From contig OY782877.1 of the NCBI GenBank assembly GCA_963678445.1, positions 3,178,503 to 3,242,502 of the forward strand: a stretch of DNA of 64,000 bases, written 5' to 3'. Shown piece after piece: positions 1 to 64,000 of the stretch. Numbering within the stretch: the first letter of the stretch is position 1; the number at the start of each line of letters is the position of its first letter. This DNA is from Candidatus Hydrogenedentota bacterium. Lineage in GTDB: Bacteria > Hydrogenedentota > Hydrogenedentia > Hydrogenedentales > G963678445. A program made the translations under genes and the position numbers. A model generated the notes under the pieces. The model saw only the letters and a program-made list of their open reading frames with translations, was not told the DNA's origin and did no database searches.

Positions 1-354
1 TATAAGGCGGCGCGGGTGGAGCGAGAACAGGCGTTTTTGGAGCGTGAGGAGCTTTGTTTTACGGTAATGTTGGAGGTGATTCGTGCGTATGAGGAAATGA
101 CGCGTGCGCAGGACAATCTGCATTTGGCGACGGCGGCTGCGGAGATGGCGGTGTCGCGTTTGGAGGAGGTTGAGGCGCAGTGGTCGGAAGGATTGATCAA
201 TCCGTCGGATCGACTGGATGCGGTGGCGCAACGGGATGCAGGGATAGCGAATCGAACGAGTGCGAGGTTTATGGAACAGGTCGGTGTGGCCACACTGCAC
301 AATGTGTTGGGTGCGACGTATATGCGTGGGAAGGTGGACAATGATGAGAAGTAA
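1..354 (+). CDS. Outer-membrane efflux protein (TolC/OprM family), C-terminal fragment; the 5' end lies outside the window
   Basis: The reading frame is open from base 1 to the stop at 354. The alpha-helical coiled-coil-like C-terminus is typical of outer-membrane efflux factors. The gene sits immediately upstream of, and overlaps, the RND adaptor gene. Confidence 0.55.
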   Translation, partial: YKAARVEREQAFLEREELCFTVMLEVIRAYEEMTRAQDNLHLATAAAEMAVSRLEEVEAQWSEGLINPSDRLDAVAQRDAGIANRTSARFMEQVGVATLHNVLGATYMRGKVDNDEK

Positions 355-1522
355 ACGTGAATTTTGTGGCGTGGTTATTGGCGTGTTGCTGTTGCATCTG
401 ACGATGGCGGGCTGTGCCCCGAAGAAGGAGGATGCGGTGGTGGCGGAAAAACGGGTTGCGGTGGTCTTGCAACCGGCTGAGGAGCGTGAGTTTAAAGAGG
501 GCTTTGTGGTGCAGGGAAATCTGCAGGCGAAAGATTTTGCCTTGGTCGGACCGCTGATCCCGGGCACGCTGGAAAAGATTTATGTGGATGAGGGGGATGC
601 GGTGGTGGCAGGGGAAACGGTGCTGTTTGAGAGTGATGCGGTTAAGGTGCGCGAGGCGGTGCAGGTGAGCCGTCAGGATTTGGCGTTGGCCAAGGGACAG
701 CAGCGGGAAGCGCAGGCCAATCTGGATGCTCAATTGGCACAGTTTGAGAAGGCGGAGATTGATTATGAACGTTTCTTGCGTTTGCGTGAGAAAGACGCGG
801 TGACGAAAGATGCGATGGAGCAGCAGACGATGCGGTATAAGGCGATGAAGGCGGGGCTGGAGCATGCACGTACGGTGGTTGATTTGGCGGCGGAGCAGAT
901 GAAGAAGGCGCAGGCGGGATTGGCAATTGCAGAGAAGAATTTGAAGGATTCGACGGTGAAGGCGCCGATTAGCGGTGTGGTTAGTTACAAGATGAAGGAG
1001 CAGGGGGAGTTTGGCAGTGTGGGGCATCCTGTAGTACGGATTGAGAATACGGATGTATTGGAAATGTCGGCTTTTGTGCCGGGTGAGTATTACCCGCGTA
1101 TTGTGCCGGGTGAAACGAAGGTGCGAATCAGCGCCAATGGAATTGATGCAGGTGAGTTTGTTGTGGCATACAAGAGTCCTACCATACAGCCACAGTTACG
1201 CACCTTTGAGGTGAAGTGCATTTTGGAGAATCCGGAGGAGGGCATTGTCTCTGGAGCAATGGCTGAAGTAGATATTTTGCTGCAAACGCGCATGGGACTG
1301 GGTGTGCCGGTAGCTTCGGTGCAGACGCGTGGCAGTAAAACGGTGGTGTTTCTGATGGAGAATGAAAAGGCGCGTATGGAGCCGGTGGAAACGGGTTTGC
1401 AGAGTGATGGTTGGGTGGAGTTGATTTCGCCTTCGTTTGCGGCGGGGACGCCGGTGGTGCGTTTGGGACAGTACATGTTGGATGAAGGGGATTTGGTGGA
1501 TGTGCAGAAAGGAGACGTCTGA
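341..1522 (+). CDS. RND efflux periplasmic adaptor (membrane fusion protein, AcrA/HlyD family)
   Basis: Start re-assigned to ATG 341 (MMRSKREF...), which begins a lipoprotein-like signal (LLLHLTMAGC). Coiled-coil hairpin region (QANLDAQLAQFEKAEIDYERF...) and beta-barrel segments. Its stop overlaps the start of the RND pump gene at 1522. Confidence 0.8.
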   Translation: MMRSKREFCGVVIGVLLLHLTMAGCAPKKEDAVVAEKRVAVVLQPAEEREFKEGFVVQGNLQAKDFALVGPLIPGTLEKIYVDEGDAVVAGETVLFESDAVKVREAVQVSRQDLALAKGQQREAQANLDAQLAQFEKAEIDYERFLRLREKDAVTKDAMEQQTMRYKAMKAGLEHARTVVDLAAEQMKKAQAGLAIAEKNLKDSTVKAPISGVVSYKMKEQGEFGSVGHPVVRIENTDVLEMSAFVPGEYYPRIVPGETKVRISANGIDAGEFVVAYKSPTIQPQLRTFEVKCILENPEEGIVSGAMAEVDILLQTRMGLGVPVASVQTRGSKTVVFLMENEKARMEPVETGLQSDGWVELISPSFAAGTPVVRLGQYMLDEGDLVDVQKGDV

Positions 1523-4500
1523 TGTTTTTGTCGTCTGCTTCGTTGCGCAGACCGGTGGCTATGTGCTGCCTGATTATTGCGCTGACTTTGTTAGGGATGA
1601 ACAGCTATCGAAAGTTGGGGCTGGAAAGTCTGCCGGAAATTGATACGCCGTATATCAATATTGTGACGATTTATCCGGGGGGGACGCCTTCGGATATTGA
1701 AACGGATATTGCGAAGCGCATTGAGGATGTGGTCGTTTCTATTGATGGGTTGAAGCATGTAACGTCGGCATGTATGGAAAATGTCTGCCAGACGCTGCTG
1801 GAATTCAATCTGGATGTCGATGTGGATGTGGCGGCCAATGATGTGCGTGAAAAGATCGATTTGATCATCAATGATTTTCCTGAGGGTACGGAAAAGCCGA
1901 AGGTTTTGAAGTATGACATTAATGCGAAGCCGATCATTAACCTGGCGCTGACGGGGGATGTGCCGGTGGATGAGTTGTATGACTTCGCGGATAACACGCT
2001 GAGCGATCGTCTTACGATGATTGCGGGGGTGGCGGAGGTGCAGCTTATTGGCGGTGCTGAACGTGAAGTGCATGTCTTGCTGGATCGCAGAAAACTGGCG
2101 GCGCGGGGATTGGCGAGTGCCGAGGTGGTGGAAGCGTTGGGTAGAGGGGTTCGGCTGATTCCTTCGGGGCGTGTACGTGACAGTGGCGTGGAGTATGCGG
2201 TCAAGTTTGACAGTGAGTATGCGTCGTTGGAGGCGATGGAGGGCTTTGAGGTGCGCAATCAGGAGGGGCAGCGTTGCTATCTGCGTGATATTGGTCGGGT
2301 GGTAATGAGTACGGAAGAGGTACGGGAAACCTCTTATATTAATGGAAAGCCTTGTGTGGCGATCAAGGTGGTGAAAAAGGCGGATGCCAATGCGGTGGCG
2401 GTGGTGGAGCAGGTAAAGGCGGCGATGAGTAAATTGCGTGAGAATTTGCCCGGTGGTATGGAACTGGTATGGGTTTCGGATGACGGAACGGTGACGCAGG
2501 CGGAGGTGAATAGTACGGTGATTAATATTATTCAGGGGATCTTTCTGACAGCGTTTATCCTCTTTTTCTTTTTGTATGATTTCAGGGCGACGCTGATTGT
2601 GGCGATTACGATGCCGTTGACGGTGGTTATAACGTTTTTTGCGATGCAGTTGGTGGGATATACACTTAATTTGTCTACCTTACTGGCTTTAGGTTTATCG
2701 GTTGGTATTCTTGTGACGAATTCTATCGTAGTTCTGGAAAGCATCATGAAGCGCCTGGAGCGGACTGGGAATGTGGTTGAGTCGGCGCGTTTGGGCGCAT
2801 CGGAGGTGGGTGTAGCGGTCTTGGCCAGTGCAGGCACTAACCTGGTGGTGTTGTTTCCGATCTATATGATGGGAAGTATGGTCGGGAAGTTTTTCGGTCC
2901 TTTTGCGTTAACCATGGTGCTGGTGACACTGGCATCGTTGTTCATTTCCTTTACGTTAACGCCGATTCTGGCCAGTGTATTGCTTAAACCCAAGGACAAG
3001 AAAAAGAAAACGGTATTGGCTGCTATGGAAACGGGCTGGAACCGGATGTTCAACTGGTTTGCCTCGGGTTTTGCGCGTTTTCTGCGTTTCTTCGAACGGC
3101 ATCGTATGGCGGCCCTGCTTTTTCTTGGAGGTGTTGTGCTGCTGTTTTTCCACAGCATGCACATGGCTGGGAATTTGGGCTTTGACTTTTTCCCGGAACC
3201 GGATCGCGGGGAGGTCTTTTTAAAGCTGGAGTTTCCCACGGAGTACGATTTGGCGCGTACAACGGACCGGGTTAAAAATGTGGAGGAACGCATCAAGGAT
3301 GTGCCCGAGTTGCTCCATGTCTTAACGACGATTGGTAAGGTGCAGGGGGTGGTAGGACGTTCGTCGGAAGGGGTGTATCTGGCGCAGTTGTTATTGAAGT
3401 TTACGGATAAAACGGAGCGCGAAGAGTCGATTGAAGCTCTAATGGCGATGGTGCGGACGCGTATGGATGGCTATGCAGGCTGCATTGTAACGGTAGCGCA
3501 GGCCAATATGATTGGCGGGCAGAGTTCGCCGATTGAGTTGGAGATATCGGGGGATGAATTCCCGATTCTGGACAGATTGGCGTTGGAGGCGCAGGAGCTG
3601 GCAGAGTCTATTCCAGGCTATCAGGAGCCGGATACGACGGTCCGTATTGGCAAGCCGGAACAGCGGATTCTTCCCAAGCGCGCCGTGTTGGGTGATTTGG
3701 GTATGCCTGCTACGGGCCTGGGGTATACATTACGTGCGAATCTGGAGGGCCTGACGGCGGCGGTGTATAAGGAGAACGCGCGCAACTATGATGTCGTTGT
3801 GAAGTTGGAGGAGGAGGAGGGGTATGAACAGGTGAAGAATTTCCAATTCCCGGGTGTGACAGGTCATCCCCTGGCGTTGGCGGCGATTGGGGAATTGGAG
3901 AATACGCGTGCGCCGGTGCAAATCATGCGCAAGGACAAGCAACGCATGTCCAAATTGTTTTCCAATCTGGATATGCCGATGAAGGATGCGGTGGATGCGT
4001 TGACGGTGAAACTGGAAAATGAGATGCAGTTTCCTCCCAATTACTCGTATTTCTTCGGCGGTGAAGCGGAAATGATGGATGAGGCGGTGTTGGAGTTTTT
4101 GGAGGCGGCCATTATTGCGCTGGTGCTGACGTATTTGGTGTTGGCGGCTATTCTGGAGTCATTCCGTCAGCCCTTTATTATCATGCTAACGGTTCCCTTG
4201 GGTTTTATGGGAATTATCTATGCGCTGTATATTACCGGCGAAGATTTCTCTATGTTTGTGCTTCTGGGTGCAGTAATGCTGGTGGGCATCGTGGTGAATA
4301 ACGCGATCCTGATTATGGACCAGTTGAATCAATATGTGCAGCAGGGGGTACCGCGTCACGAAGCGATGGTCAAAGCGGCCTCCGAACGTTTTCGTCCCAT
4401 TGTAATGATCACGCTGGCCGCCATTTTGGGTATGTTGCCGTTGGCGATGACGCAAGGTATCGGTAGTGAAAATCGAAATGGTATTGGGATTGCATCGGTC

Positions 4501-4635
4501 GGCGGTATTGCTGTGTCGGCCTTGTTGACCTTGTTTGTCCTACCGATTCTTTACGATTTTTCTACACGAGGCAAGAAAAAGGTGAAGCATAAAAAAGACC
4601 CATCTCAATCCCCTTCGCAAGTGCAAAGCGAGTAA
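1522..4635 (+). CDS. RND multidrug efflux transporter permease (AcrB/HAE1 family)
   Basis: 1037-aa ORF with 12 predicted TM segments and two large periplasmic loops, the characteristic AcrB architecture. Translationally coupled to the adaptor gene. Confidence 0.9.
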   Translation: MFLSSASLRRPVAMCCLIIALTLLGMNSYRKLGLESLPEIDTPYINIVTIYPGGTPSDIETDIAKRIEDVVVSIDGLKHVTSACMENVCQTLLEFNLDVDVDVAANDVREKIDLIINDFPEGTEKPKVLKYDINAKPIINLALTGDVPVDELYDFADNTLSDRLTMIAGVAEVQLIGGAEREVHVLLDRRKLAARGLASAEVVEALGRGVRLIPSGRVRDSGVEYAVKFDSEYASLEAMEGFEVRNQEGQRCYLRDIGRVVMSTEEVRETSYINGKPCVAIKVVKKADANAVAVVEQVKAAMSKLRENLPGGMELVWVSDDGTVTQAEVNSTVINIIQGIFLTAFILFFFLYDFRATLIVAITMPLTVVITFFAMQLVGYTLNLSTLLALGLSVGILVTNSIVVLESIMKRLERTGNVVESARLGASEVGVAVLASAGTNLVVLFPIYMMGSMVGKFFGPFALTMVLVTLASLFISFTLTPILASVLLKPKDKKKKTVLAAMETGWNRMFNWFASGFARFLRFFERHRMAALLFLGGVVLLFFHSMHMAGNLGFDFFPEPDRGEVFLKLEFPTEYDLARTTDRVKNVEERIKDVPELLHVLTTIGKVQGVVGRSSEGVYLAQLLLKFTDKTEREESIEALMAMVRTRMDGYAGCIVTVAQANMIGGQSSPIELEISGDEFPILDRLALEAQELAESIPGYQEPDTTVRIGKPEQRILPKRAVLGDLGMPATGLGYTLRANLEGLTAAVYKENARNYDVVVKLEEEEGYEQVKNFQFPGVTGHPLALAAIGELENTRAPVQIMRKDKQRMSKLFSNLDMPMKDAVDALTVKLENEMQFPPNYSYFFGGEAEMMDEAVLEFLEAAIIALVLTYLVLAAILESFRQPFIIMLTVPLGFMGIIYALYITGEDFSMFVLLGAVMLVGIVVNNAILIMDQLNQYVQQGVPRHEAMVKAASERFRPIVMITLAAILGMLPLAMTQGIGSENRNGIGIASVGGIAVSALLTLFVLPILYDFSTRGKKKVKHKKDPSQSPSQVQSE

Positions 4636-4654
4636 TCGTATAGTGCGTATACAT

Positions 4655-4690
4655 AAAGCACCGGAGCTAAAAGCTCCGGTGCTTTTTTTT
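4655..4690 (+). terminator. Rho-independent terminator after the RND operon
   Basis: Perfect hairpin aaagcaccggagct-aaaa-agctccggtgcttt followed by an 8-T run, 20 nt after the AcrB-like stop. Confidence 0.75.
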
Positions 4691-4902
4691 GGCTTTAGGG
4701 CGAGGCCGGAGTTGTGTTCCTATGATTCGGTATCGAAGCAGGAAAGTGGAGGAAGGAATAGTTTGTCGACCTGATATGGTGGATTGCACTGCGGATCTGT
4801 GTTGGTTGTTGGTGTAATATCGGCTTTGCTATGATGACGCCTGATATTTGATTCGGTTTCCAGGGATTAGGCGCTGGTGAATTTCCTTTACAGGAGTGCG
4901 TA

Positions 4903-5667
4903 ATGATGAATACAGGTGTAGAAGGGGCGAATGAACCGCGGGAAGATGTGTTTTCAAAGGCATTTTTGCCTTTGGTTTGCATAAGTGGCGTGGCGTTTGT
5001 GCTATTTATTGTAGGGGTCTGCTTGTTTTCGTTTTTTGGCGAGCGCTACGCGGATCGCCTGAGTGGAGAAATCGGCGAGTTGCAGAGTCAGCATGCGCAG
5101 GCCCTGGCTGAGATCGGACAGACGGAGAATGCGATTGCCGCGTATGAAAAGGCGCTTGCGTTGCGCTTTGATGATCCACGGCAGCGAGGGTGGACCTTAC
5201 GGCGCTTGGGGCGTTTGTTGTTGCAGGAGGAGCGTGCGGCGGATGCGTTGCCGTATTTGCAGGAATGTATCGCCGCGTATCCGGAGGATTTGGTGGCGCA
5301 GGATTTACATGCAAGTGCGTTGCGTTTAACGAAGCAGTATGCGGCGTTGGTGACTGCGGCCCAAGCCTGGGAAGCGCAAGCGCGTGGTCAGGGTAATGCG
5401 CATAATCAATCTCTGGCGCAGTATAGCCTGGGGATGGCGTATGAGGGATTGGAGAAACCGGAAGAGGCCTTGGCGGCGTATCTGCAGGGACACGCATTGG
5501 AAGCGTCGGGGGTGAATGCTTATCATGCGGCAACGATGGCCTATAAGTTGGGGGACTATGAACGGGCATTGGAATTGGTGGATGCGTATTTGGAGGTGGG
5601 GGTCGGCTGGCGTTTGAAATCGGCTAAACGGTTGCGACGGCAAATCGAAAGTGCGCGTCAATCATGA
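4903..5667 (+). CDS. TPR-repeat protein with N-terminal TM segment
   Basis: RBS aggagtg upstream. TPR-like AxxA/LG helices (AIAAYEKALALRFDD...). Stop overlaps the next start (ATGA). Confidence 0.55.
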   Translation: MMNTGVEGANEPREDVFSKAFLPLVCISGVAFVLFIVGVCLFSFFGERYADRLSGEIGELQSQHAQALAEIGQTENAIAAYEKALALRFDDPRQRGWTLRRLGRLLLQEERAADALPYLQECIAAYPEDLVAQDLHASALRLTKQYAALVTAAQAWEAQARGQGNAHNQSLAQYSLGMAYEGLEKPEEALAAYLQGHALEASGVNAYHAATMAYKLGDYERALELVDAYLEVGVGWRLKSAKRLRRQIESARQS

Positions 5668-7811
5668 TGCGCATGCCGGATTGGAGTAGGGGGCGATTGT
5701 TTTTCCTGCTGCTTTTCGCCGTGGCGTGGCCGTGGGAGATTTTTCAGCGTGTTCCGATCCTAGGGGGGACGGTGGCAAGTTGGGCCGGGTTGGTTTGTAT
5801 TGCCTGGGCGATTATAGAAGCGCTGTTGCAGCGGCGTCTTTGGCGACGAACAGGCCTGGAGGCCCCTATCGCACTGTTGGCGGTGGCGTGTCTTCAATCG
5901 GCATCGCATACGCTTGACTGGGGTTTGACGGCGCCGCTTCTGCGTCAGTATCTGCTTTATCTGGTTCTGTTTTACGCGGTATACCAACTGGTTCGTACTC
6001 CAAGTGAAGCGGTATTACTGTGTTCGGTTTTTATGGTGAGTTGCGTATTTGTGGGGTTCTTTTCGTTGATTTGCGCAGGGGGCGTGTTGCACCCGGCTTA
6101 TATTGGGGCTACGCATGCCTTTGGTCGCAGGATGGGGGCGGAGGTGCAGATGGGAGCCTTGATGCGGATTGCTGCGACGACGCTGGATTTTAATCAGGGT
6201 GTGTTTCCGTTGTTGTTGGCATTACCGATGGCGGCGTTACTGTGGTCAAACTCTCCTAAAGCGACAGTGCGATGGAGAGGGCGCGCAGGTGTGCTGTTGA
6301 TGCTGCTTGTGTTGACGGGGGGGATCGTCGTTTCGTTTTCTCGCAGTTCTATCTTGGGTATAGGGCTGGTGCTGGCACTTTTCTTTGCAACATGTTGGCT
6401 GCGTGCATCGCGTAAGGGGTGGGTGTTGACGGCGATTGCGGCCTGTGTTGGGGTGGGCGTGGTGCTGCTTTGGATAAGTGGCTACGGAGAAGCGCTGTGG
6501 TTGCGTGCGTTGCGTGGGTTAACGTCGCGGGATGCGTCATACCAATCACGACTGTATGTGTTTCAGCTGGCCGGACGATTGTTGCCGACCTATGCATGGT
6601 TTGGAACCGGTTTGGGAGCGTCGGTGAAGGCCATCGCAGCGGTGGCGGACCCGCAAGTATGGCAGGGTACGGTCATTCATAGCGTGCCCGGACGTTTTCT
6701 TTTGGAAACGGGTATATTGGGCTTGGTCGGGTATCTCTGGTTGTGGGGGGGGATGCTGCGTTTAGCCTGGCGTCGTTTCCGTACGGCCGAGGAGCAGGTA
6801 CGACAACGACTGGCAGGCGTTGTGTTGTTGGTGTACGGCGTAGGCTTCTGGATTCTTCTGGTGCAACCCTTTATGGCTTTGTCCTTGTTTCCTTTTTTGC
6901 TGGCGCTTTTTCAGGCGGGGCTGCGAGTGGAGAAGGCCTCATTGAAGAAGAGCGCTGATCGTGGCGGTGAGCGGGGGATGGCAGTGCTGGCAGGCGTGCT
7001 GATAGTGCTATTGGTGATGCTGAATGTGACGCGGTATCAACAAACCTGCCGTTGGCTGTTTCAGTATGGGGATGTACTGGAAACCGGGATAGCGGCGGAG
7101 CAGGAGGGCGATTGGGAGGCGGCGTGCTTGCAGTATGAAGATGCCGCGAATCGTCTCAAGGGGCTTGGCGGAGTGGATGCCTGGGAAAAACTGCCTTATT
7201 CGGATGTGGCAATGGAGATAGCTGGGTTGGCCTGGGTCTGTGATGCGATGGAAGTGGCTGAGGTTGGGGGGCATTTACGTCCTGTTGTTGCAAGTGCGCT
7301 GGGATTAGCGCGTGTTGCGTATGCCAAGGGAGATTTTAAAGCGGCCCGGACGCGGTTTGAGCAGGTTTTAGGCCTTTCGAAGGCAGATATATACGCGTAT
7401 ATGTTGGCGGAGACGTATTGGGTTGAGGGCACGTATGCAAAGGCTATACAGGAATATGGGCGTGCGGGAATTTTGCCCCAAACGGCAGATTTTAAGGAAT
7501 TGATGGCGAGGTTAGAGGATTCTATTCGTACTGCAGCGTTGCAGGAGGGGGTAGAATCAGGTGTGGAGGCGGCAAACCTCATGGTGAAGCAAGGGCGTTT
7601 TGAGGAAGCGATAGCAATGTGTCGTGAGGTGTTGCAAGCGGGCGATGTCTCCGCCGAAGCATGTTTTTTGATGGGGGTGGATGCAGAATGCACCGGGGAA
7701 AAGACGCTTGCCTGTGACTGGTATGAACGCGCCATTGCGGTGCTGCCCAGTCATCAGCAAGCACAGCTGCGATTAAGTACACTTGTGGCGCAAAAACCAC
7801 AACGCAAGTGA
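5664..7811 (+). CDS. O-antigen ligase (Wzy_C/WaaL-like) polytopic membrane protein with C-terminal TPR domain
   Basis: About 400 aa with many TM helices and the O-antigen-ligase-type loop, then cytoplasmic TPR repeats (YAKGDFKAARTRFEQVL..., CDWYERAIAVLP). Confidence 0.65.
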   Translation: MMRMPDWSRGRLFFLLLFAVAWPWEIFQRVPILGGTVASWAGLVCIAWAIIEALLQRRLWRRTGLEAPIALLAVACLQSASHTLDWGLTAPLLRQYLLYLVLFYAVYQLVRTPSEAVLLCSVFMVSCVFVGFFSLICAGGVLHPAYIGATHAFGRRMGAEVQMGALMRIAATTLDFNQGVFPLLLALPMAALLWSNSPKATVRWRGRAGVLLMLLVLTGGIVVSFSRSSILGIGLVLALFFATCWLRASRKGWVLTAIAACVGVGVVLLWISGYGEALWLRALRGLTSRDASYQSRLYVFQLAGRLLPTYAWFGTGLGASVKAIAAVADPQVWQGTVIHSVPGRFLLETGILGLVGYLWLWGGMLRLAWRRFRTAEEQVRQRLAGVVLLVYGVGFWILLVQPFMALSLFPFLLALFQAGLRVEKASLKKSADRGGERGMAVLAGVLIVLLVMLNVTRYQQTCRWLFQYGDVLETGIAAEQEGDWEAACLQYEDAANRLKGLGGVDAWEKLPYSDVAMEIAGLAWVCDAMEVAEVGGHLRPVVASALGLARVAYAKGDFKAARTRFEQVLGLSKADIYAYMLAETYWVEGTYAKAIQEYGRAGILPQTADFKELMARLEDSIRTAALQEGVESGVEAANLMVKQGRFEEAIAMCREVLQAGDVSAEACFLMGVDAECTGEKTLACDWYERAIAVLPSHQQAQLRLSTLVAQKPQRK

Positions 7812-7913
7812 CCAGCGTTACCGTCAAGTGGTCCAGCGACCACAAGCAATATTTATGGTCCTGGGCGTAGTGTCCGCCGCAAAAAAACTAAATTTTATGT
7901 TAGCTTTTCAAAT
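7812..7913. repeat. REP/MITE-like intergenic repeat, copy A (GTGGTCCAGCGACCAC palindrome)
   Basis: Contains gtggtccagcgaccacaag ... atggtcct ... ccgcaaaaaaa ... ttttatgttagcttttcaaatttgagtcgcc. Same family as copies at 13357, 19984, 20241 and 45466. Confidence 0.8.
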
Positions 7914-7990
7914 TTGAGTCGCCAAAGTGGTCCAGCGACCACAAGCAAGTGGCCAGCGCCACCGGCGATATCTATATGGTCCTGACAGGC
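7914..7990. repeat. REP/MITE-like repeat, copy B (both palindromes)
   Basis: aaagtggtccagcgaccacaagcaagtggccagcgccaccggcgatatctatatggtcctgacagg. Tandem to copy A. Confidence 0.8.
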
Positions 7991-8073
7991 GTTTGGGAAG
8001 CGGATTATGGTAACTTGGTGTCTTGCACCTGGAATATAAATTGGCTATGCTACGTTATTAAAAACTAAGCGCT

Positions 8074-8126
8074 TCAGCGACCGGTGACCAGCGCCACCGG
8101 CTAAGTATGGTCCTTGACGTCCCGGA
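8074..8126. repeat. REP/MITE-like repeat, partial copy C
   Basis: cagcgaccggtgaccagcgccaccggctaagtatggtccttgacg. Carries the second palindrome plus the atggtcct box. Confidence 0.6.
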
Positions 8127-8209
8127 CCGGAACAAAGTTTTGTTATTTTTAAGGTAACTTTTGGGATGTCATTGTTTGGGATAATGAGTCACTAACCAGA
8201 GGAATTTTT

Positions 8210-9436
8210 TTGATGAATGTTTTGCACACCCTCCGATGGCTGAGTATCTCTTTATGTGTGGTGCTTGTGTTTGGTATGTCTGCTTTGGCACAGGAGCCGG
8301 ATGCTGCGCCAGATGCCAAGGCTTTGACACAAAAGGCGATGACGTTTTTTTCGAATCTGGACAGTATGTCGGTCGATTTGGCGATGGGACTGCATGTAGA
8401 GCGCGGTGACAAGATTCATGACCGGTCTATTGATGCCCATTTTGCGTTGCGGGGTGAAAAGGAAGTCTATTTGACGCTTAAAGACCCCAAGGCGAAGGAA
8501 GAACTTTTCGGCAATGGTGAGACGATAACGATCTACCATTCGGCTCAAAAGAACTATATGGTGCATGAATTGGCTCAAAAGCGCTGGCAAACTACGGCGC
8601 TTCTTGGTGGGGATGCGTTTCGACCTGCTATGTTAATGATAGCGTATCTTGTTCATAATGAATCAACCCTTTTTAATGGAGTTGATGAGGTTAAGTATAT
8701 CGGGCAGGAGGCCTGTGGGGATGATGGCGCTTTGTGTGATCATGTGCGTCTGATTGGTGCAAGTCAGGATGTGGATTTATGGCTTGCCGTCGGTGATGAG
8801 CCGTTACCGCGACGGCTGCAGGTGGTGCTGGATAAGCAGTATCTTGCCCCTGGTGCGCAAAAACCTGTTTTGCATGTGGAGATCCGTGTTGATTTGACCA
8901 ATTGGACGGTTAATACGATTTTGCCGGACGATATGTTTACGTTTACCCCACCCGAAGGCGTTACCCGCAAGCTGAGCCAGGAAGAGATCCAGGAGCGTGC
9001 AGCACATCGGGGGAAACCGGCCCCCCAAGTCGAATTGGATTTGTTGGGCGGGGGTAAGTTGGACCTCGCAGCGCATAAGGGAAAGAATATTGTTATTCTG
9101 GATTTCTTTGCAACCTGGTGTCCGCCCTGTCGTGTCGCCATGCCGATACTTGCCCAGATAGCCCAGGACTATGCGGATAAGAACGTTGTGCTGTATGGGA
9201 TTAATCAGGGGGAAGCGGCTGAAAGAGTGCAGGCCTTACTGGATAATATGAAGCTCTCCATGACGGTTGCGCTGGACAAGAATGCGCAGTATGGTAAACT
9301 CTATGGCGTGCAGGGTATTCCGCATATGGTCATCATTGACAAAGAGGGTGTTGTGCGTCAGGTTCACCGGGGTGCGCCGGAAAACCTTAAAGAAGAGGTT
9401 AAGAAGGACTTGGATGCGCTGCTGGAGGAGGGGTAA
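8210..9436 (+). CDS. Secreted LolA-like (DUF2092-type) domain fused to a TlpA/ResA-like thiol:disulfide oxidoreductase
   Basis: Signal peptide (LSISLCVVLVFGMSALAQ). C-terminal thioredoxin fold with a WCPPC active site (FFATWCPPCRVAMP). Confidence 0.7.
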   Translation: MMNVLHTLRWLSISLCVVLVFGMSALAQEPDAAPDAKALTQKAMTFFSNLDSMSVDLAMGLHVERGDKIHDRSIDAHFALRGEKEVYLTLKDPKAKEELFGNGETITIYHSAQKNYMVHELAQKRWQTTALLGGDAFRPAMLMIAYLVHNESTLFNGVDEVKYIGQEACGDDGALCDHVRLIGASQDVDLWLAVGDEPLPRRLQVVLDKQYLAPGAQKPVLHVEIRVDLTNWTVNTILPDDMFTFTPPEGVTRKLSQEEIQERAAHRGKPAPQVELDLLGGGKLDLAAHKGKNIVILDFFATWCPPCRVAMPILAQIAQDYADKNVVLYGINQGEAAERVQALLDNMKLSMTVALDKNAQYGKLYGVQGIPHMVIIDKEGVVRQVHRGAPENLKEEVKKDLDALLEEG

Positions 9437-9465
9437 GAGGTAGTAGTGTTTTATATGCAATAGGG

Positions 9466-9497
9466 ACGGGGCGGCTCATTCGAGCCGCCCCGATTTT
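9466..9497. terminator. Bidirectional hairpin terminator between convergent genes
   Basis: acggggcggctc-attc-gagccgccccg followed by attttgtt. Lies between the + gene ending at 9436 and the - gene ending at 9519. Confidence 0.6.
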
Positions 9498-9518
9498 GTT
9501 AGGAAGAAACGCATCCAC

Positions 9519-10307
9519 TCAGGCACATAAAGATGGTTCAATAGCGACACGTTCGCTCAGGTCGGCAATACTGTCGACGATTTCGCTGGGGCTGAAGCCA
9601 TAGGCGTCGAGATCACATTTTGAGGTGCCGCCTGTAAGTACAAGCACCGTGTGATATCCCATATTCACTCCGCCCAGAATATCGGTCTCCATAGTATCGC
9701 CCACCATAACTGTTTCCGTTGCGGTCAGCCCGAGTTCTTTTCGAGCGGCCCGCATCATAATCGGGCTGGGTTTGCCTACGCTGAACGCTTTCACCCCGGT
9801 TGCCGCTTCGATCATGGCCACAAAAGCGCCACAACCGGGACGAATGCCGTTGGGGGTAGGGCAGCTGGGGTCGAGATTGGTGGCAATCAGTTTGGCGCCA
9901 TCCCGTACCAGATTGACCGCGCGTTCAATTGCCTCCAAATTGAGGGTCCGGCCTTCGCCTACCACAACATAATCGACATCGTGATCAAGGATTGAGTATC
10001 CATTACGGTGTAGTGCATTTAATAATCCGCCCTCGCCGATTACATAAGAGGTGCCGTGCGGTTTTTGCTGTGCCATAAAACGTGCTGTTGCCATTGCGCA
10101 GGTGAAGATATGGCGCTCTTCGACCTCAAAGCCCATGCGCTGCAGTTTAGTGACCGTATCCCGGCGTGTGCGCTGGCTGTTATTGGTTAAGAATAGAAAG
10201 GGGATATTCTGGCTACGTAACCGGTGGATAAATTCAACGGCGCCCGGGATTACCTCGCTACCGCGGTAAATAACCCCATCCATGTCGATAAGAAAGCCGG
10301 TGCTCAT
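9519..10307 (-). CDS. HAD-superfamily subfamily IIA hydrolase (NagD/sugar-phosphatase-like)
   Basis: N-terminal DMDGV motif (FLIDMDGVIY), LTNNS motif II, GDxxxTD motif (VGDTMETDILGG). Confidence 0.85.
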   Translation of the reverse strand: MSTGFLIDMDGVIYRGSEVIPGAVEFIHRLRSQNIPFLFLTNNSQRTRRDTVTKLQRMGFEVEERHIFTCAMATARFMAQQKPHGTSYVIGEGGLLNALHRNGYSILDHDVDYVVVGEGRTLNLEAIERAVNLVRDGAKLIATNLDPSCPTPNGIRPGCGAFVAMIEAATGVKAFSVGKPSPIMMRAARKELGLTATETVMVGDTMETDILGGVNMGYHTVLVLTGGTSKCDLDAYGFSPSEIVDSIADLSERVAIEPSLCA

Positions 10308-10664
10308 TCATGTACTCCTTCTTGGGTTGGCAAAGGGCTTACCCATTTACTACGTTGTTGTGCCGAAACGCTAATCCTTGACGGCCCTTGAATGGGTATA
10401 GTTGCCTTTCGTTGCGGCACATAATATACCATTTGGTACTATTGATTCAACAAAAAGTGGTTTTTATGGCTTTTTTTTGTTTTTTGTTTACAAAAAATAC
10501 AAAAATGTAAGTTTTAGGTTGGGTGGAGGAGTCAGTTTCTTTATGGTAGCTTTTGAAGAATCTATCCCTAAAAAGTGGGAAAGACTTGATTCTTGTGTTG
10601 TGGTGGTGTTGAATACGCAAAGGAAGTAGTGAGTGATTTATATACAGTACACGGGAGGATGCAT

Positions 10665-11615
10665 ATGAAAGCATTGGTGTTTGATGGGGAATTACGCGTT
10701 TGTGAGATGCCAATGCCGGTGCCTGCCAAGGGGGAAGCCCTGATCAAGGTGGTTGCTGCAGGGGTGTGCAATACTGATATTGAGATTAACCGGGGCTATA
10801 TGGGCTTTCAGGGGGTGTTGGGCCACGAATTTGTAGGAATCGTTGAAGAGGCGGAGAATACGCAGTGGGTTGGGAAGCGGGTCGTGGGGGAAATCAACTG
10901 TGTCTGCCATCAATGTGCCTATTGCAAAATGGAGATGCCGCATCATTGCCTCAATCGAACTACGCTGGGAATTGCGGGACGAAATGGGGCTTTTGCAGAA
11001 TATGTTGCCCTGCCAGAGGAGAATCTGCATTTAGCTCCCGCTTCGATTCGCGATGACGTGGCGGTGTTTACCGAACCTGTTGCCGCAGCCTTTCGTATTG
11101 TTGAACAACTCAGTATCAGGCAGGGGGAGCGTATTGTTGTTTTGGGCGATGGTAAATTGGGGCAATTGGTCGCGCAGACGTTGTGGCTGTATTCGAAGAA
11201 CCTGATTTGCGTGGGAAAGCACCGCTGGAAATTGGAATTGCTCAAAGAGCTGGGCATTTCGACAGCGCTGCTTGATGAACCTTTGGAAGCGGGAGCGGAT
11301 ATTGTGGTTGAGGCGACAGGTGCGCCTTCGGGGCTGACTCGTGCACTTGAACTGGTGCGTCCGGAGGGAACGGTGGTGTTAAAAACCACCGTTGCAGAAT
11401 CCGCCCCCCTCTCGCTTAGTATTCCAGTGGTGGTCAATGAAGTCACCCTGTTGGGGTCCCGTTGCGGTCCTTTCCGGCCTGCCCTCGAAGCCCTTTCCAT
11501 GGGGAATATCGAGGTGCGTCCGATGATTTCCGAGGCATACGCCTTGGCTGATGGCGTGCACGCCATGGAGCGTGCGGAAGCGCCCGAGGTGATGAAAGTG
11601 CTACTGCATATGTAA
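10665..11615 (+). CDS. Zinc-dependent alcohol dehydrogenase (MDR family)
   Basis: Start re-assigned to MKALVF with RBS gggagg. Catalytic Zn motif GVCNTDIEI...GHEFVG, structural Zn cysteines CVCHQCAYC, NAD Rossmann fold VLGDGKLG. Confidence 0.85.
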   Translation: MKALVFDGELRVCEMPMPVPAKGEALIKVVAAGVCNTDIEINRGYMGFQGVLGHEFVGIVEEAENTQWVGKRVVGEINCVCHQCAYCKMEMPHHCLNRTTLGIAGRNGAFAEYVALPEENLHLAPASIRDDVAVFTEPVAAAFRIVEQLSIRQGERIVVLGDGKLGQLVAQTLWLYSKNLICVGKHRWKLELLKELGISTALLDEPLEAGADIVVEATGAPSGLTRALELVRPEGTVVLKTTVAESAPLSLSIPVVVNEVTLLGSRCGPFRPALEALSMGNIEVRPMISEAYALADGVHAMERAEAPEVMKVLLHM

Positions 11616-11649
11616 CTGCGTTCCCATAGACTCAAGGAAGGAGCTTCTC

Positions 11650-12483
11650 ATGAAAGTTGGCATGTTGACGACCCCGTTTGAAAAGGAAAGTTTTGAAACG
11701 GTGCTTGATTTTGCAGAGGCGGCGTCCATTTCCTGCCTTGAGGTGATCGCGCATCCTGGCAGTAAGCATATTGATGCTACCAGGCTGACGGCTGCAGCAG
11801 CCCGCGAGATACAGCGGGCGTTGGAAGATCGTATGCTGGAGATTAGTGCGCTCACCTATTACACCTGCGATATTTCCGTGCCTCAAAAAATCAGAACGGT
11901 GCAGACAACCGCAAAAAAGGTCATTGACGCTGCCGCGCGGCTGAATGTGCCCACCGTGTGTATGCTGGCTGGCTTTCCAGCCCCGGGAATGAGTAAGCAC
12001 GAAACCATTGAAAAGATTTTACCCAAAGCCTTTAAGCCCATCCTGGCCCATGCGCGAAAGAAGAATGTGGCTATTGCCCTGGAGAATTGGTTTGAGACCT
12101 GCCTGCAAGGGCTGGATACGTTTGAAGCGCTGTTTCAGGGCATTCCGGATGAGAATTTCGGGCTTAATTATGACCCTTCCCATCTCTACCACCAGCAATG
12201 CGACCACCTGATTCCTGTATCGCTTTTTAAGGAGCGCATTTTCCATGTGCACGCCAAAGACACCCTTGTCGATCATGCCAAACGGGCGAAAATGGGTATT
12301 TATGCACCCGGTTGGTGGCGGTATGTGATTCCCGGTTTCGGCAACATCAATTGGGGTGAATTTATTACCCATCTACGTATGAATGGATACGATGGGGTTC
12401 TTAGCATTGAACATGAGGACAGCACGCAAACGCGTGAAGAGGGATTTTTGCGGGGTGCCTGGCATTTGGAACAATTCTGCTAG
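11650..12483 (+). CDS. Sugar phosphate isomerase/epimerase (xylose-isomerase-like TIM barrel)
   Basis: RBS aaggaaggag. Typical AP-endonuclease-2/xylose-isomerase-like TIM barrel layout with HxKD (HVHAKD) and a SIEHED end motif. Confidence 0.75.
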   Translation: MKVGMLTTPFEKESFETVLDFAEAASISCLEVIAHPGSKHIDATRLTAAAAREIQRALEDRMLEISALTYYTCDISVPQKIRTVQTTAKKVIDAAARLNVPTVCMLAGFPAPGMSKHETIEKILPKAFKPILAHARKKNVAIALENWFETCLQGLDTFEALFQGIPDENFGLNYDPSHLYHQQCDHLIPVSLFKERIFHVHAKDTLVDHAKRAKMGIYAPGWWRYVIPGFGNINWGEFITHLRMNGYDGVLSIEHEDSTQTREEGFLRGAWHLEQFC

Positions 12484-12558
12484 CAGTATCCTGTTTTTAC
12501 AATGCGGAATGTATGAATTTCTTCCTTTAAGGGAAAGACAATAGAGATTGGAGTAACG

Positions 12559-13281
12559 ATGAGTAGCAGTGGTGTTGAGGCTGGCTTTGAGCAGTGGAAC
12601 GTATTTGAAAAGTTGCGTGAAAATAACCGCATGTACCATAACGAGGTGTATCAAACCCTTGCGAGTGTACTGCAGGAGCGTAGCCATCCCGAATTGCGTA
12701 TGTTAGACTTGGGATGCGCGGATGCGAGTGATATCGCGCGTGTGCTTGCGCCGTGTACGATTGCGGAATATATCGGTATCGACAATGTTCCAGCAGTACT
12801 CGACCAGGCGCGTGCCAATCTCGCATCGCTTTCCTGTCAGCAACGATTCATCGACGGCGACTATTTAACGGGTTTGGAACGAGTGGCAGGTCCTATAGAC
12901 GTTATCTGGCTTGGTCTGTTCCTTCACCATCTTTCCAGCGCACAAAAACGGGATTTCTTCCAGCGTGCAATTCAGTTGCTGTCCCCCGACGGCATTCTGC
13001 TGACCCATGATCCGATTCTGGAAGCTAACGAGAGCCAGGAAGCGTTTCTCGAGCGCATTGCCGGAAGAGCTAAAGCATACTGGGAGGAGTTTTCCCCCAC
13101 AGAACAAGAAGTGCTTTTCCGTCATTGGTCCCACCACGGCCATCAGGAATCCTGCGCATCGCTCAAAGAGATGGCCCTCGAAGCCGGTTTTGAACAGATG
13201 GAAACCCTGTGGCGTTCTCCGGATAACGTGTATGCGCTACTGGCCTTTTATCCTTCTTTTTCAGGAAAGGATGACGAATAA
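12559..13281 (+). CDS. Class I SAM-dependent methyltransferase
   Basis: Motif I LDLGCADAS, Rossmann-like fold, 240 aa. Confidence 0.7.
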   Translation: MSSSGVEAGFEQWNVFEKLRENNRMYHNEVYQTLASVLQERSHPELRMLDLGCADASDIARVLAPCTIAEYIGIDNVPAVLDQARANLASLSCQQRFIDGDYLTGLERVAGPIDVIWLGLFLHHLSSAQKRDFFQRAIQLLSPDGILLTHDPILEANESQEAFLERIAGRAKAYWEEFSPTEQEVLFRHWSHHGHQESCASLKEMALEAGFEQMETLWRSPDNVYALLAFYPSFSGKDDE

Positions 13282-13356
13282 TATAGTTCTCATGGTGGTA
13301 AACAAATTGGGCTGTTTTTACGATACCGCAGCAAGTTATTTATGAGTGCGTTATCA

Positions 13357-13458
13357 CTAAAGTGGTCCAGGGACCACAGCCAAAATGTATGCTCCTTGAC
13401 GTGCGTGGCCGCAGTGGAAAATTTGTTTTTTATGACAGCTTTTCAGAATTAAGTTACT
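13357..13458. repeat. REP/MITE-like repeat, copy D
   Basis: ctaaagtggtccagggaccacagcc...atgctccttgacg...ttttttatgacagcttttcagaatt. Confidence 0.8.
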
Positions 13459-13480
13459 AAAAGATGGGGAGTTACTTTGA

Positions 13481-14788
13481 ATGAATGCTGTTTCGATGAA
13501 ATTGCCCAAGGCGATAATTCAGGATGATCCGTGGGCGGATGACGTATTAGAGCGGAAACAAATTGCGGAAGCGCTTACCAACATGCTTGCGCATGAAAAG
13601 AATGCGCTGGTCGTTAGCCTGAGTGGAAGCTGGGGGACGGGTAAAACTTTTTTACTCGAACGATGGCAAGCCGAGTTGGAAAAGGCGAAACGGAAAGCCA
13701 TCTATTTTAATGCATGGGAAGACGATTATTGTGGCGATCCACTGGTCGCAATCATAGGCCAAATTTGGCACTCCCTGAAAGGTTCTGATTGGAAGGAGAT
13801 AAAAGAATCTATCAAAGAGACGGCAATGCCTTTGTTTCGGAAGACAGTATTCAACGGACTCAGAACCATTACCCAAGGTGTTGTTGATTTGGATGAAGCA
13901 TCATTAAAATCGATAGCTGAACACGCCTTTGATGAATATATAAAGGAACGTAACCCAAAGGACAATCTCAAGAAACATCTTGCCGAAATGGCAGAAAAGG
14001 TGTTTGAGGATACGGGCTTTCCTCTGGTCTTTATCGTCGATGAACTGGATCGGTGTCGCCCTACCTTTGCCATTGAAGTGCTTGAACGTATCAAACATAT
14101 TTTTGACATTCCCCATATGGTTTTTGTGCTTGGCATTGACCGTAACCAACTCGCTTCCTGCATCCGGGCAGTATATGGAGATATAGATGTAGACGGATAT
14201 TTGCGTCGCTTTTTTGATTTTGAATTCACTCTTCCGCCTGCGAATGTAGAGGTTTTTTGTAAGCACTTGATGAAAAGACATGATTTGCCTGGTTATTTTC
14301 AGGAACTGGGCAAGACGGGAAAAAAAGGGTGGGCCCAAACTGCATGCGCTGGATTTGAGGAGTTTCTACCAAGTTTTTTTAATTGTTTTTCCCCCTCCTT
14401 AAGAGATATTGAACATCTTATTCGTATGTTTTTCTTTACCGTAAAAAACATGGATAGCTACAATGAAATTTATCCTGAAATTATTTCTCTTTTGCTTATT
14501 CTGCGGATAAAGAATTATTCATTATATCTTCAATATATACATGGTAAGTGTTTGCCAAAAGATATTTTAAACTATGTTACTGATTTTTTGGGGAATACAA
14601 AATTCTCTTCGCGTCACGATTTACTAGCAAAGTTTGAATCGTTTATATGCGAAAGCTTTCCAGACAGTGCAGCTTCTAATGATGAGGGATATCAAAGATA
14701 CGATGCTCTTTATCGGGATGTCCGCCGCGAAGTTGTGTTGCTGCATGAAAATATGGAACTAGCTTCTTTGATACAGAAAAAGTCTTGA
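13481..14788 (+). CDS. KAP-family P-loop NTPase
   Basis: Walker A LSGSWGTGKTF and Walker B FIVDELDRC, matching the KAP NTPase pattern. The 3' half of the gene is markedly AT-rich compared with its neighbours. Confidence 0.75.
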   Translation: MNAVSMKLPKAIIQDDPWADDVLERKQIAEALTNMLAHEKNALVVSLSGSWGTGKTFLLERWQAELEKAKRKAIYFNAWEDDYCGDPLVAIIGQIWHSLKGSDWKEIKESIKETAMPLFRKTVFNGLRTITQGVVDLDEASLKSIAEHAFDEYIKERNPKDNLKKHLAEMAEKVFEDTGFPLVFIVDELDRCRPTFAIEVLERIKHIFDIPHMVFVLGIDRNQLASCIRAVYGDIDVDGYLRRFFDFEFTLPPANVEVFCKHLMKRHDLPGYFQELGKTGKKGWAQTACAGFEEFLPSFFNCFSPSLRDIEHLIRMFFFTVKNMDSYNEIYPEIISLLLILRIKNYSLYLQYIHGKCLPKDILNYVTDFLGNTKFSSRHDLLAKFESFICESFPDSAASNDEGYQRYDALYRDVRREVVLLHENMELASLIQKKS

Positions 14789-14867
14789 TGATGGTATGGA
14801 AGCGCGATTTTTAAAAAATAGTCAATAAATTAAATTATATGGTGGGCGAGTTTTCTATGCTGGGCTT

Positions 14868-15695
14868 TTATGTCGTCGGGGTGAGGGATTGGTGGTGGGC
14901 GATGAGGCGTTGGAGGCTGCGGTAGTGGGTGGGGAGTTTTTGGAGGATGGCGCGGTAGCGGGGAATGGCTTTTTCGGGGTGTTGGTTGAGTTCCAGTTCG
15001 AGGGCGGCGAAGAAGTCGAGGTCGGCGTTCTGCGCGTTTTTTTTGCGGGCGTTGTCGAAGGCTTTGAAGGCTTCGCGCCAGAGTCCTATCTGGAACAGGC
15101 GTTGTCCGTTGCGCTGGTGTTCTATTGCGTTTTTAGGGGCGGGGCTCAATATGTCTTCGTAGATTTTTTGGCGTAGTTCGGGGTAGTGGCTCCAGTAGCG
15201 CGTGAAGCAATCCTGTGCTTTTAGCAGTTCGCCTTTTTCGAGGTGGAGCTGTCCGAGCCAGTGCAGGGCGGTAATTTCTCCATTTTCAGCGCCTTTTTGA
15301 AAATTCTTTTGGGCTTCCTGGGGTTGGGCGCTGTAGAGTGCGAGTTGTCCGTGTGCGGTTTTGGAGAGGGTGATTTTGTGTTGCAGCAGCAGCTCGTGGA
15401 GGCGTAGCTGGATGTTGGGCAGGGAAAGCAAGTTGTCTGCGAAGGTGTTGATTACGTCTTCGGCAATGCTGGCGTCGGTGGCCAGGGCGCGTTCAAGGGT
15501 GCGTTGGCATTCGAAGAGGGCGTTTTGCTGAAAGCTGGTATGGGCCTGTTGGAGGAGTGTGTCTGCGTCGTGGCGACGGGTAAGGGCGGTGCCGTATTGG
15601 CGCATGAGGGTGAGGGCCAGCAGGGCGCAGAGGGTGATGAGAACCAGCAGGGCGATGTTGTAGGCGATGTAACGTTGTAGTTTGCCGAAGCGCAT
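14868..15695 (-). CDS. Membrane-anchored TPR-repeat protein
   Basis: N-terminal TM helix, then TPR-like repeats (ALHWLGQLHLEKGELLKAQDCF...). Last gene of the minus-strand polysaccharide block. Confidence 0.5.
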   Translation of the reverse strand: MRFGKLQRYIAYNIALLVLITLCALLALTLMRQYGTALTRRHDADTLLQQAHTSFQQNALFECQRTLERALATDASIAEDVINTFADNLLSLPNIQLRLHELLLQHKITLSKTAHGQLALYSAQPQEAQKNFQKGAENGEITALHWLGQLHLEKGELLKAQDCFTRYWSHYPELRQKIYEDILSPAPKNAIEHQRNGQRLFQIGLWREAFKAFDNARKKNAQNADLDFFAALELELNQHPEKAIPRYRAILQKLPTHYRSLQRLIAHHQSLTPTT

Positions 15696-15705
15696 GCAGG
15701 GATTC

Positions 15706-17349
15706 CTAAAAACTTTGGTCTATTTTGAGGATGACGGGGATGGTTTTGAGTAGTATTTTGATGTCGAACCAAAGGGACCATTGTTCGATGTACATGATGT
15801 CGAGCTTGACCATTTCGTCGAAGGAAAGGCGGTTGCGTCCGCTTACCTGCCATAGTCCGGTGATACCGGGCCGAATGAGCAGGCGTTTGTTGTGCCAGTC
15901 TTTGTATTCGTCCACCTCGTATTGAATGGGGGGACGGGGACCGACCAGACTCATGTCGCCGCGTAGTGCGTTGAAAAGCTGGGGAAGCTCGTCGATGCTG
16001 GTTTTGCGGATGAAGTGTCCCAGTTTGGTGATGCGTGGGTCGTTGGTGATTTTGTAAATCGGATTGCCGTTTTCGTCTACTTCGTGTTCTTTATCGCCCT
16101 GGATGAGCTGTTGTACGTAGGCTTTGTGTTTTTCTACGTTGGCTTTGCTGTCGGCGTCGGAACGCATGGAGCGGAATTTAAACATGCGGAAGATACGGCC
16201 ATTTAAGCCGACGCGTTCTTGTACGAAGAATATGGGGCCGGGTGAGTCGAGTTTGATGAGGATGGCGAAGAGGATCATGATGGGGGACAGGAGCATCAGG
16301 GCGGTGAAGGAAGCGGCGATGTCCATGGCGCGTTTGAGGATTTGGGGCCAGGTAGCGTAGAGGCCCAGGTTTTGTACGTGTAGTAATGAGACGTCGCCGA
16401 TTTGTTCGGGGCGTGCGCTGGTACGGAAGAAGGGTTGGAAGGGGGTGAGCATTTTCAGGGCTGCGCCCATCTGCCAGCAGGTTTGTGCTACGTCGAGGCG
16501 TTGGTCTGTGGACAGAACGCCGGGGTCAAGGGCCAGGATGATTTCATCCAGGTTGTGGGTATTGATGAGTTTTTTGAGGCTGTCGAGTGCGCCGAGTGGG
16601 GCGGGGATATTGGAGGGATTCTTTTTGGTGTGTTTGTCCTGCAATGGAATTTCGCCGATCAGGTTGTATTCTGAAGTGGGGGATTGCAGGGCATGGTACA
16701 ACGCGTTGGGACGTTGGTCGTGGTAGACCACGGCGACGCGGGTACGGGCAATGCCGAAGGCGCGTAAGCATAGCAAGAGGATGAGTGTGGCGGCGTGGTA
16801 GATGAGTACGCCGAAGAAGACGAGTGCGTTCTGGTACATAAAGAACAGCGAGGGAAAACTGCGGACGGTGCTGGCGGATTGGGTGGTTTGGTAGGCGTGG
16901 GCCAGCATGAGCAGGATGGCAGTGCCGGTCAGGGCCCCTTTGAATATGGTCCATGTGGCGCCAAAGGGACGGGTGTCGCCGATGTTGGGGCGGTAGAGTT
17001 GAAGCCAGTGGAAAATGAGCAGGTGGATTACGGGTGACAACAAAAACAGGGGCAGAAATGAGGCAAATTCAGGGCTGCGTAATACTTGGTAGAAAAGGGG
17101 GAACAGGGTAAGGGGGGTCTTGTGTACTTGCCCTAGAGATTCGGGCCAACTTTGATACATGAGGAAGGCGAGGAGTATGGCGAGCGCACAGATAACGCCT
17201 TCGCCCATAGCCTGCAAAGCGACCAGATAAAGGCGAATACGCCCCCGCCCCCAACTCATTACCCATGAGGAGGGGTCCAGGTTTACGGATTCCTGTGTTG
17301 GGGCCATCGATGTATCCAGGCGGGCCCCCTGTTGCAGTTTACTTGCCAT
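15706..17349 (-). CDS. Polyprenyl glycosylphosphotransferase (WbaP/WcaJ/EpsB-type initiating sugar transferase)
   Basis: Multi-TM N-terminus plus the conserved C-terminal bacterial sugar transferase domain ([40 protein letters not shown]). Confidence 0.85.
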
Positions 17350-17363
17350 AGTCCGCCTTGTTG

Positions 17364-18473
17364 TTACGATTGGCTTGCTTCAAAGTCATGGATCGCTGTA
17401 GCGACTTTTTGTACTTGCTCCTCGGTCAGCTCTGGATGCATTGGCAACGAAAGTAGTTTGTCGGCAATCTCAGATGTTATCGGGGCATTATCCGGTACCG
17501 TGCGCACATGAGCGTATGGTGCTTGCTTGTGGATAGGACGCGGGTAGTGTATGCCGCAGTAAATGTCCTGTTCTTTCAATGCCTGCATCAGCGCGTCGCG
17601 TTGTTCGTGTTGTACCACGAAGAGGTGCCACACCGATTCTGCATTCGGGGCCACTTTGGGCAGTACCAGACTGGTGTCTGCGAGAAGTTCCTGATAGCGT
17701 TTGGCAAAGTGGCTGCGTTTGGCGTTCCAGTCGTCCAGGTATTTCAGTTTCACTTTGAGCACAGCGGCCTGCATGCTGTGCAGGCGGCTGTTATGCCCGA
17801 TGACGGGGTGAATGTATTTTTCAGACTGGCCTACATCGCGATAAACGCGCACGGCTTCTGCGATCTGGTCGTCGTTGGTGACAACGGCGCCGCCTTCTCC
17901 ATAGGCCCCCAGGTTTTTGCCGGGATAAAAGCTGAAGCCGGCAGCGTCGCCCAAGGTGCCCGTCCGCTGACCGCGATAGGTAGCGCCGTGTGCTTGTGCC
18001 GCGTCTTCGAGGATTTTTAGCCCATGCTTTTCAGCCAGTGCCCGTATGGGTTCCATATCAACGGGTTGGCCATACAAATGCACTGGCATGATGCATTTGG
18101 TTTTGTCTGTAATGGCGGCTTCGATGAGGTCAACATTGATCGTATAGGTGCCGGGATCGATGTCGACCAATACGGGTGTGGCCCCTACGAGCGCAATGGC
18201 GTTGGTGGTGGCGATGAAGGTGTTAGCGACGGTGATGACTTCGTCCCCTGGTCCGATGCCGATCGCTTTGAGCGCCAGTATAAGCGCGTCTGCACCGGAA
18301 GCGACACCTACGCAGTGTTTAGCTCCACAGTAGTCGGCAAAGGCTTCCTCAAATTCGCGTACCGAGGGTCCCAGGACAAACGAGGCGGAACCCATAACCT
18401 TATCCAACTCTTCCTGGATTTCTGCCTGAATGCTTGCGTGTTGGCTGACCAAATCAACGAAGTTGACCTTCAT
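17364..18473 (-). CDS. DegT/DnrJ/EryC1/StrS-family PLP-dependent sugar aminotransferase
   Basis: Start re-assigned to MKVNFVDL. Family-typical fold and lysine region, 369 aa. Confidence 0.85.
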   Translation of the reverse strand: MKVNFVDLVSQHASIQAEIQEELDKVMGSASFVLGPSVREFEEAFADYCGAKHCVGVASGADALILALKAIGIGPGDEVITVANTFIATTNAIALVGATPVLVDIDPGTYTINVDLIEAAITDKTKCIMPVHLYGQPVDMEPIRALAEKHGLKILEDAAQAHGATYRGQRTGTLGDAAGFSFYPGKNLGAYGEGGAVVTNDDQIAEAVRVYRDVGQSEKYIHPVIGHNSRLHSMQAAVLKVKLKYLDDWNAKRSHFAKRYQELLADTSLVLPKVAPNAESVWHLFVVQHEQRDALMQALKEQDIYCGIHYPRPIHKQAPYAHVRTVPDNAPITSEIADKLLSLPMHPELTEEQVQKVATAIHDFEASQS

Positions 18474-18822
18474 GGGTAATCCTTCCACATTTGGGGCGGT
18501 CGGACCGCCCAAGGTAGCGCCGGATTGATACTATCCGGTGAATAGTTGTATTTGGGGTTTGGTTATTGAACGTTGGCATATTGTATTTCAAGGTGCCAGA
18601 AGTCAATTTCAGAAAAACGATGCGCGCCTGTTGTCGTTTTTTGCTTAGCTTAACCCCGTGTTTCTCCAAGCGCAGTATAGCCAATATAAGATCGCGCCTG
18701 CAAACCTTTTGATATGTTTTCTTGGGTGCTGAGGTCGGGTTAATGTAGCCGGAGGCTGTAAGACAAATGGGTAGCGCCACTGGATTATGGGGCCGCAGCA
18801 TCCTGCCCGCTGCAAACCTGTA

Positions 18823-19863
18823 TCAAGCACGCGGTGTAGTGGGGGCGGAGGGGGGCGCGTCCATGTATGTCTTGACCTGTTCTATACAGTTTTTCCAACG
18901 CAGTTTGTCTTGCTCGATATATTGTGCCATCTTGGCGACGAATTCGGAGGTGCGTTGGTGTGCGTCCTGGATTTTTGCTGCCAGATCCTCAGGGTCATGA
19001 TTGGTAAACAGACCGTATCCGTCAAATTCGAGTTGCACCACCCGCCAATGGGAGGCTACAAAGGGTTTGCTCAGCGCCAAGCATTCCCGGATAGACCATA
19101 GCAGGGTGTCGTCGCGCAGTGTCAACGTAAGTACTACGTCGCAGGCATCCATGAGTTTGAGGAAAACCGGACGGGGAAGCAGATCGGTCAGGATGACGTT
19201 GTCGGGGAGTTCAGGGAGAGGTTCTTGGAGTTTTTTTGGGTTTCCTGTGAGAAAAAAAGTTGTATCCGGCATGCGTTTGGCCGTATCAATCACCTGGAGA
19301 TAGGCGTCGTCCACAGCAAAGCGATTCACCATCAGCACATTTCGTTTGCGGGCCTGTAACGCTTTTTCCCACGGTGTGATGTCTGCAGAATCGTCGCAAA
19401 TTTCCTTCCGGGTAACGGCGGGCGATTTGAGCAGCGTCACATTACGGGCGCGCCAGTCTTGCAGTAATTCCTGGTTGGCTTCATTATGCGCCAGATTGAC
19501 CGTCGCGTTGCGACAGAGGGGGCGGTGTAACCAGTGGAAACGCTGCCAGCGTGGATCAATAAAAGAGGTGTGCATGTCGTTGGCATAGCGTGCGCCCCAT
19601 AGTTTGCAGTAAAGAGCAACCATGAGCGGTGCGAATACGGGCGGCACCTGAACGAATACTTGCTGGGGACGTATGCGGAAAAGATGGTATAGTGTGTGCA
19701 CGGTTTGCGCTGCGTAGCGTAGTGGTGTTGGCAAGGGTATGCCGAGGATGCGCTCAATATAGGAGTGGACCGCTTGTGCTTCTAAAGCGTCGCAGAGGCG
19801 CTGTCCACGACCGCTTCCCCCTTCTGGGGAACACCAGAATATAAAAACTTTTTTCAGAGCCAC
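18823..19863 (-). CDS. Putative glycosyltransferase/polysaccharide-modifying enzyme (family not resolved)
   Basis: 346-aa ORF at the head of the sugar-transferase/aminotransferase block. Rossmann-like alternation, no definitive motif recognised. Confidence 0.4.
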   Translation of the reverse strand: MALKKVFIFWCSPEGGSGRGQRLCDALEAQAVHSYIERILGIPLPTPLRYAAQTVHTLYHLFRIRPQQVFVQVPPVFAPLMVALYCKLWGARYANDMHTSFIDPRWQRFHWLHRPLCRNATVNLAHNEANQELLQDWRARNVTLLKSPAVTRKEICDDSADITPWEKALQARKRNVLMVNRFAVDDAYLQVIDTAKRMPDTTFFLTGNPKKLQEPLPELPDNVILTDLLPRPVFLKLMDACDVVLTLTLRDDTLLWSIRECLALSKPFVASHWRVVQLEFDGYGLFTNHDPEDLAAKIQDAHQRTSEFVAKMAQYIEQDKLRWKNCIEQVKTYMDAPPSAPTTPRA

Positions 19864-19889
19864 GACAGTAAAACGCTTTCCGTTTGAAA

Positions 19890-20075
19890 CACCAAGTGGT
19901 CAGCGACGGTAAGAACTCTATCTATTGCCTGCGGTCGCTGGACCGTAATATTAGTAACTTAAATTCCAAGAAGTTGTCATGAGTTGTCATAAAAACGAAA
20001 TTTTTGCTGTGGTCAGGGATGGTAAGGACCATATCTCCTGGGTGTGGCCCTGGCCACCTTGTGGTCGCTGGACCA
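19890..20075. repeat. REP/MITE-like repeats, copy E: one interrupted unit plus one full unit
   Basis: gtggtcagcgac at 19896-19907 and gtcgctggaccg at 19934-19945 flank a 26-nt insert. Then a full unit 19984-20075: gtcataaaaacgaaatttttgctgtggtcagggatggtaaggaccatatctcctgggtgtggccctggccaccttgtggtcgctggaccactttagtgac. Confidence 0.8.
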
Positions 20076-20240
20076 CTTTAGTGACTACCGCTGTTTTCGC
20101 AGAGGAATACCCTCCCCTGGCTTTGCTATAGTCGAGGGCGACGCGTCCCGCGTCATTCCACTATTTTGCAAGTAGTATACAGATTTATACAGCCCTAACG
20201 GTACCCCATTATGCTATACGAAATGGCATATTGCGTGCCG

Positions 20241-20363
20241 TAGTGACTGAAATCTGAAAAGCTGTCATAAAAAACGACATTTTTGCGGTGGTCAGGGAAG
20301 GCAAGGACCATATTTCTTGGGTGTGGCACTGGCCACCTTGTGGTCACTGGACCGCTTTAGTAG
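20241..20363. repeat. REP/MITE-like repeat, copy F (full length, both palindromes)
   Basis: agtgactgaaatctgaaaagctgtcataaaaaacgacatttttgcggtggtcagggaaggcaaggaccatatttcttgggtgtggcactggccaccttgtggtcactggaccgctttagtag. The ORF-caller N-terminal extension of the next gene runs through it. Confidence 0.85.
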
Positions 20364-20395
20364 GTTTGGCGTTTTCAGACGTCAGGATAGGAAAG

Positions 20396-21628
20396 ATGAA
20401 TAGAAAACCGGAATTACTGGCGCCTGCCGGGGACTGGAGCGCTTTGACTGCGGCTGTTCAGGCGGGTGCTGATGCCATTTATTTTGGCGTCGACCGTTTC
20501 AATATGCGTCACCGCGCGAAAAATTTTACCCGTGAAGAACTGCCGGAAATCACAGCTTTCTGCAGAGAAGCTGGGGTGCAGACCCATCTAACGTTGAATA
20601 CGATTGTCTATGAAGACGAATTACCTTATGTCACAGAAGTCGTCGAGGAAGCCAAGCGTGCGCAGGTGGATATGATCATCTGTATGGACTTGGCGGTGAT
20701 GGAGGTGTGCCGGGCATTGAAGATGCCTTTTTGCGTCAGTACGCAGGCTTCGGTTTCAAATTCTGCAGCAGCCTGTTTTTATCAACGTCTGGGTGCAGAG
20801 CGGGTTGTATTGGCGCGCGAATGTACCCTCGATATGATTCGGGATATCCGGGGAAAAACGACAGTCGGAATCGAGGCGTTTATCCACGGGGCAATGTGTA
20901 TTGCGGTGAGCGGGCGCTGTTTTCTCAGCCATTACCTTTACGGGAAAAGTGGTAATCGGGGGGAGTGTAATCAACCGTGTCGACGTGAATTTTTTATTCA
21001 GGATAACGATGATCGGGGCAATCAGTTGATACTGGGGGAAGACTATGTGATGTCGCCCAGGGATCTTTGTACGATGGGATTTATTGATCAGCTTATCGAC
21101 GCGGGTATTGACTCCTTCAAGATTGAGGGCCGTATGCGAAACCCGGAATATGTCCGCTGTGTAGTAAGCTGTTACCGGCGTGCAATTGACGCCTGTTTTT
21201 CGGGGTGCTGGACGCGTGCATTGGCGGACAGTTTGACGGAGGAGCTAAAAACCGTTTTCAACCGGGGCTTTTCAACAGGATTCTACTTTGGCGCCCCCGG
21301 AGTCGATGACTTTGCTCGTCAGTATGGGAATCAGGCCACCACCAAAAAAGAGTTTGTCGGAAAGGTGCTGAATCACTTCCGAAAAGCCGGAGTAGTGCAT
21401 GTACGTCTTGAGGGTAGCGGTCTGGAAAAAGGAGACCAAGTACGTATCATCGGGCCGACTACGGGGGTTGTCAACTGTACGGTAAGCACCCTTCGATGTG
21501 ACGAAAAAGACACGGCCCTTGTTTCAAAAGGTGAAACGGTAACTTTCCCTTGCAATGAAAAAGTTCGTATGAATGATCAGGTCTATCGGATTTTACCCGT
21601 TACCCCGCCTTCTACATCCCGGAAATGA
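20396..21628 (+). CDS. Peptidase U32 family (collagenase-like) protein
   Basis: Start re-assigned to MNRKPELLAPAGDW, the canonical U32 N-terminus. Conserved E-x-F-x-H-G-A-x-C region (AFIHGAMCIAVSGRCFLS). Confidence 0.85.
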   Translation: MNRKPELLAPAGDWSALTAAVQAGADAIYFGVDRFNMRHRAKNFTREELPEITAFCREAGVQTHLTLNTIVYEDELPYVTEVVEEAKRAQVDMIICMDLAVMEVCRALKMPFCVSTQASVSNSAAACFYQRLGAERVVLARECTLDMIRDIRGKTTVGIEAFIHGAMCIAVSGRCFLSHYLYGKSGNRGECNQPCRREFFIQDNDDRGNQLILGEDYVMSPRDLCTMGFIDQLIDAGIDSFKIEGRMRNPEYVRCVVSCYRRAIDACFSGCWTRALADSLTEELKTVFNRGFSTGFYFGAPGVDDFARQYGNQATTKKEFVGKVLNHFRKAGVVHVRLEGSGLEKGDQVRIIGPTTGVVNCTVSTLRCDEKDTALVSKGETVTFPCNEKVRMNDQVYRILPVTPPSTSRK

Positions 21629-22030
21629 GCTCGGGTAGCAATGTGCCACCACGACAGGTAGAGAAGCAAAGAAAATGAATACATCGCTTTTGCCTTTTAT
21701 ATACAGGGGGATGGGGCGATCGAAGCCGTCAAAAACGGACCCGCTACGGCGTGAATGTACCACTGCATTAACAGCGATTTATAACGGGTAAAAAATTAGT
21801 GTAAAAAAAAGTAGCAATTTGATTGTCTTTGTGGTACTATACACCTGAGTTGAAAGGGTATCGGCTAGACTAGCCGGTCCAGGATGTGTACATTTGCCAA
21901 TCTTTTTCCTTACGAAGGCAGGCCTTATTTGACTATCGTGCGGATTTCGGAGAGCTGAGCAGAGACGCAGGCCGACGTGACTGTGCCGATACGATGGTTA
22001 TTGAAATGAGAGTTTTGTAGAGGAGAATAG

Positions 22031-22303
22031 TTGGTGAACATCTTTGTTGGAAATTTGTCGTACTCGTGCACAGAAGACGAACTGCGTGAAGCATTTGAAC
22101 AGTATGGCGAAGTCTCGTCGGCACGGATTATCTTGGATCGTGAAACCCAGCGCTCGCGCGGTTTTGGTTTCGTTGAAATGTCCAATGATAATGATGCGCG
22201 CGCCGCAGTAGAGGCGTTGGAAGGGTATTCTTTGGCTGGACGTAACATTCGTGTGAATGAAGCACGTCCGCGTGAAGATCGCCGGCCTTCTCACCGCTAC
22301 TAA
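22031..22303 (+). CDS. RRM-type RNA-binding protein (glycine-poor Rbp-like)
   Basis: RNP-2 IFVGNL and RNP-1 RGFGFVEM motifs. RBS aggagaa. The true start may be GTG at 22034. Confidence 0.85.
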   Translation: MVNIFVGNLSYSCTEDELREAFEQYGEVSSARIILDRETQRSRGFGFVEMSNDNDARAAVEALEGYSLAGRNIRVNEARPREDRRPSHRY

Positions 22304-22600
22304 AAATTACCCCAGAATTGTTGTAAGAAATGCTCTCTGTTTTTAAGTAAACAGAGGGCATTTTTGTTTTTAATTTTTTGGGGATAAGCTCTAAAAACCG
22401 CAAGAAGAGTTCTTGAAATACAGGAATGGATGGAATATCCTTCATACGAAGAGAGGGGAATGACCTTAGCTTATCGCTTGCGGATTATTCAGTCGTTCGG
22501 GGCGTCGGGATCGTTTATCCCATTGTTATGTTGTTGGAACCTCACGAATTTTATGAAAATCTTGAATGTGGGGAGAGCGTATTATAGGAATTAACGTGTA

Positions 22601-22996
22601 ATGAATTGCCCTGTATGTAACGAACCTATGGTAGTGGTTGAGCATCGCTCCATTGAAATTGACTATTGCCTTGCCTGTGGCGGGATATGGCTGGATGCAG
22701 ATGAAATAGAGTTGCTTTACCAGGATGCGGAGGCCTGTAGAGCGGTACTCTCTATTGGGAGTCCAGCTGATACGATCAATGAGAAAAAGAGGCGGTGCCC
22801 TATTTGCAAACGGCGTATGTGTAAAGAACAAACTACGGGGTTAGCATCCAGGATCATATTTGACAGTTGTCCGAATGGGGATGGTCTTTGGTTTGATAAT
22901 GGGGAATTGCTCGTTCTTCTTGAACAACGTGAATTCGTTAATCCGCACGTTGAAGAAACACGCCGTTTTCTTCGGGAAATATTTAAATCTGAATAA
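22601..22996 (+). CDS. Tandem zinc-ribbon (TFIIB-type) domain protein
   Basis: Two repeats of C-x2-C ... C-x2-C-G-G-x-W-(L/F)-D (CPVCN...CLACGGIWLD and CPICK...CPNGDGLWFD). Confidence 0.6.
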   Translation: MNCPVCNEPMVVVEHRSIEIDYCLACGGIWLDADEIELLYQDAEACRAVLSIGSPADTINEKKRRCPICKRRMCKEQTTGLASRIIFDSCPNGDGLWFDNGELLVLLEQREFVNPHVEETRRFLREIFKSE

Positions 22997-23036
22997 AATA
23001 GCCTCGGCAGGGGTATACGATAGCAGGAGGAATAAA

Positions 23037-23594
23037 ATGAATTTGTTTGTCATCGTACCATTTATATTGATAGTGCTTGTCTTTGTTTGGTTGACAGGGC
23101 TTTATAACGGCTTGGTGCGATTGCGTAATCAAGTTAAAAATGCCTGGGCGCAGATCGATGTTCAGCTGAAGCGACGTCATGATCTTATTCCTAACCTTGT
23201 CGAAACGGCTAAGGGCTATATGCAGCATGAGCGTGAAACCCTTGAAAATATTACCAAGGCGCGTAATCTTGCCAGTCAGGCCTCTGGCGCGGGAGCTCAA
23301 GGGCAAGCGGAGGGTGCTTTAGGACAAGCCCTCAGTAGTTTTTTTGTTGTTGTGGAAAATTATCCAGATCTTAAAGCCAATCAGAATTTTCTTGCATTGC
23401 AAGAGGAACTTACGTCGACAGAAAACAAAATTGGTTTTGCACGACAGGCGTACAACGATCAGGTTCTCCGTTTCAACAATAAAGTAGAGATGTTTCCGAG
23501 CAACATTGTTGCAGGGATGTTTCGTTTTCAACAGGCCGAATTTTTTGAGATAGAAACTCCAGCCGAGCGTGAAGTGCCTAAGGTGAGTTTTTAG
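23037..23594 (+). CDS. LemA family protein
   Basis: Start re-assigned to MNLFVIV with RBS aggagg. N-terminal TM helix plus the LemA signature (NGLVRLRNQVKNAWAQIDVQLKRRHDLIPNLV). Confidence 0.85.
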   Translation: MNLFVIVPFILIVLVFVWLTGLYNGLVRLRNQVKNAWAQIDVQLKRRHDLIPNLVETAKGYMQHERETLENITKARNLASQASGAGAQGQAEGALGQALSSFFVVVENYPDLKANQNFLALQEELTSTENKIGFARQAYNDQVLRFNNKVEMFPSNIVAGMFRFQQAEFFEIETPAEREVPKVSF

Positions 23595-23708
23595 GCGCTC
23601 CCGATAGAAAAGTTTTCCCGGAAATGAAATTTTACTGCGTACTGAGACAGTAAGCCCTTTGCTTTTGGGGTGTGCTTCCAGGATATAAAGCGGAGAGAAT
23701 CCGAAAAA

Positions 23709-25199
23709 ATGTGGGAACAAGTACGCGCTAATCGGCGTAAATCGATCTTGCTAGTGTTTGTAATGTTGCTTTTGCTCGGCGCATTTGGGTTTTCTATCGG
23801 AATGCTTGTCGAGGTATACCTTTTGGGCGGCACTGTGAACGATACGAAAGCTTCCTTTCCGCTTACGCAAAACACGATAGATTATTCCAGCGGTATTATT
23901 GGCATGGGCATTGCCTTTGGGCTGTGGTTTGTCATGGCCCTGGTAAGCTATTTTCAGGGGCATAAAATATTACTTGCGGTGAACGGTGCAAAACGGATTG
24001 AGAAAAGTGATCATCCCCGACTTTTTAATATTGTCGAAGAGATGAGTATTGCGGCAAGTCTGCCTAAGATGCCCCAAGTTTACATTGTGAACGATATGTC
24101 ACCCAATGCGTTTGCTACAGGACGTGATGCATCGCATGCTGCGGTTGCGGTTACTGCGGGATTGCTCTCAAAGCTTAACCGGGATCAGCTTCAGGGGGTT
24201 ATTGCACATGAGATTTCGCATATTGTAAATCGTGACGTGACCTTTATGAGTATGGTTGGCGTTATGCTTGGCACTATTGTCATGATATCTGAAACGATTT
24301 CGCGGATGTTTTTTTATTCGGGAGGTTCAACAGGGCATTCACGTCGGTATTCTTCGAGTTCCCAAAAAAAGGACGTAAATCTCGGGCCTATCGTATTGGT
24401 TTTTCTTGTTATAGCGATACTCGCGCCTATTTTTGCTCAGCTGATTTACTTTGCTATTTCCAGAAAACGAGAATACCTGGCGGATGCTAATGCGGCTGTG
24501 TTTACACGATATCCGGAAGGGTTGGCGTCGGCGCTTGAACTGATTGGACGCGACCCCAAGCCAGTCGTCAATGCGAATAACGCGACGGCTTCTATGTATA
24601 TCGTAAATCCATTTAAAAAGGTTGCGCCTTCGGCACTCAGTAGCACGCATCCGCCTATAGCGGAACGGGTGAAGATACTACGAAAGATGGGCGGTAATGT
24701 TTCCTACGAAACGTACCAAAATGCCTGGAGGAGTGTGGGGGAAAAAGCGGGAGCGCTTCCTGGCTCTGCGTTGCTAAATGATAAAAACACACCGGCGCGT
24801 GCGCCCCATGTTTCTTCGCAGGATACACAGACACCTACACAGCGCGTGCGTGAGGCGGGTGATCTTCTGAGAAATGTGAACCAGTTTGCTTTCCTTACTT
24901 GTACGTGTGGACTTCGCTTCAAGGTGCCGCCTACCCTTAAAAAGGATTCGTTCACATGTCCCCGGTGCAAAGCAAAGGTTGTGCTTCCGGTAGCGCAGAT
25001 GGCTATGTTGGAGCAGGTTGCCGATAGTATGTCAACGGCACCTTCGGAATCGGGGCAGCCATTGACCATTAAAAAGGAGCCCTGCCAGTGGACATCGTTC
25101 AAGTGTCAATGTGGGCAGCTTATCAACCTGTCTCCTTCTTTTCTTGCGCCTGAGGTGACATGCAAACATTGCAAGCGAAAAATTTCTGTAACTGTGTAG
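23709..25199 (+). CDS. M48-family Zn metalloprotease (HtpX-like) with two C-terminal zinc-ribbon modules
   Basis: TM helices flank an HEISH (HExxH) motif. C-terminal CTCG...CPRCK and CQCG...CKHCK ribbons. Classic LemA + M48/TPM-type gene pairing. Confidence 0.75.
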   Translation: MWEQVRANRRKSILLVFVMLLLLGAFGFSIGMLVEVYLLGGTVNDTKASFPLTQNTIDYSSGIIGMGIAFGLWFVMALVSYFQGHKILLAVNGAKRIEKSDHPRLFNIVEEMSIAASLPKMPQVYIVNDMSPNAFATGRDASHAAVAVTAGLLSKLNRDQLQGVIAHEISHIVNRDVTFMSMVGVMLGTIVMISETISRMFFYSGGSTGHSRRYSSSSQKKDVNLGPIVLVFLVIAILAPIFAQLIYFAISRKREYLADANAAVFTRYPEGLASALELIGRDPKPVVNANNATASMYIVNPFKKVAPSALSSTHPPIAERVKILRKMGGNVSYETYQNAWRSVGEKAGALPGSALLNDKNTPARAPHVSSQDTQTPTQRVREAGDLLRNVNQFAFLTCTCGLRFKVPPTLKKDSFTCPRCKAKVVLPVAQMAMLEQVADSMSTAPSESGQPLTIKKEPCQWTSFKCQCGQLINLSPSFLAPEVTCKHCKRKISVTV

Positions 25200-25311
25200 C
25201 ATTTGGGCACCGGAAAGTGCCGGTCACTGTAAAGACAGAAAGTACGTGCTTGAGTAGATGGAAGAGTAGTCTTACTGATGCGGAAGTTGTGCATGAAGAC
25301 ATCTCCCTTTT

Positions 25312-26616
25312 TCATTTGGCGGTTGAAATGTTGTTGGGAAGGCGGTTGAGCAGGGCTTCGAGGTAGCGGGATTTCATTTGTTGGCTGGCCAGGAGTTGCT
25401 TTACGGGGGGGAGTTTGAGAATAACGCCAAGGACTGCCGCCATGGCGCGGTGACTTTTTGCGGCGTGGTTGTCGAAGAGCAGGTGTTGTAGTGTGCCGCG
25501 TTCGATGGCCATAATCACGGTTCGATGTACGGAGTCGACGGGGGTGATAACGCGTTGCTCACGTGATTCCAGTCGGATACTTTCTTGTGGGCACACACGC
25601 ACGCAAACGCCGCAGCCCAGACATTGTTCGTCGACGAGATGGGCTCGTTTTCGTTTTGGGTATTTGGCATCGTTTGCCGAAACCAGTGTCATGGCCTCTA
25701 CGGGGCAGGTGTCTACGCATTTTCCGCAGCCGGTACAGCGCTCAATGTCGATCTCCGGAATGAAATTGGTGGTGTGAACTGGGTTGAGATGCCCGAATCG
25801 GCGTGCGGCGATCATGGCTTCGCAACAGCAGCCGCAGCAGTTACAGATAAAGTTTACGTGGTTGCGTGCATTTTCGCCGAATTGGACCAGGTTATATTCA
25901 TAAGCCTGTGTTAGCAGGTCCATACATTCCGCAGGCTCGATGGCGCGTGCATAGCCGTGTTGGGTAAGTGCGCGTGCGGAGGAGTTGAAGGTCATGCAAA
26001 TGTCCATGGGGGCGTCGCAGGCTTTTCCCAGATGATGCATTTTATGACGGCAGTAGCATGTGCCGACCCCAATATGGGTAGCCGTTTGGATGACTTCGCT
26101 GGCGCGCTCGTAATCCAGCACATACAGGGTGTTTTCTGGGGACAGGGCGGCTTCTTGTACGAAAACGCGGCCTAGTTGCGTTTCGCCTTCGGTGAACAGG
26201 GCTTTGATGAAGTCTTCTTCTACGTTCAGGTATTCATAGAATAGCTGCGCCAGCATCGCCTGATCGATTTCATCGGTAATGCGCATCATCGAAAATTCGA
26301 AGAAACCTGCCATGGGGGGCGGAAGCACGTAGGTAACTTCGCCCTCGGGGTCGACCAGGTCCAGTAACAGCGCACGATCCGCCAGGGCTTCCAGTTGTTT
26401 TTGTGCTTCTGCTTCGGACATTTTCCAGCGTTGCGCGGCTTTGGTTATAGTGAATGGTTTTAGGGGGAGTAGGGAAACCAATTCTGCTTCCCGCTCCGAA
26501 AACAGCATTTTCAGAATGCGAAACAGTAGTTTCGATGGCGGGGCTCCCTGGGGAAAGCGATTCAAACGTTCTACCAATGCGTCATAACTACCTTGCTTCA
26601 CTGTGCGGTGCGCCAT
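25312..26616 (-). CDS. 4Fe-4S dicluster ferredoxin-domain protein with additional Cys-rich (CNCCGCCC) region
   Basis: Two CxxCxxCxxxCP motifs (CTGCGKCVDTCP, CLGCGVCVRVCP). Start re-assigned to MAHRTVKQ. Confidence 0.6.
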   Translation of the reverse strand: MAHRTVKQGSYDALVERLNRFPQGAPPSKLLFRILKMLFSEREAELVSLLPLKPFTITKAAQRWKMSEAEAQKQLEALADRALLLDLVDPEGEVTYVLPPPMAGFFEFSMMRITDEIDQAMLAQLFYEYLNVEEDFIKALFTEGETQLGRVFVQEAALSPENTLYVLDYERASEVIQTATHIGVGTCYCRHKMHHLGKACDAPMDICMTFNSSARALTQHGYARAIEPAECMDLLTQAYEYNLVQFGENARNHVNFICNCCGCCCEAMIAARRFGHLNPVHTTNFIPEIDIERCTGCGKCVDTCPVEAMTLVSANDAKYPKRKRAHLVDEQCLGCGVCVRVCPQESIRLESREQRVITPVDSVHRTVIMAIERGTLQHLLFDNHAAKSHRAMAAVLGVILKLPPVKQLLASQQMKSRYLEALLNRLPNNISTAK

Positions 26617-26902
26617 AATTTCATTTTCTCCGTACAATCGCTCGGCTGCCGTATCCTAAGAACATCATAATAGGGGAGGAGGAATGGGGCAAGGCTTTTA
26701 TCTTCAAGATTTCGGTACAAGATTCTGCGTTTCCGTTATTTTTCATGGACTTTGTGCTTGGTTTGTTTAGGGACTTCGAGATCGGGGAGGCACTATGAAA
26801 TTTGGATGGTGTAATCGCGTTAGCGGGTAGGTTTTTAGATATTTCAGGTATGTTGAATGATTATTGGGCAGGAGTCTGATACGATAAAGTGTTTTGGGCG
26901 CG

Positions 26903-26966
26903 AGAAGCTTTAGTGGCCGCAAGCAAGCGGCCAGCGTTACAGGCCAATAGTATAGTTTTGCGTTCG
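26903..26966. repeat. Degenerate REP/MITE-like fragment, copy G
   Basis: tagtggccgcaagcaagcggccagcgttacaggccaatagtatag. Palindrome gtggccgc...gcggccag. Confidence 0.35.
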
Positions 26967-27029
26967 TGACTGACGTAAGGTTTTGTTTTTTATTACAACT
27001 ACGTATTTAGTTGTCCCGGAGGAGAAACG

Positions 27030-28976
27030 ATGAGAAAAGGTGCTTTAATCTGTTCAATTTTATTGCTAGTCACGGCTTCTTCAATGGCGGAAGTCTGGAA
27101 GGCGGCCTCACCCGATGGAAATATTGCCCTGACGGTGGAGGCGGGGAGAGGGATTACCTATAGTGTAGCGGTCAAGGGGAAGGAGGTGATTTCTCCGACT
27201 GAGATTGGTATGGCGTTTGATAAGGGGGCTATCGCGGGGGATGTGCGGGTGGATTCTGCCACGACGGAAGAGGTGAGCGCGGAGATTCGTCCTGCGGTGC
27301 CTGAAAAGCGTGCGGTGATTCCGGATATATACACGGCGTTAACCCTGCATGTGGACGGGGGCCATCAGCTGAGTTTCCGGGTGTATGACGATGCTGTGGC
27401 ATGGCGTTTTGCCACAGCTTTTGAAGGACCGGTAAAGGTGCTTTCAGAAACGGCGGCGTTTTCTTTGGCTGGGGATTACACCTTGGTGCGTACCAGCACA
27501 AAACGTCTTGAGAGTTCTTTTGAGTCGCCGTATACCCATGAATTGGTGTCGGAATTTGAAGCGGGCGCGCTTTCGTTTGCGCCGCTATTGGTCGATGCAG
27601 GTGATGTCACTTTGGTGATTACCGAGGCTGATCTCGATTCGTATCCGGGAATGTTCCTTAGCCGCAGTGAGGAGAGCGCTAGAACCTTGGAAGGGATCTT
27701 CCCGCGTTATCCCAAGCGAGAGAATGCTGTTGGTGATCGCCACGTTCGTGTGCTGCTACGGGAAGACTGGCTGGCTCAGACTGAGGGAAAGCGGACGTAT
27801 CCGTGGCGTGTTATCGCGATTGCGGAGGATCAGGGCGATCTGATAGCCAATGATGTTGTATACCGGCTTGGGCCGGATCTGGCGCTTTCGGATACGTCTT
27901 GGATTCAGCCTGGGAAGGTAGCGTGGGATTGGTGGAATGCCTGGAATATTTCTGGGGTAGACTTTAAGTCTGGATGTAATATTGAGACGTGGAAATACTA
28001 TGTCGATTTTGCCGCACGTCACGGTATTGAGTACATCATCCTTGACGAGGGCTGGTCGGATACGCGCGATCTCTTCAGCCGGAAAATTGATCTGGAGGAC
28101 CTTGCTAATTACGGCAAGGAGAAGGGGGTGAAACTCATCCTTTGGTGCGTCTGGTGTACGCTGGATCAGCAGCTCGATAAGGCGTTGGCGGATTTTGAGC
28201 GGCTGGGCATCGCTGGGGTGAAAGTGGACTTTATGGACCGCGACGATCAGAAGATGGTCGAGTTTTATCATAAGCTGGCGGCGGCTACTGCGAAGCATCA
28301 CCTGTTGTTGGACTTTCATGGTGCGTACAAGCCTACCGGGCTGCGTCGCGCCTATCCGAATCTGATTACGCGGGAAGGTGTATTTGGGATGGAAAACAGC
28401 AAGTGGTCGGACAAGTCCGATCCGGAGTACTGCGTCTCGATTCCCTTCATCCGTATGTTGGCGGGTCCGATGGACTATACGCCGGGGGCGATGAATAACG
28501 CGCAGAAAAATAATTTTCGCCCTATTTCAAACCGTCCGATGAGTCTGGGGACCCGTTGTCAGCAACTCGCGATGTACGTGGTTTTTGAAAGCCCGCTGCA
28601 AATGCTCAGTGATACGCCCGATGCCTATGAAGCGAATCAGGATTGCCTGGAGTTCATCGCTGCTACGCCGACCACTTGGGACGATACGGTGGCGCTGGGC
28701 GGTAGCGTGGGTGAGTATGTCGCGGTGGCTCGCAGGAAAGGGAAGGAGTGGTTTATTGGTGTCATGACGGACTGGAGCCCGCGTGAACTCACTCTGGATC
28801 TTTCTTTTCTACCGAAGGGAACGTGGGAGGCGGATTGTTTTGCGGATGGTGTCAATGCGGATCGGATTGGGACGGACTATAAACGGACGAAGCAACCACT
28901 TACTTCGGATAGTCAGCTGAAGGTCGTGCTGGCCCCGGGTGGCGGTTGGGTGGCCAGGCTGACCCAAGCCAAGTAG
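27030..28976 (+). CDS. Glycoside hydrolase family 97-like (alpha-glucosidase/alpha-galactosidase type)
   Basis: Signal peptide. 648 aa with central TIM-barrel motifs GIEYIILDEGW and GVKVDFMDRDDQ, flanked by beta-sandwich N- and C-terminal domains, as in SusB-like GH97. Confidence 0.7.
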   Translation: MRKGALICSILLLVTASSMAEVWKAASPDGNIALTVEAGRGITYSVAVKGKEVISPTEIGMAFDKGAIAGDVRVDSATTEEVSAEIRPAVPEKRAVIPDIYTALTLHVDGGHQLSFRVYDDAVAWRFATAFEGPVKVLSETAAFSLAGDYTLVRTSTKRLESSFESPYTHELVSEFEAGALSFAPLLVDAGDVTLVITEADLDSYPGMFLSRSEESARTLEGIFPRYPKRENAVGDRHVRVLLREDWLAQTEGKRTYPWRVIAIAEDQGDLIANDVVYRLGPDLALSDTSWIQPGKVAWDWWNAWNISGVDFKSGCNIETWKYYVDFAARHGIEYIILDEGWSDTRDLFSRKIDLEDLANYGKEKGVKLILWCVWCTLDQQLDKALADFERLGIAGVKVDFMDRDDQKMVEFYHKLAAATAKHHLLLDFHGAYKPTGLRRAYPNLITREGVFGMENSKWSDKSDPEYCVSIPFIRMLAGPMDYTPGAMNNAQKNNFRPISNRPMSLGTRCQQLAMYVVFESPLQMLSDTPDAYEANQDCLEFIAATPTTWDDTVALGGSVGEYVAVARRKGKEWFIGVMTDWSPRELTLDLSFLPKGTWEADCFADGVNADRIGTDYKRTKQPLTSDSQLKVVLAPGGGWVARLTQAK

Positions 28977-29198
28977 CGGACGAAATACGACAATAGCACG
29001 GGCCGGTGTCTGGGCGATGAGGTGGGGTATGACCCACATGTGCAAATGCACAGTATCGCCCGGCCCGGTCTTTTATTTTACCCGGGTAAAATAATCTCGG
29101 TAGCATCCTGCAGGGCAACCAAGCAACAAGGGTATTTTTGTCAAAACTGAAAATAACGCGCCTGTTCAGAGGGATGGGTTGATTGGGAGTTAGGAAAT

Positions 29199-29777
29199 AT
29201 GGAACAGGAAATGACGTATTCGGCATTTTCAGAACACAGATGTATTGCTTCTGGGGATGTGCAGACTATGGTGCTTGGGGTGAAAGACCATCTGGATAAG
29301 GGGGGGAATCCTGCCGTCCTTATATTCGAAGATAAAACGGGGAAGGAAATAGATTTTGATTTTCGGGGCACGTCTGAGGAGGTCCTGTCTCGACTCGCCA
29401 CTCATCCTGCGGTGGCGTCGGCTGCTCCAACGGAGTCGGTACCGAACAGGGGGCCAGGACGCCCTAAACTGGGTGTTGTCAGTCGCGAAATCTCGTTATT
29501 ACCCCGACATTGGGAGTGGCTTGAACAGCATCCGCGTGGCATATCGGTTACCTTGCGTACGCTGATTGATGAGGCTCGAAAGCGTGAGGGAACGAAGAAT
29601 CTAATGCGTGATCGTCAGGATGCGGCGAACCGATTTATGTGGGCAATGGCGGGCGATTTTCCTCATTTTGAAGAGGCCTCTCGTGCCTTGTACGCGGGGG
29701 AGCGTGAAAAGTTGGAGGCGTTGATGGTCGATTGGCCCGAGGATGTCCGGGGGTATGTAACACGTCTTCTTGGATGA
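29199..29777 (+). CDS. Hypothetical cytoplasmic protein (conserved DUF-like)
   Basis: 192-aa ORF with RBS ggagttagg. No motif recognised. Confidence 0.45.
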   Translation: MEQEMTYSAFSEHRCIASGDVQTMVLGVKDHLDKGGNPAVLIFEDKTGKEIDFDFRGTSEEVLSRLATHPAVASAAPTESVPNRGPGRPKLGVVSREISLLPRHWEWLEQHPRGISVTLRTLIDEARKREGTKNLMRDRQDAANRFMWAMAGDFPHFEEASRALYAGEREKLEALMVDWPEDVRGYVTRLLG

Positions 29778-29978
29778 TGTTTATCGCTCACTCTGGTTCC
29801 TGGATGGTGTATCAATGGGTTGAGGTATCGGGGCAACGTTTTGCCCCGGTTTTTTAAAGGGTGCTATACTGCCGTCTTGAGGCTATAGGGCGTACTTTGG
29901 GAGAAGTCTGTTTCTGCCAGAGTGATTCTGCTTTAGTGAGTGTAAAACTATCTTTATAAGGGGTGGGAAGTGCATATT

Positions 29979-31307
29979 ATGGCCCCCAAAAAAGCATTTA
30001 TAAAAACATTCGGCTGTCAGATGAATGAACATGACAGCTATCGTATGATGGATATCTTGCGAGATCTTGGATATGAGGCGGTGGCGACAGCGGAGGAAGC
30101 GGATCTGATACTTCTGAACACCTGTTCTGTACGGCATAATCCAGAAAACAAGGTCTACAGTTTTCTCGGCGCTTTACGTCCATACAAAGAGGCGAATCCC
30201 AATTGTATCATTGGTGTGGCGGGGTGCGTGGCGCAGCAGGTGGGTAAGGGTATCCTCAAGCGGGAAAAAGCAGTGGATCTGGTTTTTGGTCCGGATAATT
30301 ATTTTCGGCTCCCTGAAATGCTCGAACGTGTGGCGCAGGGCGAACGGGTCTGTGAAACCCAGTGGCTGACACGGGATAAAAAGGTGCAGAATTTTGTGCC
30401 TGAGGAATGGGTGGAGCGTGGTCATGTGGAGGGGATTAAAGCCTATATCGCTATCACTAAGGGCTGTAACAACATGTGCACGTACTGCATTGTGCCCTAT
30501 ACGCGAGGGCGGGAGGTGTCTCGCGAGAAGGAGAATATTCTGCGCGAGGCGCAGTCCCTGATTAAAAGTGGGGCGCGCGAAATCTGGCTGCTGGGACAGA
30601 ATGTAAATTCGTATCGTACAAGCCAGGAGTATGGTTTCTATCAGCTCCTGGATGAAGTGTCGCAACTGGAAGGGTTGCCGCGCATACGCTTTACATCGCC
30701 GCATCCCAAAGATTGGGATAACCGCCTTGCGGATTTGATGGCGTCGCGCAAAAATATCTGCAAGCAGTTGCATTTACCGTTTCAGGCGGGTGCGGACAGT
30801 ATGTTGAAGGCGATGCGGCGGAATCATACGTTGGATGCCTACCTCGAAAAGGTGCGGTATCTGCAGTCGGTAGCACCGCAGGTAGAACTCTCGACGGATC
30901 TGATTGTGGGTTTTCCCGGGGAAACGGATGAAGATTTCGAGCGTACCTTGTACGCGCTGGAAACGGTACGTTTCAGTCAGGTCTATTCCTTTAAGTACTC
31001 TGTGCGGCCCGGCACGCGTGCGGCTATGCTGGAAGATGATGTGCCGCGTGAGGTCAAAGAGGAACGTCTTGCCCGGGTGATTGACTTGCAGAACAGGATT
31101 ACGCAGGAGCAAATGGAGGCGCTTCATGGTACGATACAGGAAGTGCTGCTTGATACCCTGCATCCACGTGATGCAGCATTGATAAATGGGCGCACGGATG
31201 GGCATCGACCTATATGTGTCGCGAGCGATGGGTTGCAGGTAGGGGACTTGGTGACGGCTCGGGTGACTGGGCATCAGGGACATTGGTTGCAGGCGGAGTT
31301 GGTATAA
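29979..31307 (+). CDS. miaB: tRNA-2-methylthio-N6-dimethylallyladenosine synthase
   Basis: N-terminal MTTase domain (FGCQMNEHDS), radical-SAM CNNMCTYC cluster, TRAM domain. Confidence 0.9.
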   Translation: MAPKKAFIKTFGCQMNEHDSYRMMDILRDLGYEAVATAEEADLILLNTCSVRHNPENKVYSFLGALRPYKEANPNCIIGVAGCVAQQVGKGILKREKAVDLVFGPDNYFRLPEMLERVAQGERVCETQWLTRDKKVQNFVPEEWVERGHVEGIKAYIAITKGCNNMCTYCIVPYTRGREVSREKENILREAQSLIKSGAREIWLLGQNVNSYRTSQEYGFYQLLDEVSQLEGLPRIRFTSPHPKDWDNRLADLMASRKNICKQLHLPFQAGADSMLKAMRRNHTLDAYLEKVRYLQSVAPQVELSTDLIVGFPGETDEDFERTLYALETVRFSQVYSFKYSVRPGTRAAMLEDDVPREVKEERLARVIDLQNRITQEQMEALHGTIQEVLLDTLHPRDAALINGRTDGHRPICVASDGLQVGDLVTARVTGHQGHWLQAELV

Positions 31308-31339
31308 AGGAAGAAGAAACGACTAGAGGGTAAGAACCT

Positions 31340-32836
31340 ATGCAGATACAGGTGGTAAAAAGCAGTGAAGTAACTTTCGACGACGTTGAATCCTGTTTGG
31401 TTGTTCCCGTTTTTGAACGGGTTTTTCCACTCAACAGCGAAGTTCTGCGTGAACAGGATGAGTTGACGTTGCAGGCGCTAGTGGATAAGGGCAGTATCAC
31501 AGGCAAAGCACGGGAATGTTTTTACGTGCCTTCGCCCAATAGTCTTTACCATGGGGTGCTGTCCATTGGTCTGGGTAAAAAAGAAGACTTTACTGCGGAA
31601 ACGTTACGCCGTGCCGCTGGCAAGGCCTGTTCTCTCTTTTCGGCCAATCGAGTGCAACATGTGTGTCTTGATGTTTCACGCCAGGAGCCAATATCGGTCG
31701 AGGCCTTTGTAGAGGGCGTTATTCTTGGACAGTATTCCTTTGATGTGTATAAACGCCAGGAAGAGGATGCGGAACATCCACCGGTCAAGGTCGAAAAAAT
31801 TACGCTGGCGGTTGCCAATGATGCGGATGTCGAAGCTATTCGTATCCGTTGTCAACTGGCGGCGGTGATGTGTTTGAGCGCCAATGGCGCACGTCATTTG
31901 GCCAATACCGCAGCCAATGAAATGACGCCGACCGCCTTGGCGGAATTTGCGCAAGGGATTGCCAAGGAAGCGGCGTGTGATTGTTATGTGATGGAGCGGG
32001 AGGAGATGGAAAAGCGGGGGATGAATGCATTGTTGGGCGTGGCCAAGGGCAGCAGTCAGCCACCGAAACTCATCATACTGCACTATCGCCACAGTGACGC
32101 CAGCAAGACGTTGGCCCTGGTAGGAAAAGGGGTAACGTTTGACGCGGGTGGGTTGAGTCTGAAGCCGTCGAACGGCATGCATGAAATGAAGTATGACATG
32201 TGCGGCGCAGCAGCGGTGTTGTGCACCATGATGAATGTGGTGGAACTCAAGCCTGCTGTCAATGTGATCTGCGTTGTGCCTGCTGTGGAGAATAAAACGG
32301 GGGCGGATGCGCAAACACCGGGTGATATTGTGCGCGCGTGCAATGGTACAACCATTGAAGTGCATAACACGGATGCAGAGGGACGCCTTGTCCTTGCCGA
32401 CGCTATGGCCTACACGGTTGAGGAGTACCATCCCGATGTGCTTGTGGATGTAGCCACGTTGACGGGGGCTTGCGTGGTGGCCTTGGGGCACTATGCCGCC
32501 GGACTTTTTACCAATAATGAGGATGTCTGTGCTGCTTTGCAGGCGGCAGGGACGCAGTGTGATGAGCGGGTATGGCCCCTCCCTATGTGGCCGGACTATG
32601 AAAAACTCATTGAGGGAGAACATGCCGATTTGTGCAACATTGGCCCTCAAGGCGAGGCCGGTACAATTACCGCGGCCTGTTTCCTTAAAAAATTCGTAGA
32701 TGATACCCCCTGGGCCCACATCGACATTGCCGGGACAGCGTGGGGCGGCAAAAATATCGACTATCTCAATCCCAAATTTGCCACGGGCTATGGGGTTCGT
32801 TTGCTTACCCACTGGCTTCTTGCCCAGGCAAAATGA
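31340..32836 (+). CDS. pepA: Leucyl aminopeptidase (M17)
   Basis: M17 signature NTDAEGRL and catalytic VGKGVTFDAGG region. Confidence 0.9.
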   Translation: MQIQVVKSSEVTFDDVESCLVVPVFERVFPLNSEVLREQDELTLQALVDKGSITGKARECFYVPSPNSLYHGVLSIGLGKKEDFTAETLRRAAGKACSLFSANRVQHVCLDVSRQEPISVEAFVEGVILGQYSFDVYKRQEEDAEHPPVKVEKITLAVANDADVEAIRIRCQLAAVMCLSANGARHLANTAANEMTPTALAEFAQGIAKEAACDCYVMEREEMEKRGMNALLGVAKGSSQPPKLIILHYRHSDASKTLALVGKGVTFDAGGLSLKPSNGMHEMKYDMCGAAAVLCTMMNVVELKPAVNVICVVPAVENKTGADAQTPGDIVRACNGTTIEVHNTDAEGRLVLADAMAYTVEEYHPDVLVDVATLTGACVVALGHYAAGLFTNNEDVCAALQAAGTQCDERVWPLPMWPDYEKLIEGEHADLCNIGPQGEAGTITAACFLKKFVDDTPWAHIDIAGTAWGGKNIDYLNPKFATGYGVRLLTHWLLAQAK

Positions 32837-32906
32837 ATGGATAAACCGTATTCAGGCATAGGCGGCAATAGTGTTGTGGCTCAGCTTGATCGTTGATTGG
32901 TGTGTT

Positions 32907-34226
32907 ATGAGTTGTACGAAGCGCGCTTCACTTTATACGCTGGGTTGCCGCCTGAATCAGGCGGAATCGAACCTCTTTGCGGAAAAGTTACAGGAAGCGG
33001 GATACGAAATAGTTTCTTTTGGAGAAGCCGCCGATCTGGGCATTATCCATACCTGTACGGTTACCCGTGAGGCAGACACTAAATCGCGAAAAATGATTCG
33101 ACAATTCATTCGCACGAATCCACAGGCCTTTACGGTGGTGCTGGGATGCTATGCACAGGTGGGTAGTGCCGCTCTCGCAGAGATTGAAGGTGTGGATCTG
33201 ATCGTGGGTAACCAGGACAAAATGGATTTTTTGGACTATGTGCGTCAGGAAAAGAACGCGTCCCCCATGATTATTCGCAACTCCATTAAACGCGCGCCCT
33301 TTACACTAAATTTTGCACGTACGCTTCCCGTTACCTGTCGTCGTGAGAATCTTAAAATTCAGGATGGCTGTAATTGCATGTGCAGCTACTGCATTATTCC
33401 CTTTGCGCGGGGGCGCGTTCGTTCCCGCGCCCTGAACGATTTATTGGAGGAAGCCCGACTTCGCGTAGATGCGGGGGCGCAGGAGATTGTATTGACAGGG
33501 GTGAATATCGGTACTTATGCGTACGAGGGAGGGGCGTTGCCTGAAGTCGTCGATGCGTTAAACGAAATTCCGGGCCTGCGTCGTATTCGCATCAGTTCGC
33601 TTGAACCCAAAACGATTCCCGAATCGCTCTTCGAAATGATGTGCGATCCGGAGCATGCCCTGGTTCCCTATTTGCACATCCCGCTGCAATCCGGGTCGAA
33701 TCGTATCCTGCAAGCCATGCGTCGTACCTATACGCGGGAAGAATACATTGAGTTTGTTGAGAAGGCCGCTGCTTGCGTGCCTGACATCGGAATAGGCACG
33801 GATATTATGGTTGGATTTCCAGGGGAGACCGAGGAAGACTTTGCGCAAAGCTACAACTTGCTGGCTGAAACCCCGCTTTTTTACGCACATGTCTTCAAAT
33901 ACTCCGATCGAAACGGCACGTTGGCTTCCCGTATGTCCGGTAAAATACCGCCGCCGATGGCGAACGAACGTAGCCTTCGATTACGCAGGCTCAGCGAAAA
34001 GAAAACGAATGAATTTGCAGCCTCTTTCGTAGGAAAGACTCAAGAGGTGCTTTTTGAGCAGGAGATTAGTGGACGCTGGGTCGGTTATTCTGAAAACTAT
34101 CTGCGCGTTTCTGTTGAATCTTCTTTTTCTTTGAAAAACCAAATTTTCCAGGTGTACCTGCAACGTCAGAATGACGGTGAACTATGGGGGAGTGTGGAGA
34201 ATAGCGAAGGTGCGGTTTGCGTATGA
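32907..34226 (+). CDS. mtaB: tRNA t6A37 methylthiotransferase (MtaB-type radical SAM MTTase)
   Basis: LGCRLNQAES N-terminal motif, CNCMCSYC radical-SAM cluster, TRAM-like C-terminus. Start re-assigned to MSCTKRASL. Confidence 0.85.
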   Translation: MSCTKRASLYTLGCRLNQAESNLFAEKLQEAGYEIVSFGEAADLGIIHTCTVTREADTKSRKMIRQFIRTNPQAFTVVLGCYAQVGSAALAEIEGVDLIVGNQDKMDFLDYVRQEKNASPMIIRNSIKRAPFTLNFARTLPVTCRRENLKIQDGCNCMCSYCIIPFARGRVRSRALNDLLEEARLRVDAGAQEIVLTGVNIGTYAYEGGALPEVVDALNEIPGLRRIRISSLEPKTIPESLFEMMCDPEHALVPYLHIPLQSGSNRILQAMRRTYTREEYIEFVEKAAACVPDIGIGTDIMVGFPGETEEDFAQSYNLLAETPLFYAHVFKYSDRNGTLASRMSGKIPPPMANERSLRLRRLSEKKTNEFAASFVGKTQEVLFEQEISGRWVGYSENYLRVSVESSFSLKNQIFQVYLQRQNDGELWGSVENSEGAVCV

Positions 34227-35071
34227 CTCAGGATGCTCTTTTACAACCTGCGCAAAAAAAGGAAGCACAGCTTCTGACGCTGCTTCGAAATTACGATTCT
34301 CTTCTGATTGCGTATAGTGGAGGCGTTGACTCCACCTACCTGGCTGCCGTGGCGCACGAGGTACTGGGGGAACGCGCCTGTATGTTGATTTTTGATTCTC
34401 CCAGCTTTCCGCGCAATGAATTGGAGGAGGCGGTTGCATTGGCGCAATCGAGAGGGTGGCGTATGACGGTGCTGCAAAGCCGTGAGTTTGAGAACCCCGA
34501 CTTTTGCAGGAATGATGCGCAGCGTTGCTATTACTGTAAGGCAACGCTGTTTTCCCAGATGTATGAATATGCCAGTGCGCATCGTATTGCCACGTTGGCA
34601 TGCGGTGAAATTGCGGAAGATGCTTTGGACCCGACCCGTGTTGGCGCACGTGCGGCACAGGAAAATGATGTCGTCACTCCTCTAGCGGCGGTTGGACTGA
34701 ATAAAGAAGAAATTCGTGTGTTGAGTCGCCTGCGCCATCTTCCTACCTGGGATAAAGCTAGCTTTGCTTGTCTTGCTACGCGGGTTCCCATGGGAGAACG
34801 ACTTGATAAAACGCTATTGCATCAGATAGAACAGGCCGAGGCTATTTTTAGACAACACGGATTTCATCAGTATCGAGTCCGTCATCATGGCGCCTTGTGT
34901 CGTATTGAAATCGAGGCCGAAGATTTTTCCCGAATGCTTGATACGGAGACGCGTGAGACGATAGTGGGGGAATTGAAGGGGTTGGGATATAGTCAAGTTA
35001 CCCTCGATTTGGCCCCCTACGCGGCCAAGGCGCGCGTAGCACCATCGGAAAGTCCGGACACAGCGCGCTAG
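34223..35071 (+). CDS. PP-loop ATP pyrophosphatase of the LarE/TIGR00268 family (sulfur transferase-like)
   Basis: SGGVDS PP-loop. Start ATG overlaps the mtaB stop (ATGA). Confidence 0.75.
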   Translation: MTQDALLQPAQKKEAQLLTLLRNYDSLLIAYSGGVDSTYLAAVAHEVLGERACMLIFDSPSFPRNELEEAVALAQSRGWRMTVLQSREFENPDFCRNDAQRCYYCKATLFSQMYEYASAHRIATLACGEIAEDALDPTRVGARAAQENDVVTPLAAVGLNKEEIRVLSRLRHLPTWDKASFACLATRVPMGERLDKTLLHQIEQAEAIFRQHGFHQYRVRHHGALCRIEIEAEDFSRMLDTETRETIVGELKGLGYSQVTLDLAPYAAKARVAPSESPDTAR

Positions 35072-35082
35072 ATCGATAACAC

Positions 35083-36147
35083 TTATGGAAGCGTTTTTTT
35101 TACGGGTGAAAAGGCCTCTGATGGGGTGGGTAAGGTGCTTGTCAAAGGAATTTGTGGTTTCTCATTTCCAAAGATTGATACGATTCGCGCGTGCAGCAAT
35201 TTAATCCGTTTCTCCGGATTTTCCCCCAAGGGGATCTGCCCACCAGCCATCACACGGTGTCCTCCGCCGGTTCCTAAGCCAGAAACCACACGTTTCATTT
35301 TTTCTGCCATGTTGCTCCGTCGATCTACGGCGCGCGCGGAAAGATGTACGAAATTTTCACAGCGTCCATAACACACGGCACTACGCATTTTCTCCAGTCG
35401 AATGAGCAGGTCCGCCACTTCTGCCACCATTTCTGGATTGCGACACTCGGGTATATAACTGATCACTGTTTTTCCTGTAACTACACAATTTGCTAAAGCC
35501 TCGGACAGCGCCTGGAAATAGTTTGAGGAGACCGGGGCGCGTCGAATATTCACCAGCTTTTTTTTGTCTGCGATGCGGAACAATGCCTGGTAGGCTTTTA
35601 TGCCTGCGGGGCTGGCCTCGCGACCCAAATCTTGTGTGTCGGATTGGATTCCGTAGAATAAGGCAGTGGCGAGGTTGATATCCGCCTTTACTTCGGCAGC
35701 AAGAAGATATTCGTAAAATATAGTGGAACAGGCGCCGTATTCAGGACGAATATCCACCAGCGCCGCACGCCAGCGTCGCCGTTTAGGTAACAGGTGGTGA
35801 TCGATTACTATATCGGGATTGCGCATTCGCAAAATGGTATTGCCAGTTCGTGGCTGGGCATCCACCAGACATATGGTGTCGAAACGGGTCAGGTCGTCTG
35901 CCGTGAATTGATGTGCATCAATGCGCAATTCTTTCATCATGGCCCGATTTTCAGCCCGGGCACATACTCCGCCATAGCCCAAGGTCACGCGCTTGCCCAG
36001 GCATTGACGCACCAATGTGCGCAGTGCCGAGGCAGATGCCAATGCATCTGGATCAGGGGCGTCCTGCATCAAAACCATTATATGCGTTGCTTGCGCACAA
36101 ATCGCCAGCAACTGCTTTACATTTTGTCGACTCCGTTCAATATCCAC
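35083..36147 (-). CDS. DHH-family phosphoesterase (NrnA-like oligoribonuclease/pAp phosphatase)
   Basis: DHH motif (VIDHHL), DHHA1-like C-terminus with GGGH. Confidence 0.8.
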   Translation of the reverse strand: MDIERSRQNVKQLLAICAQATHIMVLMQDAPDPDALASASALRTLVRQCLGKRVTLGYGGVCARAENRAMMKELRIDAHQFTADDLTRFDTICLVDAQPRTGNTILRMRNPDIVIDHHLLPKRRRWRAALVDIRPEYGACSTIFYEYLLAAEVKADINLATALFYGIQSDTQDLGREASPAGIKAYQALFRIADKKKLVNIRRAPVSSNYFQALSEALANCVVTGKTVISYIPECRNPEMVAEVADLLIRLEKMRSAVCYGRCENFVHLSARAVDRRSNMAEKMKRVVSGLGTGGGHRVMAGGQIPLGENPEKRIKLLHARIVSIFGNEKPQIPLTSTLPTPSEAFSPVKKTLP

Positions 36148-36159
36148 ACCTACGACTCC

Positions 36160-37503
36160 TCAGCTATTTCCCGATACCGTTCTCACCACCAGCAGTGAAC
36201 GCGGTGGACACTGCAATACGCCGGTCCATTTCTCCTGACGCCATGGCGCTGGCAACGCTTGTTCCGTTGCAGGCGAACAGACGATATTATACATATAACA
36301 GAGAACCTCTCCTTGCATTTCTGGCGCATCGACCGTGACTTTTGCGGTCTTTTCCGCCCAGTTTAGCAATGCAATACTATGTTCTCCCGTTTTCCATTGC
36401 GCAGCGACGCAACGTTGCTCGGAAGGGGACATTGCGGGCGCATACATGCGTGCGCCTGTGGGGAAGGCTTGGGATAACATTGCCCATGCATATCCCACAC
36501 GGCGCAGCCCCAGACCGCTTGTTTTACTTCGCATCAAACCCCAATAAAAACCATCGTGCCCGTTATCATCCAACTGCCATATACAAACGCTATGAGAGCC
36601 TGCGCGAAGCGCCTGTATCGCATAATCGGCCATCAGTAACCCATACTCAAAACTGTCTATGCGCACATTTCCGGTAGGATGCCGTGCACCATCCTGTCCG
36701 CCAGCCTCGCCAACCACCAACGGCTTTTCTCTCCAGTTAGCATCCCCTTCGCGCACACACGTCCAATGTTTGGCAAAAAAGGTCTCCAGGGCGCCGCTAC
36801 GCACCATGTCATCCTTCACATATGCATGCACATCATACGCGCCCAGTACATCCTTCATTTCCTGCACGGCGCGCTCATGCCATTCCGATGCATTCGATTC
36901 ATCCGAACCCATCAAGACAAGCCGTTCATGCCATGGATACGCTGAAAAAGCCTGGCGCACCTGTAATAGGCCCGCTTTCCATTCCTCCCAGCTACCAGTT
37001 TCATAATTTGGTTCATTTACAAACACAAAATATCGAATGCAATCGTAGCCGCGTTCCTCGATCAGATAGGCCATGTAACGTGCAATCGCCTGCGCGTATT
37101 TTGGATCGTCCACCCCCTTGATACCGGGAGCCTTGGCCCATGTCGCACACCCCCATTCCGTCAGGATCACCCGGATACCTTCCTGCTGGCAAAAGTCCAA
37201 CTGCTGGTACAGGTGCTGCATTTTCACCGAGTCCCACTCGAAGACGCCTCCTTCACGATAGCACCAACGTAGTTGCATCATCACACGCACTATTCCCAAT
37301 CCCATAGCGCGGACACGGGTAGTGATTTGTCCAAAATCTTCTGCGGTTATCCCCGCCTTCGCATAACCATCAATATCCCACTCAGCCCCCAGGCCCAAAA
37401 AGTTTTCACAGATGGGGGGGCTTGAGAAGGGGACTATTTCCTGCGCCTGCACCGAACATAGGAGCAACAGAGACCCTGCCCCGAGGATGAGTTTTCTTGC
37501 CAT
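36160..37503 (-). CDS. Secreted glycoside hydrolase, GH5-like (cellulase superfamily)
   Basis: Start re-assigned to MARKLILGAG (signal peptide). NEP motif (VFVNEPNYE) and a (beta/alpha)8 pattern. Confidence 0.65.
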   Translation of the reverse strand: MARKLILGAGSLLLLCSVQAQEIVPFSSPPICENFLGLGAEWDIDGYAKAGITAEDFGQITTRVRAMGLGIVRVMMQLRWCYREGGVFEWDSVKMQHLYQQLDFCQQEGIRVILTEWGCATWAKAPGIKGVDDPKYAQAIARYMAYLIEERGYDCIRYFVFVNEPNYETGSWEEWKAGLLQVRQAFSAYPWHERLVLMGSDESNASEWHERAVQEMKDVLGAYDVHAYVKDDMVRSGALETFFAKHWTCVREGDANWREKPLVVGEAGGQDGARHPTGNVRIDSFEYGLLMADYAIQALRAGSHSVCIWQLDDNGHDGFYWGLMRSKTSGLGLRRVGYAWAMLSQAFPTGARMYAPAMSPSEQRCVAAQWKTGEHSIALLNWAEKTAKVTVDAPEMQGEVLCYMYNIVCSPATEQALPAPWRQEKWTGVLQCPPRSLLVVRTVSGNS

Positions 37504-37539
37504 AACGCCTGCCTTGCTCCCCATACCGTTTCCTTCCAC

Positions 37540-38448
37540 TTAATCCAGATTTTTTCCAAGGTCTGCTTTTGTGCGTAATACCAAATCAACGCCTTCTGCC
37601 ACCCCCAGCATAGGCGTCTGCAACAAGGCCTGCGCTTTGGTATTGTCCAGCGAAGCATCCAGCGGACGATCCGCACGTCCCGGAATTTCCGTGGGATCAT
37701 TCACCCGCACCAACGAACGGGAATAGCCCAACTGTTCCGCAATCTGGCAAACCATGGCATACCGGTTGATACGGTTATTGCCCGCCAACTGCAATGTTCC
37801 CCCGTAGGTATTGCCCGCCAATTCCAGTAATGCCCGCGCCACCGTTACCACATCAATTGGCGTGCGAATTTCATTATCCGGCGTTTCCACCACCTCGCCC
37901 GCTTTAAAACGCGCCATCATCCACGACAGGAACGAGTTGCCCGCACCCAGCATCGGCACCCCCATCACCAGCGACACACGCGCCACCACCCCATGGGCAA
38001 CATTGAGCACCGCATCCTCCGCACGCAATTTGGTTTCCCCATACCAATTTACCGGTACGGCTGCATCCGTTTCGCTATACAAGCCTTTGACGCCATCATA
38101 GATATTATCCGTGGAGCAATACACCATTTTTGCGCCATAGCGTCGACACAACTGCGCTATCTGCTGCGTTAATACGGTATTTACGCGATGCGCCTCCTCG
38201 CGATGCGCCTGGCAATAATCAATATTCGCCAGGGCTGCGGTATGGATCACCGCTGTGGGTCGCACCTCCTCAAAGAGTGCGGTCAATGCGTGGGAATCGC
38301 AAGGATTCAGCTGACACCAATGTATATCGTGTCCCCACAGCAATGGTTTTCCCCGTGACACGGCATAGACCTGCCCGTCATCGCGTTGACGTAAAATGCT
38401 ACCCGCAACAAACCCTTGCGCCCCTGTCAGCAATATCCGTTTCTGCAT
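37540..38448 (-). CDS. rmlD: dTDP-4-dehydrorhamnose reductase
   Basis: N-terminal GxxGxxG (LLTGAQGFVAG), RmlD-type SDR, 302 aa. Confidence 0.8.
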   Translation of the reverse strand: MQKRILLTGAQGFVAGSILRQRDDGQVYAVSRGKPLLWGHDIHWCQLNPCDSHALTALFEEVRPTAVIHTAALANIDYCQAHREEAHRVNTVLTQQIAQLCRRYGAKMVYCSTDNIYDGVKGLYSETDAAVPVNWYGETKLRAEDAVLNVAHGVVARVSLVMGVPMLGAGNSFLSWMMARFKAGEVVETPDNEIRTPIDVVTVARALLELAGNTYGGTLQLAGNNRINRYAMVCQIAEQLGYSRSLVRVNDPTEIPGRADRPLDASLDNTKAQALLQTPMLGVAEGVDLVLRTKADLGKNLD

Positions 38449-38549
38449 GAAAAATCCTTCTTTGAGATACGCGACACTAAGCCGGAGATATTAACTTTAC
38501 ACCGCTTTCCCCAAACGCTACTATAACAGCACAATCGACGAAATTCACA

Positions 38550-40283
38550 GTGAGGAAGTATTATATGAAGACCAGTATACACCTGTTTCTTATCCTTATT
38601 TTAACCGGCGTCATACATCAAGCCGCTTTTGCTGAAAAAAAGAAGGACGCCACATCGGAAGCGCCACGCATTGTTAACATCATCAACTTCATTCGCGCTG
38701 TGGAACCACGGCTTGAAATGGACCTGTTCACGCCGGTCAAAAAACAAATCGAACTGGTAAAGAAATACGACCTGCCCGCCACTTTTCTTTTGCAATATGA
38801 CGCCTTCTTTCAAGGTGGCTTTGTGGAATTGCTCAAGAAAGAGCTGCCAAAGAATTGCGAAGTCGGCGTCTGGCTCGAAATCGTACAGCCCCTCGTAGAA
38901 AAAGCCGGACTTACCTGGCGGGGGCGTTATCCCTGGGATTGGCACAGCGACGTCGGATTTACCGTAGGGTACACGCCCGAAGAACGCGAGAAACTGATCG
39001 ATGTCGTCATGGAAGACTTTAAAAGCCTCTTTGGCGTCTACCCTGCCTCTGTCGGTTCCTGGTTTATCGATGCACACACCCTGGGTTACATGGCCGATAA
39101 ATACGGCGTGCGCGCCTCCTGCAACTGCAAAGACCAAATTGGCACCGATGGATACACCCTGTGGGGTGGCTACTGGAATCAGGCCTACTATCCCAGTAGG
39201 AAAAATGCGTTCATGCCCGCACAATCGAAAGAAGAACAAATCCCCGTCCCCATTTTCCGCATGCTCGGCAGCGATCCTATCTACCAATACGACGCCAATC
39301 TGGGTGAGCAACGGCAATCGGTCATCTCCCTCGAACCCGTCTACAAAGACGGCGGCGGTAACCCCAAATGGGTACGCTGGTTCTTCGATATCCAGACAGA
39401 GGCCCCCTGCCTTGCCTTTGCCTACGCCCAGGTCGGCCAAGAGAACTCCTTCGGCTGGCCCGCCATGAGAGACGGCTTCACCGACCAGATCAAACTGCTT
39501 AAAAAGCTCCGGAAAAAAGGAAAAATACGCGTCGAAACCCTGGTCGATTCCGCCGACTGGTTCCGCAAGAACTTCCCCCTTACCCCTACCACGGCGGTTA
39601 CTGCATTGGATGATTTTCGCAAAGAAGGACGCAGCAGCCTCTGGTACAATTCCTGCCATTACCGCGTTAACCTGCTCTGGGAAAACGGGGAGATGCGTGT
39701 GCGCGACTTGCACCTTTTCGATGAACGCTACCCCGAACGCTACCTTGGGCTGCCAGTCTCCACTAACGCCTGCACCTACAACACCCTGCCTATCGTCGAC
39801 GGCTTCCAATGGAGCACTGCCGAAAAACGTGCCGGACTCTATCCCATCTTCCTCGACAAAGACAAGCAGCCCCTGCCCATGCGTGGCGGCAAACCCGAAG
39901 TGAGCGAAATTCAAAAGGACGTCCTGCAAATTACCTGGCCCCTGGAAGACCAGGGAAAACTAATACTCACTCTGCGCCCTGAAACCATGGAATGGCGCAT
40001 CCTCGACAACCCCCGCCCCTGGGTGCTTGCCTTGCGTTGGAGTTTTGATAAGCCCGTCCTTATATGGAGCGATGACGCAACAACGGTATCTTACATTCCC
40101 CTTGATCCCTTTGCCAGATACAAGCCCATACTGACATGCCAGATAGGCGATGTAACTCAAAATGGAGATACACCCGAAATACGTATCCACCCTCACAGCT
40201 CTAAAATTACATTGTTTCCAAAATATGTAAAGTTCTCTCCGCCACCTTCTATGTTTGGCGGGGTTCTTCCACCTGGGGTGTAG
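38550..40283 (+). CDS. Secreted hypothetical protein (possible carbohydrate-active enzyme, family unresolved)
   Basis: Signal peptide, 577 aa, no catalytic motif recognised. Confidence 0.5.
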   Translation: MRKYYMKTSIHLFLILILTGVIHQAAFAEKKKDATSEAPRIVNIINFIRAVEPRLEMDLFTPVKKQIELVKKYDLPATFLLQYDAFFQGGFVELLKKELPKNCEVGVWLEIVQPLVEKAGLTWRGRYPWDWHSDVGFTVGYTPEEREKLIDVVMEDFKSLFGVYPASVGSWFIDAHTLGYMADKYGVRASCNCKDQIGTDGYTLWGGYWNQAYYPSRKNAFMPAQSKEEQIPVPIFRMLGSDPIYQYDANLGEQRQSVISLEPVYKDGGGNPKWVRWFFDIQTEAPCLAFAYAQVGQENSFGWPAMRDGFTDQIKLLKKLRKKGKIRVETLVDSADWFRKNFPLTPTTAVTALDDFRKEGRSSLWYNSCHYRVNLLWENGEMRVRDLHLFDERYPERYLGLPVSTNACTYNTLPIVDGFQWSTAEKRAGLYPIFLDKDKQPLPMRGGKPEVSEIQKDVLQITWPLEDQGKLILTLRPETMEWRILDNPRPWVLALRWSFDKPVLIWSDDATTVSYIPLDPFARYKPILTCQIGDVTQNGDTPEIRIHPHSSKITLFPKYVKFSPPPSMFGGVLPPGV

Positions 40284-40458
40284 CGTCATTTGCAAAAAAA
40301 CACTACTCTAAAGGACATCCAAATTAGATAGTTTCCAATATTTTGCAATCCACCTGCCGTTCTCTTTGCTTTCACTCCAAACAGAGAACGGCAGGATTTT
40401 TAGAGTCGTATATGACGTTTTTTAGAAGATTTTTATTGTGCGCTACAGCAAAAGGAAG

Positions 40459-41955
40459 CTACCTCCCTAAGAATGTCAAGCTCAGCGAAATTATCCCCAG
40501 TAGGAGCACTAAAGACCAGGCGAATAGATGAAGCGTGTTTGCGATCTTCTTCGTATTGAAACCGACGGATGACAGGCGTCCTAATATGCTCATTTTCGTA
40601 CAACTCACCATGAGTCCCACCGTGCATATAGTAACGGCCATACCCAGCATTACACATGATGCAAGCGCTATGCCCAGCATGACATGCCCTGAGCCGGAAC
40701 AGAATAGCATCACGAGAACAACACTGGGGCATGGAATAAATCCGGCGGCAAATGCCAGGAGAATAACATTCGTATTTTGCCGTACCGCTATTGTTCCTTC
40801 CGCATCGGTATTGTGAACCCCGCAGTCCTTCCTGCGTATCCATCGATAGGCTTCCCTGCCGAGCATAATCGCTCCCCATAGGGTAATCGCTCCAAAACTC
40901 ACTACCTTGAACATTTTATCCGCGTTTCCCAGGAAGGATAGTGCTGTGGTTCCCAAGAGCACTCTACCCACTACAACCGCGACAATCCCAGAAAAGCCAT
41001 GGAAGAGCGCAAAGAGCACGCCAAGAAGAATTCCTGAAGAAAGACTGCGTTCATCGCCGAGTAAATAAGAAGCGGTAATACTTTTCCCGTGACCTGGTCC
41101 GGCCGCATGAAATACGCCGTATAGAAAGGCGATAAAACAAAGCCAAAGCACGGCATCCATACGCAGGGCGCCGTCAGCGGATTTTGTAGCAAGTTCTTCC
41201 AATCGCTGGCGCACAGCGTTTTCCTGTTCCAGTATCCAAGAGATAAAAGCTGTATAAAAGCGCCGGGACTGTGGAGGGTTCTTTCCTGAAATAGCTTCAC
41301 CCTCCAAAGGGGAACCGGTCGACCTCACGTCGACCGCTTCCTGATTTTTGACAGGTCCCATTCCGTTTGGATTAAAGCGGAGAATCACTTCCTCAGGATA
41401 AACCGTTCCGCCATAGAAGGATTCATTCTTATTTACCCTTTTTTCTGCCCACCACTCGAATGCGTCGCTGTGTAATACACGATACGAGGGTTCTGCATAC
41501 TCAAAAGCGATATAGTATGAAGGGTCATACTGTTCGATACGAACTTCGGATACGGCATCCGCAGCTTCCATTCGGCAGGGGATACTGAAAGAAAACAGTA
41601 TCTTATAGCGTTCCATGGCTACTTCCGGATTTTCAATTGCATCAATGAACCGTTCCACGCCATTTTCCACAAGCCTGGTAAAATAATGGTCCTTGTGCAA
41701 GTCCTTTTCAAGGCGTGCAGCGAGTTTTGCAGACTCAAGGCTGGAAAGTTCTCCATCGGCATCCGTATCGTACGCGCCAAAGAGATCCGTACTGGCGAAT
41801 GCGTCATAGCGCCACAGCGATCGGATTTCCCGCAGACCTGTTTCGTCGAATACGAACGTCTGTTCTACAACGATCAGGCCGTGTGGATGCCCCCACGCCC
41901 CAAACGATATCAAAACGGCGAGAAACAGTAGGCAGCCGCCGAAAGAGCTTTTCAT
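40459..41955 (-). CDS. DUF1007-like periplasmic domain fused to a nickel/cobalt-transporter-family (NicO/COG2215-like) permease
   Basis: Signal peptide, then a C-terminal polytopic domain with a HAAGPGHGKS motif. Confidence 0.6.
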   Translation of the reverse strand: MKSSFGGCLLFLAVLISFGAWGHPHGLIVVEQTFVFDETGLREIRSLWRYDAFASTDLFGAYDTDADGELSSLESAKLAARLEKDLHKDHYFTRLVENGVERFIDAIENPEVAMERYKILFSFSIPCRMEAADAVSEVRIEQYDPSYYIAFEYAEPSYRVLHSDAFEWWAEKRVNKNESFYGGTVYPEEVILRFNPNGMGPVKNQEAVDVRSTGSPLEGEAISGKNPPQSRRFYTAFISWILEQENAVRQRLEELATKSADGALRMDAVLWLCFIAFLYGVFHAAGPGHGKSITASYLLGDERSLSSGILLGVLFALFHGFSGIVAVVVGRVLLGTTALSFLGNADKMFKVVSFGAITLWGAIMLGREAYRWIRRKDCGVHNTDAEGTIAVRQNTNVILLAFAAGFIPCPSVVLVMLFCSGSGHVMLGIALASCVMLGMAVTICTVGLMVSCTKMSILGRLSSVGFNTKKIANTLHLFAWSLVLLLGIISLSLTFLGR

Positions 41956-42983
41956 TCGCCGTCTCCCTTATCTTCAGGCGCGTCCGGCGCTACCGTTTTC
42001 TTCTCGTTAACGGATGAGGGGTGACTTGTCTCTTCGTCTTCTTCACCGCTCATACGCCTTCCGGTGATACGCCGCTGCACCTTGAGGTGATTGTATCCCG
42101 TCACCTCATGCCCTTCGTCGCAGACCGCCAGGGCCTCGTCGAAGCGGCCCAACTCCGTCAGAGCACGCGCCAGAAACAGATAGTTTTCCCGGAAGATCTG
42201 CTTTTCATAATCGTCGAAATGCTTCTTTTTCTTCTCAAGACGCTCCTTTTCCTTTTTCTCCAGGGGAATAGCTTGGCTCAATACCACAGCGGCACGCTCA
42301 TATGCCTGTTCCTCAGAAAGCGCAAGCTGCTCATACTTTTCGAAGAGCAAACGTCCCAGCGCGCCACGCACCTCAAAGGACCACGGGTTTGCCGCAATAC
42401 CTGCTTCGAGCAGCTTAAGCGCACGTTCCGGTTGTTGGGCGAAATCAGCCATAAAAAACGCACCCATCGAATACAGGCGTTCGATATTCGGATTAAATCG
42501 CAATGCCAGCTCATACCAGGGGATTAATTCAACCGGGTCGCTATGTCGGTGGTTCGGCATATAGGGCACAATAGCCCGGTGAAATTTTCCCACCGGCCCA
42601 CGCCAATCAAGCTCTTCGTTCAGAGCAAGCGGAACCCCATCCTGGTGATCAAGGCCAGCGGCCATGCCAACTGCGTTTTGAGCACGAAAACCACGCTCCT
42701 CCTCAGCGTTAGTCGGCATGCGGTAGGCAACGCCATTGTGCAGATATTCAAGCGTCTTCAGCCACACCAGACTCTGCGCCGTAAGCTGGATTTGTCCCAT
42801 CAGACTCAACGCAATCGATTCTTTGGCCGCTTCTATTTCGGTCGCGCTATACGACACGCGCATAGTTTCAAATTTTCCCTGAAAATGCTGCGCGAGCAAG
42901 CCGCAAAGTGCAAATCCAGGAAGCAGAACGAGGGGAAAATACTTTGAGAACAGAGCATATCGTATCGTTTTTTTTCTGTTCAT
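41952..42983 (-). CDS. TPR-like repeat protein, membrane-anchored
   Basis: N-terminal TM helix and helical repeats. Overlapping stops and starts with both neighbours indicate an operon. Confidence 0.5.
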   Translation of the reverse strand: MNRKKTIRYALFSKYFPLVLLPGFALCGLLAQHFQGKFETMRVSYSATEIEAAKESIALSLMGQIQLTAQSLVWLKTLEYLHNGVAYRMPTNAEEERGFRAQNAVGMAAGLDHQDGVPLALNEELDWRGPVGKFHRAIVPYMPNHRHSDPVELIPWYELALRFNPNIERLYSMGAFFMADFAQQPERALKLLEAGIAANPWSFEVRGALGRLLFEKYEQLALSEEQAYERAAVVLSQAIPLEKKEKERLEKKKKHFDDYEKQIFRENYLFLARALTELGRFDEALAVCDEGHEVTGYNHLKVQRRITGRRMSGEEDEETSHPSSVNEKKTVAPDAPEDKGDGE

Positions 42984-43747
42984 AGCGCGATCCTCCGAAA
43001 ACGCCAGCAGCCTAAGGTCGCAAAAAGTGCGGCGTATACGGCGGCGTAGACCGTAAGTCCCGCCAATATGCCACTAGAAATAGCGGGCCATTCATGAATG
43101 ACTTTTTTCGAGAGATCGAAAAGCTCGAGGTGAGGCACAACCCAATAGAGCAGCTCGGCAACGCGTTGGGAGGGGCCAGCCAGTTCGGTATGCACCGCCA
43201 GGATAGTGTTGGCAAAAGTAGTCATCGCCAGACACAACAATAAAGATAAAGTAATATTCGCTCCATGCGTTAGAAACAGCGACGTAGCGAGGACAAGCGC
43301 AGAAATAAGCCACATGGAGAGAACTCTAAGATAGAGCGCCTGTACAAAAATCAGGCCCGAATGGATGTCGAAGATCTGAAAGAGCACGAACAATTCTAAC
43401 CAAAAGAGTAATACTACCGAGGAACTAATCGTAGCTACGCCAAGGTATTTTCCCAAAAATATAATGGTGCGGCTGACGGGTTTCGCTGCAAGGGGATACA
43501 GTGTGCGATTCTGTAGCTCGGCAGGGAATTGGCGCGCCGCCGTCACAATGCAAATGACTGTGCAGAGTACATTGGTGACAGTCAGCGCTACATCCTTGAC
43601 GAATTTTTCCAATCCTTCCGTGCCGAAGTGATTGAATACGGCTGCGCCAAGCATAATAGCAAAACCTAGAATGAGTACGATGTAGGGGTCCTTGCGTCGG
43701 AATGATTCGAGGACCGTCACCTGTGATATGCCAAACAGTTTTTTCAT
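42980..43747 (-). CDS. ABC-2 family transporter permease
   Basis: Start re-assigned to MKKLFGIS. Six TM helices, directly downstream of the ABC ATPase. Confidence 0.7.
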   Translation of the reverse strand: MKKLFGISQVTVLESFRRKDPYIVLILGFAIMLGAAVFNHFGTEGLEKFVKDVALTVTNVLCTVICIVTAARQFPAELQNRTLYPLAAKPVSRTIIFLGKYLGVATISSSVVLLFWLELFVLFQIFDIHSGLIFVQALYLRVLSMWLISALVLATSLFLTHGANITLSLLLCLAMTTFANTILAVHTELAGPSQRVAELLYWVVPHLELFDLSKKVIHEWPAISSGILAGLTVYAAVYAALFATLGCWRFRRIAL

Positions 43748-43766
43748 GGTCGATTCCTTGTTATGA

Positions 43767-44693
43767 TCACGCCACTTTGTGGCCAAGTTTGCATACGAAA
43801 TAATCTTCGAGCGACATAGATTCCTCGAATATTTCGAGGACTTCGCCTCCCGATGCTTCAATACGCTTCTGGAGATCCTGGGCTTCTTTCCAACTGGCAG
43901 CGGTATAGACTTGCGAATCCTCATTCAACACACGGGCAACAATCCCGCCTCCGTCAAATGTCTGGCCATTGTGCCGCGTGCGCACAACCACACAACGCGT
44001 CGATGCTGTGAGTTCACGAAGGGTGCTTTCTTCAAGGATTTTTCCTTCATCAAGCAAAACAATCCGATCACAAAGCAACGCCACCTCGCTCAACTCGTGG
44101 GAAGAAAAAAACACGGTTTTGCCCGCTGCTTTAAACTCCATGAGAATCCTGCGTACATCGTGACGTGCTACAGGGTCTAACCCCGAAGTTACCTCGTCGA
44201 GGATAAGTAGATCGGGTTCCCCCATAATGGCCTGGGCAATACCGACCCGCTGCAACATCCCTTTTGAAAAACCGGAGAGACGCTCCCGGTCTCGTCCGTG
44301 CAACCCCACCTGTTCAAGGAGAGAAGAAACAGTTTCCTCACGGCGGGCGCGCGGGATATCTGCCAGTTTGGCGTACAGCCGCAACGTCTCACGTGCGCTT
44401 AAAAACGGGTAGTATAACGCCACCTCAGGCAGATAGCCGATACGACGACGCGCGGCAATGCTTCCGGCGGCCTCGCCAAAAAGATGAGCCTTCCCCTGGG
44501 TTGGCTGTAAAAAACCCATAAGGATTTTGATGGTGGTAGTCTTGCCAGCACCATTAGGACCAATAAATCCAACTACCTCCCCTCGATTCACGGAAAGTGA
44601 AAGGCCGTCTACCGCAGTTACCGTGCGTCCAGAAGGCGTACGGAAACTTGCGTGGAGGTTTTCTATATCAATTACTGCTGTTTCTACAGGCAT
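43767..44693 (-). CDS. ABC transporter ATP-binding protein
   Basis: Walker A GPNGAGKTT, signature LSGGMLQRV, Walker B LLILDEVTSGLD. Confidence 0.9.
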   Translation of the reverse strand: MPVETAVIDIENLHASFRTPSGRTVTAVDGLSLSVNRGEVVGFIGPNGAGKTTTIKILMGFLQPTQGKAHLFGEAAGSIAARRRIGYLPEVALYYPFLSARETLRLYAKLADIPRARREETVSSLLEQVGLHGRDRERLSGFSKGMLQRVGIAQAIMGEPDLLILDEVTSGLDPVARHDVRRILMEFKAAGKTVFFSSHELSEVALLCDRIVLLDEGKILEESTLRELTASTRCVVVRTRHNGQTFDGGGIVARVLNEDSQVYTAASWKEAQDLQKRIEASGGEVLEIFEESMSLEDYFVCKLGHKVA

Positions 44694-44758
44694 AGGTGTA
44701 TTCCTTTATAGGCGTCATAACGGTACGAAACCTTATGGATGTGACTTCTGATTGTTTA

Positions 44759-45205
44759 TTAGCGTTTGTTCAAGCGACTGTAGACCGAAGGCGCCACCTT
44801 CATGCCGCGCGCTTCAAATTCCTTAAAGGCGCGCACATGATGCTCGAGTGCACCGCATCCGGCGCTATCCAGCTCAAGCCACTTTCCGTTGTAACGCTTG
44901 AAGTAGTATTCAATACCCTTGAACGTTTTCATTTCCTCATCCCCATGGTTGCGGATGTAGACGTGAATCACTCCCCAGGCTCGTCCAAAGAGGTTAAAAG
45001 ATTTGCCGCCATCTACTAAAATCAGGGTCTCATATGCAGCCGGATCCTCCTCACCGAGATAATCATTCAGCTTTTGCGTCGAGATTTCGTGCAATTCCGC
45101 CATCATGTCGCTGGTATCCACCCAGGACCAGGCAACAACAGAAAACGCACAGATTCCAATGAAGGCAACAAGTTTAAGCTCATTACGATGGATTACAAGA
45201 GTCAT
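44759..45205 (-). CDS. Hypothetical membrane-anchored periplasmic protein
   Basis: N-terminal TM helix. First gene of the ABC/DUF1007 operon. Confidence 0.45.
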   Translation of the reverse strand: MTLVIHRNELKLVAFIGICAFSVVAWSWVDTSDMMAELHEISTQKLNDYLGEEDPAAYETLILVDGGKSFNLFGRAWGVIHVYIRNHGDEEMKTFKGIEYYFKRYNGKWLELDSAGCGALEHHVRAFKEFEARGMKVAPSVYSRLNKR

Positions 45206-45465
45206 GTCTAATTCTTCCCATAGCGAAACATCCCGCTATACACGGACACAGCAGTAGTGCGTTCGCTTCTATTTGTTCCAGACAATACAGTGGAATACCA
45301 CCCGCTCTAGAGATGCCAAGAGGGATGTTGAGTGTCCTGTGACGTGTTGCATTGAAGATGGGAAATACGTCAGCAAAGCATCGCAGACAAACAAGAATAG
45401 CCCTTGGATATGCCGGGAGGGTGAAGGAGTTATGCGCACTGATTCTGAGGAGCGGTCCACATAGG

Positions 45466-45570
45466 CTAAAGCGGTCCAGCGACCACAAGCAGGAGGTATA
45501 GTCCTTACCATACCTGACAACAGCAAAGGCCCGTTTTTTATGACAACTTTTGCAGTGTCAGTCACTAAAG
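45466..45570. repeat. REP/MITE-like repeat, copy H
   Basis: ctaaagcggtccagcgaccacaagcagg...tagtccttacc...cgttttttatgacaacttttgcagtgtcagtcac. Confidence 0.8.
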
Positions 45571-45702
45571 TGACAGATATGTCGGCACATGCCCTTATCC
45601 TCTGTAGCAGATTTTTCTACGGAGATGAGATATCATATGCCTCACTGTAAAAATGCCTATAGCGCTACACAGTGCAACAAAACACCAACGTTATTGACGG
45701 GA

Positions 45703-46044
45703 TTACAGGCTGGGAGGACCGCGTAATTTGATACGGAAGACAAAACAACGGAATAGCGGTGTTTCGCAGGAGGGAATGGGACAGCACCGGCCAGGATAGT
45801 ACCGGGCAAGTGCTACTAGGAACAGGTAGAGAAAGACAGGAAGCTGCAAAAATTGGCAGAACGGACACGTTTCATGCTGGTGTTTATGTTCATGCCCTAA
45901 CAGGATGAAAAACAACTCATGCATGGCCGCAGCAGCAAAAACAGCGACAAGCAATATGGCAACACAACGTAGAAGCGCTTCCGTCGTATCTTTTCGCGGA
46001 AAACGGCGTATCCATACTCTCTGTGTGGAGCCAACTTTTGACAT
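45703..46044 (-). CDS. Small hypothetical membrane protein with His-rich/CPFC metal-binding-like motif
   Basis: 113-aa ORF with a hydrophobic core (LLVAVFAAAAM) and HEHKHQHETCPFC. No RBS checked, so weak support. Confidence 0.3.
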   Translation of the reverse strand: MSKVGSTQRVWIRRFPRKDTTEALLRCVAILLVAVFAAAAMHELFFILLGHEHKHQHETCPFCQFLQLPVFLYLFLVALARYYPGRCCPIPSCETPLFRCFVFRIKLRGPPSL

Positions 46045-46350
46045 GCGGTATATCTTTTCTGTTTAATGATATTGTATTCTCAACAATACAATAAACCCCG
46101 GTGGAAAATCAAAAGCGATTTTCTAGTCTGGATTTATATGCGTTGAATCATCCAAAAGGAGAGTGCCCAAAAATACGTATTTGCCCTTCCTTACTCAAAA
46201 ATGTAATAATCAATACGTGGTATGAATTGGAAAAAGTACATAGATGTATCGTAATGATACGTTTGTAATCCCTTTACAAGAACAAGGTGTTTTCCAAGCC
46301 TATAAAAAGAAATTATCTGGCAAATATTGTTGCTAGACAGCTTCGAACGT

Positions 46351-46711
46351 GGGGGCGACATGGTCTCGACGGGGATGAAAGAAGCGAAGGATGCGTGCCG
46401 AGGACCCCGGTGGCCTCGTAAAAAACCGGGATTTGTTAACTGCGAACAATGAATTCGCACTTGCCGCCTAAATAATGGCGACACGCTCTACCTGTGACTG
46501 CCTGCTAACGGGATAGAGCGCCGACTAGCGGGCCTTGAACCCGGGCGGTTGGGTTGGTCCCCCCGGTGAGAGTAAGTTGACCCTCTAGCGAAGCTGGACA
46601 GCGCGCCTGACGCGGTCCGGTGGGGCGAATCTTTTAAAGGACAGGCTACGCACGTAGAAGCCTTCGTGGACGCATCTTCGGACGCGGGTTCGATTCCCGC
46701 CGCCTCCACCA
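46351..46711 (+). ncRNA. ssrA: tmRNA (transfer-messenger RNA, SsrA)
   Basis: 5' GGGGGCGACAUGG pairs with the 3' ...CGCCGCCUCCACCA acceptor stem (7 bp, one G-U). T-arm GGTTCGATTCC. Internal tag reading frame gcg aac aat gaa ttc gca ctt gcc gcc taa encodes ANNEFALAA followed by a stop. 3' CCA is encoded. Confidence 0.92.
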
Positions 46712-46739
46712 TTTTTTGATTGCAGCAAGCCTATGTTAC

Positions 46740-47270
46740 TCAACGGCTTGCTGCGATTTTCACTCTTATCTGGCTTACTTTGGTCACGCATTTAGCACGC
46801 TCGAACATTTCGAGTACAGGTTCAGTTACTTTCTCAGATAGCATCTGCATGTTTGCCTGATTGCTCTGAGCATAGGTATTGAATGTTAAGCGCGGGTCGC
46901 TGTGGTCAAGTGCTTCCTGCGCCTCTTTCCCATAGTTGCGCCATTTTCGACAACAAAAGTTGCATACGCCACACGCAATGAATGGAAGTCAATTTTCCCT
47001 TCTCCGGTTTCCTTTCAACACTGGACAAGGCCATGCTCAAGGTCATGCGGCGAGTTTTACCGCCCAAACGACCTGGAGACGGGCTTCTTGGTAGGTCATA
47101 TCCAGATCATTCTGGTTCGCCCCATTGAACCCGTCGGCATTTCTGATGAATCCCACGCATGTGTCACATTCCACTCGCTATCCATTTCGAGCGTATGCTC
47201 CAACTCCACATGGTCGAGGAGGTCGCCCTTCCGCGCCGTAAGGAACTCCCATCAAGTATGCTTTGCTACA
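46740..47270 (-). pseudogene. Degraded tyrosine recombinase (phage-type integrase) remnant adjacent to tmRNA
   Basis: Minus-strand translation gives DFHSLRVAYATFVVENGATMGK (box II H-x-L-R...A-T...ENGA). After a +1 frameshift it gives QEALDHSDPRLTFNTYAQ (catalytic Tyr motif L-G/D-H-S...T...Y). There are at least 3 in-frame stops further upstream. It terminates 29 nt from the tmRNA 3' end. Confidence 0.6.
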
Positions 47271-47319
47271 ACTACTTAGCAGAATCAGACTCCAATTGCG
47301 TGTAGTACCGCAACGATAT

Positions 47320-48489
47320 CTAGCGCATTAGAGTGAGTTCAACACGCCCTTTCATATCCTCAGCAATCTCAGGTCTGTCAAGCATGCCAGGAGAAAGAGC
47401 TCTCCCCTTTTCCTGAGTCTGGAAGTTCAGGTACTTTGACCAACGATGAAGGTCGTCCATACTGACGTAATTGAAGCGAACTCGTTCACACACGACATGC
47501 CCCCCCGAGCGTTGCAAGAGAAACACGTGTGTTTCTGGATCGTAGCTAATGGGCGAAAGCTCGGAAAACTTCCCTTCTGACACTGCGTAGCGCCTGACAA
47601 AGCCCGTCGAGCGATTCTTGCTGCCCTCACGCTCGACACCGATCCTGTAGAGTATGTGTTCCTGACCGAATCTCCTCAATAGATACTCCGAACGAGAACC
47701 CATGGGAGCGACGGCTGAGGAAGCCAGGAGGGTACAGCTGTCAAGTGCAACGAGATGAAGATGCAACTCGTCTCCCTCTTTCAGTCTCGACCAGATGATA
47801 GCTCGCTCGCCCTCGAAACAGGCATATGAGCAGAATGCGGTTGCCTTCTCCTTGCATAGCAAGGAGGAGGCAACGCACCTCCCCGTCTCTCTCCCACTCC
47901 ACGCATCGATCTTCAGAATGGTGTCGTACGTTGAGGCTCGACCGACAAAGAGGAGTCTTTTGTCTTCGGATAGCGAAACAGGATATCCAAGCCTGAGATC
48001 GAAGCCGAAATCCTGCGCTGCTGATTGGCTTAGGGGATGACAAACGAGACTACTGCGTTTCTCGAAGTCCCTGACGTACACAAGATCCTTCGAGACAGGA
48101 AGAACGAGGGAATCACCTCCAGTGAACTGCCGAATACCAGTATCCCGAAACGAACCCGAAGTAACGTCAAACAGATAGAGTTGATCCTCCCTTTTGTCTG
48201 GCTCATGGACGAAGAAGTAGCCTACTTTTTCGTCAGCGAGATACCATCCCCGGAGTATGGCATGCGACCGGAGCCCCAGTAGCGGCACGCGCGCGACTTC
48301 GCGAGCACTACGTTCGGCGTAATCGATCTCTAGAATCACGCCCTCCGCAGTAAGGTCGTAGTAGACGCTCGTGTCGCCATCAGCGGGTACTGAACGTAGA
48401 GCATACTCAGAGGCGTGAACACTCGCGGTAGCAAGAGCACTCAAGACGAGCACACACCCACTTGTGCATATTAGGAATCGTCGGTTCAT
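47320..48489 (-). CDS. Secreted hypothetical protein (island cargo)
   Basis: Start re-assigned to MNRRFLICTSGCVLVLSALATASVHA (signal peptide). No motif recognised. Confidence 0.5.
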   Translation of the reverse strand: MNRRFLICTSGCVLVLSALATASVHASEYALRSVPADGDTSVYYDLTAEGVILEIDYAERSAREVARVPLLGLRSHAILRGWYLADEKVGYFFVHEPDKREDQLYLFDVTSGSFRDTGIRQFTGGDSLVLPVSKDLVYVRDFEKRSSLVCHPLSQSAAQDFGFDLRLGYPVSLSEDKRLLFVGRASTYDTILKIDAWSGRETGRCVASSLLCKEKATAFCSYACFEGERAIIWSRLKEGDELHLHLVALDSCTLLASSAVAPMGSRSEYLLRRFGQEHILYRIGVEREGSKNRSTGFVRRYAVSEGKFSELSPISYDPETHVFLLQRSGGHVVCERVRFNYVSMDDLHRWSKYLNFQTQEKGRALSPGMLDRPEIAEDMKGRVELTLMR

Positions 48490-48601
48490 TCTGGATACTC
48501 CTCTCCGTCCTGATGGTCCCAACCTTCCGGGAATTGTCCCGTGCCCCCATCCGCACCTTGCACAAAACCAAATATGCAAATAATACCCAGAAGTTGCTGT
48601 T

Positions 48602-50005
48602 TCATGGAAAAACGTTATATGTGCGTTCGAAACAGGGGGTATTTTCTTCCTCGTCATCCTCCCATTGACAGTCGGCTTTTGAGGGGTAAATGGTTTGTTG
48701 CTTGGGGGTGGGGTTCTCTGGAGTTGGGGATTCGATGGCCCAGTGCGCATGGTGTACCCAGTCGGCTTGGATGCAGCATTGTTTCTGATCTTCCAATACC
48801 TTTCCGTCGATGAAGGGGCAGCGGTACAAACTATCCTTATGCCGGAAGAGGAGTTCGTCGTTCTCGGTAATCAGCAAGACCTCCATATCGGGCTGGGTAG
48901 TCCAGGTAGACATTTTCTCTCCGTTGGAAGTGATAAAGCGGTACACCGCATGATTAGGATCGAAGTATTTGGTTTCGCGTTTTGGAGGGAAGACCACCCA
49001 ATAATCGCCACGTCGGACAGTGCCGCTAGAAAAATAATTCGCATCTAACGATAACGTTTTCCAGGACTTCTTGACCTTGTCAAAGAGCACAAAGTATCTT
49101 TTTGGTATTTTTTGGGCAGGATCCCATATGTATAACGCTATGAACGCCTGCGTGTCGGTCTGCGCATATATGGAACCATCCGCCCAAGCCTGTGAATCCG
49201 TATGTCCCGACATCCAGGCCCCATCATTCGTTAACGCCTTATGCTGTTCCAGTATCTCCTTCGACAGGAAAAAAACCATTGGTATCATGTACCGGTATAT
49301 TTGATGATACATTTCCCCCGTCTCTTTGTTGAGATGAAAATCAATGTCTCGATACGATGAAACGAAGGGGGAGGCATCCTGGTACACGATATTTTCCCAT
49401 TTTACATCCGCTCCAGGCACGATACTGAGCTGGTCGGAAGCCAAGTCGTACTGATAGAATTTATCCGTTTCAAGTTTTGTTATGAGCACATTTAGTTTGC
49501 CATCCGATGTATTGTAGAAATAATTCTGCCTCACAATCCTTTCCGGCAAGGTATATTCTTCAACGAACTTTTCTTGTTTAAAATCATAAATCCTGAGCCA
49601 CCCCCTTGTCTTTTTCCGATCTTCAGCAGATTTTTTGTAATAATTGTCTATTATCGATTTATTTCCCAAAAGCAATGCCCATTTCTTCTCGGGATGAATA
49701 AATACATTGTTTACTCCGTCCAGAACGGTTATTTGTTGGGCTGACGCACCCAAGTACGATTCAGCGCGGAAATTTCGCGAATAGATTTGGGTAGCTTGAT
49801 TCATTTCCGGATTCAGCCGATAAATCGCAAACGTCGTAGGGGGAACGATATCTTCATCGGGATTGCTTACCAAATAAAGGCTTGTGTCTGCATAAATACC
49901 TTGCACAAAGCTCAATAGACAAACGCCGAGTAATACAACAAGGCCCACACGCGGCAACGATGAACCTTGCCTTTTCTGGTCAATATATGAATCTTTATCA
50001 GGCAT
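48602..50005 (-). CDS. Secreted hypothetical protein (island cargo, AT-rich)
   Basis: Signal peptide-like N-terminus (GLVVLLGVCLLSFVQGIYA), 467 aa, notably AT-rich coding sequence. Confidence 0.5.
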   Translation of the reverse strand: MPDKDSYIDQKRQGSSLPRVGLVVLLGVCLLSFVQGIYADTSLYLVSNPDEDIVPPTTFAIYRLNPEMNQATQIYSRNFRAESYLGASAQQITVLDGVNNVFIHPEKKWALLLGNKSIIDNYYKKSAEDRKKTRGWLRIYDFKQEKFVEEYTLPERIVRQNYFYNTSDGKLNVLITKLETDKFYQYDLASDQLSIVPGADVKWENIVYQDASPFVSSYRDIDFHLNKETGEMYHQIYRYMIPMVFFLSKEILEQHKALTNDGAWMSGHTDSQAWADGSIYAQTDTQAFIALYIWDPAQKIPKRYFVLFDKVKKSWKTLSLDANYFSSGTVRRGDYWVVFPPKRETKYFDPNHAVYRFITSNGEKMSTWTTQPDMEVLLITENDELLFRHKDSLYRCPFIDGKVLEDQKQCCIQADWVHHAHWAIESPTPENPTPKQQTIYPSKADCQWEDDEEENTPCFERTYNVFP

Positions 50006-50100
50006 AACCGAGTATATCTCTATAGATTGTACACTTCAAAAAAAGGGGGCTTTTTTCTGAATTCACCCTGTAGAATTGCTGGGGATGAATCGTGGCCACT

Positions 50101-51009
50101 TTATTCTTTCGGCAGGAGCCACCAGTAGTCTTTTTTGTTCTCCTCCCACCAGGTGAGCCAGTAGGCGGTGTCGTGGACGTTGTCAGGCACCACGTTGGGT
50201 ACACGTTTGGGGACTAAGCGTACGCCGTCGTCGTATTCTCCCTCTTCCTGGGGATATACGAGGCCGTATCCTCTATCAATGAGATCTTGTACTTCGGGCG
50301 GTGGTGAAGTATGTTTTTTGGGCCTAGATTTTAGAAGGCGAATTTCTTCTTCCTCTCCTTCCACTGGGGTGAGCGCCAGGGTCAGGAGCACGAGATCGTA
50401 ATAATCTGAATGCTCTTCCTGGATGCGTTGCATAATAAAAGGGACGGCTAGAAGCCCCATTGTCTTCAATGCGGAAAAAGTAGGCTCAGAGAACAGTTTT
50501 TCCTTGTCGATAGCTCCCTGCGCCAGACGTTGATCAAAGGCCTGTCTTCTGACCACGAAGGCTTCTTTTGAATAGGTAGACACATTTTTCCAGAAATGGA
50601 TTATTTTTCCCTGTATTTCGGGTGTGGGCAACGCACGCCCCGGACGAATCTCATCATAGGTCATACCAGCAACATCTAGCCAGAAGCCATTGAGCATTCT
50701 GGCGAGAGCATCGTCATAATTAAGATTGCCATACTGCGTCTGTATCAGTTCCTCAACCATGAAGGGGACGCCGGCCGCTTGCATATTGACGAGGTTGATG
50801 TAATCCTCGCCGATAAAAAATATATTTGTAGTACTTGAATATTGTAACTTTGGTTTTTTCAATATTTTGGAATCCCAGTTGCTTAAATAGACATTGAATT
50901 GCTTGTATTCTTTTGCGTGCTGCGTATACAGAGAATCGAAAATCTTCTCTTCCTGCGCCATACTGGAAAACGATATACTCAAAACACATGCAAGATAGAA
51001 AAAACGCAT
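50101..51009 (-). CDS. Secreted hypothetical protein, paralog 1 of tandem pair (candidate immunity protein)
   Basis: Start re-assigned to MRFFYLACVLSISFSSMAQE (signal peptide). Near-identical to the upstream paralog over long stretches, including an identical C-terminal 31 aa. Confidence 0.6.
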   Translation of the reverse strand: MRFFYLACVLSISFSSMAQEEKIFDSLYTQHAKEYKQFNVYLSNWDSKILKKPKLQYSSTTNIFFIGEDYINLVNMQAAGVPFMVEELIQTQYGNLNYDDALARMLNGFWLDVAGMTYDEIRPGRALPTPEIQGKIIHFWKNVSTYSKEAFVVRRQAFDQRLAQGAIDKEKLFSEPTFSALKTMGLLAVPFIMQRIQEEHSDYYDLVLLTLALTPVEGEEEEIRLLKSRPKKHTSPPPEVQDLIDRGYGLVYPQEEGEYDDGVRLVPKRVPNVVPDNVHDTAYWLTWWEENKKDYWWLLPKE

Positions 51010-51050
51010 ACTTTGTCCCTTCGCATTTTCATGATCTGCGGGGTGGTGGT

Positions 51051-51956
51051 TTATTCTTTTGGCAGGAGCCACCAGTAGTCTTTTTTGTTCTCTTCCCACC
51101 AGGTAAGCCAGTAGGCGGTGTCGTGGACGTTGTCAGGAACTACGTTGAGGATAGGCTTGGGGACTAAGCGTATACCGTCGTCGTATTCTCCCTCCTCCTC
51201 GAAACATCCGGGACAGTAGTATCTCGTTTCATGGTTCCCTTCTGCGTTCGGCGAAGTGCCTTTTTTGAACCTAGATTTCAGACGGCGAATTTCTTCTTCC
51301 TCTCCTTCCACCGGGGTGAGCGCCATGGTCAGGAGCACGAGATCGTAATAATCTGAATTTTCTTCTTGGATGCGTTGCATAATAGAAGGGACGGCTAGAA
51401 GCCCCATTGTCTTCAATGCGGAAAAAGTAGGCTCAGAGAACAGTTTTTCCTTGTCGATAGCTCCCTGAGCTAAACGCTGATCAAAGGCCTGTCTTCTGAC
51501 CACGAAGGCTTCTCTTGAATAGGTAGACACATTTTTCCAGAAATGGATTATTTTTCCCTGTATTTCGGGTGTGGGCAACGCACGCCCCGGACGAATCTCA
51601 TCATAGGTCATACCAGCAACATTCCTCCACCCCCCCCTGATCATTTTGGAGAGAGCATCGTCATAAAAAGAATTGCCATACTGCGTCTGCATCAGCTTTT
51701 CAATCATGAAGGGTACGCCGAGCGCTTGCATATTGACGAGGTTGATGTAATCCTCACCGATAAAATAAACGTATAGAAGGCTTGAGCTTTGTAGTTTTGG
51801 ATTCTTAAATATCTTGGAATCCCAGTTGTTGAAATACGTGTTAAACTGTTTGTATTCTTTCTCGCGTTGTGTATATAGAGAATCAAAAATCTTTTCCTCC
51901 TGCGCCATGCTGGAAAATGATATACTCAAGATACACATCAGATAAAAAAATCTCAT
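51051..51956 (-). CDS. Secreted hypothetical protein, paralog 2 of tandem pair (candidate immunity protein)
   Basis: Start MRFFYLMCILSISFSSMAQE with RBS aaggag 7 nt upstream, 16 nt after the stop of the giant gene. About 90% nucleotide identity to the 50101-51050 unit. Confidence 0.6.
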   Translation of the reverse strand: MRFFYLMCILSISFSSMAQEEKIFDSLYTQREKEYKQFNTYFNNWDSKIFKNPKLQSSSLLYVYFIGEDYINLVNMQALGVPFMIEKLMQTQYGNSFYDDALSKMIRGGWRNVAGMTYDEIRPGRALPTPEIQGKIIHFWKNVSTYSREAFVVRRQAFDQRLAQGAIDKEKLFSEPTFSALKTMGLLAVPSIMQRIQEENSDYYDLVLLTMALTPVEGEEEEIRRLKSRFKKGTSPNAEGNHETRYYCPGCFEEEGEYDDGIRLVPKPILNVVPDNVHDTAYWLTWWEENKKDYWWLLPKE

Positions 51957-51972
51957 TTCAGGCTCCTTATCC

Positions 51973-54900
51973 TTATCTATAATACCGCGTTGGTGGACCA
52001 TATTCTTTTAACCACGTGTCGCCATGCGTAATGCGCTCTTCTTTACCTCGTTTACTACCCCAATTTCCGCCACAATCGTCTATTTTATAGGCGTGAAGAC
52101 CTTTTTTCGGGTTATTCTCGTCAAACACAAGGCCCACCCTGGCCCCTTCTCTGGTTGCACAGTGTTCGAAACCATGCTCCGCATAGAACGCATCCCAGTC
52201 ATCATTTTTAATTTTCCCATCGTTATTGCCATACTCAGCATCAACAGAAACGTACTTAGGATCTGAAGAAGGGTAAAAATAGGTTATCCATTTGTCGGTT
52301 CTTCCCACACTCCAGGCGATACAGTTGTATCTATCTGTAGGTTCGTCGGTTTTACAGACAGGGACCAGTTTTTCTTCTCCTTCTGTATAATATCCTAGAA
52401 ATGCGCAGGCTGCGTTTGGGATTCCACAGGCGCATATTGGCTGGAAAACAGGGGTTATGCTTCTGGATTCCGTCATTGTAAGGTAAATGGTGCTTTTTTT
52501 GAGGTTGGAGAGAGTGTTGGGCAGAAAGACTCTTGTCCAGCCGTTGGTGTCGGATGTGGCGTAGCCCCAGGCATCGCCTTTGCCGCACCAGCCTGCGAAG
52601 GCGTAGCCGGGTAGGGGACGGGCTTTTATCTGGACGATATCGTTGTCGTTGTAGTATTTTTGGGCAGGGTCGCTGGTAACGTAACCTTTACATCTTGAAT
52701 AGCCGAGATCGAGGGTGTGGGCGGATTTGGCTTTGTAGCTAACATGGGCGCCGCATGAGCTTGGGGTGGTCTCCCAGCTTACGCCTTGATATCCAAGGGT
52801 ATTAGAGTGTGGAACAGGAATGGCTGTAACATCACAGGAGCTGGAGCAGGTAACGGGAGGTAGAATTCGGGTTCCACCAACGATAATGGGCAGGACGCCA
52901 ATTGTGCTTGAGGAGGTATAGGTCTTTGCTGTAGAGGGAATGGGGGAAGATGAAATGATGGGTTCGAGCGCCGTAAGCTCAGATTTTCCCGGAAGTTGTA
53001 TGGTGGCGCCGTAGCTGATGACATCGTTAATGACGCCATTGTCATAGAGTTCCCAACGTCCCTTGCCCTCGGGGGGGAGGAAAAAGCTGATGGTGACGGA
53101 TTCGTTTTGTGGCGTAGTGATGTTAACGCCTTGGTAAATATCACTTTCGTCATATACCGGGCTTATGGAACCCTCCGAAAGAAGATGTAACCCCACGTTT
53201 TCGGCTATTTGAGCAGCCGGCAGAAAAAGTGTGGTCTCCCATTTTTCGATAACGTTTGCTTTGATGGTATAGCCCTCATAGGATTTGGGCACCACAAAGG
53301 TTTCGACGGATTTGTCGCTACCGTCTATGGGCAGGTCGGGCGCGTGCCAGCAGCTGAAGGTGGCGAATGCCGGATTGATGGTCTCGGCAGTAACGGTGAC
53401 CTCGCGTCCAACACGCAACGGTACGGTGCTATTTTCGCCAATGGTGTCAATTTCGCAGTCGTTGGTTTTTCCGGTAATGCGAATGGCCACCCTTTCGGGT
53501 TCGGGGCCATCATTACCATCCGGATCCAAAAGCACGTTTTCCAAGGTAATTGGCGTAGTCGCACCGTTGCATGTATCGTTTTCACAAGTGACGCATTCTC
53601 CGGGTGGGGGTTGGTAGCCGGAGGGCGCTATGCCGTCGCTGGCGTTTGAACCGTAGTTTTTGGCGTCGCCCAGGGATGTGCTGCTCGCGGCTTTTGGGGC
53701 GTTCAGGGACGCTGGCTGTACGCTATCCAGGGTATAGTGCCATTCGCCGATGTTGACCAGGCCGTCGTTGTCGCAGTCGTTTTCGGGGGCGAAGTGTTGT
53801 AGGGATTCGATGGCGTAGTTGCTGCTGTCGAGTTCGATGCCGGTGAGTTCTTCGATTTCGTGGCATATCATGTCGGTGGCGCCGTAGTAGCCGAGGGTCA
53901 TGTAGGAGGCGATTACGTTGATGATAGCGGCGGTGCATTCGACGGGTTGGGGGTTGATGAGGGGGTTGCACCAGGGGCTGATATCCGTTGTGGCGCGTGC
54001 GTGGTTTTGCATAAAGTGCTTGTAAACCAGTTTGTTGGATACCCCGCCGGTTTCGGACAGGTTAATCTCGGGATGGAGCAGAACGTGTTCGAGCAGGGCG
54101 AATTCGGCGGCGTCGGGGATGCCGTTTTCGGTGTGGATGGGGTTACCGGCTTCGTCGAAGAAGAGGCCACCGCGGTCCCATTGCATGTTGCTCACTTCTT
54201 GGGCGGAGGTGAGTTCTCCGATGTTTTCCAGGAATATGCCGAGGTCAGCGATCAGGTCGAGGTCGGTCAGTTCGGAACGTTCCTCGAAAAAGGCGGTAAG
54301 GATAACGTCGGCATCAAGGGGAAGCTGTATGTCGGGGAAGGGAATGCCGCCGGTGTTTTGCTGGAAGGCCATGTTGTTGAAATTGGCGATGCGGAGGGTG
54401 TTGTGCCATTGGTCCTGCCAGTAGAGGAAGGTCCAGTCGGTGTCTGCCTGTGCGGTGAGGGGCAGGGTGTTTACTTCGCAGTCGGGACAGTCGGTCTGGG
54501 TGGAGTTGGGCGGCCAGTCGAGGGGGCTGTAGGTGAGGATGTATTTTGTGCCTTCGAAGGGGGTAAGTGCACCGTTGCCCTCGTCTTGGAGAGTTACTTT
54601 GACACTGGGAGGTGTGCCGGTCGCTTCGGGATCGTTCACACTGAGCAGCATCTCTTTGCTTACCAATTGGTTGGAGGTGCTAAGCGCAAGGGCATGGAAA
54701 AAACCGGGGGTGTCGGTCCAGGTAGTGAAAGAGGCAAAACCGTCTTCCACATCCTGAAACAGGTATTCTTCGAGGTTGGTGAATCCATCACCATCAAAAT
54801 CACCATCCTGATGAAACACATCGTCGAGGCAGGTGAATTCCCAACAGGATGGGGGCTGCGGAACGATTCCGTAGCGTTGGACCAGGTTGGCAATGTAGAG

Positions 54901-55872
54901 GGCCTCGGCGTTCAAAACGCTTTCCAGGCTAAGTGTGCTATACGTGGCCAGTGCGCAAACTACGGCGTAGTCGGGATGGGTAAAGTTGGGTAGCTGTGCC
55001 GCCACTGTGTCGTTGTATTCAAGCCAGAGGGCCAGATTGGATAGCCATGCGCTCCGGGCTTCCGCATAGAGCGGATGGCTCTGGTCCTCCAATACGCGCT
55101 CGAGTAGGAAGAATTCCAGCACGTCGGGTATGTGGTAGCCTTTTGTATCCGGGTTCAGATTAAAGAGTCCGGTAGTATCAATAGCCGTCTGATCGATGTT
55201 CAGCGTGGGGAGAAATTGGCTTATAAAAGGACGTGTCAAAAAATCCCAATCAACATCGTCAATTTGGTTCAGGATGTTGTTGTAATCGGCTAGCAGCAAT
55301 GCCAGTGTGTCTATGGGACCCAGCGTAAGATCGGGAGGATTGAGGGAGCGATCGATACCGCGCAGGTAATCAACAAAGTGCTGCAGGTCGCCCGGCAGGT
55401 GATGTTTAACAAATACGGCATTTACACTGGTATTCGTCGTTAAGGGGAAGGTGAGCGGCCATGCATACTGCGCTGCACCGGTATCCACCGACCAGTGGTC
55501 AAAGCGGTACCCGATAGACGGCGTTGCTTTAAGGGTGAGGGGCGTGTTCCAGCCAAAGGTGTAGGGCGAATTATAGGACACACCGCCAGATTCGACAGTA
55601 ACGTCGCCTTGGGTCGTGTCGCAAGTAAGATTCAGCGTATATTGGTCAAGCTCAAACGTGGCGTATGCGGTTATATCCCTGTTCATGGTAAGCACCACCG
55701 TACTGGGTTGGGTAGCGAGATCCCCCGTCCATCCCGTGAAATGATAATGAGGATTGGGCATCGCGCTAAGCGTGACGGAGTCGCCGTAGGTATACACTAT
55801 AGGGAAGCTATCCGTATTCGGCGGCGTCGCGGTGACATGACCGCTTCCCTTACTCAAGTCGTTTCTATTCAC
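51973..55872 (-). CDS. Giant (1299 aa) multi-domain secreted/surface protein with a C-terminal Cys/His putative hydrolase (toxin-like) domain
   Basis: Repeated GYxFxGW/HW InlB-B-repeat-like modules (HYHFTGWTGD, GYRFDHWSVD, GYAFAGWCGKGD). Thrombospondin-type-3/dockerin-like Ca-binding loops (DGDFDGDGFTNLEEY, DCDNDGLVNIGEW). A distinct last ~160 aa (…YNCIAWSVGRTDKW…HAYKIDDCGGNW…). Confidence 0.7.
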   Translation of the reverse strand: MNRNDLSKGSGHVTATPPNTDSFPIVYTYGDSVTLSAMPNPHYHFTGWTGDLATQPSTVVLTMNRDITAYATFELDQYTLNLTCDTTQGDVTVESGGVSYNSPYTFGWNTPLTLKATPSIGYRFDHWSVDTGAAQYAWPLTFPLTTNTSVNAVFVKHHLPGDLQHFVDYLRGIDRSLNPPDLTLGPIDTLALLLADYNNILNQIDDVDWDFLTRPFISQFLPTLNIDQTAIDTTGLFNLNPDTKGYHIPDVLEFFLLERVLEDQSHPLYAEARSAWLSNLALWLEYNDTVAAQLPNFTHPDYAVVCALATYSTLSLESVLNAEALYIANLVQRYGIVPQPPSCWEFTCLDDVFHQDGDFDGDGFTNLEEYLFQDVEDGFASFTTWTDTPGFFHALALSTSNQLVSKEMLLSVNDPEATGTPPSVKVTLQDEGNGALTPFEGTKYILTYSPLDWPPNSTQTDCPDCEVNTLPLTAQADTDWTFLYWQDQWHNTLRIANFNNMAFQQNTGGIPFPDIQLPLDADVILTAFFEERSELTDLDLIADLGIFLENIGELTSAQEVSNMQWDRGGLFFDEAGNPIHTENGIPDAAEFALLEHVLLHPEINLSETGGVSNKLVYKHFMQNHARATTDISPWCNPLINPQPVECTAAIINVIASYMTLGYYGATDMICHEIEELTGIELDSSNYAIESLQHFAPENDCDNDGLVNIGEWHYTLDSVQPASLNAPKAASSTSLGDAKNYGSNASDGIAPSGYQPPPGECVTCENDTCNGATTPITLENVLLDPDGNDGPEPERVAIRITGKTNDCEIDTIGENSTVPLRVGREVTVTAETINPAFATFSCWHAPDLPIDGSDKSVETFVVPKSYEGYTIKANVIEKWETTLFLPAAQIAENVGLHLLSEGSISPVYDESDIYQGVNITTPQNESVTISFFLPPEGKGRWELYDNGVINDVISYGATIQLPGKSELTALEPIISSSPIPSTAKTYTSSSTIGVLPIIVGGTRILPPVTCSSSCDVTAIPVPHSNTLGYQGVSWETTPSSCGAHVSYKAKSAHTLDLGYSRCKGYVTSDPAQKYYNDNDIVQIKARPLPGYAFAGWCGKGDAWGYATSDTNGWTRVFLPNTLSNLKKSTIYLTMTESRSITPVFQPICACGIPNAACAFLGYYTEGEEKLVPVCKTDEPTDRYNCIAWSVGRTDKWITYFYPSSDPKYVSVDAEYGNNDGKIKNDDWDAFYAEHGFEHCATREGARVGLVFDENNPKKGLHAYKIDDCGGNWGSKRGKEERITHGDTWLKEYGPPTRYYR

Positions 55873-56379
55873 TTCAAGTTTTCTTTCCTGTCTGGGATTA
55901 TATAATCCAGACCAGAAATTGATATACGAGCGGAAAGGGCACTTTAGACTTACGCAATACCCCCCTCACGGATGTAGGTCCGGGGGGGCTTTTTTAGATC
56001 TGTCGACAGACATCCCCGATAACGTCATAGAAACTCATTTTCTTCGGAGTATCCCGTGTCTGAGATAATATTGCTTGTGAAATACATCAGCTTCATTCAA
56101 TAGTTGGTGGACCTTGGGAGTGTTCTTTATCTGATATCCAATTATCATAGTGATTGGAAGCGCAGGAAGACTAACAAAATTTATCGAGAATAGCTCCATA
56201 TAACATATTTGAAATCAGCTACATATGAAGGGTGTTCTGAAATAGAATTCGGTGCTTTGTTAGCACTTGACATCAATGAGTGCTAAGCGTTATACTCATA
56301 ATTATCCTAAAAAGGGTGCGTATTAAGCGCCAGAGATAGCTTAGCAAAACAGAGATTATAAAGGACTTAACGAAACCAC

Positions 56380-57363
56380 ATGACAGAACCTTTTCAGATA
56401 CTCTCGTTAGATGGCGGCGGCATCAAGGGCCTATTTTCTGCTGCTGTGCTGGCACATATCGAGAAGGACTTGAAAACCCGAATCGTAGACCATTTCGATT
56501 TAATCGTCGGCACTTCTACCGGTGGAATCATAGCTCTGGCCCTAGGCCTAGGAATATCGCCCAAGGAGATAGTTGAGTTCTATGTAGAAAAAGGACCAAA
56601 GATTTTTCCGAAGGGATGGTTGTTTCGGCCTGTAAGAGGACTTCAACATTATGTCATGCGAAAATTCTCTGCTAGGGGACTTGAGAAGGCTCTTCAAGAA
56701 ATCGCTGGCGACAAGACTCTGGGAGACTGCCAAAAGCGTTTAGTAGTTCCTTCCTATAACCTTCAAGAGAATGATGTTTACCTTTTCAAGACCCCCCATC
56801 ATAAACGCTTTCGAAGGGACTGGGAAATTCCTGTCTGGAAGGTGGCCCGTGCGACCTCCGCTGCTCCTACATACTTCTCGGCATACAGAGGGATTGATTC
56901 TGTCCGTCTCATTGACGGAGGTGTGTGGGCAAATAATCCGTGTATGGTGGGTGTAGTCGAAGCTATGAGCACACTCTCTGTTGATTCTGCCTGCCTGAAA
57001 CTATTTAGCATTGGTACTTCAGATGGAGTAGTACGGCGCTCCTCGCTACTTGATTGGGCAGGGCGTTTTCTTTGGGCACGTCACGCCAGCGATGTGCTCT
57101 TGGACGCGCAGTCAAGAGGAGCCTTCACCCAAGCTAAACTCATTTTAGGCACGGACCGGACGTACCGCATCAACCCTAAGGTACCTGCGGGGCTGTTCGG
57201 TCTCGATAAATTGTCAACAAAAGAACATCTAGGTATGGCAGCTCACCAAAGTAGAAAGTTTATACCTATCTTTGAACAACACTTCGCAGCCCACACCGCC
57301 CCAAAGTATCAACCGTTCTATGGCCGAAACTCAGATACCGACGAAACACCGACAACTGATTAA
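56380..57363 (+). CDS. Patatin-like phospholipase (CBASS CapV/CapE-type effector)
   Basis: Oxyanion GGGIKG, nucleophile elbow GTSTGG (GxSxG), catalytic DGG (LIDGGVWANNP). Confidence 0.85.
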   Translation: MTEPFQILSLDGGGIKGLFSAAVLAHIEKDLKTRIVDHFDLIVGTSTGGIIALALGLGISPKEIVEFYVEKGPKIFPKGWLFRPVRGLQHYVMRKFSARGLEKALQEIAGDKTLGDCQKRLVVPSYNLQENDVYLFKTPHHKRFRRDWEIPVWKVARATSAAPTYFSAYRGIDSVRLIDGGVWANNPCMVGVVEAMSTLSVDSACLKLFSIGTSDGVVRRSSLLDWAGRFLWARHASDVLLDAQSRGAFTQAKLILGTDRTYRINPKVPAGLFGLDKLSTKEHLGMAAHQSRKFIPIFEQHFAAHTAPKYQPFYGRNSDTDETPTTD

Positions 57364-57371
57364 GGAAACAT

Positions 57372-58565
57372 ATGATGGAGACAAAACAAAAAGTGATTGA
57401 GTCGTTGGTAGAATCGCTTGAGGTTTCGCCTAGCACGTATGAGTTAGCCGAAAGCAGGTATAAGGATTTGGGGGTGTGGCTTCATGACGCTTCCAAAGCA
57501 AAGGTAGCGCCATATGATCCACATGTTTTTCCCCAAGGCTCTATTCGGCTTGGCACAGCCATTCGCCCCTTGGATTCCGACCATTACGATTTGGACCTAG
57601 CGTGCGAATTGCGAGCAGGTATCTCGACGAATTCTCACAGCCAAGAAGATGTAAAGGCTTTTATTGGCGGGGATCTTGAGAAATATCGAATCGAGCGAAA
57701 TATTAAGGATAAGCTTGATGAAAAACATCGCTGTTGGAGGCTAAACTACCAAGATAGTCCTAGATTCCATATGGACACCGTTCCATGTATCCCACACGAT
57801 GAAAAAATACGACAACATCTTTTTGAAAGCATGAAAACGGGAAGCATCCAGACAGAACTCGCTGATAACATCGCCAATCAAGCAATTGCTATCACTGATA
57901 ACAGGCGGCCAGATTTTTCCATGCTCTCTCCCAACTGGCCTATCAGCAATCCCGAAGGATATGCTATTTGGTTTGAATCCCGCATGAGACAAGCGAAGCA
58001 GCTTCTCGAATGTCGGGTGGCTTCGGCTCTGGTAGCAAGTATCGAGGAGCTTCCTACTTACCAATGGAAATCCCCACTTCAGCGATGTGTGCAGATTTTG
58101 AAACGGCATAGGGACCAGATGTTTCGTCAGAATGGCGATGCCAAACCTATCTCAATAATCATAACGACTCTGGCCGCTCAGGCCTACCAGGGTGAACGCG
58201 ACATATACGAGGTGCTTGCGCAGATTTTGAACTCAATGGGTAACTTTGTACGCCCTACAGCGCCACGTGTCCCAAATCCTGTAAATCCGAAAGAAGACTT
58301 TGCCGACAAGTGGGGCACGCTAGAAGGAAAGCGGCTTGCACTTGAAGATAACTTCCGGCTTTGGCTGCAACAAGCAAAGGCAGACTTTGAAAACCTTTCC
58401 TCCGCAAGAACACGCCAGCGGGTGGCTTCACTGACTACTCATAAGTATGGAGTGAATATCAGCGAAGAACGACTTGAGCAAATCCCAGGGCTTTCTTCAT
58501 CTGCCCCGACAATTGCGTCTTTTAAGATCGCCGAATCGTCACCCCCAAAGCCATGGCAAAAGTAA
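57372..58565 (+). CDS. cGAS/DncV-like nucleotidyltransferase (CD-NTase, SMODS-type)
   Basis: Pol-beta-type minimal NTase signature GS-x9-D-x-D (QGSIRLGTAIRPLDSDHYDLDL) plus a third acidic residue (FHMDTVPCIP). 397 aa. Starts 9 nt after the patatin gene (RBS aaggaaa) and overlaps the next gene by 13 nt. Confidence 0.7.
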   Translation: MMETKQKVIESLVESLEVSPSTYELAESRYKDLGVWLHDASKAKVAPYDPHVFPQGSIRLGTAIRPLDSDHYDLDLACELRAGISTNSHSQEDVKAFIGGDLEKYRIERNIKDKLDEKHRCWRLNYQDSPRFHMDTVPCIPHDEKIRQHLFESMKTGSIQTELADNIANQAIAITDNRRPDFSMLSPNWPISNPEGYAIWFESRMRQAKQLLECRVASALVASIEELPTYQWKSPLQRCVQILKRHRDQMFRQNGDAKPISIIITTLAAQAYQGERDIYEVLAQILNSMGNFVRPTAPRVPNPVNPKEDFADKWGTLEGKRLALEDNFRLWLQQAKADFENLSSARTRQRVASLTTHKYGVNISEERLEQIPGLSSSAPTIASFKIAESSPPKPWQK

Positions 58566-59221
58566 AAAAAACTTGGACGGATATTGATCTACAGGGATTT
58601 CTACGCAAGTTCCCTGACATGTCTGTAGTACCGCAGAAAGAAGGTTCGTTGGTTCTTGAGGGTTGTTTTAGCTTTGAGGCATCAACAACTTCTCATGGCT
58701 CTGAGTCTGGTACTTACCTTCTTCGAATCAAAGTTCCACCCTCATTTCCTGCAGAGCTTCCTCGGGTTCAAGAACTCGGAAAGCGCATACCTAAGAATCC
58801 AGAACACCATATCAATTCCGACGGTTCACTCTGTTTGGGATCGCGTATCCGTCTACTTGTTCAAATCTCAAAAGAGCCGACTCTTTGTGGCTTCGCTAAG
58901 AATTGTCTAATACCATATCTCTTTGCCATCACACGAAAACTAAAACATGGTAACGCACTGGTATTCGGAGAGCTTGCTCACGGCAACACAGGAGAACTCA
59001 ACGATTATGCTGATTTGTTGAATCTTGACAATCCCCCTGCGGTCCTTTGCGCATTGAAGTATCTCGGAATGAAAAAGAGACGCGCCAACAAACTACCTTG
59101 TCCATGTGGCTGTGGCTTGCGCCTTGGCAAGTGTAGATTCAACTTTCATTTACGCGAACTCCGTTGTCTTGCTGAAAGGGATTGGTTTCAGTCGGTCCTA
59201 AGCGATCTGGAGAAACAGTGA
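58553..59221 (+). CDS. E2 ubiquitin-conjugating-like protein (CBASS Cap2-short type) with C-terminal Cys cluster
   Basis: UBC-like active-site region PEHHINSDGSLCLG (HPN-like...G-x-LCL) and a C-terminal CPCGCGLRLGKC. 222 aa, with no E1 or JAB partner present. Confidence 0.55.
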   Translation: MAKVKKTWTDIDLQGFLRKFPDMSVVPQKEGSLVLEGCFSFEASTTSHGSESGTYLLRIKVPPSFPAELPRVQELGKRIPKNPEHHINSDGSLCLGSRIRLLVQISKEPTLCGFAKNCLIPYLFAITRKLKHGNALVFGELAHGNTGELNDYADLLNLDNPPAVLCALKYLGMKKRRANKLPCPCGCGLRLGKCRFNFHLRELRCLAERDWFQSVLSDLEKQ

Positions 59222-59284
59222 TACTGTAGCGCTAAGAGACATCAGAATGCGAATACTGATCCTTACACGCTCCTTTAAGCTAGT

Positions 59285-60805
59285 CTAAAAGAGGGAGGCC
59301 CCCCGGCTATGCCGGGGGATACTTACTAATAACGTCTCCAACTGCGTCAGGCCCGACAAATACGACAAATCCGAGAACTCACCCGTCGCGGATATCTGGT
59401 TTTCACTCAGATTCAGCGTCGTCAGGTTCTTAAGATCTTCCAGAAAATCAATCTCAGAAAAAGAATTGTTCGACAAATCCAACGTCTGCAAATCCAGGCA
59501 ATATTGAATCCCTTCTATCGAAGTAATTCCCAACCCCGACGCATCCAACGAGGTAAAACCTTTGTTTATCAAACCTTCCCAATACAACGTACCTGTCAAT
59601 TTCCCCACCGCCGCACGCACCGCCGTTTCCAAACGCATATCCACAAAATACGTCGTCGCATCCGGTGACGGCAAGGCTACCATCCGCACCTGCACATCGG
59701 AATTCATCGTCAAAGTCGTCGGATTGTCGTAAGCATGGACCGGGTCCATTCCGGGAACAGTCACCTCGAAATACTCAAGAATCCAGTCCTCTTCCGGAAC
59801 CGCCATAATCTCCACCGAAGCACCCGCACGATACTTCTCCGCAATCGGATACGGATATATCCCCAAGCCCGACCAAGACCGTGTCATCGTATAAAACGTT
59901 CCCGCAGGAACCGTCTGCACATCCAACGCCGCCGCATAATACGCCGCAAAATTCTGCTCAAACGTACTCAGCACCGCCTCCTCCTGCCACTCCAGCAGAT
60001 TACTGAACGTATCCCCATCCACATCCCCCTGCGCAGAAATCAGCGGCACCAACGATGTATCCAGCAAGATAGAAAAATCTTCCTCCTCTGCAAACTCAAT
60101 CCCCAACTCATCCGAAAACACCGTGGCTATAAACACAGAAAGCGGATCTCCCAACACCGCATACGCCGTTAACACCTCAACCACCCCCGCAGGCACGCCT
60201 GCCGGGACCGTCGCATCAGCAAACAACGCCGCCACCGCCAACCAACGCGTTGCCAACGCCACATGCGTAAGCCCACCCGAAGCCGACAAATCCACCGTAT
60301 CATCCTGCAACACATCCTCCAACACCAAAAACTCCGCCAGATCCGGAAAACCATTCGGCTCCCCATACGCAACCCCATCCTCATCCAACGACGCACCATT
60401 TAGATCAACCGCCTCTGCGCTATCCGGCAAATCCAAAAACGTTGCAAACGTCGCCATCGAAGCCCGCAGATCCAGATTATCAAACTGCCCACCCGTCTTC
60501 GCCTCCAGAAAGCCCCTACCCCTACTACCCTTTTCCTCCATCAACATCGCGCGCCGCTCAGGATTCGAAAAACTTTCCCAATCCACCGACATACGATGTA
60601 CCCGATCCAATTTTCTCGCCTCCTCCTCCGTGATCCCCTCCATATCCGGCAAAATCTTACGCAACCCCTGCTTCGCACTCGTAAAACGCGGCATCCCCAT
60701 TCCCGAAACTCGAGCACGCCCCTCCAATACCCCCTGCGACCCCGCCTTCCCCTCTCCCGCACCCCGCTTCATCAGAGCCCCCTTCCCTGTATGCCGCAAA
60801 CACAA
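59285..60805 (-). CDS. Leucine-rich-repeat protein sharing N-terminal modules with the giant protein
   Basis: C-terminal LRRs (LDLSNNSFSEIDFLEDLKNLTTLNLSENQIS). N-terminal segments FPDLAEFLVLEDVL and DGDTFSNLLEWQ parallel IPDAAEFALLEHVL and DGDGFTNLEEY of the giant protein. Confidence 0.55.
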   Translation of the reverse strand: MCLRHTGKGALMKRGAGEGKAGSQGVLEGRARVSGMGMPRFTSAKQGLRKILPDMEGITEEEARKLDRVHRMSVDWESFSNPERRAMLMEEKGSRGRGFLEAKTGGQFDNLDLRASMATFATFLDLPDSAEAVDLNGASLDEDGVAYGEPNGFPDLAEFLVLEDVLQDDTVDLSASGGLTHVALATRWLAVAALFADATVPAGVPAGVVEVLTAYAVLGDPLSVFIATVFSDELGIEFAEEEDFSILLDTSLVPLISAQGDVDGDTFSNLLEWQEEAVLSTFEQNFAAYYAAALDVQTVPAGTFYTMTRSWSGLGIYPYPIAEKYRAGASVEIMAVPEEDWILEYFEVTVPGMDPVHAYDNPTTLTMNSDVQVRMVALPSPDATTYFVDMRLETAVRAAVGKLTGTLYWEGLINKGFTSLDASGLGITSIEGIQYCLDLQTLDLSNNSFSEIDFLEDLKNLTTLNLSENQISATGEFSDLSYLSGLTQLETLLVSIPRHSRGASLF

Positions 60806-61097
60806 CTTTTAATTGCCGGAGCAATAACAAGTACAAGGATTGCCTGCCGAATAGAGTTCGATAAGTGCGGCCACGCACTTATGATTTCCGCCAGATCGCC
60901 ATAAATCTGGTGCATACATATAGCACGCTCAGATGTGTTCTCTGTGTGTCTTGAGTGTCGCGGTTCTGTAGTCGAAGTGTTGTTTCGGCAGTCCGAACAC
61001 AGCTTATAACTGTTTAGATTTGTTGTAGTTGTGTGTTCGCATGTGGTTGAAGTGTTGAGATTCTGTGAGGATGTGTTGATAGAATTAATTGCATTTT

Positions 61098-61117
61098 GAT
61101 TCCCGCCTCCTCCACCA
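61098..61117. repeat. attR-like direct repeat of the tmRNA 3' end (island right border)
   Basis: gattcccgcctcctccacca versus tmRNA 46692-46711 gattcccgccgcctccacca (19/20 identical, with tt.gattcc extending the match). Confidence 0.65.
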
Positions 61118-61269
61118 TGCAAACACTTGAGGCCCTTGAGGTTATAATAGCCTCAAGGGCGTTTGTGTATTTGTTGGGTGCGCGTGTGCAGCCATAGCAC
61201 CCATCACGTATTCCCCTGCTTCTCCCAACGAAGTTTTTGTTGTGCTCAGGGGGGGGATGACCATATTTT

Positions 61270-61314
61270 CTGGGTGGCCCCCTGCCCCTTTGTGGTCGCT
61301 GGACCGCTTTGGTA
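61270..61314. repeat. REP/MITE-like repeat, partial copy I
   Basis: ctttgtggtcgctggaccgctttggtaagg. Confidence 0.6.
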
Positions 61315-61461
61315 AGGTGGCCCCGGAATCCCTCCTTGACAAAAGTTTCAGGGGGTGAGAAAATATGCGCTGTTTTTCGGCGCGTTTGTCAGAGTATTTT
61401 TGTTTGCGCGTTGCTCTCTTTTTGCGTCAATCAGGGCAATATCTGTGAGAAAGGAATTGTT

Positions 61462-62655
61462 ATGTGGAATAGAATCAGCGTCGGAATCCTGCCTGCTCGC
61501 GCACTTATTGTACTGTGTCTCCTCTCCGCGATTGCGGCGGGGCCGGCTCAAGGTGTCAGTATTGAACAGGATCCCTCTGAATACCCCCGTTCCGTGGATC
61601 TCTTTGTTCGAGGATCGGATGGCATAGCGCTACACCGTATTCCTGCCCTCACGGTAACCTCAAAAGGCACCTTGATCGCGGTTGCCGATGCGCGTGTGGA
61701 TGAAGGCGATGATCTTCCAAACAACATTGATCTCGTCATGCGCCGGAGCTTTGATCTGGGCCGAACCTGGACCCCCAGCGAGGTAATTGTCGATTTCCCC
61801 GGTACAGAGGGCGCGGGAGATGCCAGCCTCTTGACCGATCGTGAGACCGGTCGGGTCTTCCTTTTCTACACCTATGGTCCGGAGGGCATTGGCTCTACGC
61901 AAAGCCAGCCAGGACTTGATGGCCCAACGGTTCAACTCCAAATCATCCACAGCGATGACGAAGGGGCCAGCTGGTCGGAAGCACTTCACCTGAATCCGCA
62001 AGTAAAAGACCCCGCATGGAGTGCGGTCTGGTCCTCCCCGGGTCACGGCTTTCAGACCCCTTCGGGACGCCTCTATTTCCCCCTTTCACGCAAATCCGAT
62101 ACCCTGTATTCGCACTTTATCTATAGCGATGACCATGGAGCAACTTGGAAAATCACCGCCCCTGCGGGTCGTAACACAAACGAGTCCATGGGCGTTGTCC
62201 TGGATGATGGCCGCTTGATGGCCAATATGCGTAGCATGGACGGAAAACATCAGCGGATAGTTTCTGTTTCCAGTGACGGTGGCAAGACCTGGAGTGCCCA
62301 GTATCATGACGCCACCCTGATCGAGGCCGAATGTCAGGCTAGCCTGATTCGCTATTCCTGCCTCTCCGCCGGAGATGATAAAAATCGCCTGCTCTTTGCC
62401 AATCCCGCGAGCACGAAACGGGAAAACATGACCATCCGCCTCAGTTACGACGAAGGCCAGACCTGGCCGATTTCCAAGTCCATCTGGCCCGGCGTCGCGG
62501 GATACTCCGCGCTCGCGGTGCTCCCGGATGGATCCGTGGGGCTCTTTTACGAACACGGCGTACAGCACGCCACCGATCAACTTGCCTTTGTTCGCTTCAC
62601 CCTGGAATGGCTCACCAGCGGTAAAGACAAAGGCTTTAAGCCTAGGAAACAGTAG
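61462..62655 (+). CDS. Exo-alpha-sialidase (GH33, BNR/Asp-box)
   Basis: Start re-assigned to MWNRISV (signal peptide). RIP motif (HRIPAL) and five Asp-boxes (SFDLGRTW, SDDEGASW, SDDHGATW, SSDGGKTW, SYDEGQTW). Confidence 0.85.
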   Translation: MWNRISVGILPARALIVLCLLSAIAAGPAQGVSIEQDPSEYPRSVDLFVRGSDGIALHRIPALTVTSKGTLIAVADARVDEGDDLPNNIDLVMRRSFDLGRTWTPSEVIVDFPGTEGAGDASLLTDRETGRVFLFYTYGPEGIGSTQSQPGLDGPTVQLQIIHSDDEGASWSEALHLNPQVKDPAWSAVWSSPGHGFQTPSGRLYFPLSRKSDTLYSHFIYSDDHGATWKITAPAGRNTNESMGVVLDDGRLMANMRSMDGKHQRIVSVSSDGGKTWSAQYHDATLIEAECQASLIRYSCLSAGDDKNRLLFANPASTKRENMTIRLSYDEGQTWPISKSIWPGVAGYSALAVLPDGSVGLFYEHGVQHATDQLAFVRFTLEWLTSGKDKGFKPRKQ

Positions 62656-62836
62656 CAGGCAGGGAGAAACGCAAAGGAAAACTTTGAAAATCCGAGGGAG
62701 GCATGGCGGGAAGCAACGAAGGATACAGAGTGGAACGAGCCGGGATGAATAATTCCGGTAAAGCGCGTCCGGCATCTAAGGAGTTGCATGTTCCTTTTTT
62801 AAAAAGTAGTTTTTTTGACTTCTTCCCCGATATTTT

Positions 62837-62901
62837 CCTAGAGCGTTTTAACTAAACGACTATGCATTTTTAGCGCATAATCGTGTAGTTAAAACGCTCT
62901 A
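62837..62901. promoter_or_regulatory. Long perfect inverted repeat (16-bp arms, 33-nt spacer) at the 3' end of arsC
   Basis: ctagagcgttttaact ... agttaaaacgctctag. The right arm includes the arsC stop codon. Confidence 0.5.
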
Positions 62902-63345
62902 GTTGTTCAATGCTTCAGGTAGGGTTTCGACAAAGGCTTTGATTTGGTCTCGGATGTTTCTATAGCATTCCAACTGTTCCTCTTCGGATGCGCCTTGCTC
63001 TGCAAGTTCTTTGGCCATCTTTGGCGGATCGGCAAATCCGACATGTACTACTTTGCAGTTGCCAGGGAAGAGTGGACAGGTCTCGTGAGCGTGCCCGCAA
63101 ACGGTGACTATTGCATCCAGTTTGAGGTCTTTGAATTCATTGATGTGTTGGGACTTCTGCCTTGAAATATCAACACCTACCTCGGCCATCACGCTTACAG
63201 CGTTTGGATTGAGGCCGTGTGTTTCGATTCCGGCTGAATAGGCCTCGATGGAGTCACCTTTCAGATGACGGGTCCAGCCTTCTGCTATCTGGCTACGGCA
63301 TGAATTCCCGGTGCAAAGGAAAAGTACCTTTAGTTTTTCGCTCAT
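62899..63345 (-). CDS. arsC: Arsenate reductase (LMW-PTP family, thioredoxin-coupled)
   Basis: CTGNSCRS P-loop (LFLCTGNSCRSQ), 148 aa. Confidence 0.85.
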   Translation of the reverse strand: MSEKLKVLFLCTGNSCRSQIAEGWTRHLKGDSIEAYSAGIETHGLNPNAVSVMAEVGVDISRQKSQHINEFKDLKLDAIVTVCGHAHETCPLFPGNCKVVHVGFADPPKMAKELAEQGASEEEQLECYRNIRDQIKAFVETLPEALNN

Positions 63346-63364
63346 GGTTTATTTCCTTACTATG

Positions 63365-63390
63365 TTAAAGCGGTCCAGTGACCGCTTTAG
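63365..63390. repeat. Degenerate REP-like palindrome, copy J
   Basis: aaagcggtccagtgaccgcttt. Palindrome AAAGCGGTC-cagt-GACCGCTTT in the 51-bp arsC intergenic spacer. Confidence 0.5.
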
Positions 63391-63396
63391 CTAATT

Positions 63397-64000
63397 TTAC
63401 GCGAAAATGCCGTAAATATGTGTCAGGCAGTAGTAGAGTCCCGCGAGAATGAAGGCGGTACCGGCTAGTCGTCTGATCCATAGTTCGACGTGTGTGAGGC
63501 GGTTGAATGCTTTTGCGACATAGGCTGATCCAATGGCCATGAGAAGGGCAAATAGCACCACGGGCAATGAGGTTCCAACGCCATAGACGACCGGCAGCAT
63601 GACTGATGACTCATGCTTTAACGCCAGGGGAAGCAGACCGCCGAAAAACAGGCCTGCTGATACCGGGCAGAAAGAGAGTGCAAACAGAAAGCCGATCGGA
63701 ATGGCCCAAAGCAAGCCACCTTTCTTTGCCTTTTCCTGAAGTTTCTCAGCGCCGATGTGCAGTGATGCACCGGAACCGACCCACCCAAGAAGAACCAGTC
63801 CAAGTATAATCAGAATCGGTCCGAGTGCTTCGTTCATGTATTTTTGTAAAAAACGGGAGGCCTCTGCGCTGCCGAGCATTCCGGCAGTGATAACAACCCC
63901 CAGCAGGACATAGGCGATGGTCCGCCCTGCTGAATAAAGAAGGCCGGAGCCAATGACATGATTTTTCTGTCCGGCTTTTCGCCCTATAAAGGAGATGGCT
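63397..64000 (-). CDS. DsbD/CcdA-like (cytochrome c biogenesis transmembrane-region family) membrane protein; N-terminus lies beyond the window end
   Basis: The frame stays open past the annotated Met to base 64000. Multiple TM helices and the conserved Cys in SFCPVSAG. Confidence 0.5.
   Translation of the reverse strand, partial: AISFIGRKAGQKNHVIGSGLLYSAGRTIAYVLLGVVITAGMLGSAEASRFLQKYMNEALGPILIILGLVLLGWVGSGASLHIGAEKLQEKAKKGGLLWAIPIGFLFALSFCPVSAGLFFGGLLPLALKHESSVMLPVVYGVGTSLPVVLFALLMAIGSAYVAKAFNRLTHVELWIRRLAGTAFILAGLYYCLTHIYGIFA

Follow-up and report, generated by a model that had tools for sequence, protein, structure and literature searches.

What kind of repeat crowds the gaps between the genes of this locus, and how did its copies get there? 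The window, i.e., the whole 64,000-nucleotide stretch that we analysed, contains a dense family of non-coding elements of ~100–130 bp, about one per 6 kb, which fit neither the classical definition of REPs nor that of MITEs. The copy coordinates in the window are based on an nhmmer profile built from eight copies. The search recovered every coordinate in the copy list of the earlier note as 11 copies or fragments with E-values from 4e-36 to 7e-3, and both orientations reported there were found (seven plus, four minus). The palindrome GTGGTC-N4-GACCAC, with at most one mismatch, was seen seven times against 0.10 expected, with none of 100 shuffles as high, and GTGGC-N4-GCCAC was seen ten times against 2.3 expected, four of the ten within elements. 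Just beyond the window, related strains provided three further copies and one fragment in ~30 kb of flanking or alternative sequence. The copies outside the window support a dispersed, lineage-restricted family, as previously proposed, and not a local duplication.

Each unit begins with CTAA, followed after 1–2 nt by one to three palindrome modules, a looser hairpin, an A-tract and a T-tract, and a 36-nt tail. The G+C-rich modules of ~20 nt are in direct orientation, repeat every 20–22 nt, and read GYGGTC-N4-GACCRC or GTGRC-N4-GYCAC. There are three palindrome types (GTGGTC/GACCAC, GTGGC/GCCAC, and GTGAC/GTCAC), each self-complementary. The palindromes have the foot CTAAAG, stems of six pairs, and 4-nt loops. 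The outer pair of hairpin 1 (T-A in four cases, C-G in four, C.A in three, and T.G in two) shows no significant covariation. The unstructured tail, GTTTTTTATGACARCTTTT-N6-8-AGTYACTAA with CTAA as its final bases, is conserved in a block-variable-block pattern (ATGACA, 17 nt, YACTAA), and no conserved hairpin was found at its end. Copy-to-copy similarity begins at CTAA and ends at CTAA. Terminal inverted repeats of 4–6 nt do not exceed chance (shuffle mean 4.7), the two ends being unrelated in sequence, and the elements show no whole-element fold (z-scores of +0.6 to −2.1 against shuffles).

The units are also arranged as head-to-tail arrays, of which one with three units occupies 7820–8195. 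It consists of copy A, a full unit (7820–7923, plus strand; E=4e-22) with a perfect hairpin 1 at 7828–7843; copy B (7922–8060, plus; E=2e-10 over 7922–8016), which has hairpins 1 and 2 and a degenerate tail ending in ..CGTTATTAA at ~8060, the same end being ACGTTACTAA in strain L083; and copy C (8061–8195, plus; E=7e-24 for the match 8061–8175, completed from the sequence). Copy C, with its left CTAA at 8065–8068, extends to 8195 because its tail has a 14-nt internal insertion, and the tail ends in CACTAA (8190–8195), 17 nt 5′ of the ATG at 8213. Two extra palindrome modules, GTGGCGCAAAAACCAC and GTGACCAGCGTTAC (7783–7826, plus), read from the sequence, precede copy A. The elements had been described as always intergenic, which is nearly the case; these two modules, however, overlap the ORF at 5664–7811 in its final ~30 nt and its stop codon. 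In strain L083, the extra modules are arranged differently, one additional 20-nt palindrome module occurs at the position of copy C, and the array differs in unit number (three in the window versus two).

A weak, tail-only fragment (10537–10570, plus; E=0.18) lies in the gap that separates an HAD hydrolase gene from a divergent alcohol dehydrogenase gene, and strains L001, L002, and L083 have conserved it in the same place. Copy D is a full unit (13354–13460, plus; E=3e-25 for the match 13354–13459, completed from the sequence) with CTAA at 13357–13360 and 13457–13460, located 20 nt 5′ of the ATG of a KAP-family NTPase gene within a strain-variable slot (13253–14868), in which L001 carries a replacement and L002 nothing. 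Copies F (19956–20084; E=3e-32) and G (20242–20362; E=4e-36), both full units on the minus strand with hairpin 2, are 88% identical to each other; the tail of copy F carries a 10-nt internal duplication, and the hairpin end of copy G is ~35 nt upstream of the ATG (20396) of a U32 peptidase gene on the opposite strand. Directly downstream of copy F is the 3′-truncated copy E (19896–19945, minus; E=1.4e-6), and the “unit split by a 26-nt insert” once read at 19890 turned out to be the looser third hairpin and hairpin 1 of this copy. The degenerate full unit H (26899–27019, plus; E=1e-20 for the match 26899–27018) is conserved in L001 and L002, with its tail end ~10 nt 5′ of the ATG (27030) of a GH97 gene. 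Copy K, a solo left end (63365–63390, without strand assignment; E=7e-3 for the match 63365–63385, completed from the sequence), has a hairpin 1 lengthened to a 9–10-bp palindrome, TAAAGCGGTC-CAGT-GACCGCTTTA. The tandem arrangement and the half-copies reported earlier are real.

Copy I (45445–45568, plus; E=2e-25 for the match 45464–45567) is a full unit except that it lacks hairpin 2. In front of it is a 19-nt duplication, AGCGGTCCAcataggctaa, which is missing from strain L085 (comparison with L085 17817–17914). Copy J (61226–61315, minus; E=5e-19) is 3′-truncated. As reported earlier, copies I and J lie on either side of the tmRNA region, but they are not the boundaries of the island (46712–61117). 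The island is delimited by the 3′ end of ssrA, which is present as a direct repeat of 20 nt. Copy J is ~110 nt outside the right boundary, and strain L085, which lacks the island, has both copies, with the ortholog of copy J at L085 16473–16561.

Whole units and whole modules were gained or lost between strains. In L002, a single hybrid unit represents the fused copies F and E. The ortholog of copy G in this strain is without the 16-nt hairpin-2 module, and its identity is only 76%, compared with 95.5% for the adjacent spacer. Similarly, orthologs of copy J are 80% identical in flanking DNA of 95.5% identity. As for the insertion site, one pair of strains (L085/L084) provides a filled and an empty site: in the syntenic gap, L084 precisely lacks the element present at L085 6462–6577. 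The strain comparison shows the repeats to be small mobile elements, and they behave as non-autonomous ones, as proposed earlier. Read in the orientation of the element, the empty site is GGGTTAGACTAA|TATGCAG, with a single (A)CTAA, and the filled site is GGTTACACTAA|AGTGGTCC...AAGTTACCG|ATGTG. The unit is located exactly 3′ of the pre-existing (A)CTAA, indicating that the element inserts 3′ of CTAA, although the right-end CTAA is CCGA in this copy, which leaves room for a 4-bp target duplication. The CTAA at the end of one unit is a target in its turn, which explains the head-to-tail stacking. The copy at L083:7618–7723 has the 15-nt TTTCAGTCACTAAAG at each end.

The 36-nt tail recurs in the same register in other CTAA-plus-hairpin families on unrelated metagenome contigs. 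These families combine CTAA and the same tail with other hairpin sequences (CCGAC-AA-GTCGG, CCCGG-TAAA-CGGG) in discrete modular sizes of 105–219 nt. The 5′ part of the window element is lineage-restricted, and its 3′ end is common to repeat families of unrelated metagenomic bacteria.

The CTAA beside the hairpin end and the CTAA ending the other end, together with the lack of inverted termini and of an evident duplication, make an HUH single-strand mechanism most likely, by analogy with the “peel and paste” of IS200/IS605, the rolling circle of IS91, and REP/RAYT. We see an even chance that the repeats are small non-autonomous transposons that depend for their movement on a site-specific HUH-type transposase acting in trans on single strands, an enzyme that we infer. 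Encoded elsewhere in the genome, this transposase would excise and reinsert one DNA strand; the size variants would come from recombination between the repeated modules or from alternative cleavage among them, and effects on neighbour genes would probably be incidental. The best lead on the mechanism is a putative IS200-type or RAYT-type transposase. Pfam scans of the window and the gene tables of related loci revealed no transposase of any kind, nor was an IS200-type or RAYT-type gene found in ~95 kb of this species or a transposase gene seen adjoining the metagenomic relatives.

In IS200/IS605 elements, the target tetranucleotide flanks the left end and a terminal tetranucleotide is found at the right end (PMC6006769), the end motifs being termed TAM and TEM (PMC10055086). 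Palindrome-associated transposable elements (PATEs), gene-less IS200/IS605 derivatives, resemble the window elements in lacking inverted termini, in their left subterminal hairpin and size of 100–220 nt, in inserting 3′ of a short left-flanking motif (TAM), and in the conserved motif that ends the right end (TEM). Unlike PATEs, the window elements have no right-end hairpin and carry the same motif, CTAA, on the left and on the right. Neither a cognate tnpA nor a cognate tnpB was found, and only 1–2 nt separate CTAA from the hairpin foot, leaving no space for a separate IS608-style guide tetranucleotide. IS91 inserts without target duplication; its target tetranucleotide is beside one end, a related tetranucleotide is the cleavage site at the opposite end, and one-ended events occur (PMC13181058). 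Mini derivatives of IS91/ISCR would resemble the family in these end features, in their two functionally different ends, and in head-to-tail or read-through products, whereas IS91 targets CTTG or GTTC and no Y2 transposase was seen here. We know of no gene-less IS91 derivatives of ~100 nt. The missing tail hairpin counts against the HUH reading, as IS200/IS605 and IS91 carry palindromes at both ends.

Could the palindromes instead be canonical REPs, with a RAYT (TnpA-REP) from another locus binding and cutting them? We regard this as unlikely, although the family shares with REP/BIME sequences short G+C-rich intergenic palindromes with 4-nt loops, dense, single or clustered, and lineage-specific, and although copy K is a solo palindrome and all three palindrome types are self-complementary. 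Module number varies between strains as predicted by the HUH-based model of BIME diversification through module gain and loss, and TnpA-REP cleaves at a C|T dinucleotide (PMC3333891), the element boundary being CTAA. However, REPs are defined by a 5′ GT[AG]G tag at a distance of 0–2 nt from the foot and by 7–20 fully paired nt in the basal stem (PMC6006769, PMC3733652), whereas the window elements have neither a GT[AG]G nor a CGTC tag at the foot and stems of six pairs, not at least seven. Their modules are direct, not alternating, they insert at a defined position 3′ of CTAA, and REPs have no such long, non-palindromic conserved tail. Three of the seven element-bearing gaps in the window lie between divergent genes, whereas REPs are mostly downstream of genes (PMC3733652), and neither the window nor ~95 kb of the species contained a visible RAYT gene. 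It is also quite unlikely that the family is a MITE with a DDE-type insertion sequence as its ancestor and CTAA as its duplicated 4-bp target. YTAR is the target duplicated by the IS5 group, and the non-coding, intergenic units of 100–220 nt, the single CTAA at the empty site, and the CTAA at both ends of nearly every copy, in the window and in the metagenomic families, are compatible with such an origin. A classical MITE nevertheless conflicts with the unrelated ends without terminal inverted repeats and with the missing whole-element hairpin. Moreover, the left flank of several copies matches the right end beyond CTAA (TCACTAA, GTCACTAA, TTTCAGTCACTAA), pointing to insertion beside an existing end or to a longer target, not to a simple 4-bp duplication. 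Correia/ERIC-type MITEs are likewise ~100–150 bp, intergenic, often just upstream of genes, and variably present, but they have long terminal inverted repeats and form one long hairpin, and Correia duplicates TA. BOX of Streptococcus pneumoniae and the MIRUs of Mycobacterium are modular intergenic repeats in which the copy number of an internal module (boxB) varies or units are tandem at dispersed loci; their sequences are unrelated to the window family, they are not known to have a defined CTAA target or a tail common to several phyla, and BOX folds as a whole.

PATE-like gene-less elements often encode trans-acting omega RNAs (PMC10055086). The repeats might be small structured RNAs, such as omega-RNA-type guide scaffolds of gene-less IS605 derivatives, in which the tail would form the 3′ part that binds the protein and the guide would follow directly after CTAA. 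The last tail bases of metagenomic relatives pair with an upstream segment in perfect two-state covariation (AAGTGCCT with AAGGCACT in 26 of 26, AAGTACCT with AAGGTACT in 17 of 17, mixed in none). Yet the two states may go back to one event that split two lineages, and this long-range stem has no equivalent in the window family. Whole elements fold no better than shuffles, the Rfam search matched no family, and neither a tnpB nor an iscB gene was seen. We regard a structured RNA as quite improbable. We consider it very improbable that the repeats are a host regulatory module (promoter, 5′ UTR, terminator, or protein-binding site) kept by selection instead of transposition. The tail end lies 10–35 nt upstream of a same-strand start codon in five copies (C, D, H, E, and L085:6462), GGAG stands just 5′ of ATG in several metagenomic tails, and the ATGACA, 17 nt, YACTAA pattern and the 20–22-nt period of the modules would suit such a role. 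However, sigma-70-like promoter sites are not enriched and none matches that tail arrangement, the last T of a −10 hexamer is missing from YACTAA, and the terminator or attenuator role suggested earlier finds no echo in terminator-like sites, which are not enriched either, a T-run following one palindrome only. Both orientations relative to genes occur, and a same-strand ORF starts within 150 nt downstream of the tail in 33 of 57 metagenomic relatives, close to random orientation. The neighbour genes are functionally unrelated, and orthologous copies diverge faster than their flanks. As regards the protein-binding variant of this reading, the palindromes are spaced about two helical turns apart.

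We built an nhmmer profile from eight copies of the repeat and ran it on the window, where it recovered all 11 places (E-values 4e-36 to 7e-3) at which the earlier note had reported a dense repeat family; that report holds, with corrections needed in the details. Copies A (7820-7923), B (7922-8016), C (8061-8175), D (13354-13459), H (26899-27018), and I (45464-45567) lie on the plus strand, and copies F (19956-20084) and G (20242-20362) lie on the minus strand together with the fragments E (19896-19945) and J (61226-61315). E and J consist of a left end only, as does the solo left end K (63365-63385), and a weak match at 10537-10570 comprises a tail only. Independent repeat detection picked up the same families, and full copies share 67-89% pairwise identity. 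With up to one mismatch, the palindrome GTGGTC-N4-GACCAC occurs seven times in the window versus 0.10 expected; GTGGC-N4-GCCAC occurs ten times versus 2.3 expected, four of the ten lying within elements.

When the copies were aligned with their flanks, the shared sequence ran from CTAA to CTAA. The left end consists of CTAA and AG, followed by hairpin 1, GYGGTC-CAGY-GACCRC, with its invariant GGTC/GACC core. The hairpin has six pairs and a 4-nt loop, and its outer pair is often mismatched; this pair is variable without significant covariation, and a 9-10-pair stem is found in the solo copy K only. Up to two further palindrome modules of about 20 nt (GTGGC-N4-GCCAC or GTGAC-N4-GTCAC) follow in direct orientation with a period of 20-22 nt, and self-complementarity holds in all three palindrome types. 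Downstream lie a looser hairpin, TGGTC-N12-GACCA, an A-tract and a T-tract, and then the tail, composed of GTTTTTTATGACARCTTTT, 6-8 variable nucleotides, and AGTYACTAA, which ends all full copies. Head-to-tail junctions proceed via a shared CTAA in the arrays A-B-C (7820-8195) and F-E (19896-20084). The units have no coding capacity.

The genes of the window are ordinary chromosomal ones, including an RND efflux system, polysaccharide synthesis, U32 and M48 peptidases, GH97, and tmRNA. Pfam scans found no transposase gene in the window, and Y1_Tnp had no match in the ~95 kb readable from this species. Element-bearing gaps occur between co-directional and divergent genes, with the element in either orientation. 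Very strong GC skew (+0.15 to +0.36) marks positions 1-35000, and its sign flips with gene orientation, so that it tracks the coding strand and not an obvious replication arm.

The host lineage is poorly sampled. The U32 peptidase has one homologue at 99% identity and the next at 63%; the nearest named relatives are Ignavibacteria/Melioribacter by this protein (55-58%, genome loci) and Candidatus Hydrogenedentes by the efflux adaptor (52-53%). Contigs of the same species group were available from two ENA long-read assemblies, at ~99% and ~95% nucleotide identity to the window, through which we could read ~10 kb on each side of it and some alternative segments. Three copies and one fragment lie beyond the window in these related strains (L083 7618-7723, L083 3504-3564, L085 6462-6577, and L084 16213-16262). 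The family is therefore dispersed, and not a motif confined to the window, with a density of about one copy per 6 kb across ~95 kb. The exact hairpin-1 pattern was absent from 185,579 GTDB species genomes and from the JGI metagenomes. The profile had no match in 1.44 Mb around U32 peptidase genes from 80 GTDB genomes, and the loci of the two next-closest homologues (60-63% identical) contained neither a profile match nor an analogous repeat family. The 5' part of the unit is lineage-specific. A looser pattern gave seven single chance-level matches in viral contigs, which the profile did not confirm and which we discarded.

Strains differ by whole units and whole modules. The L002 locus carries one hybrid unit in place of F and E, and its copy G lacks the 16-nt hairpin-2 module. 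In L083, the A-B-C array has two units, of which the C copy contains one additional 20-nt module, and copy I of the window has a 19-nt duplication that is missing from L085. Identity is only 76% between the orthologous G copies and 80% between the J copies, compared with 95.5% for the adjacent spacer (G versus L002), a contrast that suggests replacement or conversion among copies. The spacer between F and G (20087-20241, 155 nt) itself contains a GACGCG-TCC-CGCGTC hairpin without an Rfam match at E<=1.

One filled/empty pair reveals the insertion site. The copy at L085 6462-6577 is precisely missing from the syntenic gap of L084, whose empty site reads, in element orientation and with a slash at the boundary, GGGTTAGACTAA/TATGCAG (...GACTAA/TATG...), with CTAA present once. 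The filled site reads GGTTACACTAA/AGTGGTCC...GGAATTTAAGTTACCG/ATGTG, where the left flank ends in ...CACTAA. The segment absent from L084 matches the boundaries of the family alignment and lies directly 3' of (A)CTAA. In the window and in the metagenomic families described below, nearly every copy has CTAA before the hairpin, with otherwise random flanks. On the right, CTAA runs on from the conserved tail without a break; in the polymorphic copy, CCGA stands in its place. The resemblance between left flank and right end extends past CTAA in several copies; L083 7618-7723, for instance, has TTTCAGTCACTAAAG on both sides. This fits insertion beside an existing end, which accounts for the head-to-tail arrays. 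Units of the family have defined ends and insert 3' of CTAA; they stack head to tail, gain and lose modules, and vary in presence between strains.

The earlier note had proposed a REP or MITE-like family, possibly a target of a RAYT/IS200-type transposase. Presence/absence among strains bears out the non-autonomous dispersed repeat, but several canonical features of REPs and MITEs were not found. In a REP, the hairpin foot is preceded within 0-2 nt by a conserved, unpaired GT[AG]G (or CGTC) tag, and the basal stem has 7-20 fully paired nucleotides (PMC6006769; PMC3733652). A canonical REP/RAYT system would account for clustered palindromes, and HUH-based models explain module variation in BIMEs (PMC3333891); however, the foot of the family hairpin is CTAA(AG), GTGG occurs solely inside the stem, and the stem has six pairs and a loop of 4 nt, against 7-20 paired nucleotides and a loop of 2-5 nt in REPs. 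Moreover, BIME/REPIN palindromes alternate in orientation, whereas the modules here are in direct orientation. CTAA at both ends, present once in the sole empty site, could also be read as a DDE-type MITE with a 4-bp target duplication. Unlike inverted-repeat MITEs, the family has neither terminal inverted repeats nor a long hairpin of the whole element: in seven copies, comparison of the first 35 nt with the last 35 nt gave exact inverted matches no longer than 4-6 nt (shuffle mean 4.7, shuffle maximum 7-9 nt), and minimum-free-energy z-scores of five copies on both strands ranged from +0.6 to -2.1, no better than shuffles. A consensus fold of the units retained nothing beyond local stems.

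Two further rivals are a host regulatory module and an RNA scaffold. A host regulatory module might be expected from the tail ends situated 10-35 nt upstream of a start codon in five copies. Neither sigma-70-like promoter sites (25 versus 19.6 +/- 4.7) nor terminator-like sites (26 versus 23.2 +/- 5.0) were enriched, a T-run follows a palindrome in one case only, and a same-strand ORF starts within 150 nt downstream of the metagenomic tails in about half of the cases, as chance orientation predicts. Integron attC, IHF, DnaA, sigma-54, and Bacteroidetes-type promoter motifs were rejected on comparison by eye. A small-RNA or guide-RNA scaffold would be in line with the conservation of the tail. 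When 12 tails representing six subfamilies were folded as a consensus, only three invariant pairs emerged, at -0.5 kcal/mol, and no conserved structure. Rfam 15 matched only the tmRNA at the gathering threshold in the window; with the cutoff set at E<=1 for 19800-20450 and at E<=0.1 for ten metagenomic loci, nothing relevant appeared.

As for transposons lacking genes, the family resembles the IS200/IS605-derived PATE elements in its insertion 3' of a conserved tetranucleotide flanking the left end and in the conserved terminal motif forming the last bases of the right end (AGTYACTAA). Unlike PATE, which has subterminal hairpins of ~20-25 nt at both ends, it has a hairpin at the left end only. 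IS91 creates no duplication; a target tetranucleotide lies by one of its ends, and the other has a related tetranucleotide at which cleavage occurs (PMC13181058). The placing of the tetranucleotides fits the family, as judged from one filled/empty pair, but the motif is CTAA instead of the CTTG or GTTC of IS91; the palindromes that IS91/ISCR elements have at both ends are missing from the tail end, and no Y2 HUH transposase was seen in ~95 kb. Each of the IS200/IS605, IS91, REP, and classical MITE classes has at least one defining feature that the family does not show. We file it under non-autonomous, hairpin-bearing, site-specific small transposons; its closest functional counterparts would be gene-less derivatives of IS200/IS605 or IS91, and REP clusters. 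Considering the target tetranucleotide at one end, the same tetranucleotide ending the other, and no evident duplication, we infer that a site-specific transposase of the single-strand (HUH) kind, encoded elsewhere, may mobilize the units in trans; the target/terminal tetranucleotide layout has been described for IS200/IS605 (PMC6006769; TAM/TEM, PMC10055086). Points against a simple HUH assignment are the tail end without a hairpin, the hairpin abutting CTAA, and the lack of a transposase in ~95 kb.

Scanning metagenomes with 19 nt of the tail retrieved more than 120 loci. Past the query, the sequence continues as N6-TAAGG(C/T)ACTAA in 57 of 121 occurrences, in the same register as in the window species, where copy G' of L002 reads GGAATT-TAAGGTACTAA (11/11 match). 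The metagenomic units begin with CTAA and 1-2 nt, followed by a G+C-rich hairpin of other sequence (CCGAC-AA-GTCGG or CCCGG-TAAA-CGGG) and a modular body closed by the same tail, and fall into discrete size classes of 105-219 nt; the sequence 5' of the left CTAA is random. All left-to-right-end distances lie within 105-219 nt, save two exceptions from a single locus (339 and 2,171 nt), and the 2,171-nt span holds a membrane protein. In the search for an autonomous partner, no multi-copy protein recurred across the loci, and the neighbors are housekeeping genes. The last bases of the metagenomic tails pair with an upstream segment, showing perfect two-state covariation (26 + 17, none mixed); this long-range stem has no counterpart in the window family. 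At L153 2708-2775 and L177 2500-2580, the tail of a full element directly borders either a lone left end in inverted orientation (...AAAGTTTTCCGGCTGGTCGGGTTA) or another, inverted copy, an arrangement reminiscent of the palindromic solo left end K.

G+C content averages 44% in the metagenomic host contigs, none of whose proteins exceeds 39% identity to a protein of the window species. On one of them, the alanyl-tRNA synthetase bears the submitter labels Pseudomonadota or Candidatus Tharpellaceae. The match between a Sel1-repeat ORF beside one copy and a metagenomic locus was dismissed as repeat-protein similarity only. A full-text literature search for the tail strings returned no relevant paper. 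The tail common to unrelated contigs is the unexpected part. We consider it possible, although rather unlikely, that the window family is a branch of an undescribed cross-phylum gene-less superfamily whose members share CTAA, a hairpin that varies, and an unstructured, invariant end of ~36 nt (GTTTTTTATGACARCTTTT-N6-TAAGKYACTAA). This superfamily would be moved by a transposase so far not linked to such ends (a new HUH clade or another site-specific enzyme), or its conserved end would be a trans-acting guide-RNA scaffold.

An intergenic repeat family is an ordinary category, but the insertion rules are unusually clear here, and the conserved end is undescribed. Elements that insert 3' of CTAA, with a hairpin at one end and a conserved unstructured sequence at the other, follow clean, testable rules that match no curated class, and the presence of the conserved end in other uncultured bacteria offers the best handle on the enzyme via co-occurrence. 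Such dense repeats shape intergenic regions, supply recombination substrates, and can bring sequences next to start codons; here, strains of 95-99% identity differ by whole units and modules. As a practical marker, the profile can further be used to type strains and resolve assemblies in a poorly sampled lineage.

Several neighboring features deserve mention. The tmRNA gene (46351-46711) has a 14.4-kb genomic island (46712-61117) inserted in its 3' end, with a copy of a 20-nt direct repeat at either boundary, GATTCCCGCCGCCTCCACCA at 46692-46711 and GATTCCCGCCTCCTCCACCA at 61098-61117; in strain ctg9178l (L085), which has no island, the tmRNA is followed directly by TGCAAACACTTGA. Pfam recognized no integrase in the island. 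It carries a CBASS-like defence operon (56380-59221) composed of a patatin-like phospholipase (56380-57363), a DncV-like/SMODS nucleotidyltransferase (57372-58565), and a 222-aa ORF without a Pfam hit (58553-59221). Tandem paralogous ORFs on the minus strand (50101-51099 and 51051-52001), 88-94% identical over ~470 nt and without a Pfam hit, adjoin (50100-52001) two large ORFs, also without a Pfam hit, and a 1299-aa Flg_new_2/DUF7689 protein. Between methyltransferase and TPR genes, 13253-14868 forms a strain-variable slot, occupied by copy D and a KAP-family P-loop NTPase in the window, by a low-GC 214-aa ORF without a repeat in L001, and by 57 nt only in L002. A near-perfect 28-nt inverted repeat lies between sialidase-like and phosphatase genes (62838-62902), where L085 (11448-14789) has a McrBC-like restriction system (AAA_5/nSTAND3 and McrBC genes). 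At L083 11182-17462, in assembly ctg9178l, AcrB-like and Wzy_C/TPR genes are broken into several ORFs, which are either long-read assembly frameshift errors or pseudogenes.

Follow-up and report, generated by a model that had tools for sequence, protein, structure and literature searches.

A genomic island with a decayed integrase, a CBASS operon and a toxin-like gene array at the 3' end of the tmRNA gene in an uncultured Hydrogenedentota lineage

The DNA analysed here (the window) is a contiguous stretch of 64,000 nucleotides. An intact tmRNA gene, ssrA, which is the integration target, lies on its plus strand at 46351..46711; ARAGORN read the tag as ANNEFALAA, and Rfam model RF00023 was covered in full at 182 bits. 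The final 20 nt of the gene (GATTCCCGCCGCCTCCACCA, 46692-46711) recur at 19 of 20 positions as GATTCCCGCCTCCTCCACCA at 61098-61117. Searching the whole window at up to three mismatches returned these two matches and no others, with none in 100 shuffles and a chance expectation of 0. The tmRNA end at 46711 and its distant direct repeat, both proposed in an earlier sequence-only reading, were thus recovered by ARAGORN, Rfam and the window-wide repeat search. The repeat extends to 22 of 24 nt (46689-46712 versus 61095-61118), the two copies lying 14,406 nt apart, and a search of the interval found no further partial copies between attL and attR. The attL copy (TTCGATTCCCGCCGCCTCCACCAT, plus strand, 46689..46712) covers ssrA from the T-loop to the CCA, including the acceptor 3' strand, while attR (TTTGATTCCCGCCTCCTCCACCAT, plus strand, 61095..61118) is a displaced 3' fragment of the same gene. 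A G-to-T change in attR would break the C6-G acceptor pair, at a position where the uninterrupted ssrA of a related metagenomic contig (L058) has G, suggesting that the attR copy is not under selection.

Island sequence begins at 46712/46713, immediately 3' of the intact tmRNA. A hairpin at 46722..46754, read from the sequence as GCAGCAAGCC, 13 nt and GGCTTGCTGC, and also detected as inverted 10-mers, is probably a bidirectional, element-supplied terminator that now stands 3' of ssrA. At the far border, 15 nt after attR, lies the strongest intrinsic-terminator-like hairpin of the region (61132..61170, plus strand), with a 13-bp stem and a T-rich tail. In L058 this hairpin is found directly 3' of the tmRNA, and it reads as the native terminator of ssrA, pushed away from the gene when the island inserted. 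Near attR there is also a non-coding segment of about 130 nt (60825..60953) containing the hairpin ATAAGTGCG..CGCACTTAT; it is 88% conserved downstream of ssrA in another relative (L057) and may be what is left of an attP arm or of a regulatory site.

Adjoining the tmRNA on the minus strand is a tyrosine recombinase (integrase) pseudogene at 46740..47260, identified by its motifs, by Pfam and PHROG matches and by alignment to an intact 412-aa integrase from a viral contig (L060). Its stop codon (46740-46742) lies 29 nt past the tmRNA end, within the loop of the hairpin at 46722..46754. The motifs KIDFHSLR and LDHSDPRLTFNTYA fall into separate reading frames interrupted by several stops, and a box I-like TARKGDLL, HSLR and the HS...TY catalytic tail are all recognisable. 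A stitched translation scored 27.7 bits against Pfam Phage_integrase (gathering score 27.1), with the match restricted to positions 106-170 of the 172-position profile, and matched PHROG integrase families at E = 1e-5. The sequence-only reading had described exactly such a frameshifted, stop-interrupted remnant and proposed searching its minus-strand translation with integrase models, which matched. Only residues 345-390 of the intact L060 integrase align with it: the N-terminal ~240 codons are gone, and the C-terminal catalytic part is all that remains. An intact close homologue was searched for and not found, so the ssrA specificity of the enzyme is read from its position. As the integrase is 5'-truncated, frameshifted and interrupted by stops, the earlier description of the island as now immobile is reasonable. 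With the sole recombinase a pseudogene, loss of excision and of current mobility is the predicted outcome.

Beyond the integrase remnant lies an array of five co-oriented minus-strand genes. The first encodes a 1299-aa protein from a GTG start (51973..55872). It contains three InlB B-repeat (Flg_new_2) domains, and its C-terminal domain, DUF7689, is a predicted papain-like Cys/His hydrolase. DUF7689-type domains occur in 70 representative homologs of 113-1299 aa, mostly at or near the C-terminus, on many N-terminal contexts. The 1299-aa protein has no signal peptide or hydrophobic leader and no upstream extension, and Pfam found no known trafficking domain in it, only the Flg_new_2 repeats. 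The gene is followed by a tandem duplication whose copies share 88-94% nucleotide identity and match no known family in Pfam or NCBIfam: one of about 301 aa (51051..51956), starting 16 nt past the stop of the 1299-aa gene, and one of about 302 aa with the leader MRFFYLACVLSISFSSMA (50101..51009). The array ends with two genes for secreted proteins of unknown function, one of 467 aa with a signal-peptide-like leader (48602..50005) and one of 389 aa with the hydrophobic N-terminal leader MNRRFLICTSGCVLVLSALATASVHA (47320..48489). No relatedness was detectable between these two, and the 389-aa protein had no matches in Pfam, NCBIfam, PADLOC, PHROGs or PDB. Secretion is here assigned from N-terminal hydrophobic leaders read directly from the translations.

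The predicted C-terminal papain-like domain makes the "toxin-like locus" of the sequence-only reading plausible, and the secreted tandem paralogs are candidates that would probably act as immunity proteins. The arrangement resembles polymorphic toxin-immunity loci with papain-like or NlpC-P60 C-terminal domains, such as Tae/Tai and CdiA-CT/CdiI pairs: a large protein with repeats carries a small, predicted Cys/His hydrolase domain at its C-terminus, and small duplicated genes lie immediately downstream. It differs from such modules in that the 1299-aa protein lacks an N-terminal secretion or trafficking domain. We tentatively raise the possibility, which we regard as somewhat doubtful, that the array is an uncharacterised secreted-effector/immunity system of a candidate phylum, delivered as cargo of the ssrA island.

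On the plus strand lies a three-gene CBASS operon. CapV, the patatin-like phospholipase effector (56380..57363), was identified by Pfam Patatin, by PADLOC (effector, 353 bits) and by NCBIfam (CBASS_lipase, 259 bits; cutoff 200), and it carries the GGGxxG, GTSTG and DGG motifs. CapV is the commonest CBASS effector (PMC12480259). The second gene (57372..58565) encodes a CD-NTase, a DncV/cGAS-like cyclase, with a PADLOC cyclase score of 397 bits, a Pfam DncV-like_NTFase match and a score of 85 bits against the NCBIfam cGAS equivalog, under its cutoff of 150. Its GS...DLD...D catalytic motifs are intact (read as QGS...DLDL...HMD). The third (58553..59221) encodes a 222-aa, E2-only Cap2-like protein with a PADLOC E2 score of 257 bits and an HHINSDGSLC motif. 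There is no E1 or JAB (Cap3) partner and no further ORF in the operon, and the next gene is convergent. Because an E2-only Cap2-like protein defines that class, the operon is assigned to CBASS type II-short. The best sigma-70-like promoter match of the region, by consensus only (TTGACA-18-TATACT, 11/12; 56267..56296, plus strand), sits ~85 nt upstream of capV.

The anti-phage operon of the earlier reading is therefore a complete CBASS by PADLOC, NCBIfam and motif reading. Like known type II-short systems, it has three genes in the canonical order that overlap or abut, and its catalytic motifs are intact; nothing unusual was detected. From its sequence the operon is apparently intact, and it is presumably active. 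In such a system the CD-NTase would make a cyclic nucleotide upon infection, the CapV phospholipase would kill the cell (abortive infection) and the E2 protein would regulate the cyclase; control of the cyclase by Cap2-type proteins has been established in type II systems (PMC10097602).

The remaining cargo gene (59285..60805, minus strand) encodes a 506-aa protein with C-terminal leucine-rich repeats (LRR; Pfam LRR_4, with partial matches to internalin-like NCBIfam models). GxPDxAEFxxLExVL-type motifs are common to it and the 1299-aa protein; it may be decayed, given its TTG start and few repeats. Housekeeping genes were not detected in the island by Pfam, NCBIfam or PADLOC, and no island ORF had a Pfam or NCBIfam match to relaxase, oriT or type IV secretion functions. 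No plasmid similarity was found. The claim that all genes here are secreted or defence genes with no housekeeping genes therefore stands as to housekeeping genes; as to secretion it is judged by the leaders, which the 1299-aa protein lacks.

These contents bear on whether the island is a decayed prophage, that is, a temperate phage that integrated at ssrA and then lost its structural genes. The ssrA gene is a known prophage integration site, a phage-type tyrosine integrase adjoins attL, and the nearest recognisable relatives of the remnant lie on IMG/VR viral contigs (52% identity over 44 aa). Nevertheless, the integrase is the sole PHROG match of known phage function (the LRR protein matches a PHROG family of unknown function), no structural, packaging or lysis gene was found, the island has no nucleotide similarity to 50,697 phage records, and its defence and secreted genes are tightly packed with no gaps for phage remnants. 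A prophage origin is accordingly very improbable.

The composition of the island is mosaic. Its GC content is 49.2% against 51.0% for the backbone (Mann-Whitney p = 0.19, 1-kb windows), and at the gene level 48.6% against 51.8% (p = 0.02). The impression of an AT-richer interval is thus weakly true: the difference is marginal, reaching p = 0.02 at the gene level and not being significant in 1-kb windows. Low-GC patches at 49-52.5 kb and 56-59.5 kb alternate with stretches of 52-58%, and in tetranucleotide usage the island correlates less closely with the backbone (0.66-0.79 versus 0.80-0.91). The 1299-aa and LRR genes have 53-54% GC, compared with 45-49% for the CBASS genes and the paralogs, and the coding-strand GC skews of the 1299-aa and LRR genes are opposite (-0.17 and +0.39). 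This mosaic would be expected if the toxin-like array, the CBASS operon and the LRR gene had been acquired separately and had accreted inside one att-bounded site, and the exchange of defence systems inside islands is documented (PMC11551731). Yet there is no internal copy of the ssrA repeat and no second integrase to mark a tandem insertion, and Pfam detected no transposase or IS inside the island. We consider such piecemeal assembly rather unlikely.

Two relatives of the locus were compared, one genome with an empty site (L058) and one rearranged genome (L057/L059). Their tmRNAs are identical to the one here at 360/361 (L057) and 360/365 (L058) positions. In L058, whose flanks are 91-95% identical, the tmRNA CCA is joined directly to the equivalent of window position 61118 onward; the sequence right after the CCA is TGCAAACACTTGA.GCCCTTGAGG, and the junction reads CGCCGCCTCCACCA on its left side and TGCAAACACTTGACGCCCTTGAGG on its right. 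By blastn, L058 7996-14358 corresponds to window 46712-40336 (94.5%) and L058 6278-8019 to window 62839-61095 (91.2%), and these two flank blocks overlap by precisely the 24-nt repeat. The comparison of related ssrA loci proposed in the sequence-only reading therefore produced an uninterrupted site. As L058 joins the CCA straight to 61118, the inserted length here is exactly 14,406 bp.

An empty site of this kind might also arise if the 14.4 kb were ancestral and L058 had lost it by homologous recombination between the 24-nt repeats. The junction would be identical to that of integrase-mediated excision or of a never-occupied site, and L057 shows decay and rearrangement of the locus. On the other hand, an imperfect 24-nt repeat is a poor RecA substrate, and the duplicated ssrA 3' end and adjacent integrase still demand an original site-specific integration, so that a deletion would alter the timing of the feature and not its nature. 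We regard ancestral presence with later deletion as highly unlikely.

The nearer relative, L057/L059 (98%), keeps only the first 162 nt of the island, in a rearranged locus beside IS fragments. The first 80 of these nucleotides are 82% identical, compared with 98% for the flanks, and may derive from another allele of the element instead of reflecting simple common ancestry. The same intact island was present in neither L058 nor L057/L059. The description of the island as old therefore holds only in relative terms, as it is absent beside flanks of ~93% identity in L058 and leaves a 162-nt trace in the 98% relative.

Collectively, these results indicate that the 14,406-bp interval is very probably an integrative island, inserted into the 3' end of ssrA by tyrosine-recombinase site-specific recombination. 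The tmRNA 3' end, with T-loop, acceptor strand and CCA, would have been present as a copy in the attP of the element, so that integration would have rebuilt a functional tmRNA at attL; the crossover would lie in the T-loop. The element-borne hairpin would then stand 3' of the rebuilt tmRNA, and the original ssrA 3' fragment, now attR, would have been shifted 14.4 kb downstream together with the native terminator. The integrase later lost its N-terminal half and gained a frameshift and stops, leaving an island that would be unable to excise by itself and would behave as fixed chromosomal DNA.

In 'Traffic at the tmRNA gene' (2003), Williams reportedly described islands and prophages that target ssrA with tyrosine integrases, E. 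coli CP4-57 among them. The island shares with such elements the 3'-end insertion, the far-border repeat, the integrase at the tmRNA-proximal end, an element-supplied 3' end and terminator, a displaced native terminator and strain-variable occupancy. It differs in that its integrase is a 5'-truncated, frameshifted pseudogene, so that the island is predicted to be fixed, in having no phage or mobilisation genes, and in its host, an uncultured lineage with Hydrogenedentota MAGs as its nearest named relatives at the protein level. The layout also matches the published ssrA islands of Dehalococcoides, which have a 20-bp direct repeat (PMC3146451) and a reverse-strand integration module beside attL. 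Common to both are the 20-bp repeat, an insertion point in or near the T-loop, reverse-strand integration genes at attL and strain-specific accessory cargo (about 12 kb). In contrast, the Dehalococcoides islands use a serine recombinase (DsiB, CcrB-like), form tandem arrays and carry reductive dehalogenases, whereas the present island is solitary, keeps the remnant of a tyrosine recombinase and carries defence/toxin genes.

The locus is an apparently immobilised, ssrA-integrated defence/competition island, a well-supported and ordinary kind of genomic island. It changes no concept, as integration at ssrA, the decay of integrases and islands with CBASS cargo are already well known. What it offers is a clean, fully delimited defence island "locked in" at a tmRNA gene, with base-pair borders, an empty-site control and a dead integrase, together with an intact CBASS type II-short operon from an uncultured lineage that has been little sampled. 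In this lineage, too, ssrA proves to be a hotspot of insertion and rearrangement; the split in L057/L059 suggests that the dead island may act as a breakpoint when the chromosome undergoes large rearrangements. DUF7689 emerges as a candidate toxin domain of the Cys/His hydrolase type. If the effector/immunity reading of the array were true, this domain would define a new family of cysteine hydrolase toxins, directed against bacteria or a host, whose immunity proteins would be periplasmic.

The only tmRNA gene (ssrA) of the window was located by ARAGORN at 46351-46711 on the plus strand, with the tag ANNEFALAA, and the same coordinates were matched end to end by the Rfam tmRNA model (182 bits). 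The final 20 nt of the gene, GATTCCCGCCGCCTCCACCA, recur once in the 64 kb when up to 3 mismatches are allowed: at 61098-61117, in direct orientation and with 1 mismatch. A repeat finder extended the pair to 22/24 nt, 46689-46712 (attL) and 61095-61118 (attR), with a spacing of 14,406 nt. A chance origin of the repeat was rejected, given this single further match in the window and 0 matches to the 20-mer in 100 dinucleotide-preserving shuffles. A tandem array of several islands was likewise rejected: sensitive short-word blast of the tmRNA 3' region revealed no third or partial copy, which indicates a single island. The direct repeat noticed at the tmRNA 3' end in the sequence-only reading is therefore confirmed by ARAGORN, Rfam and the repeat search.

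The ABC-transporter ATPase encoded 2 kb left of the tmRNA, used as query in a homologue search, gave proteins at 99% and 96% identity and so led to relatives of the locus. In one metagenomic contig, L058 (ENA ERZ21878204, ctg9178l), positions 7996-14358 align with window 46712-40336 (94.5%) and positions 6278-8019 with window 62839-61095 (91.2%), and the overlap of the two blocks is exactly the 24-nt repeat. The 20-mer is present once in L058, and the junction runs from ...GGGTTCGATTCCCGCCGCCTCCACCA into TGCAAACACTTGACGCCCTTGAGGTTAGCATAGCCTCAAGGGCGTTTGTG, that is, from the tmRNA directly into the sequence right of attR in the window. This alignment shows that the window carries precisely 14,406 bp extra relative to L058. 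The empty ssrA site that the earlier reading had proposed looking for in a relative is thus present in L058.

The standard model of ssrA integration has the native 3' end displaced to the far boundary (Williams 2003, as cited in PMC3146451). attR has a T where the uninterrupted ssrA has a G; since that G is the pairing partner of acceptor-stem C6, the attR copy is the non-functional, drifting fragment, as the model expects of a displaced 3' end. The crossover would lie in the T-loop. Of the terminator-like sites in the region, the strongest is a 13-bp hairpin with a T-rich tail at 61132-61170. Because the same site lies immediately 3' of the tmRNA in L058, it is the native ssrA terminator, moved away by the insertion.

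The right flank also varies outside the island. The sialidase next to ssrA in L058 (6460-7654) was called as two pieces (260 and 152 aa) and is probably frameshifted; the window and L059, a contig of another relative, have an intact 397-aa version. Between the sialidase and LMWPc genes, L058 carries a 3.7-kb McrBC-like cassette (2519-6278; an AAA_5 GTPase in two pieces and a McrC-like protein). At this point (62839-62893) the window has only a hairpin with 28-nt arms (62838-62902), which makes it a second variable site for defence genes, a small one 1.7 kb from attR.

The other relative is represented by L057 (ERZ21831104, ctg97355l) and L059, two contigs from the same sample. L057 is 98.3% identical to window 33766-46873 and retains the first 162 nt of the island; identity over this stretch is 82% for the first 80 aligned positions and 96% for the following 85. 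This trace is followed by ~500 unrelated nt and then by a 130-nt segment (7184-7312) that is 88% identical to window 60825-60953; beyond it lie a 396-aa ORF and core-type genes (oxidoreductase, T2SS F, rotamase, ArgRS), and attR is absent from L057. The tmRNA flank (L057 1-8000) and the sialidase flank (L059 7900-9874) are located within two different ~0.9-Mb contigs. In L059, window homology begins only at 61335, the right breakpoint, and frameshifted IS fragments (DUF772, DDE_Tnp_1_6) lie ~750 nt away. In this genome the locus has therefore undergone deletion or rearrangement around the island, and the nearby IS fragments point to an IS-associated event there in a 98%-identical relative. The three related genomes hold three states of the locus: empty, with the 14.4-kb island, and with a rearranged trace. 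The 60825-60953 segment is non-coding, lies near attR and contains the hairpin ATAAGTGCG-gcca-CGCACTTAT; its 88% conservation 3' of ssrA in L057 stands out against almost all other island sequence, which differs. The two segments common to L057 (46712-46873 and 60825-60953) may be conserved att arms, since these are exactly the stretches that would lie directly beside the core of a circular attP.

Further searches did not add to these relatives. The sialidase flank, compared with one genome per species, gave a best match of 77% protein identity, without synteny or a tmRNA. The exact empty-junction pattern had 0 matches in JGI metagenomes, a collection that does not include the ENA assembly of L058, and a degenerate ANNEFALAA tag pattern returned 49 metagenomic loci with tmRNAs only ~74% identical and unrelated flanks. 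Exact-protein look-ups of window proteins gave no record. Two contigs with a related ABC-transporter operon (L062 and L063, 72% identity) have no tmRNA adjoining the operon and are hence uninformative on the site.

A minus-strand integrase remnant has its stop codon at 46740-46742, 29 nt past the tmRNA. Its motifs are split over frames, with KIDFHSLRVAYATF in one and KEAQEALDHSDPRLTFNTYAQ in another, a box-I-like TARKGDLL lies farther upstream, and several stops interrupt the reading frames. When stitched from two frames, the remnant scored 27.7 bits with Pfam Phage_integrase, against a gathering score of 27.1, in a match limited to positions 106-170 of the 172 in the profile; it also matched three PHROG integrase families, in agreement with the decayed tyrosine recombinase previously read beside the tmRNA. 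A homologue search with the stitched sequence gave no match, the remnant being too decayed to pass the word filter. A scan of viral contigs gave two integrases with just 52% identity over 44 aa, and no tRNA or tmRNA was found near either. The sole recognisable relative, an intact 412-aa integrase on an IMG/VR contig, aligns with the remnant over its residues 345-390 only. Because of the two frames, the in-frame stops and an alignment restricted to the C-terminal part, the integrase gene is a pseudogene of ~170 codons that has lost roughly 240 N-terminal codons.

The plus strand of the island carries an intact three-gene CBASS operon (56380-59221), with a promoter-like site (11/12 match) upstream. 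It encodes CapV (NCBIfam CBASS_lipase 259 bits, cutoff 200; PADLOC 353 bits), a CD-NTase (PADLOC 397 bits) with GS/DxD/D motifs, and an E2-only Cap2-like protein (PADLOC 257 bits) with an HxN...C motif, a gene content that makes it type II-short. CBASS with CapV and Cap2-type regulation is already well characterised (PMC10097602, PMC12480259).

Five genes are tightly co-oriented on the minus strand. One encodes a 1299-aa protein (51973-55872) with three Flg_new_2 repeats and a C-terminal DUF7689 domain. Directly downstream, a recent tandem duplication of a ~950-nt gene (50100-52001; 88-94% nt identity) has given two ~300-aa paralogs with signal-peptide-like leaders. Two further leader-bearing proteins of the array match no family, nor was a known family found for the paralogs, and PDB sequence searches with these secreted proteins gave no match. 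An exhaustive HMMER search collected 70 representative DUF7689 homologs of 113-1299 aa, in which the domain lies mostly at or near the C-terminus and YNC..W, D, H, SKxG and H are invariant or near-invariant. A single-sequence AlphaFold model of the domain was discarded (pLDDT 31), and Foldseek against PDB gave no significant match. Because the 1299-aa protein has no detectable secretion signal, we propose with only moderate confidence that DUF7689 is a papain-like hydrolase toxin domain and that the paralogs are candidate periplasmic immunity proteins. The last gene of the island encodes a 506-aa LRR protein (59285-60805, minus strand). Short motifs common to the 1299-aa and LRR proteins (G-I/F-PD-x-AEF-xx-LE-x-VL and D-x-DGDG-xx-N-xx-E) suggest a common module; the coding-strand GC skews of the two genes are opposite (-0.17 versus +0.39, respectively).

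The island yielded no gene of phage, conjugation, transposase or housekeeping type, and its DNA showed no similarity to phage and plasmid collections. The interval had been described as visibly AT-richer, which holds only marginally: the GC content is 49.2% in the island and 51.0% in the backbone (p = 0.19 for 1-kb windows), and at gene level 48.6% versus 51.8% (p = 0.02). The tetranucleotide signature deviates more clearly than GC. Because composition inside the island is mosaic, there is room for cargo accretion within it.

Two features of the backbone were also observed. From 1 to ~34 kb the plus strand has a strongly positive GC skew (0.1-0.4 per 2 kb), whatever the gene orientation, and a negative one beyond; the cumulative skew is highest at ~34-36 kb, which could reflect a replication terminus-type skew switch or an inversion boundary. 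The motif AAAGCGGTCCAG(C/T)GACC has four copies in the window, each of them outside the island, at 20335-20355 (-), 45468-45488 (+), 61290-61310 (-) and 63367-63387 (+). Two of them overlap mechanically called TTG/GTG ORF starts. The one at 63370 forms a perfect palindrome, AAAGCGGTC-CAGT-GACCGCTTT, and lies between a DsbD_2-like gene and the LMWPc (arsenate-reductase-like) gene. The motif may be an operator or REP-like element. Copies lie to the left and right of the island and none within it, but four copies in the window are not significant, and the motif was rejected as boundary evidence.

Collectively, these results support the overall interpretation of the sequence-only reading: the feature is real, an ssrA-integrated island. 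Its anatomy matches that of ssrA-integrated islands across bacteria. In the ssrA-GIs of Dehalococcoides, a 20-bp direct repeat and a T-loop insertion go together with a reverse-strand integration module adjoining attL (PMC3146451), and tmRNA gene fragments from island integration are routinely seen (PMC4131195). Mild novelty lies only in the lineage of the host and in the DUF7689 array, which is uncharacterised.

Follow-up and report, generated by a model that had tools for sequence, protein, structure and literature searches.

The operon described here raises the question of how a lone E2-like protein can regulate a CBASS cyclase that does not end in glycine. Published work on the mechanism of E2-CBASS concerns one E2 family (Serratia-type, PF26395) and a C-terminal glycine, and this glycine is treated as conserved in E2-CBASS. 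As a system, the operon belongs to an ordinary, known type of CBASS with a lone E2-like regulator. What is new, at the level of sequence, is a cyclase devoid of the published conserved C-terminal glycine and a sub-class of cyclase-E2 pairs, defined by a Pro-Trp tail and a Cys4-containing E2, that is large and not covered by any Pfam model.

The operon lies in a 64-kb stretch of DNA from a Candidatus Hydrogenedentota bacterium (the whole stretch analysed, called here the window). It consists of three ORFs on the + strand, located at 56380-57363 (327 aa), 57372-58565 (397 aa) and 58553-59221 (222 aa). A check of the ORFs bears out the coordinates given in a first-pass annotation of this DNA, as well as the 13-nt overlap that it reported between the second and third genes, whereas the first gap, given there as 9 nt, is 8 nt long (57364-57371). 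Such spacing is of the type found in translationally coupled operons. The patatin, nucleotidyltransferase and E2 motifs named in that annotation were all found in the translations, and PADLOC gave full-length matches to Phospholipase (PDLC00757, 4.9e-106), Cyclase (PDLC00780, 1.7e-119) and E2 (PDLC00859, 2.4e-77, 215 of the 221 profile positions). As each product matches a CBASS-specific profile across its full length, the identity of the operon is far above chance. None of the three ORFs is truncated relative to its family profile, and no catalytic or invariant residue has been lost.

The first gene (56380..57363) encodes a CapV-type patatin-like phospholipase. The protein matches Pfam Patatin (8e-30, profile positions 1-188 of 191), the NCBIfam CBASS_lipase equivalog (259 bits, for a cut-off of 200) and the CBASS patatins and CapV of the PDB (4.5e-40 to 1e-29). 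The Gly-rich oxyanion loop (GGGIKG, residues 12-17), the GxSxG serine (Ser46 in GTSTG, residues 44-48) and the DG[GA] aspartate (Asp179 in DGG, residues 179-181) of the CapV-type dyad are all present. An effector gene of the cyclic-oligonucleotide-activated class is therefore found 8 nt upstream of the cyclase gene.

The second gene (57372..58565) encodes a clade G CD-NTase (CdnG) with the active-site residues GS 56-57, DLD 73-75 (Asp73 and Asp75) and Asp135, which scores 42.7 bits against Pfam DncV-like_NTFase (cut-off 24.9). Its closest solved relative is VcCdnG from the VcCdnG-Cap5 system of Vibrio cholerae 365-96 (PDB 9woo; PMC12804361), with which it aligns end to end (1.1e-113, or 2e-167 using the family profile); the matches to SmCdnG (5.1e-48) and BdCdnG (5.4e-20) are lower. 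The AF2 model, computed from an alignment built from search hits, has a pLDDT of 92.4. Foldseek placed SmCdnG and BdCdnG at the top of its matches, followed by other CD-NTases and cGAS, in agreement with the earlier reading of this protein as a CBASS cyclase. VcCdnG, SmCdnG and AsCdnG all produce 3'2'-cGAMP (PMC12804361; bioRxiv 10.1101/2022.05.25.493364; PMC8568899). By its sequence, the window cyclase most likely makes the same cyclic dinucleotide, which would then be the ligand of the patatin, by analogy with the relatives of the cyclase only. The CapV enzymes characterised so far respond to 3'3'-cGAMP.

The third gene (58553..59221), whose ATG is located within the codons for Pro-Trp of the cyclase gene, encodes an E2-only protein. 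As proposed in the first-pass annotation, the product has a predicted UBC fold, since its AF2 model (pLDDT 92.4) matches E2-type folds only, SmE2 and Cap2 included. The protein had also been described as small, but it is larger than the E2-only proteins studied so far. Its active-site stretch (58808..58834, + strand), identified from conservation and alignments, comprises His86-Ile-Asn88 and Cys94, the latter within SLCLG. In the E2 family, His86 and Cys94 are invariant and Asn88 is at least 90% conserved. These three residues align with the HxN...Cys of eukaryotic E2s, and His86 and Cys94 align with the His and Cys of the Sm-type E2 (hhalign probability 68%, E 4.7e-5, a remote relation). The Sm-type E2 is a member of the short Trp-rich PF26395 family, whereas the window E2 lies outside it: neither this protein nor any of 31 members of its family matched PF26395 (E2-CBASS) at E up to 1, no Pfam family was found for any of the 31, and a search of the PDB by sequence with the family profile, at E up to 1, did not retrieve SmE2. 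The sub-class comprises 1,987 E2 representatives at 50% identity (E up to 0.001). A CdnG gene lies directly upstream of an E2 gene of this type in 76 of 80 related loci, and no natural cyclase-E2 fusion was found among the 120 best cyclase matches and the 150 best E2 representatives. A literature search found no experimental work on this E2 sub-class and nothing relevant on Trp tails in CBASS or on CBASS E2s that carry a zinc/SEC-C knuckle.

In canonical type II, Cap2 (about 590 aa) fuses an E1 to an E2 and works with the JAB protease Cap3. The operon contains neither an E1 (ThiF) domain nor a JAB peptidase gene, the 222-aa E2 gives no ThiF match with Pfam, and both Cap2 and the Cap3 isopeptidase of canonical type II are missing from the locus. 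This combination of a CD-NTase, an effector and a stand-alone E2 supports the type II-short classification proposed earlier. The resemblance to capV-dncV-cap2 that had been pointed out also holds, as the gene order (effector, cyclase, E2-containing regulator) is that of capV-dncV-cap2-cap3 of Vibrio cholerae and the patatins share their NCBIfam equivalog; DncV, however, belongs to clade A and produces 3'3'-cGAMP, whereas the window cyclase belongs to clade G. The locus is thus very probably an intact type II-short (E2-only) CBASS, in which the signal made by the cyclase activates the patatin and the E2 regulates the cyclase via its tail. Its action could be pictured as follows: upon phage infection, the clade G CD-NTase would make a cyclic dinucleotide that would switch on the CapV-type patatin; the activated patatin would degrade membrane lipids, and the infected cell would be killed or arrested before phage release.

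The tail of the cyclase (residues 371-397; 58482..58562, + strand) is predicted to be flexible. In the AF2 model of the monomer, two helices (348-359 and 365-369) are followed by coil (pLDDT 51-76) without any sheet, and the tail could fold on binding. The references for comparison are the E2-CBASS of Serratia marcescens (SmCdnG-SmE2, PDB 8hsb/8yjy; Yan et al., bioRxiv 10.1101/2022.05.25.493364; Xiao et al. 2026, PMC12948482). [quoted passage not shown] Sm-type cyclases have a conserved glycine at or next to the C-terminus, whereas the tail of the window cyclase (...SSPPKPWQK) ends with Pro394-Trp395 and a two-residue extension, QK. Gly378 (in ...IPG378LSS...), 20 residues from the end of the cyclase, is not conserved. 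An attempt to align the window tail with the Gly-ended tail of SmCdnG failed; as the profile alignment halts at SmCdnG residue 370, the two tails are not alignable.

Pro394 and Trp395 are invariant in the cyclase alignment, and all 65 full-length tails of the related loci end with xPW followed by 1-7 variable residues, a conserved glycine being found in none. VcCdnG has a tail of the same type (...SSDPKPWFK), although the effector of its system is Cap5 (HNH-SAVED) instead of a patatin; the paper describing it does not mention an E2 partner (PMC12804361). An overlap with the start codon of the E2 gene does not explain why Pro-Trp is kept: the Pro is encoded by any of the four Pro codons, the frame offset is not constant, and the E2 ATG falls within CCATGG in only four of the 65 loci. 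The dipeptide is conserved at the amino-acid level, with synonymous change left free.

Among close homologs, the type of tail matches the type of partner (Cap2+JAB, short PF26395 E2 or Cys4 E2) without exception. None of the six close homologs that end with Gly or Ala has the same type of partner as the window cyclase: Cap2+JAB adjoin close CdnG homologs whose tails end with Gly or Ala, and the partner of CdnG homologs ending with ...F[YH]G is a PF26395 E2. At least three sets of tail and partner are thus interchangeable among clade G cyclases that are 47-56% identical, each cyclase having one of them. The Pro-Trp tail with the zinc-knuckle E2 is the commonest set among the relatives of the cyclase (86 of the 120 closest CdnG homologs).

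The E2s of this set carry a cluster of cysteines (Cys183-x-Cys185-x-Cys187-x6-Cys194; 59099..59134, + strand), which has the sequence CPCGCGLRLGKC (residues 183-194) in the window protein and is preceded by a basic stretch, KKRRANK. This tail had been considered unusual; it is instead a predicted SEC-C-like zinc knuckle found family-wide, its four cysteines being invariant across the E2 family. The relationship to SEC-C (C-x-C-x8-C-[CH], as at the SecA C-terminus) appears through distant E2 relatives that bear CPCGSGRRLGRCH (C-x-C-x8-C-H) and fit this pattern, whereas the subgroup of the window has lost the final His, which is replaced by a Cys located two residues past the second Cys. A census of the ligands agrees with such a replacement: 205 sequences have the third Cys and no His, and 29 have the His and no third Cys. 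Neither SEC-C nor any other Pfam model matched, at E 1, the 31 aligned members of the CxCxC type, a scan confined to this type, as distinct from the CPCGSG-type relatives. The Cys4 knuckle is inferred to bind a metal.

How, then, might such an E2 act on such a tail? The protein, with its His86/Cys94 active site and its C-terminal Cys4 zinc knuckle, would regulate the cyclase through the flexible C-terminal tail of the latter. By analogy with the ATP-independent transpeptidation shown for SmE2 of Serratia, it can be tentatively proposed, as a possibility somewhat short of probable, that this regulation is a reaction of the same kind that would take place at the invariant Pro-Trp. Cys94 would attack the peptide bond that follows Trp395, the short variable extension (QK) would be released, and the cyclase, now carried by the E2 through a thioester or isopeptide bond, would be primed in this way. 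An invariant residue followed by an extension of variable length is a pattern common to ubiquitin-like precursors and SmCdnG (Gly406-Glu407). To our knowledge, no E2 is known to use an acyl donor as bulky as Trp. In a broader and still more doubtful proposal, the Cys4-knuckle E2 and the Pro-Trp CdnG may represent a third, mechanistically distinct E2-cGAS coupling, in which the tail would be processed or conjugated at the Trp and the knuckle would take part in tail recognition or in the sensing of infection.

A purely noncovalent mode of action, in which Pro-Trp would be a docking peptide bound reversibly by the E2, perhaps with the help of the zinc knuckle, so that the cyclase is kept either inactive or active until phage infection is signalled, is rather unlikely, though the most probable of the alternatives. 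Such docking would suit a tail that is disordered in isolation according to AF2 and has neither Gly nor Ala at the usual conjugation position; Trp is a typical anchor for peptide-binding pockets, and SEC-C-type knuckles are protein-binding modules. However, His86 and Cys94 are invariant and match the catalytic His and Cys of the Sm-type E2 in the alignment, which is not expected of a pure binder, and the variable-length extension past the Trp resembles a leaving group.

It is quite improbable that the E2 depends on an E1 from another part of the genome or moves the cyclase onto a host target, as a trans-acting type II system would. E2 enzymes normally require an E1, the window covers only 64 kb of a genome of about 5.1 Mb, and Cap2 in Bacillus reportedly transfers the cyclase onto the host protein PspA. 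Yet the same cyclase-E2 pair occurs without a linked E1 in related loci across dozens of phyla, and in the E1-dependent systems of this CdnG clade, the operon retains Cap2+JAB and the cyclase tail ends with Gly or Ala. Moreover, a C-terminus with a variable extension could be adenylated only after a protease had acted on it. An action identical to that of SmE2, i.e., a cleavage after a C-terminal Gly leading to a Gly-Cys thioester, a Gly-Lys isopeptide and poly-cGASylation, is highly improbable: the last 25 residues of the cyclase contain no Gly and the 65 related tails no conserved one, the window E2 is outside PF26395 with a family profile that misses SmE2, and it is the homologs ending with ...F[YH]G that use a PF26395 E2.

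If processing or conjugation at the Trp proves true, this chemistry would be a widespread exception to the C-terminal Gly rule of ubiquitin-like conjugation, and it would also break the published claim that Gly is conserved in E2-CBASS. The use of a non-glycine acyl donor by bacterial E2-like enzymes would bear on the evolution of ubiquitin-type chemistry. For annotation, the locus adds one more intact E2-only CBASS that apparently arrived at a tmRNA gene, a useful and routine result.

The tmRNA gene in question (ssrA; 46351..46711, + strand; tag peptide ANNEFALAA) was identified with ARAGORN. A 24-nt direct repeat that includes its 3' end plus one base (candidate attL, 46689..46712) has a second copy, 22/24 identical, at 61095..61118 (candidate attR; both + strand), a second match of this kind being found in 0 of 100 shuffles. 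The two copies bracket a 14.4-kb segment that holds the operon. As the segment is bounded by this tmRNA 3'-end repeat, the operon was probably acquired via integration at ssrA, the integrase having since been lost. The acquisition with a tmRNA island proposed in the first-pass annotation is thus supported by the repeat that closes the segment, but no integrase remains: none of the segment's six large ORFs encodes an integrase domain, the 600 bp beside the tmRNA gene contain only short ORFs, none conspicuous, and the one scanned there (46902-47279, 125 aa) has no Pfam match. The GC content of the segment (0.49) differs only slightly from that of its flanks (0.51-0.52). PADLOC found no further defence genes in the segment, and the ORFs that flank the operon encode InlB-repeat/DUF7689 and LRR proteins without PADLOC matches. 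The lost integrase and the lack of other defence genes nearby would fit a decayed or non-defence remnant, such as a nucleotide-signalling module that has been recruited into normal cell physiology, but the full-length ORFs, the intact catalytic and invariant residues and the coupled-operon spacing make this scarcely credible.

A scan for promoters and terminators gave the same counts as expected from shuffled sequences. A GC-rich hairpin, CCCCCGGC-UAU-GCCGGGGG (59300..59320), lies between the E2 stop codon and a convergent gene; it has no U-tract on the + strand and a fold z-score of only -1.66, and might at best be a terminator shared by the two genes. One promoter-like site with 11/12 consensus positions was kept, TTGACA-18-TATACT (56267..56296, + strand), about 84 nt 5' of the patatin start codon; it is the best of the region and, as the total count of sites equals the shuffle expectation, only a candidate.

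Three plus-strand ORFs encode a patatin effector (56380-57363; 327 aa, GGGIKG at 12-17, GTSTG at 44-48, DGG at 179-181), a CdnG cyclase (57372-58565; 397 aa, GS at 56-57, DLD at 73-75, D135) and an E2-only regulator (58553-59221; 222 aa, HIN at 86-88, Cys94 in SLCLG, CPCGCGLRLGKC at 183-194). The coordinates and motifs reported by the first-pass annotation were all recovered, as was the 13-nt overlap between the cyclase and E2 genes, but the patatin and cyclase genes are separated by 8 nt rather than the 9 nt reported. The cyclase ORF starts with two ATG codons (57372-57377), and its database copy (P0121) has 396 aa, one residue less, which fits a start at the second ATG. The best promoter candidate (TTGACA-18-TATACT, 56267-56296) belongs to a class of sites no more numerous than expected from shuffling; a GC hairpin (59300-59320) separates the E2 stop codon from the convergent gene.

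The three proteins match CBASS-specific PADLOC profiles over their full length (Phospholipase, 4.9e-106; Cyclase, 1.7e-119; E2, 2.4e-77). The patatin exceeds the equivalog cut-off of NCBIfam CBASS_lipase (259 bits vs 200) and has CapV and CBASS patatins of solved structure among its matches (4.5e-40 to 1e-29). The cyclase is related end to end to VcCdnG (PDB 9woo; 1.1e-113) and also to SmCdnG of the Serratia marcescens E2-CBASS (3.3e-31), and the fold of its AF2 model (pLDDT 92.4) matches SmCdnG and BdCdnG first, then CdnB, CdnD, DncV, cGAS and OAS. These matches resolve in favour of CBASS the two doubts attached to the first-pass annotation, i.e. that the cyclase might lie outside the cGAS/DncV group and that the third protein might lack a UBC fold. 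As no E1 or JAB gene is found in the operon, its architecture is that of a type II-short (E2-only) CBASS, as had been proposed.

Related loci were compared in a sample of 80 that encode this type of E2, drawn from many phyla and including 65 full-length cyclases. A CdnG homologue is found immediately upstream of the E2 gene in 76 of the 80 loci, and all 65 cyclases end with xPW followed by 1-7 variable residues, most commonly two (KPW in 36, RPW in 26), the residues corresponding to Pro394 and Trp395 being invariant. The proline codon varies (CCG 25, CCT 19, CCA 13, CCC 8), the offset of the E2 frame relative to the tail differs among loci (27/25/13) and the E2-frame ATG lies within CCATGG in only 4 of 65. 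These data rule out that the Pro-Trp pair is kept merely by the overlapping E2 start codon and show selection on the protein. A literature search found no paper describing this tail or the E2 knuckle discussed below, and the paper on VcCdnG does not mention E2 (PMC12804361).

The best 120 cyclase homologues (47-56% identical) carry a Pro-Trp tail (86), a Gly end (27) or an Ala end (5). The neighbourhoods of six Gly- or Ala-ended homologues were checked. Tails of the ...PH[KR]F[YH]G type (P0175, P0132, P0189) adjoin a 145-151-aa E2-CBASS protein of PF26395, the family of short Serratia-type E2 (P0175 partner vs SmE2, 8.4e-9), whereas ...RGGGR[LF]G tails (P0160, P0185) and the ...KPAGFA tail (P0226) adjoin Cap2 (E2+ThiF) and a JAB protein. 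Furthermore, the longest contigs of nine Pro-Trp-tailed cyclase matches are equal in size to those of matches to the E2 with four tail cysteines (e.g. 360,921, 4,291,766 and 47,025 bases). Since tail type matches partner type in the six neighbourhoods and the nine pairings, closely related cyclases bear any one of three or more interchangeable sets of tail and partner. The window carries the Pro-Trp/four-cysteine set, which is the uncharacterised one. The residual interest lies in this sub-class, the operon being ordinary as a system and correctly recognised at first pass.

The E2 had been described as small, with an unusual Cys-cluster tail; it belongs instead to a large family whose members are 215-220 aa long (276 matches in a clustered database; 1,987 representatives at 50% identity, E up to 0.001), and its four tail cysteines (183, 185, 187, 194) are invariant in a 31-sequence alignment, together with H86, C94, C118, H143, K129, K174 and K180. 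None of the Pfam models, among them those of E2 families and of SEC-C, matched any of these 31 members, all of CxCxC type, better than E 0.16. A profile comparison (hhalign E 4.7e-5) shows the family to be remotely homologous to the Serratia-type E2, the catalytic His and Cys of the two being aligned. Remoter members bear CPCGSGRRLGRCH, a SEC-C-type C-x-C-x8-C-H pattern. In a set of 270 sequences, the additional third Cys occurs without the His in 205 and the His without the third Cys in 29, while only 6 have the motif with both absent. The pattern suggests that one fourth metal ligand was exchanged for another in compensation, which supports a predicted zinc knuckle, metal binding being itself deduced from these residues. 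P0291 (469 aa) combines such an E2 domain (2-211) with about 250 residues of unassigned nature and may be a natural fusion hinting at the working partner of the E2.

Effectors beside the cyclase-E2 pair in the 65 loci include Cap5-like HNH-SAVED (34), patatin (19) and 2TM-SAVED (2) proteins; the patatin version of the window is thus a common arrangement. Judging from its homologues VcCdnG, SmCdnG and AsCdnG, the window cyclase most likely makes 3'2'-cGAMP as its signal, the product demonstrated for VcCdnG, a clade G enzyme (PMC12804361). The CapV enzymes that have been characterised are responsive to 3'3'-cGAMP. The most likely working of the system is as follows: the E2 would act on the cyclase tail, holding the cyclase in check or priming it; infection would lead to cyclic dinucleotide synthesis; the dinucleotide would activate the patatin, which would degrade membrane lipids and cause abortive infection.

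SmE2 cuts after Gly406 of SmCdnG and, without ATP, makes Gly-Cys101 thioester and Gly-Lys159 isopeptide links; the link is lost in G406V and G406L, and high conservation of the Gly across CD-NTases associated with an E2 was reported (bioRxiv 10.1101/2022.05.25.493364; PMC12948482). Whereas SmCdnG has this Gly near its C-terminus and a C-terminal three-stranded sheet, the window cyclase ends with ...SSPPKPWQK, i.e. Pro-Trp plus QK, and its last 25 residues are free of Gly; its AF2 model shows no such sheet and predicts disorder for the final ~27 residues. The SmCdnG tail could not be aligned with the tails of the window family. The regulatory step might be a SmE2-like transpeptidation at the invariant Trp395 in which the variable extension is released, a proposal made tentatively and at somewhat less than even chances. 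Its main rival, non-covalent docking of the Pro-Trp peptide by the E2, is rated only a little less likely. Gly-dependent chemistry identical to that of SmE2 is contradicted by the cyclase sequence.

In eight related loci, including L027, L028, L040 and L044, a type I restriction R subunit (HsdR, ~1070 aa) is encoded just downstream of E2, and L084 has a BrxL gene upstream; elsewhere, the module therefore sits in defence islands, unlike in the window. A 450-456-aa protein encoded after E2 in L021 (6617-7984) and L033 (6742-8094) might have a further role in defence or regulation; the L021 copy carries Schlafen/AlbA_2, RecG-like ATPase C-terminal and HTH domains.

Acquisition of the operon with a tmRNA island had also been suggested. 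The 3' end of ssrA (46351-46711) is repeated on the same strand (46689-46712 and 61095-61118; 22 of 24 nt identical), and no shuffled sequence gave a second match. The intervening 14.4 kb contain, besides the CBASS operon (the only PADLOC match of the segment), six genes whose products are of secreted or surface type; GC content is 0.47 in the operon, 0.49 in the segment and 0.51-0.52 in the flanks. The repeat thus speaks for the suggestion and the failure to find any integrase domain in the segment against it. The simplest reading is integration at ssrA followed by integrase loss, and the segment looks like a decayed ssrA-integrated island.

The operon is flanked by minus-strand genes for large surface-type proteins, a 1299-aa one with InlB B-repeats and DUF7689 (51973-55872) and a 506-aa LRR protein (59285-60805), neither with a PADLOC match. 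By eye, both share short motifs (G.PD.AEF..LE.VL, D.DGD...N..EW), so the operon lies between two related genes. The 470 bp preceding the operon include a hairpin and T-run resembling a terminator (55976-55991, plus strand); no plus-strand gene comes before it, and it may be left over from a former arrangement. Two tandem paralogous minus-strand genes (50101-51099 and 51051-52001) encode 332- and 316-aa proteins with signal-peptide-like N-termini and no Pfam match; they contain DNA repeats spaced by ~950 nt (94% identity over 300 nt, 88% over 169 nt). GC skew on the plus strand is strong and opposite at 52500-55000 (+0.18 to +0.27) and 59500-61000 (-0.39), and in both stretches long spurious ORFs run antisense to the real genes.
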